From Lophium mytilinum (lineage: Eukaryota): a DNA stretch of 64,000 nucleotides. Where the stretch lies: positions 1,185,834 to 1,249,833 of the forward strand of contig MU004189.1 of the NCBI GenBank assembly GCA_010093605.1, written 5' to 3'. The notes under the pieces were generated by a model. It made no database searches and was not told the origin of the DNA. It saw only the letters and a program-made list of their open reading frames with translations. Numbering within the stretch: the stretch's first letter is position 1; every line of letters begins with the position of its first letter. This document shows, piece by piece, positions 1 through 64,000 of this stretch. Made by a program: the position numbers and the translations under genes.

Positions 1-15
1 GACCAGCTCGAGCGT

Positions 16-918
16 TTGAAGTCGGCCCATGGAGCCGAAGGTCGACAGGTGAATCCGGTCCTTGGACACTTCTTCTCCAAATGTAGATTCATGAACCATG
101 CAATGTATCTCAAGTGGAATCTCCTTCAGATCCACTGGTTCTATGATCCCAACACAGGATCGATGCCGCTCTATACTGGTGAGATTGGAAATTCCATTCT
201 CTCCGGTGGTTTCGAATACAAGAATGCGTCTTGCAGGGATATGTTCTTGAATATCGATACCAGGAGCGATCTTTACATCTCGGTCCAGAGGCCAGGTGAA
301 CAGACAGTATGGGCCACTGCTACCATCTGGAATGCCAACGGGATCCGAGTTGGCGATTTCCTCGACGCAATGTGCAATCTCGGGAAGGTTGAGCAGCAGC
401 TGAAGCGGATCGATCTGAATCAGACCATAGAGGGTTGGCTCCAGCTTGCCTGGGTGCTCGTTCACCTTTTCGCGGTACTGTGGACGCCGTCAGGACAGAT
501 GTGGCGGGAGTGGGTGTGGCTTCAAATGCGCCCCGCTCGCTACCCAAACACTCCCTGCGAGTCAACTCTGGAGTGTCTACACGACTTGATCTCGACTTTC
601 CCAACCTTTTTGATATTATACCTCTATCCGAAAGGGTTATTATCTAGCGTAAGCGCACACTACAAGACACTCTCGGGACAGAACTGGGCAGGGATCTACG
701 AGCCGATTTCCACAGTCATCAACTTTTGGAGTGTGCACTTGCATCTAGAAGGTCTGTTGGATAAGGTAGTAGCTTACCGAGAGTTCCTTTGGAGCTTGGG
801 CTCCGTTTTGAGCATTTGTCTCTTCGGCATCCATTTGGTTGAGCGTTGGAGACGGTGGAAAATAAATAGACTGTCCGTGGGCCGCGTAAAAATAGTGACC
901 ACTCGGTTGAAGGGATAA
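16..918 (+). CDS. Hypothetical protein, probably the 3' part of a gene starting before the window; possibly the C-terminal region of an F-box-type protein with a hydrophobic tail
   Basis: 300-codon open frame with normal GC and no ATG at its 5' end. 'ASCRDMFL...NANGIRVGDFLDAM' resembles segments seen downstream of F-box domains in fungal proteins (recollection only). Confidence 0.45.
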   Translation: MKSAHGAEGRQVNPVLGHFFSKCRFMNHAMYLKWNLLQIHWFYDPNTGSMPLYTGEIGNSILSGGFEYKNASCRDMFLNIDTRSDLYISVQRPGEQTVWATATIWNANGIRVGDFLDAMCNLGKVEQQLKRIDLNQTIEGWLQLAWVLVHLFAVLWTPSGQMWREWVWLQMRPARYPNTPCESTLECLHDLISTFPTFLILYLYPKGLLSSVSAHYKTLSGQNWAGIYEPISTVINFWSVHLHLEGLLDKVVAYREFLWSLGSVLSICLFGIHLVERWRRWKINRLSVGRVKIVTTRLKG

Positions 919-1586
919 TCCTAGTCTTCCCTTAGAAGTTATAGGCGTCTCGGTTCATTCTTCGAGTACTGCGGGTCGACTCGGCACAATTTAGTTCGTA
1001 GCAATTCCCAGAATCTTGAAAGTCATGAGTACCTAAGATTTTGACACTACTTTCCAATCAAGGCATCAGCTTTTTGTAATCCTCGAGACGAGAGAATATT
1101 TGAAATGTGCTTGAAAGTGGAGAGACAAGATTTGTTTGAAATTCGACTGAAATGGATGTTCTAAGCGATTTATTCGTTTCTGGACTCTTCGTTCTTCGTA
1201 AGTTGCACAGACAAGTGTTAGATAGCAAACGGATCCTTCTATATTAGAAGGGTCATCTTAGGAGAAAGAAAGGATCGATCCTGAGATTATTATTCTCACT
1301 TTTTATACACTTATGGCGGGAACATACACCTATACTAGTGAATTTATCTATTCCAAAACTCACAAACCAGGGCCAATTTGCATATACTACTACGTCGCGA
1401 TCAACAGCCTCTACGATATGGTACAGTCTTACATCGATCTCACAGCGACCGACTTCTGGGTTTGAAACGTTTGTGGGACCATTTAGGCTACCATGAATTC
1501 TACAAGCAGTGAACGTAGCCACTCCTGCCAGTATATGTCGCCCACCGAGAGGACCCTGCATATGCTTCTGCCTGGGAGATTCCCTA

Positions 1587-1772
1587 TAAGTCAAGTGGGA
1601 GTGAATGTTAACGTTTTTGGAGATCATTGTTAATACACTTTAGCCACAATCACTTTTTGTCCCGACAACTACTACGGGCTTAAGTCAAGCGAGTGTGAAT
1701 GTCAACGCTCAGAGGTCATTGTAGATACACTTTAGCCACATTCACTTTCTCTTCTGACAACTAACTGATACT
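1587..1772. repeat. Diverged tandem duplication (2 x ~93 bp) upstream of the 1836 ORF
   Basis: TAAGTCAAG..GTGAATGT(T/C)AACG...ATACACTTTAGCCACA.TCACTTT...GACAACTA occurs from 1587 and again from 1681. A third TAAGTC starts at 1773. Confidence 0.9.
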
Positions 1773-1835
1773 TAAGTCTCACGCACGAGACGTAGTTTCT
1801 CTTTCGTCACCATCCGTTCCACGCTTTCAATCACC

Positions 1836-2723
1836 ATGGATATCCCAACTAAGGACCTTGAGATTGCAACTGAGGCTGGTGGGCCCTCTCACTCTCCAAA
1901 GAATGGATCGTCCACCCCTACCAGAATGCCGCCTGAGACCAGCGACCAAGGTCTATTTCCGTACAATTGCACAGCGAAATGCTTGGGCGTGGATGATATC
2001 GACGAGGAGTTCTTCACAGACCCGACTGGTTGGTCATCTCTAGGCAGAGAGCCCTCCCTCAACTCCGAGGACAATTCCACCCTAGACCGCGATATGTGGG
2101 TAAGCGACAACCTTCTGAAAACTCTGTTCGCGGTCGGAGTGAAGATGCAGTACACAGGGGCGCTTTACCGCCCGGATTGGTATGAGAAGGAGACCATGAA
2201 GTCCGACATGGCCGTCGCCCAGCAACGTTTGGCACGATGGGAGCAAGAAGGAGACCAGATGAAGCAGATGATGAACTCGGAACTCGAAGCGCTTCATCCG
2301 GGCAAGTTCCGGAAATTGGAGGCCCTGATTCTCACCTGGCAACGCCGCGTAATGGCGGAGAAGGCTCTCATGGGCGAGATCAAGCTCGAGCAATGCCGAT
2401 GGAGGTACTACGGTCCCATCATCTGCAGTGTTTTTCAAACTCGGCTACCGATAGGAGCGATGAGTGGGGCAGAATGGCGGGCGGTGTTCGACAGCACTAA
2501 TCGTCCGGAAGGATCAGAGGGTATCACTGCCCTAGCGCAAATTGAATTAGAAGATGCACTTGACGAGCACCTTACCCTCCAGTTAGGGGGTAGCAAAATT
2601 CTTCCAGAAGATATCGCGCTGGGGCAGCGCGTCTTGATCTACTTATCAGCGCGCGACGATCGCCGTCGTTTGAGGGGCGTGATCAAGACCCTCACATCTT
2701 TTCGTCTGGAAACAGATGAGTAA
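1836..2723 (+). CDS. Hypothetical protein (295 aa), no recognised domain
   Basis: Intronless ATG-TAA ORF with good start context (TCACCATGG), a pyrimidine-rich leader and a helical/charged composition. Confidence 0.7.
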   Translation: MDIPTKDLEIATEAGGPSHSPKNGSSTPTRMPPETSDQGLFPYNCTAKCLGVDDIDEEFFTDPTGWSSLGREPSLNSEDNSTLDRDMWVSDNLLKTLFAVGVKMQYTGALYRPDWYEKETMKSDMAVAQQRLARWEQEGDQMKQMMNSELEALHPGKFRKLEALILTWQRRVMAEKALMGEIKLEQCRWRYYGPIICSVFQTRLPIGAMSGAEWRAVFDSTNRPEGSEGITALAQIELEDALDEHLTLQLGGSKILPEDIALGQRVLIYLSARDDRRRLRGVIKTLTSFRLETDE

Positions 2724-3178
2724 ATGACATCAGCTGCTATCACATATGCGGATGTATAAGATGATTGATAGCTTTTAGGCATTATTGTGCCTATACTCGA
2801 AGATACCAACTATCACCAAGTACTGGAATGGAGTCTTTGGGGAGAAACTCTACTTTAACACACTGCCAGATACGTTTCAATAGACTGCAGATAATCCAGC
2901 AATATGAGAACTTGATTACAAATGACACTTAATGACACTGTTTGGTTGTTCCTTGGGCTCTATTGTTCTTAGACGTGGTGTAATATAACGCAGCCCGTCG
3001 TACAAGCGCAAATGTAAAGTATATACAATAGCTGAACAATACCCTTCACCCCTCCAACAACTTGTACAATAGCCCCCTATTCGCTTCCTTCACCCTACAA
3101 TACGTCTATTGTTCTATTGAGCAAAATCCACTGTAGCTCTCTTTAAAGAATATAGGTCTCGCAGTCAGGTCCTCCATC

Positions 3179-4324
3179 ATGTTCCTCAACCGTCCCCTGC
3201 TGCACCTCTTCTTGAACCCAAAGTACCGAACAAGCCCACTTCAAACCACCATGACACCAGAACAACATACCGAGCTACCAGGGAGTGGCTGGGACTGGTA
3301 CGCAGGCCCCGCAAACCCAATCACGCTCCCGGAAGAACAAGTGACTGAAGTAGGCGGCGTGGTCCCGATTTCGACTGCCGATATCCGAGCATACTTGGCC
3401 CATTACCACGACATCACGCAGAACTTACACAACGTCAACGACATTCTATGGGGTGCACGCGTCGCTCTTCTCCACGTCAAGACCGCCCTATCGTATGTAC
3501 TCCAGCACGATCTCGCTGCAGAGCACGTGGCCCAAATGTTGACAGATCAGGTTCAACTACCAGAACCAACGGAGTCGGAGGCCCAAGTAGAAGAAAAGCT
3601 AACGAAAGCTCAGCGCCTCGCGTTCGACGCTTTGGCCCAGCGGCTCACGTCACTTCAAGAAACAATAGCGGGGCTTCTGGAAGATGAACTGGCAACGTAC
3701 TCGACATACCCTCTTGGTAGATGTTGGCCCAAAATCAGCGCATTTGGCACGCTACGCGAGGTACGAAACGCCAACGCTCACAGCTACCTCGTCGCCCGTC
3801 GTCATTACTACTTTTCCGGAGACGAAATGTTCAAACTGATCAGAGAACTTCCGTCTTGGCGTGCTGAGCTTGAGAGCATGGTACTGGTCTTCGAGAGCTA
3901 CGTTCCGGAAGTTGAGGCTAACAGCAACATGACCATCCCTAATGGGGTACGCGTAGGGTACGGACCGTCCGCAATCTGGTCGCAAAGTGTGACGGTTATG
4001 GCGGATTGGCGAGATCAAGCAGCGGAAACGGAGACGCAAAGCGCAGAACATCAGGAAGAAGCGACCGACGTCCGGCCCCAAACTGCCGACGATCACGCTG
4101 GCTGCGGAGTACACGTCGTCGAGCAAAAGGGAGGAGAAGGAGAAGACGAAGAAGAAGCGGCGGAAGAGATGCCACAGAGTGGTTGGAAAGACCGACTCTT
4201 TGCGCTTGCGATGAAGAGACCCTGGTTTCAGCGACGAGCCGTGTCTCTCTGTGACTTTCTTTGGGCTCACGTGCACCATTTGTACGAAGAAGGGGGAAAT
4301 GATGGGTACGGCGAGGCTGTTTGA
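3179..4324 (+). CDS. Tandem-family paralog A (intact), putative HEPN/DUF86-like RNase-fold protein; the likely start is the ATG at 3251
   Basis: 381-aa ORF. Shares 'QRxAFDALxQRxTxLxE', 'WP...RxxNAHxYL', 'ELxSMxxVxExxxPxVEA' and a C-terminal 'W.RR...L..FL...GYxxx*' with the copies at 50612-51823 and 52139-53427. RNANAH at 3764-3781. Confidence 0.8.
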   Translation: MFLNRPLLHLFLNPKYRTSPLQTTMTPEQHTELPGSGWDWYAGPANPITLPEEQVTEVGGVVPISTADIRAYLAHYHDITQNLHNVNDILWGARVALLHVKTALSYVLQHDLAAEHVAQMLTDQVQLPEPTESEAQVEEKLTKAQRLAFDALAQRLTSLQETIAGLLEDELATYSTYPLGRCWPKISAFGTLREVRNANAHSYLVARRHYYFSGDEMFKLIRELPSWRAELESMVLVFESYVPEVEANSNMTIPNGVRVGYGPSAIWSQSVTVMADWRDQAAETETQSAEHQEEATDVRPQTADDHAGCGVHVVEQKGGEGEDEEEAAEEMPQSGWKDRLFALAMKRPWFQRRAVSLCDFLWAHVHHLYEEGGNDGYGEAV

Positions 4325-4629
4325 GGGGGTCAAAGGGCCGTTCTGGACGAGGAGGGTCTGTGATTGGTAGGTTTTGATTGCTTTTTATAGCTTGTAGTCA
4401 CAAATAAAGCGTTGTCTCACACGCTTTCGTCTCTTTGAAGGACATTTGCGACCATCTGGTTATTCTTTATTCAACGTGTATAGCGTGCGTGCATGCTCTC
4501 AAATTGCCGCTTAATCCAACATTTTAAGAACATGCATCTTTACAGAAAGAACCCCCTTATCTTTGCAACGTGTGATAAATTTCATTCTTCATCGCCAGAT
4601 TTAGTATTGCATCATGGTTAACGTAATGT

Positions 4630-5670
4630 TGCTCAAGAGTTGCCGTCGTCTGGGGTACCCCAACTTACTCCTCAGATTTAAAAGCGATGTAATTGTTGCC
4701 ACACCCCAAATCACATGCCTATCAGCTCGTGCTATTTGGCACCTACATGTCACTGTTTGAGGTCCTCCGGCATGTGATTATACATCCAGATGCAATCCTA
4801 ATTCTCCAGCCTCACATATTACACGAGGGCTCAATGGATCTATTTGCCGCCGTCAGGGTACCCCCACCTACCCTCCAGAGTTCAACGCCATGTAAGGTTT
4901 TCGACCCCCTAAATTGCCAACCTATAAACTCGTACCATTTGGCGCCTGCATACCACCGTTTGAAGTCCTCCGGTAGACTATTGTATTCCAAGGCGTAATC
5001 TCCCATTTCTGGCCTCGCAAATCACACGAGAGCTTATCGGTTGTTTTCGCATCTTACTCGCCGCCGTTTGAGGTACTCCCCGGTGACCTACAGATTCTGA
5101 CCTAATGTAAAGTCTCTGACACTTCAAATGGGGAATCTACCAACTCCTACCGTTTGGCTCCTACACCATACCGTCTGAAGTGTTCTGGTGGGAGATTATT
5201 CGCAAAGATGTGATATCATTTCTCCGGCCTCACATATCACACGCGAGCCCATGATGCTTTTGGATCTTATCCACCGGCGTCTGGAGTACTCCTACGTGCC
5301 TGCCGGACTCTAAAGCGACGTATAGTTCTCGACCCTCCAGATTGCAGGCCTACGAACTCGATCCACTTGGCACCTACATCACGTCGTTGAAGTCCTCCAA
5401 CAGGCAGTTTTATTCCTTGCCTTAATGTCACTATTCTGGGCACACATATCACAGAGGCTCATTAGGTGCTTTTGGACCCTATTCGCCAGCGTTAGAGGTT
5501 CTTCAACATCCGAATTCGTTCCTGGTTTTAACGTCAAATCCTCAAAGTCTCAAACTTCATGCACGATAGTCTGCAGGTTTTGGCACCGACATACCGCTTT
5601 TTGGGGTCCCCCAGAGGCCAAGTTCTTGCTTGGGTCCGATGTCAAATTCTTGACAGCACAGATCTCGCCC
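4630..5670. repeat. Five degenerate ~210-bp tandem repeats, probably a decayed coding repeat of ~70 aa
   Basis: The anchor TTGGC.CC..CA recurs near 4737, 4939, 5154, 5368 and 5580. CACATATCACAC/G-like words recur near 4813, 5017, 5231 and 5443. Minus-strand translations repeat 'GAKW.EF.G...GS.T' with stops and frameshifts. Confidence 0.8.
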
Positions 5671-5751
5671 ATGGTAAAAGGCAATGAACATCATGTATAC
5701 ATGTATACACCATTCGACTTGTACCTTCACAGTGCGGGCCAGTATAGTGCG

Positions 5752-6167
5752 ATGAGACGAATCCGCTTACACACTCCTCCACCGTAGAAAAACCGCCAAG
5801 CATTAGGGCGGCCGTCAAGTATCGAGATCTCAAAGCAGACCTCGAAGCATTACAGGATCTTCGAGACGATAGCTTCTTGTATGAGCAAGATAGGCACGAT
5901 TACACAGACGAGGACCAAGGATATGGCTATTGGCACGGCTAGACGGAGGACGACTACAACTACTGGTATTCGTTAGCCGACATCAAAGCGCATTCACAGA
6001 GTGCTGAGTCCATTCGACTAGGCTGGGGCATGCAGTTTTTAATCGCTGTCTTGCAAATGCCCTGGGCTCGACGAAAAGTCGTGAAGCTGAGCAAGTTCCT
6101 GGATGAGTGGCTATACGAGCATCCAGAAGATCCCACGAACCTCGCGAGATACTGCAACGAGGTGTAG
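5752..6167 (+). pseudogene. Tandem-family paralog B, C-terminal remnant
   Basis: The frame ending at TAG 6165-6167 reads ...GWGMQFLIAVLQMPWARRKVVKLSKFLDEWLYEHPEDPTNLARYCNEV*. This aligns with GRGTKLFTTVMQASWVRQNIAKLRTFLNEWHHEHPELPKDLRGYSNEV* of paralog C. In-frame TAG at 5940-5942. Confidence 0.8.
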
Positions 6168-6929
6168 CTCTGGACTTGATGCTGAGTCTATGTCCAGAAC
6201 TCTTGCGGTTGGTGCAATCGAGTCTACTTGAGTAGTTTGAACGGCCTTTAAACGCATTTCTACTGTACCTTACCCATAGCACATCTGTTGATTCTTCCCA
6301 ACAACTTGATCGTATTCTTGTCTTGTGTCGCGAATTGGTCTACCGCGAACTCTAAATGCGTCCCCTAGCACTCCAGCCTCTCACTACGCTGTAGCTTATA
6401 TTTCAACCTTCTAACTATCAAATTACCTTTCGCTCTTTAGTATTTCGATCGCAAACGTAAGAGCGTGGCCCACACCCTTTGTTTCGATCCCATAAACTCA
6501 AGTGATTGATGTCGAGCCCTTTCCTGTCCAGCAGCCTTTCGTAGCACCCTGTGTATACCTTTTTTTCTGCCGCTCAATACGTAGCCCCTGGACGCTTGTC
6601 TATACAACAGCTTTTGGACCCACATCCTGACCTTTTTCTGCTTGCCGCTCATCGCCTGATAAGGTCCAATCCCTGATCCTCTCCCCACTACACGCTGCTC
6701 AACTGCCATCGAGTTTAGAAAGCATTAATCTTTCCGTGGGGTGGAATGTGCGTTGATGTATTAAAACATACAATGTAGTCACATTCACACATCTTACATA
6801 ATTCACAATGCATTCATATTTGTATATATATTGCGCTTCGGAAGCCTTATTTCACGGATTACTTATTATAACTTATCCCTTCGAAAGCTTTCCAACAAAT
6901 TAACCATCATAAACCCCGGGAAAACAAGC

Positions 6930-7071
6930 ATGGAGGGCACTACCGCTTCGTCTTCGTCCGATCGTCTACTAAAAACATGCAAGTATTGGCCTGGGTATAA
7001 AGCTCCAGATCCAGATCCAGCTCCACCGGCTACCACCGAAGAGTCGTGGGACTGGTCCGTACCACCGTTAA
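6930..7071 (+). pseudogene. 5' fragment of paralog C (46 codons plus the TTAA target), separated from its 3' part by the giant insertion
   Basis: ATG at 6930 gives MEGTTASSSSDRLLKTCKYWPGYKAPDPDPAPPATTEESWDWSVPP-L. The WDW word also occurs in the N-terminus of paralog A (SGWDWY). TTA is in the same codon phase at 7068 and 50612. Confidence 0.85.
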
Positions 7072-7078
7072 GGTTTTC
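7068..7078. repeat. Left junction: TTAA direct repeat plus 7-bp terminal inverted repeat GGTTTTC
   Basis: CCACCG TTAA(7068-7071) GGTTTTC(7072-7078). Composition switches to AT-rich just inside. Confidence 0.85.
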
Positions 7079-8981
7079 ATTCACTTAATACAACGTTTTG
7101 CAGTCATTAAACTAGAAGTGGCGTTTAGGATTCACTAGAGAAATAGCAACTATAGTGCTCTTTTAGTATAGTATATTAATAGAAGCAGCACGTAATTTAG
7201 ATAGTAATATGCCGACGGAGCATATAAAAAGTAATGCGGAGGAGCTATATATATAGACGCGTTATAAAGTTACTATATAAGATAAAGTTTATAAGCCTAA
7301 AGAAAAACTATATTTAAGCTATAATTCCCTAAATCTTAAACCTAATCTATAATTCTTCTAACTCTAATTACCCCTCTTACCTTTATACTAATTACCCCCC
7401 TTAGCTTTACCCTAATTAACTCCCTTAGCTTTACCCTTACGGGCCGCGGTGCTCTTCTTAGATTTAATTAGAACTCCCCCTTTACTAATAGGTTAGAAGT
7501 TACGCCCGCTAAAGGGTAAACTTTTATATATAGTTTTAAGATTAGTAGCTATATACTACCCTAATACCTTATAGCCCGGAAGATAGAATTATTTAAGTAC
7601 TTTAGTAATCTAGAATAATTTATTATTATACGCGCGGTAAATAGGGGGAATCTATATAGGTCGCCCTTCTATATTATTATTCTCTAAATCTATTAGGCTA
7701 TAATCTTTAACTTCTCTATCTCTATTTATTATTAAACTCTTTAGACCGCGAGTAGTTTTCTTTCTATTATTATTATTGCTAATATTATTAGTCTTTTAAG
7801 GTTATTTTAACGTAATACCTATATTTATTATATTAGCATGCAAGAAATATAGCTAAGATAAAAGTAAGTATACCTAATTTTAGTAGTATACTACCTCTAG
7901 TCTCTTTATCTATACTTCTATTACGCGTTAAATCTTTCTTAGTAGTTTCTAACTCTACTAGACTAGACGTTATCTAGTTCTCTTTAGCTATATTAGTTAT
8001 CTTATCCTTTAGACTATAAGTTAGTTACTTTCTATTATTCTTTCTAATAGGCTTATAAGGTTATTTTACTATAGCGTCTAATTCTACTTAACTAGAGGCT
8101 ATCTAGTTCTCTTTAGCTATTCTTATATAATTTAAGTGGGGGACCTTTATAAGTGCTAATAGTAAGAGTTAAAGAATAAGGTTAATCTAAGAAGGCTACT
8201 AGCTAGAAATAGGGCTTTTAGACCGGCCTAGAAATATTTATAGATATTTAAGTAGATAGTAGAGTAAGCCTACTAATATTCTTTTAATTCTATAAAAGTA
8301 AAAGTAAGTTATAAAGAGCCCTATGAATATATAGATTATATAAGATATATAAAAGGTAAGCGCTTTAGTAGATTTCTAATAGAGTTTTCTAGTTCTAAAG
8401 AAACTTTAGTACTACTAGGTTCTAGACACCTTATATAGAGCTTGCGGCTTAGACTTTTATTACTACTAGTATTATAATAGACTAGTTTAGGCGTAAATAT
8501 AATTATATAGACCTCTATAGCTAGAAGTACTTTAGTAATTATAGGCGTCTAGCCTTAGAGTATTATAAGCGTCTATAGTACTAATACTTAATTTATAGAT
8601 AGAGTAAGTAATAGTAGGTCTTTATTTAGCTAAAAACTATAGATAATCTTAACTTATAGCTTAGTAATATACTTATTAACTAGTTAATCTATTATTCTAG
8701 GTAATATAATATTAGAGTATAATTTATTCTATATAGTATATAAGTTCTATTATAGGCGTAGTATAGCTACTATATAAATATCCGCTAGTAAAATAAAAAA
8801 AGGTATTGTAACTTATTTTATTATAGTGTCTCTTAAATCTAGCTTAGTAACCTTATAGGCTCTTTATACTATCTATCTAATATTAGCTTAAAACTAGGAT
8901 ATAGGCGGCCCTAGGCAGTATAGTATTATCTACCTATAGTGCCTTATATATATACTAAGTAGAACTTACTTCTATAAAGGC

Positions 8982-9234
8982 ACGCAGGTAATAGAAAAAG
9001 CTAGATACTAAAACTACTTACTATTTTTATAGCGTAATTATAGTAAATTATTAGGAGAAAGCTATACTTTAAAAGTAGATAAAAGTAATCTTAAGAAGTA
9101 GCTCTTTCTAATAGTATAAATTTTAAGCTTCTAGATAAGTAAGTAGTAGCTAAATATTAATATACTTTAAAGTATTTTTTGCTTATATAAGTAATTTTAA
9201 TAGTTTAGTATCTAGCTTTTTCTATTACCCGCGT
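8982..9234. mobile_element. Small MITE-like element with ~33-bp TIRs
   Basis: ACGCAGGTAATAGAAAAAGCTAGATACTAAA(A)CTA at 8982 is the near-perfect reverse complement of TAGTTTAGTATCTAGCTTTTTCTATTACCCGCGT at 9201-9234. Confidence 0.7.
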
Positions 9235-9235
9235 A

Positions 9236-9508
9236 AAAGGGTGCCGCTTAGAGCATAATTATAACCCTACTAGCTACGCAAGGTAAGGAATATTAAAATA
9301 ACTCTAAATCGGCAGCTTCTTAGAGCTATATCTTAAGATAAAAAAGAGGTTTTAAGTTATAAAAAGTTTAGAGATACTTATAGGGACGTAATTACTCTAG
9401 TACCCTACCTTAAAGTTATTATTTTATTATTATAGTTACTATAGACCTATATCTTAGTTTTTAGTAAAATACTTATATAATATAATTATGCTCTAAGCGG
9501 CACCCTTT
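9236..9508. mobile_element. Second MITE-like element with perfect 28-bp TIRs, abutting the first
   Basis: AAAGGGTGCCGCTTAGAGCATAATTATA (9236-9263) and TATAATTATGCTCTAAGCGGCACCCTTT (9481-9508) are exact reverse complements. Confidence 0.8.
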
Positions 9509-10349
9509 ATAAGGTTTTTAGCGCTCTTAAGCGGCTAGAGAGAGTAGAAGTTTAGGTAAGTACTTATATACCTAAGTAAAAGTTATAGGCTATCTATAAT
9601 TAGTTCTTTATACGCTCTATATTATATAACCCCTTATTTAGGCTACTTATCTATCTTAAATAGTTTATAGGCAGGAAGCTCTTTAATTATAAGTATTATC
9701 TTTCCCTTTTTTTTATATTCTACTTCTATAGAGTATAGTAGACTATATTCTAGAAGTTAACCCTTTCTACTCCGTATGCATTAAATAGAGATAATAATCT
9801 AGTAAGAGAGAATATATTATATATACTCCGCTGTCCCCTAAGTATATTATACTAAATATAGCTTATTATAATGCTTCCCTTCTATATAGGAGACCTAGAT
9901 AACTATATAATAATCTAAAGCTAGTAATCTTTCTAGAAGGGGTATAAATTATATAAAAACCCCTTAGTAGTTAAAGGGGTAATAATCTAATTAAACCCTT
10001 TATAGATATTTCTATTACACCCTCTATAGAGATTTCTATAGCACCTACTATATAGTCTAGTATAGTACTTATAGAAATTTCTATAACTACTACTAAGAAG
10101 ATTTCTATAATATCTTCTACTAATTCCCTTATATTTATGCTACCTACTAAATTTTCCACTAGTACTTAAAGTTATATTAAACGGTTTTAGAGCACCTTTA
10201 AAAAGCTAGAACTACTACTTTAGGTATTATACTTCTTCTATATTACTATTAACTAGAACTAATAAGATCTAGACCTATATTAAGTTATATAGTTAATACT
10301 TTATTAGCCTATAGATCTATAGTAGGGCATCTAAGCTAACCTTTTTAGC

Positions 10350-12760
10350 TATTCTTTTAAGCTAGATTTCTTAGAAGAAGCTAGTATATTAATTAAAGCG
10401 TCTATATAAAATATACTATAAGCGCTTAAAAAAAAAGTAAGGCTTTAGTATTTACTAGAAGAGCTCTTATCTAGTACCTATCTCTAATATAGTATACTAA
10501 TTAAATTAGAAAGATTATTAAATGCTATAGCTATTACCTCTACTAAGGTTATTAAATAGTATTATAAGGCAATTAATAGTATAGAGTAAGTATAACTATT
10601 AGTCTAGTAAGCTACTACTAATAAAGAAGTTAGGCTCTATTAGAGATAAGCTAAGGCGGCTAGTAGCTTAGAACTACTCTATCTAGCGCTAGAAATCTCT
10701 AAATACCTACCCTAGGCTCTATAGAATTATCTTAGTAAAAGTTTTAACTTTAGTACCTCTAAGAAAACTCTTACTAACTATAACTAGATAAATATAAGGC
10801 TAGAAGCTCTCTATAGTATTAATACTACTCTATACTAAAGTTAGATACTTATCTAAGAGAAAGTTAATAACTATAGCTATATTAGTATTAAGATTTCTTA
10901 GTAAAGTAGGTAATTAACTATTTAGAGGGAAATATTTACTAAATTAGGTAGCGTATATAAATACTCTAGCTTTTCTACATTTAAGAAAAATATATATAAA
11001 AAGCTATTACTTTTTTAGAAGTAATCTAAAAGGGGTACCTAGCGCACTATTACGCCTAGGCTCCTACTTTAGCACCCCTAACCTCCTCTAGCCGGCCTGT
11101 ATAATATTATAGTACTATATACTCTAGTAATAGTAAGACGCTACTCTTAGTATACTATTTTAAGTATTATTTTTTAGCGTATTAGATTAATACTAGTAAC
11201 TTAAATTATATAGTGCTAGTAGTAGGGCTTATACTATCTTAAATTATCTTAAAGAAGTAGCTAAGGCACCTAAAATAATAATAAACGCCTATAGTATAAG
11301 ACCTAGAATCTATATACTTAGAAGCCTATCTATTCTACTATACTACCTAGGTATATATATTAGTTCTAAGCGGCTGCTATATTATAGATAGTAATATACT
11401 TAGTTATAGCTAAAATAACCGGGTTGCCTAGAGAGACAGGTAGCGGGTTAACTAAATAATACTTCTATTAGTAATTATTATAAGAGGAGTATTCTAATAT
11501 ATAATTTAGACTTTAGGTACACCGCTTTAGTTCTAGAGATAGAGGTGCTAATTATTACGTTGCTAGAATCTAAGAGCGGGTTTAAGAAAAGAGATAAAAG
11601 ATATTAGCCTAATTAGCGCGGGCCTATTAGACGGCCGATAAAGCCGTTAGATAGTAAAGTATAGTAGAGTAATTCTATAAGATTTAGTAGCTAGAGAATT
11701 AACTAAAATAATAGACTCTAGCTACTAACTATATAGTATACGTGTGTAGTTTATAGATACTAGTATATTATAGAACTAGTTATTATAACTAAAAATATAT
11801 TAAGTACTATATATTAAGTATAGGGTTTTATATAAGTAAACTAGGTATACTTACCTCTTACTTATATACTAGCTTCTATTAGCTTACGTAAATATACATG
11901 CCTACTTTATAATAATCCCTTAGGCTATAATTATAACGCTTCTTTATATCCGCCGGCCTTAGTTTAGTTGGATTAATACTATATAGAGTAATTTTTCTTA
12001 AGTAGAGGGGTAGACTATAGCTCTATAAGGTCTAGTGTATATAAGAATCTTTCTAGAATATTATAGAAGTAGCCTAAGCTACTAAACTACCTCTATACTA
12101 TAAAGGAAGATTCTAATTTCCTACTAATTTAGACTAGAATTACTTATATACCTTTATTTCTAGTCTATATACTTACTATTATAGTACTTAATATCTTATA
12201 TAGAAAGTAATTAAAATTATACTACGCTAGTACTATTAAGATTTCTAGACTATATAACTAATAGTCTATACTATTAGTATTATAGTTCTTATCTTTACTA
12301 TTACCTACTTAGACACTATATTAGAACTTATTATTACTACTACTTATAATCTTCCGCAACTATATAGAGAAGTAGCTAGGCCTATAGTATTCTAGCTTTA
12401 GATATTTTTAAGTTAAGTATTTACTATATTTAGTCTTTCTATACTAAGAGTAGCATAAATATATTAGTATTATCTTCTTTTTAGAATATATAGATTTATA
12501 GACAGGTTACTAGAAAAAGACACCTACTTAGAGAATAGTAACTAATTTATTAGTATAGATATAATATATCTAGAAACTAATTATATTAATATTTTATCTA
12601 ATTAAGAGTCTCTATATAGTCTAATAAGCTCTAATTAACCGGCGCCCGGTATATATACTAAATCCGCAAGCTAAGATACTAGTATAAAGATTTAGCGTTG
12701 CATAGAAATTAAGGCTAACGGTTTACATTATAAAAATAAGAAAAGAGTATAAGTAGAAAA
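10350..12760 (+). pseudogene. RIP-degraded long cargo ORF, unidentified
   Basis: One plus-strand frame stays protein-like over ~2.4 kb when TAA/TAG are read as Gln/Trp/Arg. No motif recognised, and limits are approximate. Confidence 0.35.
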
Positions 12761-12859
12761 GTATAGACTATAGGTATACTACCCTATATATTAACTTAAA
12801 TAGTATCTTATTAGTATAGTGTTAGTATTCTTATATAAATAGTCTTAGCGCTTAGCTAT

Positions 12860-14900
12860 ATATAATCTCTAACTCTTCTAAATAGTAAAAGGTCGCGTAG
12901 GCCTTAGTAATATAGTCCCTATTAGCTTATTTTATAGTTCTATCTAAGTCTATTTACACCCCTAGGTTAACGTATTCTATCTTTAAATATCTTACTAGTA
13001 TTAGAAAGCGTTAGCCCTATCTTTCTCTAGAATGCATAATTAAGGTAAATATACACTAAGTATACTATAGTAAGAGGTATTTAGAAAGGGCCTAATAAGT
13101 AACTCTTTAGGATATCTTCTATCTATTAACTATCTATTAGCTAATAGCGCTCTATATAAAATAAATAGAATCTTACCCTACTATTATAAAAGTTATCTTT
13201 CTTAAGTTCTATCTAATTATATTTCTTAAGAATTTCCGTAAGTAAATATGCGTCTTTATTTATCTAGACTAAAGCCTAGCACTTCCCTTTATTCTTATTT
13301 AGGCCCTTAGTTCCGGCTATATCTACTAGATATATTTGCTTACCTAAGAGTATTAGCTAATAGATTAGATCCGCTCGGGATAATTACTTATTAATAATAG
13401 TAGGCTAAGTATATCTATTCTCTAATAGACTAGCAATTAGTATATTAAGACTAGCCTAGCTAGTTATAAGATATTAACTACACTTTAAGTATCCGGGTAT
13501 AAGGTCTTTAACATTTCTCCTTTAATCTATTTCTAGCAGTTCTTTAATATTACTAGACTTAGTACTATTACTAATAGTAAAGAGTATATAACCTTTTCTA
13601 TTTACCCTTATAGTACTAAATATAACTTAAGTATTAGCGTCTAAGAATATGCTCTTAGCGACTTTTCGCATAATAGAGTTAGGCTAGGAGAATATTATAT
13701 GCAACTTTCCGGCACTACTATAGCTATCTAAAATAATATAAATATTCTTAAGTTTAGAGTAAGAACTAAAGTTATTAATAAGCCTTTAAAGTCCGCGCTA
13801 TATATTAATATTTATATTCTCTATATTAAAGATATAGTTAAACTTATATAACCTTACTTTGCTAGTACCGTTTAAATTATTAAGGTTAAGCTTTTGTCTT
13901 CTGTTATTAACTATAAGAGGAAATAATAGCTAGTTGTCTAACATCTTTAATATCTAAAGCTAAACCTAAGCTCTAAGCTATAATATCTAGAGAAATAGTA
14001 CCTTATTTTAATAAATATTAAGTATAGGTATTTTACTATCTATATTCTCTCCTCTTTAAAGTTGTCTTACTATTTACCGCTCTTAATAAATTTTTAAAAT
14101 ATACTCTCTAGGGAGTTTATTTACCTTCTCTTTAAGGCGTCTATACTCTTTACTAATTATAAGGTTTTACTTTACTATATTTAACTATCGGCGTTTAAGA
14201 TAGCTATAGTACTCCTTATTAAATTTCTTTTTAGTATTAGTAGAATTTTTATACTATGCACACATTTTTATTAAAAGATTACATACCTTATTTCTTTCTT
14301 TAAGGGCTCTAATTATCTCTACCTTAGTTTTAAGCGTATTACGTTCTTTAATTACTTTATAAAGATTTTACTTAAGTATCTTTATTCTAGATTTAGATAT
14401 CTCTACTTAAGTTTAAAGGCTATCTTAGTCTATAAATATATTATAAAAAGTTTATTTAAGTTATAATACTTAAATCTTAAGAAGCTCCCGGTTTTTACTT
14501 ACTTCTTTAATTATAAGCTTATTATAATACTTAGATATCTTATAAAGCTATTACTTAAGTATCTCTACTTAGATTTAAAGGCCCTCTTAGTCTATAGATA
14601 TTTTATAAAGCTATTACTTAAGTATTTCTACTCGGGTTTAAAGGCTATCTCGATCTATAGATATCTTATAAATAATTTACTTAAGTTGCGGCACTTAGTT
14701 TTTAAGAACCTTCTAGTCTTTAGTTACATTTTAAAGGGTATAAATAAGTATATCTATTTTAATTATAAGCTTATTACAATGCTTAGATACCTTATAAAGC
14801 TTTTACTTAAGTGCCTAGATAATTACTATATAAAGACTAGAATAGTAGACACGTTTAAGAAAATTAAAAAAAGAAGTATATACTCTATATATTCTATTTA
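12860..14900 (-). pseudogene. Kinesin-like gene K1: N-terminal coiled coil and C-terminal motor (kinesin-14-like architecture), RIP-inactivated; may extend 5' to ~16100
   Basis: The minus frame reads YKFNYIF (F.FD.VF), NIYIILDSYSSAGKLHIIF at 13690-13746 (de-RIP DGYSGAGKSHTMF, P-loop), PTIINK*LSRAD near 13375-13400 (T..N..SSR, switch I), LVDIAGTK at 13306-13329 (DLAGSE, switch II), then INKD. Motif order is as in kinesins. Confidence 0.85.
14340..14820 (-). repeat. 63-bp (21-aa, three-heptad) coding tandem repeats forming the K1 stalk
   Basis: The unit GATATCTTATAAAGCTATTACTTAAGTATCTCTACT...CTATA repeats with period 63 near 14533-14660, with degenerate copies on both sides. The minus frame gives IDRDSL*TRVEILK**LYKIS (de-RIP ~DRDSLQTRVE.LEQQLHE.S). 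Confidence 0.8.
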
Positions 14901-16799
14901 AAAAGCTAGTAAACTTAAAGTTAGTATACTATTCTACTAAGTTGTGTAAGTAGATAGTAAAAGTCTATTTTAGCTAACTAAAGATAGCTAGCTAAGAATT
15001 TATAGTAAGAAGGAGGTTATCTACCTAGTTTTTATAGAGAGGATTATAGGTACTCCTAGAAAGAAATTAATAATACTAAAAAGTATATAAAACCTAGTCT
15101 TAAAGATTTTATAGTACTTAATATACTCTAGTATAAAGAAGCTAAAGAAGTTAATAAAGAGTAGAACGGAAATAATAGTAGCTACTATAAATACTAAGCT
15201 AATTAAAATAATAACCTATAGATATAGATATAAGGCAATAGCTATTAGAAATAATATAGCGGCACTAAATAACCTAGCTAGACTAGGGCGTAAATAAGCT
15301 TTATATAGAGCGCGAATAAGAGTATATTATAAGAGAGGTAAAGATAGTATTAATAGTTAGATAAAGAACTCTTAGCAGTAATTTAGCGCTAATTATTAGG
15401 CGAGGGGCTACGGTAGTAATCTTATATTAATAGTACTATATAAGCGTTCTAAGGGCAATCTTATATTAATATTTAGATAACGGCGTATTCTTAAAAATTT
15501 ATAGAGTAGTATTTAACTATAGATAAAAATACGTATTTATAATAATAGCTATAGAGATACTAGTATCTAGCCTACTAGAGTATCTAAGTAGTTTCTAGAT
15601 AGAGAGAGTATATAATTTACTATATAACTCTTTCTAGCTAAATAACTTAAGCTTAAGAATAAAGACTACTTATAGTTTTAAGTAACTTCTATATTTTCTA
15701 GAATATTTTATAGAATATTAGCTACGCTAAGATAGTTTAATAGTTTAATTATATTAAAGGTAGAGATATATACTAAGGTATCTAATTTGCGTCTAGCTAA
15801 GTAGATATAGAATTCTTTAACTTTATTAAAGGAATTCTATAATAGATAAACTTAGATTTCTTAATCTAAAACCCTCTATCGCCGTAATTACTTACTTTAC
15901 CTAGCGGAGACGGCAGGCCCGCTGTGCTTTAAAGTGGCTAACATTAATAGCTCTAGCTTAGTAGGCGGGTGTTCTATTACTATAGCTCTACTTCTTTAAA
16001 TTCCTTAGCTAATTAGTATAGCTTATCTACTCTTAAAACTTCCTTAGCTAATAATACCCTCTACTATACCTTCTACTACCCCTAAATTTCTAATAAATTA
16101 AAGAGGCCTTATATATAGTAAGAATATAGGTAAGATTAAAGCTTTAGATAAAGCTCCGGGCCGTTCTAGCTAATTAGAAGATTAGACGGGAGGGTAGTAT
16201 ATAAATACTAGCGTCTAATTTAATATTAATTTAATTTATTTAATTAAATTAGGGCGCTCCTAATTAAGTATTTAGTTTAATCTATTTTAAGAGGCCTAAC
16301 TAATTAATTAGTTAGATCCGAGCCTAGAAAGTATTAACTATTTAGATACTAAAATAAAGCGTAGTATATAATAGCTAAATTTTAGATAAACTCTAAGTTA
16401 AGAGTCTCTTAACTTAACTTAGTAAAGAAATCCACTTATTAGTAAGTATAAAGGCAGCGATACTTTCTTAAAGTAATCTATAGAGGGAAGTTAGTATAGC
16501 TTCTTATATATAGCTTTAAACTACTATTTAGCTTAACTATAGTAAGCTAATATATTACTATATTTCTAGGTAATTAATTAAGTATACTAAGTCTAGTATC
16601 TAAATAAATATAAAGAAGACTATAGTTCTATATCGGCGTGCTTCTAAAAAAGCGTTAAAAACTATAATTTTAAGTATATATTAGCAACCTAAAAAGAGGT
16701 TATTACTCTATATTTTATAAATATTTATTCTAAAAAGATACACGTACTTACTAAATCTACCTTACTATTACTATTCTAACTTCTTTCTTCTAGAACGCT

Positions 16800-19335
16800 A
16801 GCTACTATAAAAGCTTACTACTTTATGCTATATATCTATTAAGCGCCGTCTACTTAACTAACTATAGCTGCTAAGAACGCATTTAGTTTATTACTACTTA
16901 TAGCGGTAACCTCTACTAGATTATTTATAGACTGCAATATATATATAATACAGTTAAACTTCTAACCTATATAATAGATCTACTTAATTCCCTAGAGGTA
17001 TATACTATATAAAAACTGCGGCTTAAGTATTATTATTTATTAAGCTTAATAAAGAGTATATCTAACGCCTAGAATACTAATAGTACTAATTAGAATTATT
17101 AGTATAAAGCTTTCCTTATATTTAATATTTCTAGAGGGATTACATACTATAGCACTATTAGCGAGGTAATATTATTCCTTCTAGAATCTACTAACTATAG
17201 CCTTTCTCTCTACGCTATTTAGCTAAGATCTAAATAATTAAATCTTCTATTATAGACACGTAATTCTTAGCTACTTATAAAGTAACAGCGCTGCTACTAG
17301 TAGAGATATTAAGATAATAAGCTATTAGATATAATCTTTAAGCTTATCTAGCACTTCTATAGAGAGGGTAGCAGCCTTTTAACTCTATTACTTAGTAGTA
17401 GATATAGTATTCTCTTTATCTATCTCTTTTATAATGCCTAATATCTTATTAGTTTTTAGGCTTAATAATATAATCTAGCTAGTAAATCTCTAAAAAGGGA
17501 AATTAGAGTCTAGTAGATACTAGCGTTTCTCTTAAATTACCTCTATAGTAAGACTATACTCTAAAAGACTATCTTATACTAGTTATCTAAGGGCTAGAAA
17601 GGTAAAGACTAGGCGCTATTAGTAGGCTAGGCTCGCAAATTTTCCCTAAGAATAGCTTAGTAGGTCCCCTTTTTTACCTTACTACTTTTATTACCTTAAA
17701 CTTTCTAAATAATCTATTTATACCTGCGCTATTATATAGCTAATATCTACTTAAACTTTCTAGAGATCTCTTAAGTCTAAATAGCAGTTTTAAATCTACT
17801 TATTTAGCTAAGAAAGCAGTATTAGGGGCTTCTATTTAGGTTTACTACTTATCTAGAAATTTAATGTATCTATAGTCTAATAAATTATAAGATAGCTAAG
17901 GACTTTAGCCTATTACTCTACTTAGACACTAACCTAATTCTTAAAGACCTAGTAAGCTTATTTTAATTCTAAGCTATTTCTATATTATATAAGAATCTAG
18001 TTAAATATTACCTAAATTTTATATAGAATATTACTTTTATATATATTCTATACTCTCTTTATCTTCTTAGGCACTAACCCTCTTTATGCCTTAAGATTCT
18101 ATTACTTTTTAAGAAATTTAAGAAACTTAACTATATTACAGGAACTCTAATTCTAAGGTGTTTCTAATAATACCTATATAATAGGCTGTATAGATAGGTT
18201 AATATAGGCTTCTCTTAGTATATACTAGAAGAGATTTAATATAGATAACTTCTCTTTATAGGCTTTATTAATTCTAATAATCCTAAACTAAATATAGATA
18301 CCCGCGATATCTTAAAGCTTATATATTCTAGATAGTAGCTTTCTTTAATATAACTTATCTAGGATATAATATTTTAATAAGAGAGGAGTTATTATAATAA
18401 TATTTCTTAACTGCCCCGGCTTTAGACTGTATATTCTAATATAGATACTAGATTACCCGTTAACCCTAGAATTATGTATACATAGTTAGAACCGGCTCTT
18501 CTTAATACTATTAATTAAACTGCTTATATTATAATAACTAATATAGAGATTTATACTACTAGGCCCGGCCTACTAATTATTAAAGATGTTGTTAAACTCT
18601 CTAATCTAATTACTCCTTAGTAACGGCGGAATAATAATTAGTAAATTCCCGAGTATTAGCTAAATCTTTATAGAAATGCTGTGCCGCTCGCATATACATT
18701 ATAAGGGATATTAAGTAGTATTACTGCTTAGGTATTAAAGGTGTAGGTCGGCACCTTTATAGAGATACTTTTTATTATTTATTAGGCTATTAGCTTATAG
18801 ACTTCTAGGTATAGACCGGGACCTTTTAACTTTAGTATAATATTCTTCTAACACTGTAACTACCTAGTATATAACTAGTATCTCTATTATCTTTCTAAGC
18901 CTCTATTTATCTCTATTAAATCCGCCTTATATAGTACTATACTAAAGTAACATCTATATAACTATAAGTACTTAGTAGGTATATAGCTATTATTTTAGCC
19001 CTATTATTAAAGACTTCTTAATACTCTTATCTAGAGGTAGCTTAAATAGCGCGTAAGCTTTTACTAAGAGGTCCTCTATTATATACTTAGTTATACTAGC
19101 TTATATAGTCTTCTCTTAGATTACCTTACTTATATTAACTTTCTTAGCCTCTATATATTTAATTTCCAGCTTACTATATTATATATCTATAGTTAGAATC
19201 TTTTACAGTCTAATATCCTTATATTAATTACTATATTAGTATAATACTAGGCTTTATTTACATTATAATAGTAAAGTTTATAGATCTAAGATTTAAGTAT
19301 ACTAGAAAGTATATTATAGTACTAAACTTAAAGTA
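16800..19335 (-). pseudogene. SNF2-family (SF2) helicase/ATPase, RIP-inactivated; the 5' part probably continues past the N-gap
   Basis: Minus strand, in order: LYTY*V..V.*ML (Q motif); GGFNRDK*RLRKI at 18888-18926 (GG...DE.GLGKT, motif I); LLIIIPPLLRSN*IREF (motif Ia); IIRINKAY ending at 18258 (DEAH); ILISTISILGVRYTL (motif V); LKPQF......*GIK*IYYIG* near 16960-17025 (Q..R.HR.GQ, motif VI). Confidence 0.85.
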
Positions 19336-19345
19336 NNNNNNNNNN
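19336..19345. other. Assembly gap (10 N); the true element length is therefore uncertain
   Basis: Run of N. Confidence 1.
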
Positions 19346-22300
19346 GTATATACTACCTGCATTTATATTCTTAAATATCTTTACCTATATTATTATCTTT
19401 ACCTATATCTCTATCTATATCTTTATCTATATCTTTATCTAGGTTTAGGTCTAGGTTTAAATCTAGATCTAAGTTCTAGTCTAGAAATAGGTGGATAAAT
19501 ATATAGTAAATTTACCGCCCTAGCTCTATTACTCTATAGTTATTAGCTCTTTACTAAAGGTAAAGACTACGCAGATATATAATAGCTTAATCGCGTAGAC
19601 TACCTTTAAATATAAACTAATTCTAAAGCCTATACTATACCTATTAGTTAGTTAATTATTTAAGTTTTCTATTTAAGTCTCTTACTAGTGTTTAGATAGT
19701 TGCTTTACTAAGAAAAAGAAACATCTATCGCTAAACTTAATAGCAAGATTAGCTAATCTTTTCCCTATTAAGAACTATTTCTAAATATTAGTTATAAGTT
19801 CTCTATAAGATACCCCTATTTCTATCTATATATTCTTATTAAACTTTAATTTAATATAGATTTAAATGTTAGCTATTAAGCGTTCCTAAATCTATAGAAA
19901 CTCGCGATATATAATATCCTATATTAATATTATTATAAAAATCTATTAAATATATAGGCCCTAGCTCCGCGCTATTATATCTCTTATAAATAGATAAGCC
20001 GGAAGGATAATATTATCCCTATTACTATTACTTGCTAATAAGAATATATTCTAGGTATTTAGAAAGATCTATTTATAAAAGTTAGCGGCGTTAGATAAGC
20101 TTCTTCTTTTGCGCTAGGTAAACTTATTAAAGACTATTAGCTAGAGTAGCTCTTTTAAACTAGTAAATAGTTTCTATACATCTATTTTATTGCTATTACT
20201 TAAACTAGGTCTAATAGATTTAAAGATATCTTAGTTATAGCGTTCTTAGGCTCTTTTTCTTAGTTATCTAACTATCCTACTTTAGGCTGCGCGTTTCCGG
20301 GTTATAGGTGCAAATATATTACTTATAGAGCGTAGTATCTTCTTATAGGTTAGCGTTATTTCATCTAGAGGGAACTAGAGAAATGTATTAAGCCTCTTAT
20401 TCTTAATTTAATCTAAAAGATCTAAAAGTTCTCTAAAGATAAACTTATTCTAAGATTTATTCTTAGATATTTAAAGATAGGGGTAGCAAGTAGAGAGTAT
20501 ATACTTTTTAGACTACTAATAGCTAAAGTTATACGCGACTACTATTATAGTAAGAAGAAGCAGAATCTTGCATATAAATATAGTTTAATCCTTATTACCC
20601 CTATTAACCTAATAGTATAATATCTTCTACTTTATATTAAAATAGGGACGCTTTTATATAAGCTTTATACTTTAACTAGATTAGTTTCTACTAGTTTTAT
20701 TTTATATTACCGCTAGAACGCTAAAAAGAAAAGGGAGGAAAATTAAAACCTAAGACACGCACTAAAGAATATATAAAAGAAAGTAAAATAGTTCTATATA
20801 ATTATAGTTAGGCCTAAATATATATAGTACTTATATAGAGTATAGTAGATTAGAAGCCTAGTAAGAATATATATATATATAGATCTTGCTTTTACCTAAG
20901 AAGAAATAGTACTACTACTAAAATAATAGCATCTTCTACTAAGAGTAAGATCTAGATTAGCACAAGCCCGCGCTTACCTCCCGAGACTAACTTAGTAACT
21001 CTTACTTTTTTCTTTAATAGCTAATAGAGACTATATCTTTTTACTCTTACCTTCTTAGAGACTCTAAGAATATATTTCTTTTTCTTCTATATAGAATTAC
21101 TCTTATTTATATTATTATAGTTATAGAGAGTTCCTAATTATACCTTAGACTTATTTTAGTTATTACTATTACTATTAAGGTCTAATATAGCTAGCCGTTG
21201 ACTCTAGAATAAGGGGTTAAAATAAGGTTAAATTAGCGTAATAGTTAGAATATTCTAAAAGCCCAACCTACTAGTAATAACTAGGCAACCTTAAAGATAT
21301 TTTCCCTTAAGGCTTTATATAGAAAGTAGTATTAATATAAAAAAACTACTAAAGCCGCGCTTAACTATCCCTACCTCTATTATTACGCTAATTATCTCTA
21401 TTAGGGTTAGTACTAACCTGCTCTATCCTTGCAACGCCAGTACGCTTCTTAATAATTAATCGTTAATTAAATAAGAAGGCTAGTTACTTACCGCGTTTAT
21501 ATACCTAATTATAGCTAAGTCCTTTAAATATATATATTATTATAGTAATAGTAGAGCTAATCTATCTATAAGAAGTTTATTAAGAAGGTAAAGGCTATTA
21601 TATAATTATACTTAGAGATAGGCGCGGATAATAGTTAGAAGCTATAATTCTAAACTATAGCGCTTAAATATAATAGAACTCCTTAAAAAGGTAAGTAAAA
21701 CTATTCTACTACTAGTATTAATATAAGAGATAAGAACCTACTTAAGAAGTTATACTATCTTTCTAGTTTATAAAAGTTCCCCTTATAAGAAGCGTTGCCG
21801 GGAAATAGAAGCCTATCTAAGTAGAGATCCCTAAACTCTATACCTAAATAATATTAGTTAGTAGATACTTTTTAAATCTAGGCGGCTATAGAGTTATTTA
21901 AAAAACTATCTAGATAGTTCTTTATAGGTATAAGTATCTATACTCCCTACTATTATATTTATATACCCTCTAGTTCTAGTAACTATATACCCCCTATCTT
22001 ATCTAGTCTTCTAACTAGCTAAAATAGCTTAAAGCTTTATCTAGAGCTCTATTCTTGCGTATATTTATACTATATATAGGCTGTATATAAGAAGTCTCTC
22101 TAATTTAAAGTACCTTCTTTCTAATTACTATAGTTATATCTACACTATTATATTACTATCTACTATACTTACGTGTCTCTAAGTATACTAAACTATTAAA
22201 ACTTTACCTTATAACGGCTCCTCTATATTAAGTAGCGCCCCCCTCTAGCGCCGCCTAATATATATATCTAGCAGCCGGCTATAGTTCTTATAGAGTAAAG

Positions 22301-23755
22301 AATAAAAATTAGTATATAATTACTTATATTATATATATATATACGGCCGCGTTTAGAGAAAGAATTTAGAGTTAGTAGGTAAGTTTAGTAAGTAAATTAG
22401 AGGCGCCGGCTAGAACTCTAAGCTAATTAGAAGATTAGATAAGAGGGGGGTTACTTACGCCCTTATCTATTATACTAAGGTATAAGAAAATTGCGCCTCT
22501 TCTAGGTATTAGTACTATAGCGTAAAACTAAATTACTACCTAAATAGTTTTTACTATAATAGAATATAGTAGGTGTATACTTCTCTTTAAAAAATAATAA
22601 GTATTATAAAATTACATTACTACCTAAGTATTATTTTATTACGGGAGGTTATAATTTAGATATATTTTAGTTTAAATTTTCTATAATCTAGAGTTATACT
22701 TCTACCTCTTTACTTATAAAGTTTTCTATATACTAGATACTATCTTCTCTAAAATTATATAAACGCTACCCTTAGCACGCTAGTAGATCCCCTTAACCTA
22801 TAATATATAGTAGGCCTAGAATTAGCTTTTCTAGGTAGTAATAGCTACTAACTAACCTATATATTAGCTTAATAGGGATAAACTAATATACTTAATTATA
22901 TAAGGTTAAAATAGCGTACTAAGAGTAATATTTATATAATCTTAGATAAGACTATAACTATAGAATTCTCCGCGGAGATATTATTATAATATAATAGTAA
23001 ACTTATTACTATATTAGTTTATATTTACTATTTAACCCTACCTAGCGCGAATCTACCTATAGAATAGAATATTTAGGGAAAGTCTAAAAAGAGCTATAAT
23101 TTAAGGGAGTACTACTTATAAACCCCCTTTTATCTATCTTTTAAGTAGCTAGAATAGCTTAAAGCTTCGCCCGGGGCTCTAGTCTTAGGTATATCTATAT
23201 ACTATACTATATATAATACTATATATAATACTATATATAATACTATATATAAGGTAAAACTATATAGCCTCTCTATTTTATTATATATTCTTTTTAATTT
23301 CTATAGCTATATATACGCTATTATATTACTACTAATATACCTATATACCTAAGAGTATACTAAAATAGTTAAAACCTTAGCTTACTACTACTTCTTTATA
23401 TTAAGCCTAGCTCTATTCTATTATAGTATATACTTCTATTACTATCTATACCTCTACTACTATCTATACCCTTATCTTTACCTAATATATATACCCCTTA
23501 AGTAAATATAAAGGTAAAGCTTCTTATAGCTAAGCCTCTCTATCTAGCTATATAATAATTAGAGAGAGTATTTAGAATTAGTTACTAACTTAAGTAAGTA
23601 AATTAGAGGCTTTAGAGCAGTAATCTAAGCTAATTAAAAGGTAGTAAAGAGTATTAGAGGGGGGGCATAGTATATAAAGTAAAAAGAGGGTATATAATTA
23701 TCCCCACCTATAGAAAGTAGATAAGGTTTCTTATTATTAATAAAATTTTAAGAAG

Positions 23756-24433
23756 AAGCTTACTTATTACCCCCTCTTTCTCTATATATTACCCCCCTAT
23801 TCTCTATATATTACCCCCCCTCCTTTTAACTAGCTCTAGGCCCGTATTAATATTATTCCTCTAATTAAACTTACTTATCTAACTTTATAGAAGGCTGCGT
23901 AAAATAGTAAGTATATATTATAAAATAGAAAGGCTGCAGTATACTAGCTATTAGAAGTCTATTTACTCTATCTATTATAGCTAGTCTAGAATTAGACTTC
24001 TTTAAACGGTTTAGGCGCTTTCTATTAGCTGGAATATACTCTCCTGCGCACTCGCATTAAACTATTACCTTGCGCACCTAAGGGGGGCTCTACTTATCTA
24101 TTTTTTTATTATATTTAATAATTATATAGCCCTTATATTTTACCTATATATTAATAGACTTTATACCTTTATTAATAAAGTTATAGCGGCCCTAGGGGGG
24201 CGGCTAGAGGGGCATAGTAGTAAAGTAATAATATAGAGAAAGTAGTATTAATATATTAAGAGAGAGAGTATATAGCTACTTATAAATTTAAATTAAGTAT
24301 AAGCGGGTAAGTAAGTAAGTTTAATTAGTAGAATAATATTAATACGGGCCCGGAGCTAGTTAAAAGGAGGGGGGGTAATATATAGAGTATAGGGGGGTAA
24401 TATATAGAGAAAGGGGGGGTAATAAGTAAGCTT
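23756..24433. repeat. Long inverted repeat (~122-bp arms, ~435-bp spacer), foldback/MITE-like
   Basis: 23756-23877 (AAGCTTACTTATTACCCCC...GGCCCGTATTAATATTATTC..CTAATTAAACTTACTTA) is the reverse complement of 24312-24433 with few mismatches. Each arm contains ~22-bp internal repeats TATTACCCCCC...CTCTATA. Confidence 0.85.
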
Positions 24434-24799
24434 TTCTAATTTTAATTTTATTATTACTAGGCTAGAAATTAAAGCTATTTCTATTTACTTATATATACTA
24501 GCTCTACTCTTATTCTATATAAACCTACTAATAGTATAAATTTAAGAATAATACTAATATAAGACTTGCCCCTAGTGCTTTCTCTACCTTAAAGCTAATA
24601 AAACATGCCGTATAGTATTTCCTCTAAGTTATAGTAATTATTTATAATAATAAGTGCAGGCTTATAATTCTTTTAAATTTAGTTCTCCTCTAGGCTTTTT
24701 TAAGCCTACTAGATATAGTTATACTTAGTAGTCTTCTAATCTCTTATTAGCTAGTATATCTTTATACGCATAAGATTAGCTACATTTTAATCTATCTTT

Positions 24800-26000
24800 C
24801 CCTTAATTACTTTAGCTCTAAGGCGCATCCCCTAAAAGTGCGCCTACGGGACTTAAGATTTAGCGCCGTATACTAGGGGCAAGTCCTTATTAAACTTAAA
24901 CCTATTAATAGTAATTAGATAAAGTCTAGCTTCTTATACGGAAGCTTAGTAACGCTGCGCAACTAAATACTAGGGCTTATTATCTACTTATTAATATAGC
25001 TAGATTATAATTCTACTACTAAAGTATAGATAGTATTTCTATCTTTATAAAGAAGACTTAACGCAGGCTATATTAAGTATATCTAGGCGCTTAAGATAGA
25101 TAATAAGCTTAAAATCTAGCTTTTAAGAATTGGCTGGGTTAAGAGATCTAATGTATTAATCTTAATTCTCGGATAGAATAAAAAGAGCATTATTAAGTGC
25201 TAGATCTCGGGGTCTAATAATATATAGAAAGAATAATTCTTCTAGTACCTTTAATACTATAAGCTTAATAACGCTATTAACACTATTAATAATTAGAATT
25301 TTTCCTTACTTAATATCCACGCTCTTATAGAAGTTAGCAACGCGTAATATTATTATTATCTTTAGTTTATTATTAAGAATTAGAAGCAATATACGCTATC
25401 TTATAGTCCTACTTAACTACTTATTTAGAGAATCCCTTTATCTACCTAGCTTTTAGACGCGGAAAAAACTAGCCCCTAGACTATTCTAGTTATCGCCTTC
25501 TTATTATAATAGAAGTAGAACATTTCTAAAGGCTTCTAATAAGATACTAAATATATAGAATAAAACTTTATAAACACGGGGGGCCTATATTTAGTAAGCC
25601 GGTTTACCTAGTTAAGAAGATTATTTTCTTTATTAATAAGCTCTAGAAAGTATATAATTACTCTATAGCATTAACTTAGAAATACTTAACTAAGAAAAGT
25701 AAGTATTATAGAAATAAGAAGGTTATAAAGGGAAAGCTATAACTATCTATATATTTAGATACTTTCTCTTCTAAAATAAAATTATAGATAATTCTCTCTT
25801 CTAAAGATAACTTATCTTCTATAAACTAGATTTCTATAATACTCTTATTGCGCAGCTCTTAAGAAATAGCGTTGCATTCCCCGACCTCGTCTAACTCGCC
25901 ACGCCTTAATCGTAATAGGGAAACTAAGGCCTAATCTAATAATTTTAATTAAAACGCGAGGCTTCTATTATTATTATCTAACTTACTATAACTTAATTAT
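24800..26000 (+). pseudogene. RIP-degraded cargo ORF, unidentified
   Basis: Protein-like plus-strand frame (e.g. LLRIGWVKRS, LIAQLLRNSVAFPDLV) with RIP-type stops. No motif recognised, and limits are approximate. Confidence 0.3.
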
Positions 26001-29000
26001 AATAAAGATTCTAGGGCTTACTCTAATAAGGAGAGTAAAGTCCGGTCTAATAAAGAGAAGAGGGATTAAACTAATTAAAAGGCAAGTCTTTACTCCTACT
26101 ATTAAGTAGATTTAGCTAATTAAGTATAAAATAACCGGGATAATATTAGAGAAAGTACTATAGAATCTTTACCTATTATACTAGAATAATAACTATATAA
26201 GATCTATATAAGTATATAGATTATATAAGACTATATATATATAATTTAGGTATATTAAGTAGAGAATATAGTTATACTAGATAAGAATTAAGAGTATAAA
26301 ATTATATTTTAAAAACTTTACTAAAGGCTAATTAAGCTAGGAAACAATGCGGCTATTAAGTAAGAAAGACTGCGCAAGTAAGCGGTAGAAGAAGAGTAGT
26401 TATAAATAGAGCTCTAAAGACTTTATTTTAAAAGGCAGCGGTGTTATAATAAATATTAATCTTTTCTAGGTAATAGAAATATTAAAGCGCTAAATTATAG
26501 GTAATATCTATATATTAGAATATAAGTAAAGTTTATAATTTTATAAAATAAATAAGATTTATAATTAGTTAGCTCTTATTAATAATTAGGTTTTCTAGCT
26601 CTAAACTATAGAATATTATATATATACACCTACTCTTAATAGCTAATAGCTTAACTATAGTATCTAAAGACTTAAACTTAGTTATCTAGGACTTGCCCTT
26701 AATTAGTTAGGACACCCTTAGTAATTATAATTCGCCCTTAATTACTTAGAACATTTTTAGTAATTAGAATTTACCCTAGATACCTATAATCCTTAAGACT
26801 TACCCTTAGTTACCTAAGACGGGGAGAGGGGGTTTCTAATACTATAACGGAACGTATTTAATAGCCTTAGCACGGCGGGGTATATTTTATATATAAAAGA
26901 TTTTCCTAAGTATTAGAGAACTAGTAAAGTTTAATATTTAATATTCTATATTTCTTTAAATATATAGAGATATTATTAATAAAGTATATATAAGGCCGCT
27001 TAGGTTTATATTAAAAGGTAGAGAGTATCTTTATATCTTAGAGAGTTTTACTAAGATAAGTATAGTTATCTAGCGGCGTAATATTAAAAAGAACTATAAG
27101 CTTTAAATAGATAGCCTATAGAAGCGGAAGATAACCTTAGTTAAATATTAGTAAACCTTAGAGACTTATAATTAATAGCGTGCTTAGGTAGAGAGAGAGT
27201 AGTAGTAGTAGTATCTATTATAGTAGATAGTTTTACTATAACCCTAGTTATTAAGGAGATTAAAGAAGTAATAGTTATATTAACGCGAGCTAGATAGGCT
27301 ATTAGAAATTGCGTAGAACTCTTTAGTATCTTTATCGGCAGGCTTATTAAAGGTAGGCGGGGTAGGCTCTAGTACTAAGCTCTAAATAAGCTACTATTTA
27401 GCGCAGAGGATACCTATTATAAGGTCTAGATCTTTAGCGGGTAGCGGCAGCGGTAGATAGCAAGTATAAACTAGAGAGGCGGAATCTTCTAGCTATTTAC
27501 TAAAGAGGGCGTTTAGTTTAGCATTAAATAGGGGTTAACTATAGAGTTTAGAAGCTTAAAGTTCCCTTCTAGGTATACTTTAGATATTTTACTATTAATT
27601 CCATTACCTTAATAATTACTATATAGCGTAGGTAGTATAATACTTACTTCTATATACTTGCACGCTATTAACGCACCTTTCTCTTATAAGATACTTCTAG
27701 TCGCGGGCTTATAGAAATATACTAGAATAACTAATAGAAAAGGTAAGTACTTTTTATATATGCGTCTTTACTTTATTAATAAAATTACTAAAGCTTCTCT
27801 TATAGAGTATCTAGAGTAGTAAGATTACCTTTAACCGGGCCTAAAAATATCTAATATTAATAATCTATTAAGTATACCCTTAAGTTAATCTAATAATATA
27901 GACTAACAGCCACTATAATTTAAAGGTGCTAAATAATTAGCTAAGCGTTTCCCTTAATCCTCTCCTCTTCTTAATAATTAATACTATACCGGCTTTAGTT
28001 AATACTAGAGAAATAATTATTATAGCTAGGCTTATAATATAGTTAATTCTTTAGGCTATATAGTAAGTGCTAGGCTAATTACCCGCTACACTAACTTACT
28101 AACGGTCGTAAACCGCACGTAAAGCTAGCTTAATAATATTTATAGAATTTGCATTATAGAGAGATACTTATAAATTATCTTATTAGGGGCTATAAGATTA
28201 AAGTAAAATATATATAGTCTATTACTAGTTAAAGAAGAGAAAGAATTAGAAGGTAAAATAATAGTAGGTTTAATATAGAAAAGAGATAGATATAGGCGTT
28301 AATAAGAAGGAAGGAGCTATTAGCTATTAAGTAAGATAGTATAAATACTAAGTAATATTAATAATAAGTAGGTAACCTATAGTATAAACTATAGCTCTAG
28401 AGCTAGTTATAGGCTTACTAGATAGTTTTAAAATAGGTATTAAGTATAGTTCTAGAGGTTAAACTAGTTATATACTAAGTTAGACTAGGTATCTAGAAAG
28501 AATATATAATATAAAGAATAATAGAAAGAGTTTTATAGTAAGGTATAGTAGTATAGGTATAGCTATAGGTATAAGCTATAATATTAGAGTAGGTTGTCTC
28601 TAGTAAGGCTATTAAGCTAAGAGAACGTTGCTCTTAGCATATATATAAACTAGAGAAGCGGCCTTATATTAGTATTAATTAAGCTAGTAAAAAAGGTTAT
28701 TAGGCGGAGGACTATTAAAAAGATAGTATATAGAGGTATCTAACTTATAGATAAAGAGCCTTTATATTAAGCTATATAGTATATTGCCGCTTATTTATAG
28801 GTTCTTACTTACTTTAAGTTTTAGTAGTTTAAGAGGTAGTAATACGTAAAGAAGTAGTAGAAGGCTAAGTATAAAGGTAAGGGTGCCTACCCGGCCTACC
28901 TAGTATAAACTACCTATATAGTGCGGAGCGGTAGTAGTATAGTAAGCTCTTAAGTAAGTAAGAGAGGCTTATAGTAATAGTAGCTATACTATAGAGCTAT

Positions 29001-29649
29001 TATAAGCTAAGCGGCTTAGATTTAGAGTTACTTAGCTATTACTTATATAGTGTTAGGCTTTATAGTAAGTTAAATTATACTTTTTCTATAGTATTTCTAA
29101 AAGATTAAATATAGTAATAGCGTACTAAGATAGATAGTAAGATTAATAGTAGTATAATAGGTAGTATAGTAGATAGCTATATTAAGGCTCTATTAAGCTA
29201 GAGTAAGTCTAGTAGTATTAAATAATACTACCTTAAAAACTTAATAGTGCGGCCTCCCTAAGCACGTGCTAAGTATTACTACTTTATAATTATTATAAGC
29301 CTCCTATAGCGCTTTATTAATGTAAGGGCTTACTAGAGGGCTAAACTTTACCCCTATAATATTTAATATAATATTTAAGGCGCTAAAAGGGCTAATAAGA
29401 GCCCTAGAGCTCTAAAACTTCTACTCTATTACTAGTTCTCTATATTCCTCGCTCTTAATTACTTAAGAAGATAGTTATTCTAATTCTTAATATTCTTAAT
29501 ATTCTAGCTAATATAATTTTATATAGAAGGTATAGTATACCTTACTCTTTCTCTCTTCTTCTTACTATATGCGCTAGTTATTCTTTATATATATAGTATA
29601 GACTTCTATAAATCTATAATACTATTTTATTACCCTTATACTACCTCTT

Positions 29650-31500
29650 ATATATACTATCTTCTAGTTTAGCCGGCTAGTCTTTACCCTAGTTTTCCTT
29701 ACTAGAGATACCCGCCTATCTTTAGTCGCCAACCTATCTTTTATAGATAGCCTTAACTAAAGTAGCTTCTTAGCACTTTTAAGTACTAGAAGTATCTATT
29801 TCTAAAAGTTATAGCTAGAGCTTATATATGCTAGGTAAACTATAGAAAGGTATAGGCTTTAGTTTAGTTATTATATAACGCGTCCCTTTAGTATATTTAT
29901 AGTCTAAAATTTTAAACTATTAGTTACTAAAGTTCTATATAGTATAGTAGTATAAAGGTCTTACCTTATTCTCTAATATATAATTATTACCCCTTAAATA
30001 CTATTTAATTACCGGGCGACTTATTCTAATCTACTTAGATACTTTCTTTTACTTTATACTTAGTTATTAGTTATATATCTACTTGTTTCTAGCTAGATTA
30101 ACTAACTAGATCTAGCTTTAACCGCTAATACTCTACCTATTACTATTAGAACTCTTAGTAGAAGTAGTATAACTACTATATATTTCTATTTTAGGGTCTC
30201 TACTTACATATCTATCTTAATAGGGAATAATAGTTATTCTATAGATTAGATTACTTTACAAGGATTTCTAATTATAATTAGTCTTACTTATCTTTTAGTA
30301 GTTAACTATTTATATAATTAGTTTTTATAGTTTTTCCGGGCTATTAGTAATATACTACGGGCATTTTAGTTCCCTTACTTCTAGTAATAGTTCGGCATCT
30401 AGCTTAATATTAGGACTTTCTAATACTTATTAAAAACCTTCTCTTCTACTTATAATAAAAGGGGTAATACTATTATAATCTACTTCTAGGGCTATATAGA
30501 TAACTTTTAGTAGCGGCAATTTCTTAAAGATAAGATCTAAAACTCTTTAAGTAATAGAGTTAAACTCTATAAATATTATATATAACTTTCTAGTACTACT
30601 ATAGCCCTGCGCTATAATATAGATATCTATTCTAAATAAATAGAATATATTTATAAGTAGGAAAATCTTGCTCTATATAGTAATATTTAAGTTATACTAG
30701 GTAAATATATAGTTAAATTAAAAGGAATTTAATTAACCTAATAGTTCTAAAACCTTAGTATCTATAGAACTAATCTATAAATTCTATATCTAGCGGTTAA
30801 TTTAGACATTAATAGAGTTCTTATCTTCTAATATTATAGATATTCTAACCTAGACTTAAAACTTATATTATAAGTTTTAGAATACTAAATTATATATAAG
30901 TCTCTATAGAATATACTAATATATATATACTTCTTTCTTTAGGTATTTAAGTAGGTCTATCTAGCTCTTACTATATATTTAAGATAGTCTTTTCTTTAGC
31001 TACTTAATAGTAGACTTAGTATTAGTAAGCTTATCCTTAGTATTAGTAAGATTATTCTTAGTATTAGCTAGATTATCCGCAGCATTAATTAGATTATCCG
31101 CGGCTTCTATAAGCTTTTTATTATTATCTACTAGCTTCTAATATAGCTCTTAGAATTCTTTAGAGTATACTTTAGTTATAATAGTCTTAGTAGTCTCTTT
31201 ATTCTCTACCCTAAATATTACCGCAGTTAATACTTTCTTAAGGACCGCGCTAGTACTTCTAAGCTCTACTAAGCCTTCGCGTTCTAGTGCAAGCGTATTA
31301 ATAGTGCCGCTCTATGTCTTCGCGTCTTTAAAGGGACTTTATAGTATTATTAAGATTTTCTTACCTATATTTAATATAGATTCTATTACTTTATAAGCCT
31401 TCTTAAAGAAATGCTAGGTAATACTAAGTTCTTCTTTTATATTAAGGAGCTGCTGCTACCCTATATTATGCGCAGTCTATAGAATTATAAGCCTAGTCTT
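29650..31500 (-). pseudogene. Kinesin-like gene K2: coiled coil and C-terminal motor, paralog of K1, RIP-inactivated; 5' end probably further right
   Basis: Minus frame: heptad repeats AADNLIN/AADNLAN near 31020-31110; F*FNYIF; AQGYSSTRKLYIIF at 30571-30612 (de-RIP AQGYSGTGKSYTMF); VIYIALEV; KTNYN*KSL*S (T..N..SSRS); LVNLARNK at 30082-30105 (LVDLAGNE). A GTAAGA intron donor lies at the equivalent position to one in K1. Confidence 0.85.
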
Positions 31501-34500
31501 AAGTACCTTAACTTTATCTACTAGTACCCGGATTTTATATATTATATATAGGGGACTTATATTTTTTAAAGCCGTTATATATATCTTAGTAGTAAATATA
31601 AACTAATTATAGTAATCTAGATATCTATTACGCAAGAAATAGTTAGTATAGCTTTATAATCTTCTCTATAATTAAATAATATTATATATATATAGGCTAT
31701 TTAGATAACTTAAAGATAGAAGAAGATTTATCTATCTTAGTAATTAGTATATAATAATAACCCTATAGGTAGAATTTAACCTAAAGTAAAGAATAAAGAT
31801 AGATAACTTTAAAATCTTAACTGCGTTAAGCTATTCTACATTACGCTATTCTAAGAAAAACGTAAAAGCTAGTATAGGAATTATAATAATTATCTATAAA
31901 AACACTAATTAAAAAATAATCTATATAGCGACTCTATAGAAGCGCTATATCTTTACGCGTAGAAGGTTCTTTAACTAATACTATAGGTGCAATTTATAAT
32001 ACTTATAATCTATTTCTAAGGCCTTATATAATATATTATAGGGAGTAATAAAGATAGCGTATTGCTAGAGTAGTCTTAAGTTTATTTTATCTTTAGAAGG
32101 CTAATACTTAAAACTATCTTAAAAGTATAGTATATAGTATATATATACTCTTCCCTAGTAAAGCTTAGTAGTTCTTATCTATACTATTATAGTGCTATTA
32201 ATAGAGAGTCTTACTAGAATCTTCTAGCAATATTTACTAAGGCCGTTGTTTTAAACTTTGCGCCTGCGGCTAGAAAACCCTAAGCCTGCGCGTTTTAAGA
32301 TAATCTTTTAGGAACAAATACTTATATATATTAATACCTTATTTAAGTTAATTATAAGTTATTAATTGCTATTTTTATATAGTGTTTTATAATATATTTA
32401 TTATTATCTAATTTACGTAAATGCGCTTTATATAGTAGCGCACTTATTTTAGTATTTATCTACTATATCTATATAGACTCTATAATTCTACACTATATCT
32501 ACTCCTGCGTTAACTATCTACTCTTAGTACTTCTCTACTAGTATTATCGCCTCCACGCTTCTTATATTAATTAGAATTACTTTAATCTATAAATATACCT
32601 ACTAAAATAGTAAGTAGTCTAAAATTATACTATTTTCCGTAGTAATATTATTCTTTTAGGTTCTCCACTCTATTAAATATATAGTTCTCTCTATAGTTAA
32701 GTAAATTAAGGCCTTAAAATATAGGGAAGTTATCCCTATTATTTAGGAGCTAGCAACTATAACTATAACTATACTTTAGTGCGTTTATAACTAGCTTAAT
32801 AAAGTAATTAAGCCTACTATTTATAAGGTTCTTGCTAAAATACTAGCTTTAATAATTACCCTTAGTATAGTAGTTATTATATATTTAATCCTCTTATTTC
32901 TTCTATTATAGGTGCCTACTTAATATAAGATTAGCTAAAGAGTAACTTAAAAGTAAAGGCTAATAAGTATAGCATGCTAAAGAGGGCTACGTATAGTACT
33001 AGTATAGATTAGAGAAGGTTATATAAGGCCTATAGGGTGGGTTTTAAAAGAAGAGACTTTAGTAGTAGGTAACGGGCGCTTTTTTATTAAGAGAGAATAA
33101 TAATATAGCTTAGATATTAGGTTTAGGGATAGAATAATAATAGTTACTCTATTATATATTTAGAGGTTATAGCGGTATATTTTTTTCTTATAATAATTTT
33201 AGTCTTCCCTAAAATTATAATCCTTATTTATCCTACTTAATTCTAAGTTCTTAATAGTAAAATTTCGCACTCCCGCTAGGGCATATTAATTATTTAGCTA
33301 GCATTTCTACCTTATTACTTTCTATCTTGCTATATTATCGCGAACAAGCTTTATATCTTACTTAACGCCCTTTTAATATAAAGACTTATAAGAGATAAAG
33401 GCTAATAAAGCTCTACTTTAATTAGTAGTCTTTATAGTTAGCGTTATATAAGCTCTCTTAATAACTTTATAACTTAGAGTTATACTAGTAGAGCTATATT
33501 ATTATTATAACTTTTTAACTTTATAGACTATAAGTTACTAGGTTTTCCGCAACCCTCTAACCTTAAAAGGCCGCGGTCTTATTACTATATACCTTTATTA
33601 ACGTTGCTCGCCTCTATAGAAATTTAGTATAAGGTAGAAGAAATAGGTAGCTTAGTAGCTATATTAGTAAGGCTTCTAGCCCTCTATAGCGCTAGCTATA
33701 TACCGCCCTACGCTAGTTATAATATAATTTACTCTATAGGGCGGTATAAAAGTCCTAGTATAGGTAATTAATTATTCTTATATTATATCTATATTATATA
33801 ACTAATTTTAATAGCCTCTATTATACTCTACTAGTACTACTAATACAGTCTATTAAATACTAGTAATAGTCTTAGTAACCTAAGAGACGCCTAAGCTAGA
33901 GATAGCTATATTATTCTTATTTACCGCTAGTCTACTAGTTTAAATCTATAAAGCCTTTAGAAGAATAAGCTTAAAGACCTATTAATAACTACTCTAATAA
34001 CTCCCTCTATAGCCGCGCGGAACTAGGTCTATCTATAATAGTAGGTATCTAAAGGTAAGTATTTAGTAGTTAAGTAGAGGTTTTATAATTTTAGAATAGC
34101 CTTCTACTTTTCTTTATTTCTTTCTTTTAACTTAGTCTCTCTCTACTCTATTATTAAGTCCGCCCTCTCTTTTATTAGCTTTAAAATTCCCGTTATTAAC
34201 TCTATCGGCCGGAAGCTTATTTATAATACTTAGTTAACTCTTAGACTCTTATATATATCTCTTAAGCCTATAAAAGTATATTAAGAAAGCCCTTATTAAT
34301 AATAGCTTTATAGACTAGCATTAGTTATACTATTATCTAAACCCTATATTTAGTATAAGTAAGTCTAATAATAATATATACCTTCTATAATATATCTACT
34401 CTAATTCTCTCTAGAATATTATCTACTATAGCTACTAGCTCTACGCGTTTAAGTATACTAACCCCGGGCAACTCCGGGTTTAGTTACTTAGTATAGCTCT

Positions 34501-37500
34501 TAGTAGTAACTTTCTTATTAAATTCTCGGCCGCCGGATAAATAGTTAGTAAGGCGTAGGTACCCTTCTCTAGGCTTAAAGTAGAGAACTTCTTCTAATAG
34601 ATTAAGTAGCACTAGCTCTCCTTACTATTAACTTCTTATATTAACTTAAGTAACTCTAATTATATAGAATAGGTTACTTATAATCCTACTATTAGACTAC
34701 TATAGTAAGGTTTCTAGCGCTATCTAGCTTCTATAGCTAAATAGCCTTAGTAAGGCGTAGCTGCTAGAAAAATTAGTAACGCTATAAATAGCGGCGAACT
34801 TATATATAGAAGATAGGCTTCTTTACTTTAACTTAAAATTATAGAATAGAAGTAGCTAGAATATAGCTTTTATTAATAGTAATATATATATATATTTATA
34901 AAGTCTATATCTATACTAACTGCGTAAGGAATACTATAAGGCTTACTAGACGCTTAGAGAACCTTACTAAAGCTAAGCTATTCTAGTATCTACTATCTTA
35001 ATTAATAACTTTAAGATAGTACTTCTAGCCGCTTATTAATCCGCTAAACCCGCTAGTATAATAGTAGATATAAAATTAAATAGTTAGCTAGAATAGGTAT
35101 AGATTTACTCTACTATTAACTTAAAAGATATATATATCTATATCTATAGAGTAGTAGAACCTATATATCTACCTTATTAAGGCCCCTTTAAGTATAAACG
35201 CCTTAGAGTTAGTAGCTGTAAAAGATAAATAAAATAATTATACATATAAAGCACGCTAGTATTAGCCGCGTAAGAAAGCTAGTCTAAGAATACCTAGTAG
35301 AATAAAAGAGTTATAGGTCTAAATATAACTAGTAGGTTTACTAAGATAGTATAGATAAAGACCTTAGAATATAGCTCTATCTAATACTATACTGCGTAAG
35401 TAGACTATATACCTAGAAGTTAGCCGCTCTACTTAACTACCTTAAGCTAGTTATAGTTGCTAGAAAGCTTTTAATTCTTCTAGCTATTTTTCTATAGCCT
35501 TATTTTTACTAGTTCTAAGAAGTATAGGGTCTATCTAGACGCCTGCGCTAAAGAATTATTACTTACTATTACGTAACTTATATATATTACTTAAACGCCC
35601 TACTTCTATATTTATAATCCCTCTATTATAGCCCCCTATCTCTTTAGTATAGCTTATATTATATAAAACTCTTAAAAGCTTACTATAGATAGAAGGGGGG
35701 TTCTAGAAGGTTTTATATAAGGAAAAAATTACATTTCTAAATAAGTTTAAAAGTAATATTAAATTAGACTAAGAGGTCTTCTCTACCTATTTAAATATTT
35801 TATAATATGTAAAAAAACGCTAATATAGTATTAACCTTAAATATAAGAAGGGTAGTATATAATACTAGCTATAGCTCTAGCTATTATAGAGCTCTTTACG
35901 CTACTTAGATTAAATATTAGTATACATTACTTAAAACACTGCGCGGTGTAGCTTTATATAATATAGAAATCTTAAAATTTTTAGTATTATACGCTTTTAG
36001 TACTTCTTAGTATTCTTCTATATAAAATCTATTCTTAATAAGGTTTTTCTATATTTTAGTATTAATATAGTAGCGGGTTTACTATAATTTTCTAAAACTA
36101 TATTTAAAGAAATTAAAAGCGTTAATTACGCTATTAGTAAGTAGCTTACTTATAATTTACCGGGGTAATACTTTACTATAACTGCACTCTAACTTCTATA
36201 TTAAGTTCTTAAGTAATAGATAGTAGTTAGCTACTACTTTATAGTATAATTTAATCTAGTCTATATATTTAAATTAGCCTAGTTCTAGACTACTTCTCTT
36301 TAAAGCTTAGAGCCCGTTTACTATTACGCTTTAAATAGCCCTCGCCTAAGCGTCTAATCTATTTAAGTTACGTAAAGGCTTAATATTAATAGTATCCCCC
36401 GTCTAGATTTCCTTTCTACTTAACTTCTTAACTAGGCGTTTATATAGCTTCTAGATAGTATAGTAATAGCCTATAGGCTAGCAGCTATAAGACGCGGGAT
36501 ATTTAAACTACTTACTTTCTATAAAGTAGTCTAGTAGCTTCTAAATAGCACTCTACTTATTGCCTATATTATTATATAGTAAAGGTCCGCAGGCTAATAT
36601 AGTATAGTTAGTAATAGCGCGTCTACTATATAGCTAGTATAATATAAATAGTAGCCTTAATAGCTAGGTGCACTATAGCCCCTACTACTTTTCTAAATTT
36701 TCCTTATATTTATTAATATCTTCTTATTTCTAGCTTATATTTTCTATAGAAATTATAAGTAAGAGGCTAAAGAGTATATAGTCTTTAGGTGCTATAGGGT
36801 TAAAGATAAAAAGGTAATAAGAGCGGGAGGAATTTACACGTTAAAACTAGGGCGGGATAAGGTCTAGGCTATAGTAGGTGCACTCTTTTTTCTTTATAAA
36901 TATATATATTATAATAATAGATATAGCTAGAGGTAGTTTATAAAGAACCTTTAGTAGCCTTAGAGTTAATCTATAATTATTCTACTTAGTCTATATCTAC
37001 TAGTAGTAGTAAAAGGTAAAATTACCTATTAGATATTTATTAGCTAATATTAGAAGTAGTCTAGATAACCTAGAGACTAGTAAGCGCATTATTTAGAAGC
37101 GTAGTACTATACTCTAGAACTAACCTTAATTTATACTGCGCTATAATAGCGTAGAAGAACCTCTAGTAAAATACCGCTAGCTCTTTCTACTATTATTTTA
37201 TATTTCTAGCCTTTAGAGTAGCTAAATATAGCAGGGTAGTTAGAAGAGCCTAGAGGGATTATTCTACCTAGTTAAAAGTTAGTATTTTAAGATTACTAGG
37301 CCGGAAAGGGCGGTATTTCTATTATAGCTACGGCTTACTATTAATTATCTCTAGAACTTATTATACCTAGGCTCTACCGCTATCTATAACTAACTAATAG
37401 GCTCTAAACTCTATAATATTAAAATTAACTTCTATAGTATTAAAAGTATAAAAGAAATTAGATATATACCTTTTAGAGATAAAGAAGAGCTTCTTTATAG

Positions 37501-37559
37501 GTGTGCTAGACTTATAACTTAAGAAGGTAAACTTATAGAGTAAGAAGTTAAACCTAGTA

Positions 37560-38640
37560 TATATAATTAGTAGAAGTTTCTAAGTAGTACTAACTATAAG
37601 GGGAAGTTCTCTTCTTACTATTTATACGCGGTAAAGTACTATTATATAATACTCTATCTAGTAATATAGGCTATAGCAACCTTCTATAAATTTCTAACTA
37701 CTTAGTTCTTACTATTAATCTTATACTAGATAAATACCTAGCGCTAGCTATAGATAATAAGTTTAAAGTCTATAAGCCGCGGCTATAGACTAATAAAGTT
37801 AAAGGTAATTAGAATATAATAAATAGATAACGCATTATAAATTACTTAGAATATTTCTATAATACCTATATACCCGGTAAAGTATTTAGAAGACTCTATA
37901 GGCTTTAGGTTTTAGTTTATTTATATAGTAAGCGGCTACTAGCCTAGAAATCTAATAGACGTCTATAGATTAATATAGTTCTTATTAGCTATAATATATT
38001 CTTAGATTTAATATAGCGCCTCTAGAAGTAGGCTAAGTAGTATTTAATATAGCGTATTATTAGAGTTTAGAAGGCTATATACTAAGGCGTCTAGAAAAAC
38101 CTTTCTAGAAGAGTTTATAGTAACTAGGCAATTTTCCGCCGCCTTACTATTTATAACTAGCTTTAGCGTATTTAGTATTAAGTTAATATAGTATAGATTA
38201 GTAACGCATATACTAATATAAAATACAGTCTTACTATACTATATAAGCCTAGTAATATATATCTATATACTAGATATATAACCTATTAAGCTTTTTACCT
38301 TAAATAGACTTAGTAGCCTACCTTCTAGATTTTTATATAGATTCTCTTTAAGAATCTAGAATTAGTCTATAAAGCTTAAGCCTAGTTTAGAATTAGTAGT
38401 ATAGTCTAGAGCGCTATTAATAGCACTAAATTTAGTAGCGTAAATAATATAAGAGTTATTAAAAGTATAAAAGAAGACGTCTCCCTTATATTGCGCCCTA
38501 TAATTCTATATAATCTATAGCTCTAGAGCTAATAGTAGTATATAGAAAGCTATTATAGTAGTAGGCGTATTAGATATATAGGGTAGAGAGTTATATATCT
38601 AGACCGGGCGCTTATAAGCTATAAATTCTAAAGTAGTTAT
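37560..38640 (-). pseudogene. RIP-degraded cargo ORF, unidentified; possible PD-(D/E)xK-like D..QxK segment
   Basis: A single minus frame with relatively few stops over more than 1 kb. Reads PRLIDFKLII...VFI*YK at 37720-37782. Confidence 0.4.
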
Positions 38641-41600
38641 ATATATTTATTCTAGACTATATATTATAGGCACTATTAATATATAAGTAACCTTTCTAGA
38701 GGTATTATAAGTATTTATATTTTATTTACTATAAAGGGTAGTATATCTATAATTAATTATAATAGAGTTATATAACTAATCTCTATTAGTCTTTAAGATA
38801 TAAGAATATAAAGCTATTTAATAAAAATTAGACTTCTATTAGTTACTAGTTTTAACGTCCCTAGAGCTTCTTACTCTCCGCTTCCTTCTTATATAGTAGT
38901 CGCGCCCCTTTCTAAAAGCTTAGGCCTACTATATTATTTTCCTTCTCTAAGGTATTAGTAGCGCTAAATAAGATATTAGAGAGATATCTTAGAGGCTATA
39001 GAACTAGCCCTTATAGCTCTTCTACTATTATAGTAGCGCCTATCTAGAAGAAATAGATTATAATTATCTTATATAAGCTCTTAATTATAATATACTAATA
39101 GCGTTCTAGCACTTAGCGGTCGCTCCCCTAAAGTAAATAGAGGCCGGTAAGTTTACTATTCTTATAGAAGCGCTTTGCCCGCGTTAACTTAGAAGTTTTA
39201 TCTAGTATTTTAGCTAGATATTTAATAGGGAGAAGGTAGAATAATTCCTTAGTCTTTAAAATAACTAGAGATAGGCCTAGTATTATCTAGAGTATCTACT
39301 TACTCTATAAGATATATTAAAGGTAGAAAACTAGAGTTATACTTAAGGGTAGGTTTAAAAGAGTATTATAGGCAAGATATTATATATAGTAACTAGTACT
39401 TAAAAAGCGCCGGCGGCTAGTATTACTCTACACGTAATTAATATATATAAGGGCGGGAAATAATAGCCTAGAATATTATAAGTTAGTTATTATAAGTATT
39501 TTAAGAACTAAATATTATGCCTTACTCTAGCTCTAGCTCTAGCTGCGTTTTCTTCTTTCCCCTTATCTAGGTGTCCCTGCTAGAAAGATAGAAGAAGAAG
39601 CCTTTTTTCTATTTAGTAGCTACCTTATTAAAAGCTAGTATTATTAGTATATAGAAAGAAAGGCGCCGCGTATTTATACTATTAGGTAACTTATTAGATA
39701 CTTCCCGGCTTATTTATTTACTAAAGGTTAGCTTTAGAAAGTAGTATTCTAAAGAAAGCTTATAAAGCTATACCTCTTGCCCGCTATTATCTCTCCGCTA
39801 ATTTCTTTTTTTTAGCTTTAACTTATTCTATTTCTACTCTAGTCTAATATAGTTTATCTATTTATTCTCCTCTCTATAACTTTTATCTTATTATAGATAG
39901 TCTATAGTTTTCTATATAGAGGCTACTTATATAGCATTATATAATAAGTATTAATATAATAAAAGTATTATATAAGTAGTATATACTCTAGGTAAGATAA
40001 ATAGAGCGCTAACTAAGTATTTACTCTAAATATAACTTTATATTTTCTACCTATATAAGTTATACTTTACTCTATAATAGATAACCTAACCTATAAACTA
40101 CGCTATATAGCTAACTACCTTACTAAACTAGCTAACCTAGCGTGCGCTAATTAAGGTATAAAGCTTTAACTCTTCTATACCCGAGCCTAGAATATTCTTA
40201 AAGAGAATACTATTAACGCCCTAAGCCTTACTAATAACTTTATCTAACTTTTATAAAATAATAACAACCTCTTTTTTACGCGCCTTATTATACTAGAGCT
40301 TAGATATAAAGCGGAGCCGTTAGTAAATCCTCTATAGAAGATTATTATTAAGGTAATATACCTCTAGAACTAGCTATATACTCTCTCTAAGAGTATATAG
40401 AATAACTTTAATTAATAATACCCTTTCTATATAGATAAAAAGCGCATTTTATAGGTAGTAGAAATATATTAAGTAAGTATTCTACTTTTTAATAGTAGCA
40501 GTTTATATTCTAAGAAAAAAGATATAGTAAAGAGGTAGATTAAGGCATATTCTATAAAGAAGAAGTTTAAGAAGGTTAGAAAGGAAAGAGATATAGAGAA
40601 GATTAAGTAGTAATCGAGAAGTAAAATATAAAGAGCTTTTAGTAACTAAATAGAGAAAAGGTAGAGAAGCTTTATATAGATTAGGACCTCTAGGGGGGGC
40701 TTCTATATAATAAGAATATAATAGTATATTAGCTTAGGTATATAGAGAGAGTAGAGCGGGTTATAACTATATAGAAAGTAATTCCCTTATACGCTTTAAT
40801 AAGGGGTCTATAATAGCACGGTATATTAAGTATTTAAATATTTAGCTAGTATAAGTAGAAAGTTTCTAGATATTCTTAAGACTATAATATACTATTTAAA
40901 TTAAAAATTATCCTATAAGAATTTATTTAGGTTAAATACTATATAGCATATATCTATAGTTCTAAATAGTCTTAACCTACTACTAATTAACGCGTCCTGC
41001 ACCGCTCTATCTAAAATAATTCTTCTATCTACTTCTAGGCTTTATAAATATAAATAGTACTAATATAAAAATTATTTATATAATTATAATAAAAGAGAAC
41101 GTTGCCTCTAAGCTAGAGGAAACATTACTTAGACCCCTCTAACTCGAGCTATTAGACCCTAAAGTTTAGAAATTATAAATAAGGCTAAATAATAGACTCT
41201 AACGCTATTTACTTCTATAAGATAGTGCGCGAAACTTACTAGTACGCCCTTATACCGCCTTACTATATTAGCCTAGTACTTAGCCTTATTCTATTAGAAT
41301 AATTCTAATTACTAGCCGCGTTCTACCGTTTTAAATTAAGTAAAGATATCCGCCTAACTATTAGAAAAGTATATAAAGATAAGAACTTTCTAATAGATCT
41401 ACTCTATTAATATAGAGAATATAGTCTAAAGTTGCGCTAGTATAGAGAAAGCCTTAGATAGGCTATTAGTATTAAATATATAGTACCCTCTATAGTCTAG
41501 ATTAGTTTCCTTAAGAAATAAGGTAAATTTAGTCTCTACTATTAACGTCCGCAGCTATTTAAAAGAACGCATAAGATATTCTTTACTAGAAGTTCCTAAT

Positions 41601-43619
41601 AGACGCTATATTAAAAGGCTAGGTATAGAGGGGAAAGATATAAGTAGTAGCTTCTTAGTATTAAAGTAATCTTTAAGTATAGTATTAATATCTTTTAAAT
41701 AGAAAGCCTTACTAGAGGTATTTATATATACTACTCTAGAGCTAGCTTTAGTTATACTACTTATTAGTAAAAGTAGTATTAAAACTAGCTTAAGCTTTAA
41801 AGCTAGCTAGGTTCTAATATAGAAGAATTAGGCCTAGTATAGTAATAGATTAGTATATATAGAGCCCTAAGCCTACTATCTATTTATTAATTAATTAATT
41901 AAATATACCTTTTAATAAGTAGCTTCTAGATAATTATTATATCTATATATAAATGCTCTATATTTTACTTAAATAAATTCCTACTCCTACCTAATACTCT
42001 AAGGAGTAGTCTAGCTATACTATCTTACGGCCATAAAGAGTAAAACTAGTTACTAGCTAAGATTACTACTTTAATAGCCTAATATTTCTAGTAGTACTAT
42101 ACGCGTAGTAATATAATAGTATAATACCTAGTCTCTATAGCTAATAGAAATTATTGCTATATTAACTATTAGTTAGTTTATAATATAAGAGAGTAGATAT
42201 AGTATAGTATCCTTCCTATAATTCTATTCTTATAACCCTTACACCTATATTAGCTAATGCTCGGCACGCTCTAGATCTTTAATATAACTATTTTTATTAC
42301 GTTTAACTTTATAACCTTCTAGAATCTCTATAGTCTATTAGTAATACTACTAGCTAATAGATTATAAAGATTAACTTTAATATACTTTTTAGTTACCGCT
42401 ACTTCTCTTTTAGGTTCTCTCGCAGCAATAATATCTAGCTACGCGAGGCTAATAATATAAGTTTGCAGTAATTTATACTCTTTTTTAATATAAAAACCCG
42501 AGAAATAAATATTAAAAATATATCTTCTTATAAAATAATTATCTCTACGCAATTTAAAGAGCACACCCTTAACTATAGAGACTTTATTTCTCTCCCACTA
42601 TTAAGTATTATATAATTTAGTAACCTTAGCCGTTTTAGCTTCTAGGTTTATATAGGCGCGTAGAGAGGAGACTATTTATTTAATAAATAATTTAAGCTTT
42701 ATACTAGCTTAATTAGAATTAGTAATTCTAATATAAAGCTATTAGAGAAAAAGTAATAAGGTAGTAATATAAGCCGGCTAAGCAATATTCCTCTATAGAA
42801 GTAATAGAAGTTAGCTATCTAGAGCTTAAGAGAAGAAAAGAAAGGCTAGTATTAGTAGGCTGCTTACTAGGTAAGAAGAATAGTAAACTATAGCTATAGT
42901 TAACTATAGTAAGTATATTATAGATAGAATAGAATTATAGGTATTAGTTACCTATAGGCTAGCGGGGTAGTACTAGATTTAGCGAGATAGAATATAGATA
43001 TGCGTAAAATAGTATTTAAGAAATATTACTAATTTTACTAATTATTAGTAATTAGTAACTAAATCTATTAATTATTTTAATATTTATAGATATTTAATTA
43101 GACTACTTACTTAATAGAGGTTATATAAGCCCCTAATAGCTATAAGTTTTAACGTGTTTAGTTATTCTAGATAGGCTACTAACGCGTTAGCAGCTGTAGT
43201 AGTAGGCGCCGCGGCTGTGCAACTAGCTAGTAGGGCCTCGGCTAAACTTTTTATCCTTTCTATTTTATTAGCCTTACTATATTATATATACTTTCTATTT
43301 TAGAAAGAATAGATTAAGGCCTATATAGTAAAATAGAAAGTAAATTAGATCTATTATTATCTATAGAATAATTCTCTTCGCCCTAAGCCTATACGTGCAA
43401 CGTGCATTATTTAGTATATTAAGGGCCCTTTATTCTATTCTTATACTAGATATATATCTTTCTATTAATATAAAATTTAATAATATTAATATTAATATTG
43501 CGTGCGGGATTAATTAAGTATAGGGTAAGGATAACAGCGTTAGTAATAGAAGGGCTAGGGCGTTAAGTACTAAGTATTATAGTAATACTATATTAAGGGC
43601 AATCCTTAGCTATATTAGC

Positions 43620-43727
43620 AGCGATAAGGTTAATAGTAATAAGGTTAATAGTAATAAGGTTAATAGTAATAAGGTTAACGGCAATAAGGTTAATAGTAAT
43701 AAGATTAACAGTAATAAGGTTAATAGT
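43620..43727. repeat. 15-bp tandem repeat, about 7 copies
   Basis: (A/G)G(T/C)(A/G)ATAAGGTTAA(T/C) repeated. The least-mutated bases give GGC GAT AAG GTT AAC. Confidence 0.9.
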
Positions 43728-44199
43728 TAAGAGTGTTAAAATTTATAGTAGGTAATATCTTAGCTATCTAGATGCATAGTAAAATAGAAGGAATAAGGTA
43801 TAAAATAGAAGAGCTATATAATAAAATAGAGAGTATATAGAGTTTATAGTAGAACTATATAGGCAAGTATAGATATAGACTTAGATTTAATTAGATCTAG
43901 TAGACTAATTAGAAGCTAAGAATTATAGACTCTAAGCCTTATAAGTATTAAAATACTAACCTTAATACTAAAACTATATATTACTAAAAACTATTAGAGC
44001 TTCTAGAGTGCCTATAGCCTTTAATCTAAGCAGCCTAAATAGAAACTTAACCTAGGTCTAATACTTTTTTAGGTACCTCTATCTAGCTCTAGCCTAAATT
44101 ACTCTAGTCTAATAACATTACTAGAAAATAGTAGAAAAGGTAATTATTTTATCTATATAGGGCCGGCCACCCGCTAAAAAGAAGAGATTCTACCTAGTA

Positions 44200-45780
44200 T
44201 TCGCCCGTGCCTATTTTACTTATATACTAAGATAGTTCTACTTACCTACTAGGCTACTATAGCTTTCTATTATCTAACTAGTCTATATTCTAGCACCTAT
44301 ATAGCTTACTTATAATAGAAGAGTTATCTTCTTTTAGCTTCTACTACTATAACTTATCTATCTACTGCAAGTTATCTTTATTATCTAAAATCTCTATTCT
44401 TTTATTATCTATACGCTCTAGATTAAACCCTCTTTACTATTATCTTTATTATTAGTATCTGCGTCTCTTATCTATATATCTTTATTATAATCCGTATCTT
44501 TATAGCTTACTAACTAGCTTAATTCCTATCTCTAGTAGCCTACCTACCTATATAGAGTCTTTTAGCTATAGATAACTTAGCTATAGATTTTTTAGTTATA
44601 GATTTATTATCTACTAAAGGTTTTAGATTAGATATAGCTTTATAGGTTTTATTATTATCTTTCTTTTACTTCTTTCTATCGCTAGCATTAGCGGCGTTAT
44701 TATTATTATTCTTAGAATTTAGGACTATAAATCTAGCACGTTCTAGCGTTATTTAACTAATAAGCTTAGCAGGAGCTATTATTCTATTCTTTACCTTTAT
44801 AACCTCTCTTACGGGTATAGAAGTTAGGCTAGATATAATCTAGGCGTTATTATTATTATTATTATTATACTTTTACTTTTACCCGCAGTCTTTAATTAGA
44901 TCTAGTCCTTATATAGAAGCTATAGCTAGTATACTTATAGCTAGTTTACTACTTAGCGGCTTATATGCAGCGTTGTTAATATTACTACTATAATCTTTTT
45001 TCTTCTCTTTAGTATCTAGCCTTATAGGCATTACTCTCTTATAATCTAGATAAGAATTAATATATTTAAGAGCTTATACTTTATTAGTCCTCTTTCTATT
45101 CTTAGGTACTAACTTAATAGCTATCTTTTTTAACTCTTTTAATAACTAGTTACTATATATAAGAGTATTACTCTTATAATATTAGTATTATATAGATCTT
45201 TTACCGCTATAATACTTGCTAATAAGGTCGCATTTATTATATAGCTTTAGCTTCGCCTAAACCCTCTTAGTTTTCTTAAATGCCTTTTAGAACTAGCGTA
45301 TAATATACTATATTAGGGGTATTCTACTTAGGTAAAGCATTTTATATAGGTTAATAAAGGCTTTAGTTAACTTTTTAGTAGTTTCCTTCTAATTATTATT
45401 AGTATAATTACTTTTAAGATAGTTCCCTGCTAAATTTACGCTTTCTAGTAGTAAAAGCCTTTAGGCACTATTACTACATAATTCTAGGCTTAGATAAGGA
45501 TAAGCTTTAAGTATATTGCAATATTAAGGTATTAGATAATTAAGAAGAAGATAGAATATCTTTTCTAGTTATTATCTTGCCGGCTTATATTTTAGCGTAT
45601 AATAGGCTTAATAGAGAACTATAAGTACTACCTTATTACTCTAGTTCTAGCTGCCTTAGAGGCTACTTATAAATAAGTATTAAAGAAGCGTGCTTCTATT
45701 CTAGCACTTTATCTCTATTTTTATCTACTTCTTCTTTACTATATAGAGTAGAAGTATATAACTTATACTACTATATATAA
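44200..45780 (-). pseudogene. Cargo gene with a probable internal Zn(II)2Cys6 cluster, RIP-inactivated
   Basis: Minus 45241-45155: TAT aat aaa TGC x6 TAT x7 TAC x2 TAT x6 TAT. This gives C-x2-C-x6-C-x7-C-x2-C-x6-C if TAT/TAC derive from TGT/TGC. Only one Cys codon is intact. Confidence 0.55.
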
Positions 45781-46899
45781 TTTACTTACTCTACTAGAAC
45801 TAGTCTATTAGTAAAGTTAGTAATAAGAGAGGTAAGATATATAGATTTATAACTTATACTCTAGGTATAAATTCTTTAGTAATATTTTAATAACGTAGTT
45901 ATTATAGTATATTACTATTATAATATTCTATAGAAGTGTATTATTTAGATATATAAATACTACTATCTAACTTCTTAATATTATATAGATTTAGAGAATT
46001 TACTTAATTATACTAAAATTAAATCTTTTAGCGTCTTACATATTATAAATTTCTAGTATTTTTTCTCTAAGTAATATTATTATATAACTATCTTTCTTCT
46101 TTACCTTACTATCTCCCTCTTAATGCGCTTTATCTAGTTATTACAGACTACTATAGTCTAAGCTAGCGGTAGAAGGGCTAATATAGTAGTCTTTATTATA
46201 GGGCGGTAGAGTAGAATTACAACCTATAATAAGATTAGCGGTCGGGTTTAGTAGCTAGTAGTATAGAAGGTAATAACTAGAAGAAAAAATAGATTAGAGA
46301 AGGTAATAAGTTAATTTATATACTTTAAGGTACTATTAAACTCTATAGCCTAAATATTTATCTAGAAGTTATAAGAATCTTCTTAAACTACTTTACTCTA
46401 GTAAGGTAGTAGGGCGGCTCTATATAATTCCCTATATATAATATTATATTATTTATTACCTAAAGTAGTTTAGTATATAAATCTAAGGTATTAAGGTTTA
46501 ACCTTACTATATAGATATTACTATAGACATAGCCTAGGCCCTAAAGCTAGGCCTAGCCCTTAGTATTATTATTCTTATTATAGACGTTCTATAGAGGGCC
46601 TTAAAAATAGTTATATTATTAGCCTCTACTCTATCTTATACCTTCTATACTAATTCTATAGTATACTAGGTATTCTTTATAGCCTATAAAGCCGCTACGC
46701 GTATAGCTACTATATTAGTAAACAACCTATATAATACTAAGGTCCGGGGCGGCTACGCTATATACTATACTATTAATATTAAAATTTAAGTCTAAATAGC
46801 ATTAAAAACAGCTTAAAAAAAGAAGAAATAGGTAAGAAAGGCTTTAAGAGGAATCCGTTAAGATAACTATTAAGGTAGTATATAGCTAATAGAATTTAG

Positions 46900-49800
46900 A
46901 CTATTTCTTTTAGAAGAGCCTATTATATAATACCTTAAGTTTTAAACTATATACTATATAAATTAGAAATCTAGTATAGGCTATACTAAGCCTTTATACT
47001 ATAGAAAAAGGCTATAATATAGATACCCTATTAGAGCTCTATAGCCTTAGCTCTAGAATTTTAGAGGTCCCCGCTATAGTCTTCTAAAGCTACTAATTAG
47101 GGGCGCTTCTAGAGCGGAATATAAAGTAGTAGAATTAGGTATCTATTAGCTATACTATAGGCGTTACCTTAACTAAGCCTTATATTAGTATTTCTAATAT
47201 ACCGGCTTCTAGCTTTCTATATATATACGCCTATTATATATTATACGCTAGAGCCTATAATCTATAGTAGTATCCTCCCCTATATTAATATAATAGCTCT
47301 AGGCCTCTAGCTCTATAACTCTCTCTTTTAATTTAATTACTATAAAATTAAGAGAAACTAGCTAAATAGAAATCTTTCTAAGACGACTAAGAAAAATCTA
47401 AAGAAAATAAAATATAGAAACATTAAGAAAATAAGAAAAAAAGTTATATATCTTTAGATATACACCTAATATTATCTATATACTTATCTACTATTACCTA
47501 AAGAATATTATAAATAGTTATATAGAACTTCTTTTCTATAATCTTCTCTATTTAGAATTTATTGCAAGATATAGCGCCGGAAATATCTTAGAGAGAGCTA
47601 TTAAGAAGAAATAAGTTACTAGTAGTAAGGTTAAGCTTTACGTTACGTTTTAAATATTCTTAGCCTCTAATACCTATCTTCTCTCCCTTATTACGTAGCA
47701 CTATATTAAGGTATTTTTATATATTAATAGAGTCTATTTAATACCGGTCTTTATTATCTATAAGTCTCTTTTTAACTATATTATTATTATTAAGGAAGGT
47801 TAATAGGAAAAGCATTAGATTTATTAGCGGTTTCTCTAGTATTATCTTATCTAGGGAGTAGACTATAAAGAATACTTAGTTCTATTTAGAGCCCTTTTTA
47901 TTAAATAGTAAGGGTAATAATAAAAGGTTTATTATATACTAAAGAGCGGGGATATAAAATTATAGTATAATATAAGTTATATCTAGCCACCTTACTAGAG
48001 ATATAAGTAATAGCGGATATTCCTCCTTAATATAGGGGATAATAATAGCTTTACCCTATAGGTAGCTTCTATTTAAGAAAATATAAGTAAGAATTTTAGA
48101 GTAACTATTAATATACTTGTAAAAGCTTATAGTAAATAGTTCTTATCTATTCTACTCTACTTATTTAATAGAACATTCCCTAAAATCCCCGGATAGAGCT
48201 TTAGTAGGTAATAGAAGGCTAGTAGCTATCTTTTAAAGAAGTAGCTATCTAGCCTTATTACTAAGATCTATAATTCTTTATAATAAAAGGCTCGCACCTT
48301 AGAGATTAAGGTTAAAGGGGCTTCTATAAATATTTATCCCGTCTAGCAGGAAAATAAGTAGGCCTTGTCCCTCTTAATAATAGAAAAGAAAATTAAAGAA
48401 GAATAGCTAGTTAAACTAGAATAACCTTATCTTAACTATTATATAACCGTACTTATATTATATAACATACTAGTTCTTTCTAATCTTTAGAATAAAGTCG
48501 CCTGTAAGTAGCTATATTAGAGAATAAAGCACCCTATATTTAGCCTTAGAAAGCTATTAAATTATTTCTAGTATAACTATATAGAAGCTATTATAATTAC
48601 TATATTTAGCTTAAATTATTCTTAAGATTTCTTACCGCGGTATACTATTTAGGGTTTTCTACTACTAGTTAATTTTTATATAACTTATTAGATTCTTAAC
48701 CTTAGTACTATATATATAATATCTTAGTATTATTCTAATATTACTCTAGTATACTGCGTATAGCGCTAGGGGTACTATAATCTTCTAGATTAGATATAAT
48801 CCTCTACGCCTAAGAGAGTTTTAATAAAGAGCGGCTAATAGTAGGATTTTATTCCTTAGAATAAAGAAAATAAAGTCTAGTACCCTTAGTAAATAGTAGA
48901 TAAATACTATTACTATACTTATTATAACCCAATTATATATAGGAAATCCTATCTTAATATTAATACTAATGCCTATTATACTTAGCTAGGATTTAGCCCA
49001 TCTAATCCTTACTATATTATTAAGAGATATTCTTTTTAAGGCTAGGTTATTTATAGAGATAATTACTATATTATATTCTATAAAGTTAAGAGCTAGAATA
49101 GTTAATAGAAGTAGTCTAGACGCTAGTTTATAGAAAGATATACCTAGCAATATATAGATATTCTACCTAGTAATATCTATTATATAGCCTCTATAGCTGC
49201 TATTATTACTTAACTCTATAATCCCTAGTATTTTATTATTATGTTTACTTATAGGGTTGCGTTTATATTTATTAGCCTTAATCTTAGTATTAGAGTTATT
49301 CTTATTAGCCTTACTCTTATCTACTATATACTTAATATCCCTAGTATATATAGCTTTCTAAGTAAGCCTATAAATAAGTTTCTTAACTATATTAAGATCT
49401 TTTAGGTCTCTTAAATAATCTATTCCCTTCTTTAAGCTTAATATTTAAATTAGCTTATAGTTATAGAATAGCTGCTTAGCTAATTCTCTTAGAAGAACGC
49501 GTAGTAGCGTATTTAAGATATAGAGTATTAGTTACTAGTCTTAATAATAGTGCTATAATTATATATACTATAGAGATCTTATAGAGTTTACTTTATCTTC
49601 TCTCTATTTTTTAGAAGCGACTAGAACGTCTCTTATAGCGGGCCTCTCTTAATCCCCTATACCTGCCCTAGAATATATTAAAGAAGATAATATACGTAGC
49701 TTATTATAGAGCCTAGATCGCTTAAATTAAATATCTAAGTAATCTTATAGTTAGATTTAAGTATTCTATTAGTAGAGATTCTATAGAGCTTTTTAGCTAT

Positions 49801-50070
49801 CTTAAGAACTTTATTCTCTAACTATATCTCTAGAATATAGAGAATAGTTACTATAATTAGTCTAGTAATACTTTTAATCTCCTTCCGGCCTTTATATATA
49901 GGGTCTAACTCCCCCTCTTTTAGCTTATTATCTTATAATTTCTTATCTTCTAACCCTTTATCTTCTAGTCTATTATCTTCTACTATCTCTTCTTTTATTT
50001 TCTAAGCTTTATATATTTCTTAGGGTTTAGTAAGGGGTTTAGTAAGGGGTTTAGTAAGGGATAAGCTATA
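46900..50070 (-). pseudogene. Tyrosine recombinase ('captain', DUF3435-like), RIP-inactivated, intron-containing
   Basis: Minus strand, in order: acidic N-terminus; LV*LAILL*FSF...GTRP at 48419-48360 (cf. captain RVQL...LQ....G.RP, catalytic R); LFTISFYK; EEYPLLLISLVRWL (cf. E..PL..CPV..L); NLMLFL; LRNKGEKIG; LSLRYFRR ending at 47574 ((H/Y)xxR); L*Y(H)S at ~47513-47502; Tyr at 47480 and 47471. It is the first gene, about 0.5 kb from the terminus. Confidence 0.75.
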
Positions 50071-50604
50071 ATATAGTTAATAAATTATATATTCTTCTAG
50101 AGTATTACTAATTAAGTTTATAACCCTTAGATTTAATAGGTACTTCTAGAATAATCTATAAGCTATATTAAAACGTATGCTAGCTAGCTAGAAAAGATAC
50201 TCTAGTAGGTAGAGACTAAAAGTAATAGCTAATATTATATTAAAGGTTATAAAATAAATATATTAATAGATAAATAACGGCCCGGATTACTATAGGGAAT
50301 TCTAATAGTACTAGTAGGCCCTTCTATATAAGATATAAGGTATTTAGTAGATAATAGCGGAGGTATATATAGTAGTTATAAGAAGTATAAAGTTTACTTA
50401 GAATATATAACCCTCTAAATACTATTAGCTATTATTAGTATTTAGGTATAAATATCTAACTATAAGTTATAATATTATTAGTTACAATATTATTTAGCGG
50501 GCAATTTAAAACATGTACCTTGTATTATATACTTCTATTAAACTTTATATACCCCGCACATCTATTAGACTTTATACTGTATACCCGCGCACTGTTATAT
50601 GTAA

Positions 50605-50615
50605 GAAAACCTTAA
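50605..50615. repeat. Right junction: 7-bp TIR GAAAACC plus TTAA direct repeat
   Basis: GTAA GAAAACC(50605-50611) TTAA(50612-50615) CACCTG. Composition returns to normal GC immediately after. Confidence 0.85.
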
Positions 50616-51823
50616 CACCTGCCCACGCGGAAACAAACAACAACACTCCTCTCGAAGCAGATGTAGAGACGGCCGAGCCAATCCAGACCACAAATGCTGG
50701 CTACCTTGACATTGCACAGACGGAGGTACCTCGTCTGTTCAACTCAAATGCCGACATCATCGCTTACCAGAGGGCCGAATCCAAACGAACCGCTTACGCT
50801 ACGAGAATCGAGCATAATGGCTACAAGCTCAACTGGGCTCTCTACAATTGCCGCGCAGCTCTAGCTCTAGTGACCTCTATCTTGGATCTGATCAGAAACC
50901 ACCACCTCCATAAAGATCTCTTGCTGAGGGAAGTATTTTATGGTCTAGATTCAGAGAGCGTTAAGGGCCAAACCATGACTCCTGAACAGCGAGTTGAGGG
51001 TCGAACGATCACTCCTGAGCAGCGAGTCGCTTTTGATGCTCTTGTCCAGCGCTTCACTGCCCTCTCCGAGCTTATGCCTCTCTCGGAATACATAGAAGTC
51101 TTACTTCACTACGGGAGTGAGATCTGGCCAGTTGTTCACAACCTTGGCAGGGGGGGTAAGTACAACATCTACTACCAGCGGTGTTTGAACGCCCACAATT
51201 ACTTGGTTGGAAGCAAACATCCAGATCACTTTGTGAGCTGGATCTTTAAGAAGATGCGAATATTCCCCAGACTAGAGGTCGAGCTTTGTAGCATGATTGC
51301 GGTATTGGAGGATTTCATTCCAGACGTAGAGGCTCTGTGGGGGTTTGATGTGACGGAAGCCGACCAAGATACGCGAGTCGGTTGGGTAAAAGAAGGCTGG
51401 TCTTCGGCGGATTCTTCGCTGTTGAGACCTCGAAATCGCCCACCCGCTCCTACGCCACCTCCGTCAGAGGAATGGAGGCCGGAAAGCCCCATAGGTGGTT
51501 GGGATGGTTCAAGGCACGAAGAAATCGAGGCCCATCGTAAGATGCTAAGGGAACTCGACGATTACCCCGACAGTGACGACGAATCCCAGTACGGCGACTA
51601 TGACGAGGACCCTGAGGCTACCCTTTGGACGGCCCAATGCGAAGCCCGTCAAGAGATCAATGAAGTACTACAAGTCGGAAGGGGCACTAAATTGTTTACG
51701 ACTGTGATGCAAGCTTCTTGGGTCCGCCAAAATATTGCCAAACTGCGCACGTTCCTCAATGAGTGGCACCATGAGCATCCGGAGCTCCCAAAGGATCTCC
51801 GTGGGTACAGCAACGAGGTGTAA
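50612..51823 (+). CDS. 3' part (403 codons, still open) of tandem-family paralog C, putative HEPN/DUF86-like protein
   Basis: The first 33 codons of ORF 50513-51823 are element-derived AT-rich sequence. The remainder aligns with paralogs A and D. RCLNAH at 51179-51196; ends GYSNEV*. Confidence 0.85.
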   Translation, partial: LTPAHAETNNNTPLEADVETAEPIQTTNAGYLDIAQTEVPRLFNSNADIIAYQRAESKRTAYATRIEHNGYKLNWALYNCRAALALVTSILDLIRNHHLHKDLLLREVFYGLDSESVKGQTMTPEQRVEGRTITPEQRVAFDALVQRFTALSELMPLSEYIEVLLHYGSEIWPVVHNLGRGGKYNIYYQRCLNAHNYLVGSKHPDHFVSWIFKKMRIFPRLEVELCSMIAVLEDFIPDVEALWGFDVTEADQDTRVGWVKEGWSSADSSLLRPRNRPPAPTPPPSEEWRPESPIGGWDGSRHEEIEAHRKMLRELDDYPDSDDESQYGDYDEDPEATLWTAQCEARQEINEVLQVGRGTKLFTTVMQASWVRQNIAKLRTFLNEWHHEHPELPKDLRGYSNEV

Positions 51824-52138
51824 CTTGGAGCCAATGTGGAATGTGGAACAAGAAGCCCCCTCCGTCAGTCCCATTTCAGGGGAAATGTGCAGTTCGAGCA
51901 ACACAGCTACGATTAGTCTCTAAATGCATGCCTAGTTATACCAAAATCATACCCCGTTCCTGTTTTCATTATATCAATGCTTTATTTCTCTTGCCTCGTG
52001 TCGTGAACTCACTTACGTGAAAACACTGAACACAATAGTATTATGATGTAGATGTGACAGCGTGGGCCAGACTGATCTTAGATCCATGAAATCAACTGAT
52101 CGCTGCCGCACTTTTCTAATCATCACCTTGTCTATACC

Positions 52139-53427
52139 ATGACTCCCACCACTCATTAATAGGCTTCTCGGTGCATCAACTCTTCGTTCTACATTTCCCT
52201 CGCTTCTTTTGCTTGCTGCTAATCACCTGATAGGCTCAGTCCTTGAACCTCCTAAGGACCGTCTATCCAGCGTTGAAGACCCTGAGGCACACTCATCATG
52301 CAGTGAAGCTCCACTACCAGATAGAGTTGCCAAATCACCAACCCCTGTAAGCGAAGTGCCATGGAGCCATGAGTCCGAAACCACCAAATTTTCAAAAGTC
52401 AGGAAATGCACATCGAGTCCCAAGACAAATTGGCGGACGAACCTCGCAATAGCCCTTAAGAAGATACGCAAGAACAGCCAGATAACGAGCCTTCCACCAA
52501 TATCCCACATTCCGGAGCCGCTGTCAGCAAGCCCTTTCTTACGCCCGTCGCCGAGATCATCGCAGAAATCAGGAACACAACACATCCGACATTCCACAAC
52601 AACCTGCGAGACCGATTAGCACCCAATCTCCACAGCCTCATCTACGCTATGCGCTCCGCCCTTTTCTTAGTACAAACTTCATTAACTATCATTGAAAAAT
52701 ATGGCCTCAATAAGTACCAGCTTATGACAACTCCGATCCTAGCTCCAGAGGGCAACACCTTGACAGACGACCAACGCATTGCCTTGAATTGAGTGATCCA
52801 GCGTACGACCGCCCTATCTGAACTCCCACAAAATCGGTATGGCAAGAGCGTGTGGGAACAGCTGAGCAGTATACACAACTGGGCAAGTTTATTCTGGCCA
52901 GTCCTCTACGACTCAAGGGGCGACTTGTACGCCCAGCGGTGTAGGAATGCCCACGAGTACCTGGCTGGGGGGAAGCATCCGACGAACTTCGTGGAGAAGC
53001 TACGGGAGCAGCTAGAAAAACACCCGATGATGGAAGCCGAGCTGGTCAACGTCATCGAGGTGTTGGAGGATTTTGTTCCGGATATTCAGGCCCAGTGGAT
53101 GGCGGATGGTTGGCTGCTGGTTGAGGCGGGCGACTGGTCATGATTTATGAAGACTACGCCGCCAACGCCACCGACATCGGAGATTATTTATGGTTTGGGG
53201 GGCTATGGATGGGGTTATGAGGGTTGGTGTCGGAGCAGGAATCCGTGGACATGACTCCATGTCCGCGACATGGCTGGCGTCGGCGTGTGTTCGACTTCAT
53301 AATGAAGAGCATGTGGGTTCGTCGGAGGGCCCAAAATCTCTGCTACTTTCTCTATGACTGGATCGGTGAGAACGGGAGGGTTGACTTTTCCCAAGAGGAT
53401 ACAGACGGCTATAGCAACGAAATTTGA
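52139..53427 (+). pseudogene. Tandem-family paralog D, disrupted; 5' limit approximate
   Basis: One frame reads NLHSLIYAMRSALFLVQTSL...LTDDQRIALN*VIQRTTALSELP...FWPVL...QRCRNAHEYL...EAELVNVIEVLEDFVPDI. It has stops at 52457, 52790 and 53141 and a frameshift into ...GWRRRVFDFIMKSMWVRRRAQNLCYFL...DGYSNEI*. Confidence 0.85.
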
Positions 53428-54819
53428 GCTGTCTGTCCTGTTATAAAGGGCCTGATGAGAATCAGTATTAATAAACTGACGAAAAGCTAGGCGCGCTTTA
53501 AGAAAACACTGATTTTTAACATCTAGAAAGCCGACGAATAAAAACAGGGGCCCGTTTCATCTGCTATGCAAGAGGAAATCATAAAGATCTAAACACGTGC
53601 TAAGAACCACACCCTATCTCGCGACGCCACAAATCCGCTGCCCAATCCCTTCCACACGTGACCATCAGCTGCTCTCAGCTACACTAGCCCTCTCTTCACC
53701 TATAAAAGGCCCACCCCTTCCGGTCCTAACAGTCTCAAACAAATATTCAGGTTTAGATCGTTGATCTATGGGACCTAGGAGACCTGATGGGAAACCGAGT
53801 CTATCCTCGGCAATGGAGTAAAAACACCCACGCCCTTCGTCTATGGAAACTGGTGGAGGAGTAAAACCAGCTACAAAAGCGAAGAATGGAGGGATTGGGT
53901 GGGCGTTGGGAAGTTGGTAAACAGTCAGTCGTGGAGATGAAGAGCGGCATCCTTTGGATGTGATGGGGAGAATCGAATATCACAGATGATGGCGATTGTA
54001 TTCAAGCGTTAGAGACGCCGTGTTGTTGAAACTGGAGAACTTTGGTGATCTTTGATGACGCTGCGCATCACCACTGAAAACCCAATGAACCGTTGCAGTC
54101 GCCTCCTCCACCCCCCACACATCGAGCTGTGAACCATGCCTTCTTGCCCACCACAGGCCTTCCATGAGATGGCACTCGAGTTCTAGTTTCAGGATCATGC
54201 GCGTGCAGTAGTAAGTCTTTTGAACAAATCTGCCGCCTGCGCTTTCTACTGCAGAAGAAATGGAGGGTGTGGTAGCGTTTTATAGTCCCACGAGAACGCG
54301 GGCGCCTGAGCGGCACGTGAGGGATGATGCTGCACGTGCCGCAACGGTGAGCTGTCCGCTGCATATGCCAAGAATTGTTCTGCATGTCAAGCACTCCCCT
54401 TGATACGGCTAGCACTGACATGGCGGGAACAAACCTAAGACTCCAACGTTGTTGGATGAGAAAGCACGCCCCGCCTAAGATTAGGGGGACCGGAAAATAA
54501 GCGACGTTATATACTCCAACAAACGTATGTTTTAATCAAGACATGTCCGTAGGCAAAACTCGCCGATTACAAAAGCCTTATAATCGTAGGAACACGCATC
54601 TCAATACCTAAATGACGAATACATATATACCCTTGAATCTAAAACCAGCCCCCACAACAGTCCAACCTCTCAACCAACAAGCGTATACTATTCCCACCCC
54701 TTTCCCCGTTCCCCTCCATATCCTCCTCCCCTCTTTCCCTTCCCCATGCCCCTCGTCCTAGTTCCCACTCGTAAAAATCTTATTCACGCAACACACCAGA
54801 TCTACCCGCAATCTCAAAA

Positions 54820-55838
54820 TCAGCAATAGCCCCCTACACATTCACAAAAACAGATTAGCAAACTATTTCACGTACATTCCGTTCCCGCCAGCCCCTTACA
54901 GCTCCCCGCAGCACCACTCGTGGGTTCCGGGCCGCCCGCATACGCCGTCACAGTCACCGTGACCGTGGCGGCGGCGGGGCAGCTAGCGCCAGCAGCAGGC
55001 GGGGCAGAGACGGCGGACGATGCTGGGAGGGGGGAGGGGGTCAGACAGGGTGTCTTAGTGGATTGGGGCTGGGGAGGGGGAATGACGGCGGAGGGGGATT
55101 TGGTGCAGGGGATTGACGAAGCAGGGACGGCGGGAGGGAGGGGAGAGGAGGGGGAGGGGGTGCAGGGAGTTTTCGACGAGGAGAACTCCTCGGGGGTTGA
55201 GAGGGGCTTGGGAATACATGATGTTTTGAAGGTGGAGGGAGCGGGGGTAGGGGTTGTGCAAGGGGTTTTGGAGGAAGGGGGTGGGACTGCTGCGCCGCTG
55301 CTGCTTCCGCCACCACTCTGGGCGCTGCTGGACCCAGGTGCTGCGCTGCTCGAAGGGCTGGGAGGGGGTGAGTTAGACGTACCAGCCGGAGGGGCGGGCG
55401 CGGAGGTCGCCGTGACCAAGGTAGTCGGGGCCGACTGTGCGGGAGAGGCGGTGGGTGTGCCGGCGGCGGAGGAGGCCGCTGGGGTCGCGGTGGCAACGCA
55501 GGCGCACACGGCGCTGGCGGAGGCTTGCACGCTCAGTGCGGTCGCGACGCCGCAGCCGCTGATGACGCAGGCTTGGGCGGAGGCTTGGAGCTGGGCGCTG
55601 CTCACGCACTGGCATTTGAAGTCATCTGCGCTGCAGCCGATGGCGGAGCCGGCGGAGAGAAGGCAGGTTTGCTGCGGTTGGCGGTGTTAGTTATGGTGGG
55701 ATGTGCTGAGTGGGAAAAGGGAGGGCTTCGTACACCGCAGGCTGGGATATTGGCGACCACGGAGGCACACTGCGCTTGGCCAGCAACTGAGGATGCGAAG
55801 GCCAAGGCGAAGGCCGCAATGATGGTGAAAGACTTCAT
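54820..55838 (-). CDS. Secreted CFEM-domain protein with a Ser/Thr/Pro/Ala-rich tail
   Basis: Signal peptide MKSFTIIAAFALAFASSVAG. Intron 55733-55672 (GTACGA..CTAAC..CAG) joins IPACG/QTCLLSAGSAIGCSADDFKCQC...AQACVISGC...AVC, the CFEM cysteine pattern. KTPCT repeats in the tail. A probable short last intron gives ...TEWGYC* (alternative stop at 54868). Confidence 0.9.
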
Positions 55839-57291
55839 GTTGAAGATTTGATGGCTGCGGGATCGAAGGTAGGCTGGAAAGGTAGAGAGAAAGTGCTGGC
55901 TGCTGGTTCCTTCATTGTGGTCATTTCCGCTCCTTATGTATCTTTTCGTGAGGCTGTCCTGCTTTTCCCATGCCTCGGCCAATATTGGGCCCCATGAGCT
56001 CCAATTCGCCTTTCAGGTGAGAAAGAAGTCTCTTCGCGCTGTGCCGCACTACTGTCGTCTCTTTCGGTTGCGCAAAATGACAGACAGGCCTCCAAGACCG
56101 AGTGATATTCAGTCACATGGAAACCAATATGGTGAATGTAGGAACTCACGTAATAGAAACTACTCACGAGCCAATTGAATGATGAACGTTGACGCAGGCC
56201 TAGCCCAGTGAACTCGAGCAGTGAAAGTATAACACAAGAGCCTACCTTGACCACGAGGGGAAATATAGATTGCGCTTCCTAATAAGGAAATGCCCAGCCT
56301 CAACCCGGACGGTGCTCCGTACCCCAGAATATTCCCCGGACGGGACGGTTGCGGGGAAGCTAGTCGCCAGGAACGGGGCACGGACGGCGTAGACCCTGGT
56401 TCGCCGCGGCTCCATGAAATGGGGAAGTGCTTGCCATGTGAAAACAATGAGATTGTAAAGAAAGCTACGAACGCGGTTGTTCACATGCAAGCTTTGCTAA
56501 GCTTTAGAGCTTTTATCTCGGCCCAGGTTTCGAGTGGCTTGGCTGACAGTCGATGAAAGTGGCGCCGGTAGACGTTACTTGATACTCTTTCTGGGTTCAA
56601 AGCCCGCAATGAACACGATGAGGTTCCTTAGACTCCGGGTTCTCACGGAATTTTCCCAAGAAGAGTGCCTGATTGGGCGTTCGAGGGCAAAGAAGGCGTC
56701 AATGGCGATGCATCACCAGCGGGAGGCGTAGCCGAGCGTTACGTCGTCTGCCAGGGTACAGTGTAGCGTGGTTAGAAGTAGTACGAGTAGGAGAATAAAT
56801 GCCGAAAGCCGAATTGAGGAGGTGGTACAAGTCGACTAGGTCGGCCCTTGGGCAACAGTTGTTTCTGGCCGCGTGGGCATCGCTGAATCTGCGGAGAACA
56901 GGATGAACGAGTTCAAGAATGGAGTCGCAGAACTAGGTAAGTCGGCAGCCTTTCTACTTATTATATTCGCGAAGATGTCGACATCTGCAACGCATATGAT
57001 GAATAACGGGTTCTCGGGAATTAGACAGAATGGGCCACGGGATGAGGTGAGAATGGCAGTTGAGAAAGGGGAGAGCGGGGCTGAGACGCTAATACTAATC
57101 CTAGCATGGTCACGTGCGCTCACCATAGAAGCATGATCGAGACCCTTGAGTCTGATGAATGCAGTCTTTCTTGCTGAGTATAACAACATTATTCAGTTAG
57201 CCTTTGAACTTCACATTTAGTCTAGTACATATATTTACAGTCTCTAGCGGTCGGAATACTAACTAAGTTTCACAGATGCACTCGTAACTCT

Positions 57292-59658
57292 TCAACCACC
57301 ACATCCTCCACATCCTCCTCCATCACCTCCTCCGTCCCCTCCGCCTCCTCCACCTCCACATGTCCCACATCCGCCAGCTACGTTCCCATGTCCACCGCAC
57401 GCACTAGAACAAGCGGGCCCAGCATCACCCGCACAGCTCCCAATACTAATCGTCCCTCCACAAGTCCCCGCCGCGCAACCACCTCCAGCCCCGGTTCTAT
57501 TCTCCGCCTGCGTCGGATCCGTACAGTAGGTACCGCCACTGATCGTGGGATCTGCGACATACGGGCCATAATATGGGACATACATCGGCTGGCCGTAGGG
57601 GGAATAGATATACTCGCCCTCCTCCCTCTTCGGCGGCTCCTTCCCCTTCTTCTTCGCCGCCTTGCACACTTTCGCGTAGCCCTCTTCGTGCTCATGTACC
57701 AACTCTGGACGCCTCGCGAAACCGTCAGAAGTCCATTTGATAGCATTGTGAGTCGAGATGTGCGGGCCGTTAATGACATCGGTTGGCTGCCGCGTGCGGT
57801 GGATACCGACCTCCCATAGTCTTGCTTTGGCGAGGGGGTTTAGCTTTGTAACGACGGAGACACGTTGGGATTCGCGGGTGGACTCGCAGTACCAACATGA
57901 GCACTCGGAGTACGGCTTCCCGTATTTCTTTTCGTATGCGTTGCAGGTCCACTTGAAGAAGGTGGAGAGATCGCCTTCCGGGATCTTATCGTCGTGGTTG
58001 ATGAACTTCTTGGTTTCGAAGACGGTGTAGAAGTAGTAGTTTCTCGGATGGAGCTGGTGCGTGTGCCAGGCTAAGTCGACATCGAGGGTCGGCACGGCTG
58101 TCTTCTTGGGGTTCTCTTTGATGAGGCGGATGAAGCGGTGGTATTTGATGATTGACCGGTCCATGGTGGCAAGGATGGCGGGGGAGTGGTACCAGTCGAT
58201 TTTGTACATCTTTTGTATGAAAGTGCCTTGTCGGATGACGGCGCCGACGAGATCAACCCCAAAGCGCGAAGAGTTGTCCCAGTACTGGGCCATCATCCGC
58301 CGGATCGCTTTCTTAGATTTTTTGGAAATGAAATCTGGCTTGTTCTGGTCTGCATTCACAATGCTTCTTTGCTCGAAGCTGAACATGATGGACTCGATGT
58401 AGGATTTGACATGCTTCATTGTGAGATCCGGGTTTTCCTTGAACGAGAATCGAAAGTCGGGTATTGACTCCACGATGCGATTCGGGAAGAAGAGATCGTG
58501 GTTGCCCAGTTTCTTTTTTCCGTCGACTAGTTCTGGTGTCCCGTCGAGGCCAAGAATCGTGCCTGGCATAGGTCGGTTCTGTAATACCAGGGATTCGCAG
58601 TCATTCGTGAATTTGGCAACACGGAGCTTTTCGTGTGTAACGGTCAAGCAACATGAAGAACATGTTTGGTAAAAGCCACTACCCGTAAAACCTGAGTCAT
58701 GGCTCTTGAAAGCCTTGAAAGACTGATCGCTCAAAAGCATATCCGAGGGAGGCCGCGTCCATGGTACATGCAGTGTGGTAGAACAGCTAGGGCAAGCGAT
58801 CTCTTTCTCGTTTGGACCGTCAATGTTGTCCCAGGTGAGTCCGGTATCGTTCTCGAAGTCGATCTTCGTAAGGGTCGGCATTTTGAAGACAAATGTGTCT
58901 CCGTCGATTCTTTCGTGAATTTGGTTCCAAGGAAGTGGAGTTATCCAGAGGTCATGTTTCGATAAGCGCATGCAGTCCTCGAGGTATACTCTTGGATTTA
59001 GCATGTACGCATGCCAGACCATGAGTATGTCTACATTGGCTGTTAGTTATACCGTGAAGAGCTTAAAGTAAAGAAACATACCAAGTGGGGGTAGGTTTCC
59101 TCCAATATCTAGTGGCCGTCCTGCAACTGGGAATGCGCGTGGGTTATAAGGATACGCAGGCTCTCCAATCCCGACTTCGAAATGTACAGTCTTCAAGGAA
59201 GGAGCTTTGCGAGGCTCACGCCTGTCAGAATCATCCCCACCGGTATTCTTCTCCGCTAAAGTTTTCGGGAGCGACCCCCACCACTTCTCGAACCGATCGA
59301 CTGCTCTTGTAACGTAGATAGCCCATCGTTTCTCTTTAATCCATTCGGCATTACGAATGCGATCAGGCCCATCTATCGCACTGGGCTCATCGATACCGAA
59401 GAGGCCTTCAACATTGCCGACTTCGTACCGCAGTCGATGGAAGACATTTAGGAGTCTTAAATGCGCGATGCATTCAGCAGCTGTTGGAATCTCTAGAGGA
59501 CTGGGAGTAAAATCGAGGGCTTCAAATTGAAAATTGGAAGATTCGGCGGCGTCAGAATACACAGGCGGATCTGCTGGAGGTGGTGGCTCGGGCCGCGACC
59601 CTGACTTTGTCACCGTTTGTGAGCCAACCGAGAGACTCTTCGAGTGAGAAGAACTCAT
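57292..59658 (-). CDS. DUF1399 / glycine-rich-domain-containing (GRDP-like) protein
   Basis: Intron 59081-59031 (GTATGT..CTAAC..TAG) gives LPPLDILMVWHAYMLNP. Also DLVGAVIRQGTF, VPTLDVDLAWHTHQL, INHDD and a Gly/Cys-rich C-terminus (GGCGGCGG). Confidence 0.9.
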
Positions 59659-60849
59659 ATTTACCAAGGCAGAAGAGTAGTGTTGCAAAATTTCGCAGTC
59701 GCGCAGTCGTTGATATATAGTAGCACAGGTTTTGATGGTGGCTTGCATGTGCCGTCAGGCTGCACTGATGTCTGAAGATTGAGAGGCTGCGCCACTTTAC
59801 CCCTGGTATTGGCTGCACACCGAACCCCGTTTCGGGTTGGAAGCCTCGCCATTTGAATGCGATGTAGCTAGTAAATGTGGCTAAGAAGACAAGCCTCTAA
59901 CGAACGAAATCAAGCTCCTGGAGCACGAGGGTGTATGCAACCACTCAGCTGCTGCGTGGATGCATGGAATGAGTTGCGGCCGCCTGCCTCAAGGTCCGCC
60001 TTGCTGACCGTCCAAGTCATAGGGAACGAGCCTCAAGGCATCATCCGAGAGACGGATCACAACTCCTGAACTTGCGGGTGCTGCCAATATTATATCCATG
60101 GTGGTCCAAGGATCAAAAAGCACAGTCAGCGTCGTTCCAGATCATCTCGAACACCAAGCTGACTTTTTGGAGGCACCAACGACCAAAAGTTATGAGCAGC
60201 GCAACTAGATAATTCAGAGTAAATGACCCAGGAAAAGGTTGCAAGAGTAATGACGAGATAGTGGATGATATCCAACAATTTTCTATCGAGGACAGCTGCA
60301 GCGTTACTTTAGGTTGAAGAACGGTTCAGTTGCAACGTTGTGCAGACAAAACAAAATCCATTTGCAGCAAATGGAGTCCTGCAGAAGGAAGGGTGATTGA
60401 GGCTGAGCGGGAGGGTGGACGAGGCTGAAGCAAGGTGAAGAAAGGGGAAGGCTAAGATATGAAGCTAGATCGGAATCGGATGTAGTCGGCGGGCGGTGGC
60501 AGAATCGTGCTCCAGCCTTTCGTCACTGACGCGCTGGGATGACAAAACACCATGACCCGCATCGTGGGGCTCTCCCCACTCTCCAAACGGCCACCTTCGG
60601 CTTTTGCAAGATCAGTCGGCTTATTGTATAACCATCTCGGCTTTTTCACTGTGTCAATGCTGCACTCTGTTGAGCTCTGCAGACTTCAAAAGTGGTGAAG
60701 CCCCTCGTAGTACAGAGATTATCCCGACCTCATCGGCTTAAACCTTTCTTGATTCTTAATCTTATGATTATTAATATCAGCTGAATTACTTGCTCTTATA
60801 TCTACCAGCCTCTTCGCGTCCCTACTCATACATCACTCACTCTAGCATC

Positions 60850-63800
60850 ATGGGTTCAGCCTCAGTGACGGAGCGGGGAATCCGCATAGCCATCGATGTA
60901 AGTACCTAAATGTTGTTTAGTTATGACTTCGCTAACAGTATATAGAGAGGTGGAACCTTTACCGATTGTGTAGGAAATCCCGGTACTGGGAATATGGAAG
61001 ATGATATTGTCATCAAACTTCTCTCAGTGGACCCCTCCAACTACGATGACGCTCCCCTCGAGGGCATCCGACGCCTCCTCTCCAAGTTCTTGGGCAAAGA
61101 CATACCCCGTGGCGAGCCCTTGGACACTTCCAAGATCGAGAGCATACGAATGGGAACAACTGTGGCTACCAATGCGTTGCTGGAGCGGAAGGGCGAGGAT
61201 ATCGCGTTGGTAGTCACAAAGGGCTTCAAGGACTGCTTAGCCATTGGCAACCAGTCCCGGCCAAACATCTTCGCGTTAAATATCCAGAAGCCAGAAGTGC
61301 TGTACAAGAAAGTCGTGGAAATCGACGAGCGAGTTACATTGGAGGACTACGCGGAAGATCCAGTAAGGCACGAGACGAAGGCAGAGCCAATTGAGAAGGC
61401 TGGACAAGACGCCGAGCTTGTGCGAGGAATGTCCGGCGAAGCTGTACGGATATTACAAAGGCCACAAGAGGAGACGATCCGCAAACAATTGCAGGAGGTC
61501 TACGATTCCGGCTTGAAGAGCATCGCGGTATGTTTAATGCATGGGTACACGTTCCCGAACCATGAAGCTCTCATAGGAAAGGTTGCGAAGGAAATTGGCT
61601 TCGAGCATGTTAGCTTATCACACGAATTAATGCCGATGATCAAGCTAGTCCCTCGGACTACCTCTGCGTGTGCAGACGCCTACCTTACTCCCGCGATCAA
61701 GAAATACATCTCGGGATTTGAAGCCGGATTCGAAGGCGGACTAGGTTCGGAGAGCGTGAAGCGTGAGAAAGGCTCGAAAGGCGCCAGGTGTGAATTTATG
61801 CAATCGGATGGCGGTTTGGTCGATGTTAAGATCTTCTCCGGTCTACGGGCGATCCTCTCGGGGCCTGCTGGTGGTGTCGTCGGATACGCTCTTACCTCGT
61901 ACGACCCAGAGACCAAGATTCCCGTCATCGGGTTTGACATGGGAGGCACTAGCACAGACGTCAGTAGGTATGGCTCCGGCAGGTATGATCACGTGTTCGA
62001 GACTACCACTGCTGGTGTGACCATCCAGTCCCCGCAGCTCGATATCAATACAGTAGCAGCTGGAGGAGGGTCGAGACTATTCTGGAAGAACGGACTATTT
62101 GTTGTTGGCCCGGAGTCAGCTAGTGCACATCCTGGACCAGCTTGCTACCGGAAAGGTGGCCCTCTAACAATTACCGATGCTAACCTCTTCCTCGGGCGTT
62201 TACTCCCAGATTTCTTTCCCAAGATCTTCGGGAAAAAGGAGAACGAAGGGCTAGATGCTGAGGCAAGCGAGAAGCTTTTCCAAGTGCTCGCCGCCGATAT
62301 CAATAAAGAGGTCTCCGGAGGAAATAAAGACAAAGAAATGTCTCTCGATGAAGTCGCTTATGGGTTCATCAAAATCGCCAACGAAACCATGACTCGCCCC
62401 ATTCGATCGTTGACGGAAGCCAGAGGCCACGATACCTCAAAGCATAGACTCGCGACATTTGGAGGCGCCGGAGGTCAGCATGCGGTCGCAATTGCCGAAG
62501 CTCTCGGCATATCTCAGATACTCATCCATAGGTACTCTTCCGTTCTTTCAGCATATGGAATGGCCTTAGCAGATGTCGTGGACGAACGTCAAGAACCGGA
62601 ATCGAAGGTGTGGTCGGATGAGAAAGAAGTTCGGGAGTATCTCCAGAAGAAGATGGCAGATCTCAAGGCAAAGTCCACAGCCACGTTGAACGACCAAGGC
62701 TTTGAGGGTGACAACATTCAATTCGAGGAATACCTCAATGTACGATACCGAGGAACTGAATCGGCTTTAATGATTATCAAACCCACGAAAGAGGAGGCAG
62801 AGAAAGAATATGATGGCGATGAGTGGGCATTCGGGAAGGCTTTCGTCAAACAACACGAACAAGAGTTTGGCTTCACGCTACCCGACCGAGACATTATCGT
62901 TGATGATGTCCGAGCTCGCGGCATCGGAAAGACCTTCGAGGGTCTCGAGAAAACCGTCGACCAACAGCTCAGAGAAATCAAGCCGAAGGACCTGCCCAAA
63001 GGTGAGAAGCAATACTCTACCAGTCAGGTGTACTTTGAAGGCGGTCGCCAAGAAACGCCTATATACAAGCTCGAGGATATCGCGGTCGGCGACCGGATCA
63101 AGGGTCCTGCGATAATTGCCGATGGCACTCAGACGATCGTCGTGACGCCTGGCGCATCCGCACTACTGATCAATACACATGTCGTAATCAACATTGGTGA
63201 AAGCGATGAACAGGACAAGAAAGTGGACACGAAAGAGGTGGATCCTATTATGCTAAGTATCTTCGCTCATCGGTTCATGGCGATTGCGGAACAGATGGGA
63301 CGCGCATTGCAGAAGACTAGCGTGAGTACCAACGTCAAGGAACGTCTAGATTACTCTTGCGCTCTCTTCGACGCTGAGGGTGGTCTCGTTGCCAATGGTA
63401 CGTATGGAACCCATGATCCTGTCTCATTGCTAACCTCAAAAAGCTCCACATTTGCCCGTCCATCTCGGCAGCATGTCGACATGCGTAAGGAAGCAAGCCG
63501 AGATCTGGAAGGGAAAACTCAAGCGCGGAGATGTGATCGTATCCAACCATCCCATGTTCGGAGGCACTCACCTGCCGGATATCACGGTCGTCACCCCAGC
63601 CTTCTCTGGTGACAAGATCATATTCTATGTCGCATCACGTGCCCATCACGCTGACATTGGTGGTATCCTGCCCGGCTCCATGCCACCGCATTCGCGCGAA
63701 CTCTTCCAAGAAGGCGCAGCAATCAAGTCTGAAAAGCTCGTCTCCGAGGGTCATTTCAACGAGGAACGAATAACAGAGCTCCTTCACACGGAACCGGCGC

Positions 63801-64000
63801 AGTATCCCGGCTGCAGTGGGACGAGGTGTTTAGCAGATAACATCAACGATCTCAAAGCTCAGATCGCAGCCAACCAAAAGGGCATCAATCTCATCAGCAC
63901 CCTCATAGAAGACTACGGAGAAGACGTCGTGCAATTCTACATGACAAATATCCAAGACAACGCCGAACTTAGCGTACGAAACCTACTGAAAGAAGTCAGC
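60850..64000 (+). CDS. OXP1: 5-oxoprolinase (ATP-hydrolysing; hydantoinase/oxoprolinase family), truncated by the window end
   Basis: IRIAID/RGGTFTD across intron 60898-60945. MGTTVATNALLERKG, SGPAGG, DMGGTSTD, TVAAGGGS, SVSTNVKERLDYSCALF. Second intron 63398-63443 gives NAPHLPVHLG. Confidence 0.97.

Follow-up and report, generated by a model that had tools for sequence, protein, structure and literature searches.

The window, i.e. the whole stretch of 64,000 nucleotides of Lophium mytilinum DNA analysed here, contains a tandem family of four paralogous genes (A to D) on the same strand, the third of which is split by a large AT-rich block. The features of the locus are listed below.

3179..4324, plus strand: paralog A, the sole intact copy, 381 aa (open frame; identical public protein record)
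3764..3787, plus strand: motif RNANAHSY of A (R196, H201, Y203), within the block that the family alignment shows as best conserved
5697..6167, plus strand: paralog B, a remnant with linker and C-terminal block only (tblastn with C and with P0006)
6930..7071, plus strand: paralog C, opening 46-47 codons up to and including the left TTAA (7068-7071)
7072..50611, no strand assigned: AT-rich block of 43,540 bp with RIP-type composition (inverted ends and TTAA duplication)
50612..51823, plus strand: paralog C, remaining 403 codons, in a frame still open from 50510
51179..51202, plus strand: motif RCLNAHNY of C (sequence read)
52209..53427, plus strand: paralog D, a pseudogene with stops and frame changes (tblastn and sequence read)
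52937..52960, plus strand: motif RCRNAHEY of D (sequence read)

Four tandem copies had been proposed for this locus, and BLASTP and tblastn within the window, together with the family alignment, placed all four at the expected positions. With the C protein as the query, tblastn matched D at 52550-53107 (35% identity, E 4e-28), A at 3371-3919 (32% identity, E 2e-16) and B at 5898-6164 (36% identity, E 3e-11), and BLASTP of A against the right-hand part of C (hereafter C2) gave 28% identity over 351 columns (E 3e-20). Once the inserted block is subtracted the cluster spans 3893 + 2816 = 6709 bases, which agrees with the earlier figure of about 6.7 kb. No additional copy emerged when the six reading frames of the whole window were scanned with a family HMM. 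The most likely explanation of the cluster is a lineage-restricted family of proteins of about 380-450 aa that are predicted to be mostly helical.

Three of the four copies (B, C and D) are broken or interrupted, and the birth-and-death decay suggested for this tandem family is therefore real. A had been described as intact and is an open frame of 381 codons that corresponds exactly to the public record. The remnant B begins slightly beyond the previously given left edge of 5752, since P0006, a C-like protein of another species, delimited it to 5697-6164 when used as a tblastn query (E 7e-11); an N-terminal domain was not found upstream of B with the family HMM. The damage in D exceeds the stops and single frameshift that had been noticed, with two in-frame TGA stops (52790-52792 and 53141-53143) and two frame changes (near 52403-52415 and 53182-53233). 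Both B and D are dead in this genome.

Paralog C is interrupted after codon 46 by the 43.5-kb block, as originally proposed, and both junctions can be read. The left junction is ...CCACCG TTAA GGTTTTC... (7068-7078) and the right junction is ...GAAAACC TTAA CACC... (50605-50615), so that the block ends in 7-bp inverted repeats (GGTTTTC at 7072-7078 and GAAAACC at 50605-50611) and is flanked by a TTAA duplication (7068-7071 and 50612-50615) that lies exactly at the break in the C frame. When the block is excised together with one TTAA, the frame is restored and reads ...VPPLTPAHAE.... The first part of C and the N-terminus of P0006 share 41% identity (16/39), and the remaining part is 40.5% identical (164/405) to the same protein, C2 as a whole being an open frame of 437 codons. 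A transposon with terminal inverted repeats struck C at a TTAA site, and its insert is today's AT-rich block. The ends of the block can be read equally well as a TA duplication with 8-bp repeats.

The block has a GC content of 0.277, only two stop-to-stop frames of at least 90 aa lie wholly within it, and no transposase was recognised there. For 7072-50607 the TpA/ApT index is 1.75 and the (CpA+TpG)/(ApC+GpT) index is 0.15, the corresponding values being 0.82 and 1.11 for the left flank and 0.70 and 1.20 for the right; the usual RIP thresholds for the two indices are about 0.89 and 1.03, respectively. Gene clusters in Dothideomycetes genomes occur beside AT-rich, RIP-degraded repeat blocks, and the present locus resembles these in its fast-diverging, lineage-specific tandem genes and its sharp GC boundary. 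It differs from them in that the genes of the cluster are themselves free of a RIP signature. RIP was considered as the cause of the decay of B and D and was rejected because neither gene has RIP dinucleotide bias.

Relatives of the family were found in only one other fungus, by a phmmer search with C2 against a library of 1.84 billion proteins. These are three genes, numbered consecutively in both locus tag and accession and situated on contigs of equal length, whose products are A-like (P0004), C-like (P0006) and D-like (P0007). Two further phmmer matches, P0008 and P0009, were discarded as spurious, as they match only through 'LGPKHPDT'-like repeats; we take them to be repeated-unit, TPR-like proteins. 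A metagenome scan with a C/D-type alignment gave 198 pattern matches and no relative. The corresponding scan with an A-type alignment gave 318 pattern matches and a sole candidate, L020, which was rejected as its match is out of frame with its long frames and as, by eye, the frames on the L020 contig look bacterial.

The three motifs that drew attention to the family (RNANAHSY, RCLNAHNY and RCRNAHEY) were each found where they had been described. Six sequences extend over this region, and R-x4-H-x-Y occurs in five of them (A, P0004, C, P0006 and D), the motifs of the other species being RNANAHRY in P0004 and RCINAHEY in P0006, and the extended block R..NAH.YL....H is the best conserved block of the family alignment. 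It includes a second invariant His after the motif, and a conserved Glu and Arg lie on the neighbouring helices. In P0007, the motif stretch is missing from the family alignment; the Arg and His thus extend to the A-like and C-like homologues but are not kept in every one. The C-terminal block W.RR....L..FL and the tail Y-x-x-x-V/I-stop are present in all four copies of the window, as both the alignment and a reading of the sequence confirmed.

Comparison with the other species also bears on whether the family still has a function. A is 75% identical (158/211) to P0004, whereas C and D are only 40-46% identical to their counterparts (46% for D), which indicates constraint on A. This argues against the view that the family is on its way out and has no present function, the A and C2 frames being merely not yet broken, as does the 437-codon frame that C2 has kept. 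On the other side are the number of copies broken or interrupted, the other species' A-like gene model of only 212 aa and its D-like model without the motif, and the observation that C is no closer to its counterpart than the pseudogene D is to its own. On balance we consider a dying family improbable.

The proteins are predicted to consist of three parts: a helical-bundle domain of some 190 residues at the N-terminus, a poorly modelled acidic linker, and a conserved amphipathic helix at the C-terminus that ends in (G)Y-x-(N/E)-x-(V/I). The original prediction read the N-terminal motif as that of a HEPN RNase of the DUF86/HepT type. PMC7641770 gives RX4HXY as the signature of MNT-linked HEPN toxins. 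When the trimmed family alignment (7 rows) was compared with a 25-sequence DUF86/HepT alignment using hhalign, a single hit was obtained with a score of 25.0 over 90 columns, motif on motif, with a probability of 8.2% and a P value of 0.0041 that is not free of selection, the DUF86 comparison having been chosen after the motif was noticed. In this hit DALVQR..LSE is paired with DAV.R..V.GEA, WP with PW, and QRC.NAH.Y with GMRNKLVHDY, and a narrower DUF86 profile of 12 sequences reproduced this pairing (P 0.056). Neither the 122 full column shuffles (maximum 20.1) nor the 122 shuffles with 12-column blocks (maximum 24.4) produced a score of 25.0, and the score of the reversed alignment was 15.4. 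The motif-by-motif parallel with HepT that had been drawn recurs in the hhalign pairing, whose score exceeds that of all 244 shuffles, but only at an HH probability of 8%. For calibration, E. coli RnlA, described as a HEPN ribonuclease in PMC8266594 and annotated as RNase LS, was compared as a single sequence with the same DUF86 profile and scored only 14.4 (P 0.26); therefore, a non-significant score does not exclude a HEPN domain.

Other sequence libraries gave no match. Pfam returned no family for A and C at E values up to 10 and no HEPN-type family for seven domain pieces, and none of the PADLOC models matched these seven pieces. A profile search of PDB sequences returned only proteasome noise (E 1.6), and family members scored at most 2.9 bits against a home-made DUF86 HMM. 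An Atlas feature search with A placed a 'RiboL-PSP-HEPN' cluster at rank 2 with a score of 0.76, below the usable level of the tool, and the same search with P0006 gave no feature hit.

The AlphaFold models of the A and C domains have mean pLDDT values of 50.1 and 56.0, and values under 50 around the motif. At this low pLDDT both models consist of helices only, without strands, and the motif falls on a short helix just behind residues with no secondary structure assigned. Comparison of the A model with 48,161 chains using VIA-align ranked two solved HepT toxins 8th (7ae2_A; Z 7.0, rmsd 3.5, 122/141 aligned) and 23rd (5yep_B; Z 6.3). All Z values for this model are within the range common for helical bundles in this tool, and the top matches are FliS and designed bundles. 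As judged from the aligned ranges only, the motifs of the A model and of the HepT chains would be in roughly the same register. For the C-domain model, no HEPN chain was among the best 50 chains listed. Foldseek, which had been suggested as a check of the HEPN fold, returned nothing at E values up to 0.001 for either model. A complex prediction with two copies of the C domain scored 0.00, with the alignment unused and the fold uncertain, and carries no weight either way.

Haem- and metal-binding designed bundles were also among the weak structure matches, and the family could accordingly be viewed as some other helical-bundle enzyme or ligand binder, with e.g. a metal or haem site formed from the conserved His, His, Tyr and Glu and no kinship to HEPN. 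The second invariant His (NAH.YL....H) and the conserved Glu and Arg on adjoining helices would suit such a site. However, the structure matches are in the noise range, no sequence match to such families was found and no specific ligand motif was recognised, so we hold this explanation to be unlikely.

The family may instead be a non-enzymatic, lineage-specific helical scaffold or adaptor, in which R..NAH.Y would have a structural or binding role, the C-terminal helix and tail would act as a docking peptide, and the likeness to HepT would be coincidental. Between A and its counterpart, conservation is highest in the C-terminal block (87.5%, 42/48, as against 76%, 57/75, for the motif domain), and the tail is common to all four copies. 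Moreover, no sequence library searched contained a matching family, the structure matches are generic bundles, and, by an estimate from typical amino-acid frequencies, about one in every 70 proteins of such length would contain a chance Rx4HxY. Against a coincidence stand the retention of the motif block between paralogs of only 28% identity and the order of four further blocks, which fits DUF86 better than 244 of 244 shuffles. We consider a scaffold or adaptor somewhat doubtful.

HepT/DUF86 (PF01934) comprises the toxins of HEPN-MNT toxin-antitoxin pairs in bacteria and archaea. The present family has in common with it the exact R-x4-H-x-Y and the order of the blocks, i.e. D-A-x-x-Q/R-R...L-x-E, a W/P pair, the motif, a hydrophobic block and P-x-x-x-L. 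In contrast, the HepT/DUF86 domain has about 115 residues and not about 190, so that insertions are needed to align the two, and DUF86 has Asn at the second motif position, where the C and D types have Cys. Unlike HepT/DUF86, the present family has an acidic linker, a C-terminal helix and a eukaryotic host, and it is without a match to the Pfam model.

An adjacent MNT gene is typical of HepT/DUF86, whereas within the window none lies near the present cluster, neither a nucleotidyltransferase (MNT antitoxin) nor another partner family being found in the neighbouring frames. Those at 1-918 and 1776-2723 are without a Pfam family, and those in 54868-64000 encode CFEM, GRDP-like and oxoprolinase proteins. 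No sequencing run with RNA from 3100-4400, the region of A, was listed, and an RNA run with the same species label (X1) contained next to none of the words of that region. Within 50400-64000, X1 gave spliced contigs over 54032-64000 and nothing over 50400-54031. This is not evidence on the expression of A, C2 or D.

RnlA/LsoA, Las1, KEN, Swt1 and RiboL-PSP-HEPN are among the HEPN families given in the portion of a HEPN survey available to us (PMC3710099), which places Swt1 in fungi and Las1 and KEN in eukaryotes generally. These families are alike in having an Rx4-6H motif on a helical domain; a sequence link to the present family was not found for any of them, and there is only the sub-threshold Atlas match to RiboL-PSP-HEPN. 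That portion of the survey describes no fungal family of the present kind, and the description of the family as undescribed fits the literature searched, in which no fungal HepT-like family was found.

Taken as a HEPN RNase, the family is favoured by its motif and block order, against which are set the blank Pfam, PADLOC and PDB sequence searches and models too poor to decide. A HepT-like (HEPN/DUF86) RNase identity is hence suggestive, neither established nor excluded, and from the sequence and the models we regard it as possible rather than probable. It is nevertheless the likeliest of the specific mechanisms considered. The N-terminal domain would then be a HepT/DUF86-type HEPN domain that has diverged strongly. 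Two copies would pair with their R-x4-H motifs facing each other, and the pair would cleave RNA in a metal-independent manner to give 2',3'-cyclic phosphate ends. The Tyr that is conserved at the second position after the His may be a regulatory site, as in bacterial HepT. The HEPN fold, dimerisation, RNase activity and any role in conflict are putative, as is the defence, toxin or incompatibility role originally suggested. A fuller proposal, which we consider a distant prospect, is that of a eukaryotic HepT-type offshoot without an MNT antitoxin, having its own C-terminal regulatory helix and tail. It would be kept in one small order of wood-inhabiting Dothideomycetes as a conflict locus prone to turnover, serving allorecognition, meiotic drive or antiviral RNA cleavage, and control of the Tyr of RX4HXY would fall to an unlinked enzyme or to the C-terminus of the protein itself.

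If the family is not an RNase, the locus would represent an orphan gene family of the ordinary sort that is decaying next to an AT-rich, RIP-type repeat block, and would offer a clean, datable split of a gene by a transposon nest, in which the target duplication is exact and the latter part of the frame is still open. Should it prove to be a functional HepT-like RNase, it would represent a free-standing fungal member of a prokaryotic toxin family without the usual antitoxin, situated in a locus of gene birth, death and transposon disruption, and would provide a concrete case for how eukaryotic conflict systems tame or use bacterial-type RNA toxins.

Four related reading frames, all on the forward strand, were found in the two flanks of normal GC content within the window. 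These are the paralogs A to D of the original prediction, whose account of a same-strand family of four, with A intact and B a remnant, was confirmed. A and the second piece of C (C2) are 28% identical by BLASTP (351 columns, E 3e-20). With the C protein as query, tblastn matched three further places in the window: 52550-53107 in D (35%, E 4e-28), 5898-6164 in B (36%, E 3e-11) and A (32%, E 2e-16).

Reading frames of paralogs A and C
3179-4324, + strand: paralog A, uninterrupted frame of 381 codons, with an identical public protein record
6930-7071, + strand: paralog C, first piece, 47 codons
50612-51823, + strand: paralog C, second piece (C2), 403 codons

Counted from 50510, the C2 frame is open for 437 codons. 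B extends over 5697-6164 when P0006, a C-like protein of Mytilinidion resinicola, is the query, and a family HMM, applied to the window in its six reading frames, detected no family sequence beyond the known copies; B is therefore left without any N-terminal domain. D was aligned to P0007, the D-like protein of the same species, in three frames (52209-52415, 52403-53182 and 53233-53385) and carries stops as predicted (two TGA codons, at 52790 and 53141), together with two frameshifts rather than the one proposed. The ATG that starts the public model P0005 (50510-53143) lies within the edge of the AT-rich block that splits C; the model splices C2 to pieces of D and skips the stops of D. It clearly joins a truncated gene to a pseudogene and is apparently an artefact of annotation. 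Part of the gap between A and B is filled by a degenerate direct repeat (~212 bp, 4757-5510, four copies 63-72% alike), and the frame directly upstream of A (1776-2723, + strand, 315 codons) has no Pfam family and is unlike the A-D family. The genes neighbouring the family are listed below; introns were located at 55672-55733, 59031-59081, 60898-60945 and 63397-63442 in spliced contigs of run X1.

Neighbouring genes
54868-55686, - strand: CFEM-domain protein
57292-59754, - strand: GRDP-like glycine-rich protein
60946 onward, + strand: 5-oxoprolinase

The GC content of the flanks is 0.47-0.58, and that of the sequence between them, from ~7.1 to ~50.6 kb, is ~0.27. The junctions in C read CCACCG-TTAA-GGTTTTC on the left (7068-7078) and GAAAACC-TTAA-CACC on the right (50605-50615), i.e. 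a 4-bp target duplication next to inverted ends of 7 bp; a TA duplication next to ends of 8 bp is an equally valid reading. Removal of the block and one TTAA returns C to frame (...VPPLTPAHAE...). The block (43,540 bp, GC 0.277) has a TpA/ApT ratio of 1.75 and a (CpA+TpG)/(ApC+GpT) ratio of 0.15, against 0.82 and 1.11 in the left flank and 0.70 and 1.20 in the right; just two stop-to-stop frames of at least 90 aa lie wholly within it, and no transposase was recognised for it. A terminal-inverted-repeat transposon would thus have inserted in codon 46-47 of C, further insertions presumably filled it later, and RIP probably degraded the inserted block. The A, B, C and D genes have no RIP bias, which rules out RIP as the cause of the decay of B and D. 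Two repeats were also observed inside the block: a 63-bp tandem array (14319-14819, 7 copies 64-74% alike) overlapping one of the two internal frames (14467-14901), and an inverted repeat with 122-nt arms (23756-23877 and 24312-24433, 95% complementary, 434 nt apart) that is unusually well preserved for its surroundings.

Homologues were sought by a word-indexed search of A against 5.8 billion clusters, a full phmmer search of C2 against 1.84 billion representatives and a profile search with a 9-row family alignment. Besides the models of the organism itself (P0001, P0005 and P0010), the matches were three M. resinicola proteins only, with consecutive locus tags and accessions, each on a 444,505-bp contig.

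Family proteins of Mytilinidion resinicola
527843: A-like, 212 aa
527844: C-like, 428 aa
527845: D-like, 394 aa

The A, C and D lineages are accordingly older than the split of the two species. Two scans of metagenomes gave no real relatives, and the family's true range may be wider, since the libraries searched exclude unannotated fungal genomes. The phmmer matches P0008 and P0009 were rejected as spurious; these are repeat proteins with 'LGPKHPDT'-like units (TPR-like by our reading), drawn by the stretch LVGSKHPDHF that follows the motif in C near 51200-51240. A shares 75% of its residues (158/211) with its M. resinicola counterpart, C 40.5% (164/405) and D, over its main segment, 46% (122/264). 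By these values A looks to be under constraint and C diverges as fast as a pseudogene; that the whole family has no remaining function is improbable.

In the family alignment, WDW near the N-terminus of A and C is followed by a helix R.AL..V...L, T..QR.A.DA..QR.T.L.E, WP and the best conserved block, R..NAH.YL....H. Beyond this motif are P....EL......E...P, an acidic variable linker, GW..R.F...M...W.RR....L..FL..W and a tail that ends in Y-x-x-x-V/I. Rx4HxY is present in five of the six sequences spanning the region (A, the A-like P0004, C, P0006 and D); P0007 is without ~22 residues here, which may have been truly lost or may have been called as an intron in its gene model. Y104 and RX4HXY are treated in PMC7641770.

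The family had been proposed as HEPN (DUF86/HepT-like) RNases. No Pfam family matched A or C at E up to 10, no HEPN-type family in Pfam or PADLOC matched seven domain pieces, and a profile search of PDB sequences returned noise only. A DUF86/HepT set was assembled from a Synechocystis plasmid gene annotated HepT-like and its relatives (all PF01934) and 16 genome loci, giving a profile of 25 sequences after L010 was dropped for its stops and P0011, P0012, P0019 and P0020 were left out. Using hhalign, the trimmed family alignment gave one match to this profile (score 25.0, P 0.0041, probability 8.2%, 90 columns), laying QRC.NAH.Y over GMRNKLVHDY and aligning the same blocks that the original prediction had set in parallel. 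A narrower DUF86 profile gave the identical pairing (P 0.056). Two sets of 122 shuffles each, one of full columns (maximum 20.1) and one of 12-column blocks, which leaves the motif intact (maximum 24.4), all fell short of this score; block order hence gives signal beyond the motif, by a small margin. The reversed family alignment scored 15.4, and single members scored at most 2.9 bits with a plain DUF86 HMM. For calibration, E. coli RnlA, which is annotated as RNase LS and termed a HEPN ribonuclease in the abstract of PMC8266594, was compared with the same profile and scored 14.4 (P 0.26); the method is blind to links between HEPN families, and low scores are compatible with membership. Atlas gave a HEPN-named cluster for A at a sub-threshold 0.76, and no match with P0006.

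The AlphaFold2 model of A (9-row alignment) has helices only (mean pLDDT 50.1), the C domain alone (7 rows) reached 56.0, and neither model attains 50 in the motif region. Foldseek, proposed earlier as a check on A, returned no match for either model at E up to 0.001. Among 48,161 chains compared by VIA-align, A was closest to FliS and designed bundles (best Z 8.0), with the HepT toxins 7ae2_A at rank 8 (Z 7.0, rmsd 3.5, 122 aligned) and 5yep_B at rank 23 (Z 6.3), values in the range below ~13 that the tool itself states to be common among helical bundles; no HEPN chain was among the best 50 matches of the C model. A non-enzymatic helical adaptor is a doubtful though credible reading, and a helical bundle of some other type, acting as an enzyme or binding a ligand, is an unlikely one.

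The pairing of blocks behind the HEPN proposal is thus reproduced by hhalign, at a probability of 8.2%, and beats all 244 shuffles; the Pfam, PADLOC and PDB searches gave no HEPN match, and the models are poor. The family is not assigned to PF01934, because no curated model matched and no gene for the nucleotidyltransferase antitoxin partner (MNT) is present in the window. No description of a fungal HepT-like family was found among the papers listed for HEPN in fungi, nor in what the HEPN survey PMC3710099 says of fungi and DUF86. A HepT-like HEPN domain is, tentatively, the likeliest single mechanism, ahead of an adaptor, another bundle protein or a functionless family. The motif-bearing domain of the family, absent from B, may be a very diverged HepT-like HEPN domain, a possibility that fits the evidence without being established, and dimerisation, RNase activity and a role in defence, toxicity or incompatibility would be putative properties of the family.

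Follow-up and report, generated by a model that had tools for sequence, protein, structure and literature searches.

Giant cargo-carrying elements known as Starships occur in the Pezizomycotina, where a DUF3435 tyrosine recombinase, the 'captain', mobilises them (starfish paper). In Lophium mytilinum, a block of 43,540 bp as assembled (7072..50611), RIP-mutated throughout, interrupts a gene within the 64-kb stretch of DNA analysed here (the window), which raises the question whether it arrived in one step as such a giant element or grew in place from a smaller one. The block is a mobile-element insertion: its ends are exact to the base and carry a short terminal inverted repeat, and the target shows a single short duplication. 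This single insertion event at the outer ends is no proof of joint arrival of all 43.5 kb, and degradation has gone too far to tell whether the block is a giant Starship-type transposon.

Ends of the block and the empty site

The 11-mer TTAAGGTTTTC has two exact copies in the 64-kb window, located in inverted orientation at 7068-7078 (+) and 50605-50615 (-); with up to one mismatch it occurs at 6 sites per 64 kb (2.3 expected). The junctions read TTAA-GGTTTTC at 7068-7078 and GAAAACC-TTAA at 50605-50615, and thus agree in sequence and position with the base-exact borders given in the preliminary description. They comprise the left copy of TTAA (7068..7071), the left terminal inverted repeat GGTTTTC (7072..7078, + strand), its right counterpart (50605..50611, - strand; GAAAACC on the + strand) and the right copy of TTAA (50612..50615). 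For fixed ends, the joint chance of a 7-nt inverted repeat and a 4-nt direct repeat is about 8e-7. While the TTAA direct repeat is present as described, its designation as the exact target is ambiguous, since duplications of TA, TTA/TAA or TTAA all yield an identical empty site; ends of the Tc1/mariner, PIF or piggyBac type are therefore equally compatible.

Extension of the inverted repeat is not significant: positions 8-25 match at 13 of 18 sites in purine/pyrimidine terms (P 0.05), longer terminal stretches scored in the same terms give P 0.24-0.39, and gapped controls were likewise negative. A longer terminal inverted repeat is thus unsupported by transition-blind and gapped comparison, and the repeat measures 7-8 bp. 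The element termini do not recur within the block, where matches reach only 60-65 % and are AT-rich.

The interrupted gene consists of an N-terminal fragment of 47 codons (6930..7071, + strand; beginning with ATG and closing with the TTA contained in the left TTAA), recognised by its orthologue match, and of 403 C-terminal codons in a frame that is still open (50612..51823, + strand). Deletion of 7072-50615 (43,544 nt) leaves 1350 nt with a 449-aa ORF, one terminal stop and the junction WSVPPLTPAHA, whereas the frame is lost if either no TTAA or both copies remain, stops then appearing at aa 62 and 79. Residues 1-449 of the restored ORF align end to end with residues 1-428 of an uninterrupted Mytilinidion resinicola protein (41 % identity, E 5.5e-115). 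Taken separately, residues 1-41 of the N-terminal fragment match residues 1-37 of this orthologue (E 5e-8), and the C-terminal part matches its residues 48-428 (41 % identity, E 9e-107). The continuous 449-aa frame proposed earlier for the empty site is thus borne out by frame and by orthologue collinearity. The possibility, also raised earlier, of an orthologue with a different N-terminus did not materialise, because the orthologue N-terminus matches 6930-7067. By comparison, the WDW word said to match paralogue A agrees in 4 of 7 residues (E 0.41) and is no evidence alone; the real support is provided by the orthologue.

From these junctions, a mobile element would have inserted once at a GTTAAC site that separates codons 47 and 48, with TTAA or only its TA/TTA core being duplicated and both gene halves left intact. 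The ends of this element would be the short inverted repeat GGTTTTC...GAAAACC, and RIP would then have turned the whole insert to ~28 % GC, halting at the element ends.

Composition and content of the block

Across the block, GC ranges from 0.24 to 0.32, TpA/ApT from 1.55 to 1.96 and (CpA+TpG)/(ApC+GpT) from 0.09 to 0.27, as compared to a GC of ~0.5 and an index of 1.0-1.35 in the flanks. The switch in composition occurs inside one 50-nt bin at either junction, confirming that the RIP signature is bounded by both; towards the margins of the block (outermost 50-100 nt) RIP is weaker. Support for the assembly comes from two DNA runs of the probable source sample: re-assembled contigs of 15,619 and 19,515 nt cross 7071/7072 with 0 differences and end at 18932-18940, and at the right junction all 204 of 204 sampled words of 49600-51600 are present in both runs. 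A run of 10 N (19336..19345; assembly gap or mask) lies inside the block, so that 43.5 kb may be a minimum length; none of the long re-assembled contigs covers 19.0-21.0 kb.

Internal repeats were scored transition-blind, since with transitions ignored RIP cannot disturb the comparison. They are scarce, only 10 pairs exceeding the shuffle maximum, and beyond tandem arrays an ungapped transition-blind scan returned just two pairs, of which one is inverted and the other direct. Among the repeats are (i) an internal inverted repeat (23705..24497) with arms of ~150-190 nt, a core ~95 % identical and 22-nt tandem units with ATTACCCCCC, (ii) a 741-nt direct repeat (13403..14109 and 30276..30994, both + strand), the copies of which reach only 77 % purine/pyrimidine identity with gaps and both show codon periodicity, (iii) a ~0.8-kb repeat (21808..23782, + strand) with two direct copies (21808-22588 and 22962-23782) and a third, inverted one at ~15900-16400, and (iv) a tandem array of 63/126-nt period (14391..14816). 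These small repeat families show that some internal insertion or duplication occurred. Besides tandem arrays and one 157-nt pair, no direct-repeat pair of at least 150 nt at 77 % or higher transition-blind identity was found, and long paired direct repeats of the kind that flank an intact LTR retrotransposon were not seen in the block.

Codon periodicity above the 99 % shuffle level was detected in 21 of 260 scan windows of the block versus 41 of 125 in the flanks; strand assignment by purine phase is unreliable in this analysis, a known minus-strand gene having been mis-called. Only short coding-like remnants were found in the block. A Pfam search with 18 six-frame translations of 7072-50633 (X at stops, E<=0.1) yielded 0 families and hence no reverse transcriptase, integrase or transposase domain; Rfam families and tRNAs in the block likewise numbered 0. 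The best-preserved former reading frame (47201..49690, - strand), delineated by stop-density mapping and purine/pyrimidine 3-periodicity, spans 830 codons interrupted by 56 stops, each of them TAA or TAG; it starts ~0.9-1 kb inside the right end and is directed inward. Searched with phmmer against 1.84 billion proteins it gave 0 matches, and against Pfam at E<=10 it gave 0 families.

As a control for masking by RIP, genes of the window were mutated in silico to 26-28 % GC. They kept ~60 % self-identity and still matched a 41 %-identical orthologue (E 1e-26 to 1e-40 when calculated for the size of the protein library), while the match to a 32 %-identical paralogue was lost. This suggests that a typical family should stay recognisable after RIP alone, the controls being window genes with no real captain among them.

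Origin of the block

An about even chance is given here to one-step arrival of a giant element, now a derelict copy, with Starship-like architecture. This term stands for a length of tens of kb, very short inverted repeats next to a short direct repeat, and a best-preserved gene that lies ~1 kb from one end and points inward. Membership in the Starship family is not claimed, because no tyrosine recombinase is recognisable. One-step arrival is supported by the near lack of internal repeats and of any intact-LTR-type pair, by the missing reverse transcriptase, integrase and transposase domains, by the true shortness of the inverted repeat, and by the strongest ex-ORF lying ~1 kb from one end and facing inward, together with the parallels from Table S7 and from Mytilinidion given below. 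Counting against it are the uniform RIP, the internal small repeat families, the sparse codon periodicity and the lack of any Pfam family or protein match despite detectability after simulated RIP. In addition, the starfish survey, drawing on the only genome of L. mytilinum, counts 0 recombinases and 0 elements in it. If one-step arrival is true, a Starship-sized element resides in a species scored without Starship recombinase; RIP-active fungi would then hide dead giant elements invisible to recombinase-first tools, and base-exact ends within a gene would offer a route to finding them.

A serious possibility, rated somewhat below even, is that the gene was first entered by a small cut-and-paste transposon, bounded by terminal inverted repeats and a TA, TWA or TTAA duplication, which grew to 43.5 kb by insertions only inside it, followed by RIP, such that the outer ends are those of the oldest element. 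DDE cut-and-paste transposition characteristically leaves a TA, TWA or TTAA duplication beside an inverted repeat, the three readings being indistinguishable here. Uniform RIP implies that every part of the block was once duplicated, for which multi-copy transposons are the simpler explanation, RIP of an entire block being expected for multi-copy families. The small repeat families and the inverted-repeat element inside the block also fit such growth. Nested blocks of 12-29 kb bounded by the duplication of the outer element are known from Zymoseptoria, a Dothideomycete in which 8 of 13 MITE families have TA duplications. For L. mytilinum itself, two waves of LTR and DNA transposon expansion are reported, and the starfish survey lists no Starship recombinase for its genome.

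Growth by nesting is at odds with the absence of an LTR pair and of reverse transcriptase, integrase or transposase, though simulated RIP leaves homology detectable. It also needs at least 6 successive insertions, all within the island and none in the gene-dense flanks. Moreover, an inverted repeat without transition-blind extension is unusual for Tc1/mariner, PIF or piggyBac ends. Inverted repeats of Tc1/mariner and PIF ends are typically longer than the 7-8 bp of the block, those of Tc1/mariner-pogo measuring ~20 nt or more, and piggyBac ends likewise differ, their repeats of 12-19 bp starting with CCC. With piggyBac, Tc1/mariner-pogo and PIF/Harbinger the block shares a TTAA, TA or TWA duplication abutting the terminal inverted repeat, but it is 10-20 times larger, its repeat has only 7-8 bp and no DDE transposase is found. 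Assignment to piggyBac or Tc1/mariner-pogo is not supported: in case of piggyBac, TTAA is compatible, but GGTTTTC has only 7 nt and no DDE_Tnp_1_7 transposase was found; in case of Tc1/mariner-pogo, TA is compatible, yet the inverted repeat of 8 nt lacks extension and no DDE_1/DDE_3 transposase was found. For PIF/Harbinger, TTA/TAA is compatible, with ends then offset by one base, and no DDE_Tnp_4 transposase was found.

The block resembles the nested or AT-rich RIP isochores of Zymoseptoria and Leptosphaeria in being AT-rich, RIP-saturated, tens of kb in size and sharply bordered beside genes, and nested Dothideomycete blocks in keeping the target duplication of an outer element. However, those blocks consist mainly of LTR retrotransposons of recognisable families with 5-bp duplications, whereas the terminal repeats here are inverted rather than direct. 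A nested LTR-retrotransposon block is not supported, as neither paired LTRs nor remnants of reverse transcriptase or integrase were found. If the block did grow by nesting from a cut-and-paste element, nothing but its unusually clean outer border distinguishes it from an ordinary AT-rich RIP block.

Returning to one-step arrival of a giant element, a strict subset of this reading, considered doubtful, is that the block is a true Starship moved by its own DUF3435 recombinase, with the ex-ORF near the right end as the gene destroyed by RIP and TTAA as the recombination core. The earlier label 'Starship-like insertion' is carried by size and end architecture only; no DUF3435 recombinase was found in any frame of the block. 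With Starships the block shares a size of tens of kb, a short direct repeat (TTAA) bordered on its inner side by a very short inverted repeat (7 nt, perfect), an inward ex-ORF ~1 kb from the end, and insertion into a gene with a reconstructable empty site. Full RIP mutation is shared with derelict Starships; the definition of Starships and RIP-mutated 'derelict' copies are both described in the starfish paper. In the part of starfish Table S7 covered, the recombinase gene of three Alternaria Starships starts 962 bp from the 5' end, and the listed Starship inverted repeats span 10-22 nt, with which the short repeat of the block is in keeping. Moreover, the starfish survey records 18 Starship recombinases for the sister genus Mytilinidion.

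The defining recombinase, expected as the first 5' gene, was however sought and not found in this RIP-saturated block, neither by Pfam in six frames nor with the ex-ORF against the 1.84 billion proteins, nor could any auxiliary gene family be recognised. At 43.5 kb the block has a size that suits an element with cargo, the coding remnants being short and none of them matching a named family. Among the Table S7 entries searched, none has a plain TTAA repeat or a GGTTTTC end, and the termini and repeat of the block are unlike any of them: ggttttc gave 0 matches, and gaaaacc ends only 2 unrelated Fusarium inverted repeats. Likeness to an Alternaria Starship inverted repeat, 'attaagggtt', was rejected, as the Table S7 entry for that element starts with AACC and has the repeat TAGGAT. 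In the literature search, no report of a Starship with a TTAA target site was found.

Rather improbable is a derelict giant cargo-type element without DUF3435, i.e., an undescribed class in Dothideomycetes that would duplicate TTAA, carry a 7-bp inverted repeat and owe its mobility to an orphan protein (830 codons or more) whose gene lies ~1 kb away from the right end. Capture of the block at a double-strand break or in another rearrangement, with the 11-nt inverted match due to chance or microhomology, is very unlikely: the block does lack a recognisable enzyme gene, but the joint chance calculated above is low, and frame and full orthologue collinearity are restored only with exactly one TTAA. 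A nuclear copy of mitochondrial DNA was rejected in view of 0 Pfam, 0 Rfam and 0 tRNA matches.

The split gene after insertion

The host gene has so far been seen only in Mytilinidiaceae. Pfam returned no match when searched with the split gene, with its paralogue or with the orthologue, and an ESM Atlas search with the C-terminal part gave no usable match. The L. mytilinum model BU16DRAFT_539415 contains this part at 100 % identity. The start of the public gene model lies in the last 99 nt of the element, which contribute an ATG and 33 in-frame open codons (50513..50611, + strand); an open run of at least 34 codons within the block has a P of 0.035. The C-terminal 403 codons may still be expressed from this ATG. 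The cut gene has kept a 403-codon open frame, possibly with a start codon donated by the element.

The insertion site and the interrupted gene

Direct reading of both ends of the AT-rich block (7072-50611, 43.5 kb) confirms the junctions of the preliminary description, CCACCG-TTAA-GGTTTTC on the left (7068-7078) and GAAAACC-TTAA-CACCTG on the right (50605-50615). The 11-mer TTAA-GGTTTTC has exact copies in the 64 kb only at these two sites, mutually inverted, and, for fixed ends, the chance of finding an inverted repeat of 7 nt together with a direct repeat of 4 nt is near 8e-7. A longer inverted repeat is not supported (positions 8-25 match at 13/18 in purine/pyrimidine, P 0.05; neither longer stretches nor gapped alignments rise above chance), and the block has no internal copies of its termini. 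The proposed target TTAA, a palindrome adjoining the inverted repeat, fits the ends, but duplication of TA (repeat AGGTTTTC) or of TTA/TAA predicts the identical empty site, GTTAAC, so that a single copy does not fix the target length.

Both parts of the interrupted plus-strand gene are open frames (codons 1-47, 6930-7071; 403 codons from 50612, ending at 51823). Scripted deletion of 7072-50615 yields the expected continuous ORF of 1350 nt and 449 aa; keeping zero or both TTAA leads to premature stops at aa 62 and aa 79, respectively. The rebuilt protein aligns in a single piece with an uninterrupted Mytilinidion resinicola protein (1-449 versus 1-428, E 5.5e-115). Intact alleles of this gene (paralog C) might have carried an N-terminus unlike 6930-7067; yet the N-fragment alone matches residues 1-37 of this orthologue (E 5e-8, KTC[KR]YWPGY included) and the C-part alone residues 48-428, and owing to these separate matches the reconstruction stands. 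The WDW word, earlier regarded as a match to paralogue A, a relative in the window, carries no significance by itself.

The block has a GC content of 0.24-0.32, a TpA/ApT of 1.55-1.96 and a (CpA+TpG)/(ApC+GpT) of 0.09-0.27, as compared to GC near 0.5 and a RIP (repeat-induced point mutation) index of 1.0-1.35 in the flanks. The switch is confined to one 50-nt bin at either junction, in agreement with a RIP signature starting and stopping there; the outermost 50-100 nt on the block side show a somewhat weaker signature.

Logan contigs of two runs match 6000-18104 and 6000-18932 without differences, crossing the left junction, and all 204 sampled words of 49600-51600, right junction included, are present in both; these runs are probably the sample behind the assembly, the contigs being assembled independently but not from independent data. 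Among the runs found, no other isolate was represented. Re-assembled source-sample contigs end at 18932-18940, followed around a 10-N run (19336-19345, inside the block) only by other contigs in pieces of 30 nt. The stretch 18940-21000 may be weakly assembled and, given the 10-N run and the contig ends at about 18.9 kb, the block length may represent a minimum.

Repeats and former genes within the block

All six frames of 7072-50633 (18 translations, X at stops) yielded 0 Pfam families at E<=0.1. Since RIP makes transitions only, the block was recoded as purine/pyrimidine, which leaves it unchanged by RIP, for the repeat search. Just 10 pairs rose above the maximum of shuffled sequence; the repeats comprise a 154-nt inverted pair (23730-23881/24308-24461), a 741-nt direct pair of only 77 % identity (13403-14109/30276-30994), a 63/126-nt tandem array (14391-14816) and a small repeat family present at about 15.9-16.4, 21.8-22.6 and 23.0-23.8 kb. 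An ungapped all-diagonal scan of the block added none; thus, the block is almost unique within itself and lacks an intact LTR pair. Tandem units of 22-24 nt with ATTACCCCCC occur at 7364-7437, some 300 nt in from the left end, and at 23765-23819 and 24370-24424, one site in each arm of the internal inverted repeat, with none near the right end.

Purine/pyrimidine 3-periodicity, a RIP-blind coding signal marking the known flank genes, exceeds the 99 % shuffle level in 41/125 windows of the flanks versus 33/284 in the block (21/260 without tandem arrays), and stop-density maps reveal several remnants of 450-900 nt in the block. The clearest former gene (47201-49690, minus strand) has 830 codons with 56 stops, all TAA or TAG, including a 178-codon stretch with just 2; its start lies some 1 kb from the right end, with the frame pointing inward. 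It found no match in Pfam (E<=10) or among 1.84 billion representative proteins (E<=0.001). As a control, three window genes were mutated in silico to 26-28 % GC under RIP-like context preferences, retaining about 60 % amino-acid identity and acquiring 4-7 % stop codons, similar to the former gene (6.7 %). The mutated split gene still finds its 41 %-identical orthologue (E 1e-26 to 1e-40 for large-library size) and loses the match to a 32 %-identical paralogue. According to this control, made with window genes rather than a real Starship recombinase, RIP alone should not be enough to mask domains of reverse transcriptase, integrase, DDE transposase or DUF3435 that have close relatives. The missing domains reflect either additional decay, broken frames or content outside known families.

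Possible one-step arrival or nested growth

Of the Starship-like insertion initially suggested, one precise insertion, followed by RIP, stands and is common to both readings considered here; the DUF3435 recombinase was sought and not found (0 Pfam families), and for this reason membership in the Starship family is not claimed. Starships, in the starfish survey, are defined by four features, namely this recombinase at the 5' end, a cargo, direct repeats and, in some cases, short inverted repeats; repeats of 2-6 bp are noted there, and RIP-mutated copies are termed 'derelict'. In three Alternaria elements of its supplement, the recombinase gene begins 962 bp in from the 5' end, and in the searched part of the listing no element has a GGTTTTC end. 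Table S8 reports 0 recombinases and 0 elements for L. mytilinum, and 18 recombinases and 0 elements for M. resinicola. A full-text literature search for Starship, target site and TTAA returned only unrelated reviews.

One-step arrival of a giant element has about an even chance. In its favour are parsimony, the near lack of internal repeats or an LTR pair, the genuinely short inverted repeat, a former gene that sits near one end and reads inward, and the Starship recombinases of the sister genus. Within this reading, a true Starship, less likely than not overall, takes the larger share, and some other giant element appears rather unlikely.

Plausible, if short of even, is a block built up by nesting inside an outer element and then subjected to RIP. 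The DDE-like look of the ends, RIP over the whole block, the small repeat families, the sparse coding signal and a genome without recombinase (Table S8) agree with such growth, which is a well-known process: in Zymoseptoria, nested blocks of 12-29 kb with the outer element's duplication kept are tabulated and TA-duplication MITEs are common, and L. mytilinum reportedly went through two waves of transposon expansion. The lack of protein homology speaks against typical representatives of both readings, nest and giant element alike. Other origins share the small remaining probability; a mitochondrial insert is excluded by empty Rfam and tRNA scans of the block.

Flanking genes and gene models

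The flank genes are ordinary fungal ones (5-oxoprolinase, GRDP-like protein, split-gene paralogues). The C-part is 100 % identical to the L. mytilinum protein model BU16DRAFT_539415, encoded on a 2.04-Mb contig; of 3,967 candidates, the 428-aa M. resinicola protein (41 % identity) is the sole further relative of the C-part. A local paralogue cluster (3179-4324; 6930-7071 with 50612-51823; 52793-53143), in which P0002 and P0003 share 32 % identity over 200 aa (E 1e-18), represents an orphan family for which Pfam gave no family and the Atlas no lead, the Mytilinidion protein being the sole outside relative found.

A public 580-aa gene model (50513-53143) begins with an ATG within the last 99 nt of the element, enters the gene by way of the inverted repeat and TTAA, and is then spliced to pieces of a partial paralogue further downstream (52209-52619, 52793-53143); it looks chimeric. 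The 34 open codons upstream of the right junction have a P of 0.035 in the block. Further downstream, 54868-55690 (64 % GC) contains overlapping long Pro/Ser/Ala-rich open frames on both strands; 3-periodicity in this stretch is very strong, and Pfam gave no family. A degenerate tandem array (4640-5664) occupies part of the interval from paralogue A to the split gene; its period is some 205-210 nt, its raw identity 63-65 % and its purine/pyrimidine identity 84 %.

What the first reader, a model, noticed from the sequence alone, without database searches (positions are those of the whole stretch)
12860..31500. Two paralogous C-terminal-motor kinesins carried as cargo: candidate self-segregation or drive machinery
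Seen: two separate minus-strand relics (K1 12860-14900, K2 29650-31500). Each has heptad-repeat coiled coil followed by F.FD.VF, P-loop (DGYSGAGKS / AQGYSGTGKS after de-RIP), SSR switch I and DxAGxE switch II, in the correct order and with an equivalent intron position. Both deviate from the canonical AYGQTGSGKT loop in the same way (GYSG), so they look like a distinct divergent clade. Established: coiled coil plus C-terminal motor is the kinesin-14 architecture (minus-end directed), and a kinesin-14 (KINDR) drives preferential transmission of the maize Ab10 haplotype. Inference: a selfish giant element encoding two motors may move its excised circle, its chromatin or its nucleus along microtubules (partitioning, nuclear transfer or meiotic drive). 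This function is a hypothesis only.
Basis: partly seen in the sequence, partly recalled or inferred. Interest (0 to 1): 0.88.

Follow-up and report, generated by a model that had tools for sequence, protein, structure and literature searches.

The report
Two dead kinesin-14-like genes, RIP-destroyed
Two mutation-riddled remains of an unusual fungal kinesin motor gene lie in a 43-kb stretch of defence-scrambled DNA; they belong to a small, unstudied motor family, but nothing shows they ride on, or help spread, a selfish element.

Summary
K1 (about 12.86-14.9 kb) and K2 (about 29.65-31.5 kb), both on the minus strand, are real, diverged paralogous relics of a kinesin motor gene. They lie in a 43-kb RIP-saturated block (27% GC). 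Raw read-throughs fail Pfam. A K1+K2 profile, however, hits only kinesin motors in the PDB (21 of 21; best Kar3, E 1.8e-6). An HMM of eight intact members picks out only K1 (E 5e-17) and K2 (E 1e-11) among 426 six-frame tiles of the window. Undoing RIP-type transitions restores the clade residue at 50-61% of mismatched positions, against 4-7% for the reverse direction. The intact clade is closest to kinesin-14 (Ncd, Kar3) and has a complete C-terminal motor fold. Both window copies are dead, with 40 and 52 in-frame stops. The claimed shared intron is not confirmed: only K2 has an intron-like insert. The Starship-cargo and drive interpretation is untested. No captain was detectable with a method that also misses K1 and K2, no other strain was available, and no paper found links kinesins to Starships.

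The parts
7200..50550 (.). RIP-saturated AT-rich block (about 43 kb, 26-29% GC). The left edge is graded over 7.1-7.5 kb; the right edge is sharp at about 50.55 kb.
   Evidence: TpA/ApT 1.75 and (CpA+TpG)/(ApC+GpT) 0.15 in the block, against 0.69-0.81 and 1.10-1.21 in the flanks.
12861..14901 (-). K1: RIP-killed kinesin-14-like pseudogene, readable in one frame, with 40 stops in 522 codons over 14427-12861.
14505..14812 (-). K1 upstream tandem repeats of period 63 and 126 nt (21 and 42 aa, heptad multiples): the putative coiled-coil stalk.
   Evidence: purine periodicity in this frame.
13942..13974 (-). K1 beta1-like motif RA*V*L*ILKM, compatible before RIP with WVWLRV (compare IWVWLRVRG in intact P0003).
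   Evidence: for codons, for P0003; the match was made by eye.
13828..13842 (-). K1 FNYIF (pre-RIP FDxxF possible).
13699..13728 (-). K1 P-loop DSYSSAGKLH (pre-RIP DGYSGAGKSH possible).
13366..13383 (-). K1 switch I LSRADL (pre-RIP SSRADL possible).
13303..13329 (-). K1 switch II LVDIAGTKG (pre-RIP LVDIAGTEG possible).
29650..31500 (-). K2: RIP-killed paralogue of K1, with 52 stops in 554 codons over 31314-29652.
31015..31099 (-). K2 upstream 21-nt (7-aa) tandem repeat, 4 copies: heptad-periodic stalk segment.
30832..30864 (-). K2 beta1-like motif KF*V*VRISII (pre-RIP WVWVRV possible).
   Evidence: the match was made by eye.
30703..30717 (-). K2 FNYIF.
30580..30609 (-). K2 P-loop QGYSSTRKLY (pre-RIP QGYSGTGKSY possible).
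30247..30267 (-). K2 switch I KSL*SNL (pre-RIP ESSRS possible).
30106..30207 (-). K2 intron-like in-frame insert of 102 nt (GTAAGT...CTAG); absent from K1.
   Evidence: That it is an intron is inferred from the splice-like ends and from the spacing of switch I to switch II.
30082..30105 (-). K2 switch II LVNLARNK (pre-RIP LVDLAGSE possible).

Best explanation
K1 and K2 are two non-functional, RIP-destroyed pseudogenes. They come from a small, divergent, patchily distributed fungal kinesin family with the signature P-loop DGYSGTGKS(Y/H)T, and that family's closest solved relatives are kinesin-14 motors (Ncd, Kar3). Shown: they are kinesin relics, they belong to this clade, they were damaged by RIP-type transitions, and they cannot encode protein. 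Inferred: the ancestral proteins had an N-terminal heptad-repeat stalk and a compact C-terminal ATPase motor with intact Walker A, switch I and switch II. They therefore probably acted as dimeric, microtubule-binding, kinesin-14-like motors or cross-linkers. Also inferred: the two genes were already old paralogues (34% identical over 158 aligned codons) when the whole 43-kb segment was recognised as repeated DNA and inactivated by RIP. Today they do nothing. What the intact family does is unknown.
For: K1 alone against the PDB: 6 of 6 hits are Kar3, E 0.07-0.27, collinear over about 250 residues. The K1+K2 profile: 21 of 21 hits are kinesin motors, the top 7 Kar3, best E 1.8e-6. Exhaustive phmmer of K1 against 1.84 billion proteins gave 3 hits at E<=1e-3. 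Two of them (P0002 E 5.8e-5, P0003 E 9.6e-4) pass Pfam Kinesin at 59 and 96 bits (cut-off 29.3) and carry ADGYSGTGKSYT; the third is a spurious LRR/NB-ARC protein. Further members are P0004-7 and P0010 and P0011, named in Alternaria and Curvularia. The 8-member HMM against 426 tiles of the whole window gave K1 E 5.4e-17 and K2 E 1.4e-11, with only K1 or K2 tiles at E<=1. The 6-member HMM gave the next-best non-K tile at E 12. Undoing RIP restores a clade residue at 43 of 86 mismatches in K1 and 50 of 82 in K2. The anti-RIP control restores 6 and 3, and permuted columns give 29-30%. Stop counts are 40 of 522 and 52 of 554 codons. Purine periodicity is 0.60/0.54/0.47-0.49, as in intact flank genes, and the scan finds both relics in the right frame. 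The intact-clade profile against the PDB gave 152 hits at E<=0.001; the first 8 are Ncd and 12 of the first 13 are named Ncd or Kar3, best E 8e-26. The AF2 model of P0011 has the full kinesin core order and ends after alpha6. Foldseek top hits are all kinesin motors. In the Atlas, 30 of 30 feature hits are kinesin and TM is 0.79-0.82 over residues 430-727 of P0002.
Against: The raw read-throughs give no Pfam Kinesin hit in any of 6 frames, and K2 alone gives 0 kinesins among 4 PDB hits. The part after switch II is unverified: a tail HMM from the three Pleosporaceae proteins finds neither relic, and only a low-confidence K1-Kar3 alignment covers it. Transversions between K1 and K2 show no clear codon-position bias: 59/51/59 over 244 codons and 52/34/52 over 158 (chi-square about 4.7 computed by hand, p about 0.1). 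Long divergence under purifying selection is therefore not shown. The kinesin-14 assignment rests on best hits with a modest margin (Ncd 94 bits against kinesin-13 KIF2C 83 bits), and no tree was built. The AF2 model is poor overall (mean pLDDT 54.5), with confidence only in the motor.
Confidence: 0.9

Rival explanations
1. The 43-kb block is a degraded giant mobile element (Starship or similar), and the two kinesin genes were its cargo, without any necessary role in its spread.
For: The block is a sharply bounded, uniformly RIP-saturated 43-kb insertion-like body. It interrupts an array of Pfam-less paralogues present on both sides. Few internal repeats score above the control: only K1/K2, one inverted pair, one 16.1/22.0-kb pair and the K1 tandem array. 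RIP of the whole block therefore suggests other copies elsewhere in the genome (inference). The clade is patchy: the Bipolaris victoriae protein is alone in its 90% cluster, and the profile search found only Alternaria and Curvularia relatives at 54-60% identity. One subclade has three paralogues of about 83% identity on separate contigs.
Against: No captain or any other domain was detected at either end (0 hits in 12 frames), though the method is blind to K1 and K2 too. The middle of the block was not scanned with Pfam except around K1 and K2. No TSD, TIR or empty site could be examined. Neighbours of the intact Alternaria-type gene on L001 have no Pfam domains and left no relic in the window. 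The A. ventricosa member lies on a 2.15-Mb contig, not on the 90.4-kb scaffold of the described Starship Frontier. Kinesin is absent from the Starship cargo paper's text and from its one held supplementary file. AT-rich RIP isochores made of ordinary transposon debris are common in Pleosporales (recalled).
Confidence: 0.25
2. The motors were self-segregation or drive machinery of a selfish element: they moved its DNA, chromatin or nucleus along microtubules.
For: There is only analogy. Two kinesin-14s on maize Ab10 pull knobs to spindle poles (PMC12941216, passages seen). Two paralogous motors sit together in one block, and the family is accessory-like and patchy.
Against: Both copies are dead. 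No element has been demonstrated. No knob-like satellite was tied to them; the only tandem arrays near them lie inside the genes. Neocentromere drive exploits asymmetric female meiosis, which ascomycetes lack (recalled). The Pleosporaceae members have hydrophobic N-terminal helices rather than a DNA- or chromatin-binding domain. No literature link was found.
Confidence: 0.04
3. K1 and K2 are RIP-killed duplicates of the host's ordinary kinesin-14 (Kar3/KlpA orthologue), not a separate clade.
For: Kar3 is the best PDB hit of K1 and of the K1+K2 profile.
Against: The clade HMM scores K1 at 56 bits, against 15 bits for Kar3. The P-loop codons do not allow GQTGSGKT but do allow GYSG(A/T)GKS. The spacing from switch I to switch II is short, as in the clade: counts made by eye give about 17 residues in K1, 20-21 in the clade and 26 in Kar3. 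K1 and K2 are only 34% identical to each other, so they are not recent duplicates.
Confidence: 0.03
4. The motifs are chance matches in AT-rich, low-complexity RIP DNA.
For: Pfam is blank. De-RIP gives many degrees of freedom: each codon allows 1-5 residues.
Against. In particular, the other 421 tiles of the same window act as an internal control, as do the anti-RIP and permutation controls.
Confidence: 0.01

Closest known systems
Unstudied 'GYSG' kinesin motor domain proteins of Pleosporaceae: XP_014555182.1 (Bipolaris victoriae FI3 COCVIDRAFT_17195), Alternaria infectoria J4E92_008620 (also A. viburni and A. ventricosa), Curvularia clavata yc1106_02754, plus unnamed metagenome proteins P0003-P0009
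   Same: They share the P-loop DGYSG(T/A)GKS, switch I xSSRSxL, switch II DLAGxE, the FxFDxxF motif and short spacing between switch I and II. K1 scores 24-36 bits and K2 17-33 bits against single members P0002, P0010, P0011 and P0003.
   Different: The window copies are dead. K1 and K2 have heptad-periodic repeats upstream, like the short coil of P0003. The three named proteins instead have an N-terminal region of about 300-430 residues with two long hydrophobic helices. The tail after switch II does not match detectably.
Kinesin-14 motors Kar3 (yeast) and Ncd (Drosophila)
   Same: They are the best solved-structure matches for the relics and for the intact clade. The motor is C-terminal and preceded by a stalk, and all ATPase motifs are present.
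   Different: The P-loop is GYSGTGKS rather than GQTGSGKT (the canonical form is recalled). The beta6-beta7 hairpin is shorter. The microtubule-binding third is strongly divergent: Pfam alignments stop at profile position 245 of 327. No tree was built and no motility data exist.
KINDR and TRKIN, the kinesin-14s of the maize Ab10 drive haplotype
   Same: More than one kinesin-14-type gene sits on one non-essential genomic segment (PMC12941216, passages seen).
   Different: No satellite partner, no drive phenotype and no asymmetric meiosis. Both copies here are pseudogenes. No sequence comparison with KINDR was made.
Starship giant transposons (Gluck-Thaler et al. 2022, PMC9156397)
   Same: The size range fits, the body looks like an insertion, and RIP susceptibility is known for accessory regions (passages seen).
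   Different: No DUF3435 captain, TSD, insertion polymorphism or typical cargo (DUF3723, FRE, PLP, NLR) was shown here.

Membership tests
Kinesin superfamily (PF00225) | Significant similarity to the motor-domain profile | tested here: met
   Direct Pfam scan of the raw read-through: not met (0 of 6 frames). Met indirectly: the K1+K2 profile hit 21 of 21 kinesins in the PDB, E 1.8e-6. The clade HMM gave E 5.4e-17 and 1.4e-11, and the clade members used pass Pfam Kinesin at 59-96 bits against a cut-off of 29.3.
Kinesin superfamily (PF00225) | Walker A, switch I (SSRSH) and switch II (DxxGxE) in order and at kinesin spacing | tested here: met
   All three motifs are reachable by RIP reversal alone. 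The spacing matches the clade rather than canonical kinesins.
Kinesin superfamily (PF00225) | Complete motor fold including alpha4-L12-alpha5 (the microtubule face) | tested here: inconclusive
   Present in intact clade members (AF2; Atlas TM 0.79-0.82). Not verifiable in K1 or K2.
Kinesin-14 | Motor at the C-terminus, stalk N-terminal | tested here: met
   Intact P0011 ends after alpha6. In K1 and K2 the heptad-period repeats lie upstream of the motor, and the coding-like signal ends after it.
Kinesin-14 | Closest sequence relatives are kinesin-14s; phylogenetic placement | tested here: inconclusive
   Best hits are Ncd, Kar3 and KIFC3, but the margin over kinesin-13 is about 11 bits. No tree could be built because no canonical kinesin sequences were available in the script box.
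Kinesin-14 | Conserved neck and neck-motor junction; minus-end motility | not testable with these tools
   Only a beta1-like WVWLRV motif was seen by eye. Motility needs an assay.
Starship giant transposon | DUF3435 tyrosine-recombinase captain at the 5' end | tested here: inconclusive
   Pfam gave 0 hits in 12 frames over 6.9-12.9 and 44.7-50.7 kb. The same method misses the proven K1 and K2.
Starship giant transposon | Target-site duplication and insertion polymorphism (empty site) | not testable with these tools
   No genome is held. Only 2 runs from the probable source sample hold the DNA.
Starship giant transposon | Recurring cargo: DUF3723, FRE, PLP, NLR | not tested
   Only the block ends and the K1 and K2 regions were scanned. 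Five periodicity-flagged candidates gave nothing credible against the PDB.
RIP-affected region | TpA/ApT above 0.89 and (CpA+TpG)/(ApC+GpT) below 1.03 (thresholds recalled) | tested here: met
   1.75 and 0.15 in the block; normal in the flanks.

The most novel reading that the evidence does not exclude
The GYSG kinesin-14-like family is an accessory motor carried by giant mobile or otherwise selfish DNA in Pleosporales. It would be kept in more than one paralogue per element because it biases the partitioning of the element's chromosome or nucleus, for example in heterokaryons or at ascus nuclear divisions. On this reading the window shows an element that the host has silenced by RIP.
Probability: 0.06. 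Interest if true: 0.85.

Novelty: new variant of a known kind. Interest (0 to 1): 0.42.

Why it matters
It shows that heavily RIP-degraded genes can still be identified rigorously. Three methods worked: pooling paralogous relics into one profile, testing the direction of the mutations, and using the purine/pyrimidine periodicity that RIP cannot erase. It also brings to light a small, unstudied fungal kinesin family with an altered P-loop, a compact C-terminal motor and a patchy distribution across Pleosporaceae. That patchiness makes it a candidate accessory gene. If it turns out to be linked to giant mobile elements, it would be the first cytoskeletal motor among their cargo. As things stand, the two copies here are dead, and the selfish-element link is only a hypothesis.

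Tried and rejected
(1) Pfam on the raw read-through of K1 and K2 gave no kinesin hit; the only hit was a spurious Sec20 at E 1.4. (2) K2 alone against the PDB gave nothing relevant. (3) The word-indexed protein search with K1 scored none of 7999 candidates at E<=10. (4) No whole genome is held, and there are no earlier notes for this genome, for the P0002 sequence or for the search words. (5) The codon-position test of K1/K2 transversions was inconclusive; the first nucleotide alignment was over-gapped, with 68 blocks. (6) Pfam on both block ends found nothing; the middle of the block was not scanned because the method is demonstrably blind here. (7) The metagenome scan matched 105 stretches, of which 3 were confirmed. 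Only L001 is a true clade member and it is 5.5 kb long. L002 lies in a 3184-aa ORF and L003 is a weak match; neither was followed. (8) The ORFs neighbouring the L001 gene have no Pfam domain and left no relic in the window, all E>=0.96. (9) Sequencing-run search: only 2 runs of one study, probably the source sample, so no strain comparison was possible and read laying was not used. (10) PDB searches of five periodicity-flagged candidate relics gave only a low-complexity LeuRS hit on a KVNSN repeat and hits at E>0.4. (11) A tail HMM from the three Pleosporaceae proteins found neither relic. (12) Literature: 'Starship, kinesin, cargo' found 1 paper and 'Starship, kinesin' found 4, none linking the two; 'kinesin, repeat-induced point mutation, pseudogene' found 2, both irrelevant by title and abstract. 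(13) No de-RIP-reconstructed sequence was sent to Pfam. The test was made per codon inside a script instead.

Full report
SETTING. The window has GC-normal flanks (47-58% GC) around an AT-rich block of 26-29% GC from about 7.2 to 50.55 kb. In the block, TpA/ApT is 1.75 and (CpA+TpG)/(ApC+GpT) is 0.15. In the flanks these indices are 0.69-0.81 and 1.10-1.21. The right edge is sharp and the left edge is graded. This is the signature of repeat-induced point mutation (RIP), so the host is a filamentous ascomycete. The flanks carry ordinary genes: oxoprolinase, a GRDP-like protein and a CFEM protein. No whole genome is held for this window, and earlier notes of the scan held nothing.

OBSERVATION.
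- K1: FNYIF, then DSYSSAGKLH, then LSRADL, then LVDIAGTKG.
- K2: FNYIF, then QGYSSTRKLY, then KSL*SNL, then LVNLARNK.
Every deviation from a kinesin-type motif at these sites is reachable by C-to-T or G-to-A change alone. K1 and K2 are paralogues. With transitions collapsed (A/G to A, C/T to T), 13305-14434 aligns with 30183-31316 over 1185 columns at 75% identity and 300 bits. The best hit against the reversed sequence scored 144 bits. Only the genes themselves align; their surroundings do not.

IS IT A KINESIN? The raw read-throughs, with X at each stop, fail Pfam in all 6 frames tried. K2 alone finds no kinesin in the PDB (0 of 4 hits). K1 alone finds only Kar3 (6 of 6 hits), collinear over about 250 residues, but at E 0.07-0.27. 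RIP damage is independent in the two copies, so I aligned them (A1) and searched with the two-row profile. All 21 PDB sequences at E<=10 were kinesin motor domains. The top seven were Kar3, with best E 1.8e-6 at 30 bits.

INTACT RELATIVES. The single exhaustive phmmer job (K1 motor against 1,835,955,588 representatives) returned three proteins at E<=1e-3. P0001 is a 2702-aa LRR/NB-ARC protein hit on low-complexity sequence and is spurious. P0002 (727 aa, E 5.8e-5) and P0003 (439 aa, E 9.6e-4) pass Pfam's Kinesin cut-off at 59 and 96 bits. Both carry ADGYSGTGKSYT, xSSRSxL and DLAGxE.

P0002 is XP_014555182.1 of Bipolaris victoriae FI3. Further searches added P0004-P0007, unnamed ENA proteins all with FFDGYSG(T/S)GKSYTMF. 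They also added P0010 (Alternaria infectoria, identical in A. viburni and at least 90% identical in A. ventricosa) and P0011 (Curvularia clavata). The B. victoriae protein is alone in its 90% cluster. The profile search found only these two other genera, at 54-60% identity. This points to a patchy, accessory-like distribution. The caveat is that the word index scored only about 8000 candidates.

SPECIFICITY CONTROL. I built an HMM of the intact members in the script box and searched 426 tiles covering all six frames of the whole window, with X at stops. With six members, only K1 tiles (E 5.7e-9 and 1.5e-8) and K2 tiles (E 3.9e-5 and 3.9e-3) scored, and the next tile was at E 12. With eight members, K1 reached E 5.4e-17 (56 bits) and K2 E 1.4e-11 (38.5 bits). 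Only 5 of 426 tiles reached E<=1, and all of them overlap K1 or K2. The alignments run from the FxFD motif to switch II in K1, and to just past switch I in K2.

IS RIP THE KILLER? I examined HMM match columns occupied by at least 6 of the 8 intact members.
- K1: it already shows a clade residue at 69 of 155 columns. Of the 86 mismatches, 43 are restored by undoing RIP-type changes, against 6 by the opposite direction. Permuted columns give 29%.
- K2: 60 of 142 columns already match. Of the 82 mismatches, 50 are restored by undoing RIP, against 3 by the opposite direction. Permuted columns give 30%.
K1 has 40 stops in 522 codons and K2 has 52 in 554. Both are dead.

A HOMOLOGY-FREE CHECK. RIP makes only transitions, so the purine/pyrimidine sequence is untouched. 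Purine content at codon positions 1, 2 and 3 is 0.60/0.54/0.47 in K1 and 0.60/0.54/0.49 in K2. Intact flank genes show 0.58-0.65/0.50-0.54/0.43-0.51. A sliding likelihood scan recovers 12751-14400 and 29701-31350 on the minus strand in exactly the frames used above, above the 99th percentile of shuffles.

K2's switch I is at 30267-30247. Between it and switch II lies a 102-nt in-frame insert that begins GTAAGT and ends CTAG (30207-30106). Removing it gives the same spacing from switch I to switch II as in K1, which is continuous there. An 'equivalent intron position' is therefore not confirmed. The stalk claim rests on tandem repeats with heptad-multiple periods: 63 and 126 nt in K1, and 21 nt x4 in K2.

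Transversions between K1 and K2 show no convincing third-position excess: 59/51/59 over 244 codons and 52/34/52 over 158. At 54 of 158 identical residues they are old paralogues, not the recent duplicates that would have triggered RIP on each other. The region after switch II is not verified: a tail HMM from the three Pleosporaceae proteins finds neither relic.

WHAT IS THE CLADE? The eight-member profile hits 152 PDB sequences at E<=0.001. The first eight are Ncd, and 12 of the first 13 are named Ncd or Kar3. The ninth, 1sdm, I recall to be KCBP, also a kinesin-14. The best hit is E 8e-26. Kinesin-13 KIF2C follows 11 bits behind.

AF2 on P0011 with the clade alignment is poor overall (mean pLDDT 54.5), but block means are mostly 78-90 over residues ~360-560. 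There it gives alpha1, beta3, P-loop, alpha2, beta4/5, alpha3, switch I, beta6/7, switch II, alpha4, alpha5, beta8 and alpha6, and the protein ends after alpha6. The listed Foldseek hits are all kinesin motors, and 354 of the 500 best matches counted have E<=0.001. In the ESM Atlas, 30 of 30 feature hits are kinesin clusters, and TM is 0.79-0.82 over residues 430-727 of P0002. The family therefore keeps a whole, compact, C-terminal motor with all ATPase motifs. That is kinesin-14-like in layout, but membership is not proven because no tree was built.

The named Pleosporaceae proteins have two long hydrophobic N-terminal helices instead of a coil. P0003 has a short coil, as K1 and K2 seem to. 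K1 and K2 are about equally close to both groups and far from the P0004-7 subclade.

CARGO OF A SELFISH ELEMENT? This part could not be settled.
- Pfam found nothing in 12 frames over the two ends of the block. The same method misses K1 and K2, so the blank means little. The middle of the block was not scanned.
- Five other coding-like stretches flagged by the periodicity scan gave nothing credible against the PDB.
- Only two runs, from the probable source sample, hold this DNA, so no empty site could be sought.
- The only genomic context reachable for an intact member is a 5.5-kb metagenome contig encoding the P0010 protein. Its four neighbouring ORFs have no Pfam domain and left no relic in the window.
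- The A. ventricosa member lies on a 2.15-Mb contig, so it is not on the 90.4-kb scaffold of the Starship 'Frontier' described in that species (PMC11857905, passages seen). Its one held supplementary file mentions neither kinesin nor the gene.
- The founding Starship paper (PMC9156397) does not mention kinesin in its text or in its one held supplementary file.
- Searches for 'Starship, kinesin, cargo' (1 paper) and 'Starship, kinesin' (4 papers) found no link. The one apparent hit concerns an unrelated Botrytis GWAS gene.
- In favour of an insertion: the block has a sharp edge, and it interrupts a family of Pfam-less paralogues found on both sides. It also has few internal repeats although it is uniformly RIP-mutated, which suggests that other copies existed elsewhere.

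DRIVE? The maize precedent is real: two kinesins on Ab10 act on knob repeats (PMC12941216, passages seen). But it relies on asymmetric female meiosis, which ascomycetes lack (recalled). The copies here are dead, and no partner satellite was seen.

VERDICT. K1 and K2 are two RIP-killed paralogues of a small, unstudied kinesin-14-like 'GYSG' family. The selfish-cargo and drive reading remains an untested hypothesis, with low odds on present evidence.

Noticed in passing
window 3137-4324, 5898-6167, 50510-51823, 52460-53143 (all + strand): A paralogous gene family with no Pfam domain lies on both sides of the RIP block (BLASTP E 2e-20 between the first and third; tblastn finds four pieces). The block therefore interrupts a small array, and its first and last kilobase show intermediate RIP indices.
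   Followed up: partly
window 24601-25500, 32851-34200, 37951-39000, 42901-45600, 48451-49500, 6901-7800: Purine/pyrimidine three-base periodicity, which RIP cannot erase, flags further coding-like stretches in the block. Five were searched against the PDB as read-throughs and none could be identified.
   Followed up: partly
window about 43.6 kb (+ frame of 42600-44700): A 15-nt simple repeat, read as (KVNSN)n, produces a spurious leucyl-tRNA synthetase hit at E 5.6e-4. It is a caution for searches in this block.
   Followed up: no
window 23730-23881 and 24308-24461: An inverted repeat of about 150 nt, 95% identical once transitions are collapsed. It is the strongest internal repeat of the block after K1/K2. 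Its nature is unknown.
   Followed up: no
P0011 residues about 58-126 (also in P0002 and P0010): The named Pleosporaceae members of the kinesin clade have two long hydrophobic N-terminal helices (AF2, pLDDT 64-70) where K1, K2 and P0003 have a coil-like region. This may be a membrane anchor.
   Followed up: no
P0004, P0005, P0006: Three members of one subclade are 83-84% identical and lie on separate 33-45 kb contigs of unnamed assemblies. The family may be multi-copy in some genome. Their contexts could not be fetched.
   Followed up: no
L002 2633-12187: The weak metagenome match lies inside a single 3184-aa ORF on a 101-kb contig. It is probably unrelated to the clade.
   Followed up: no
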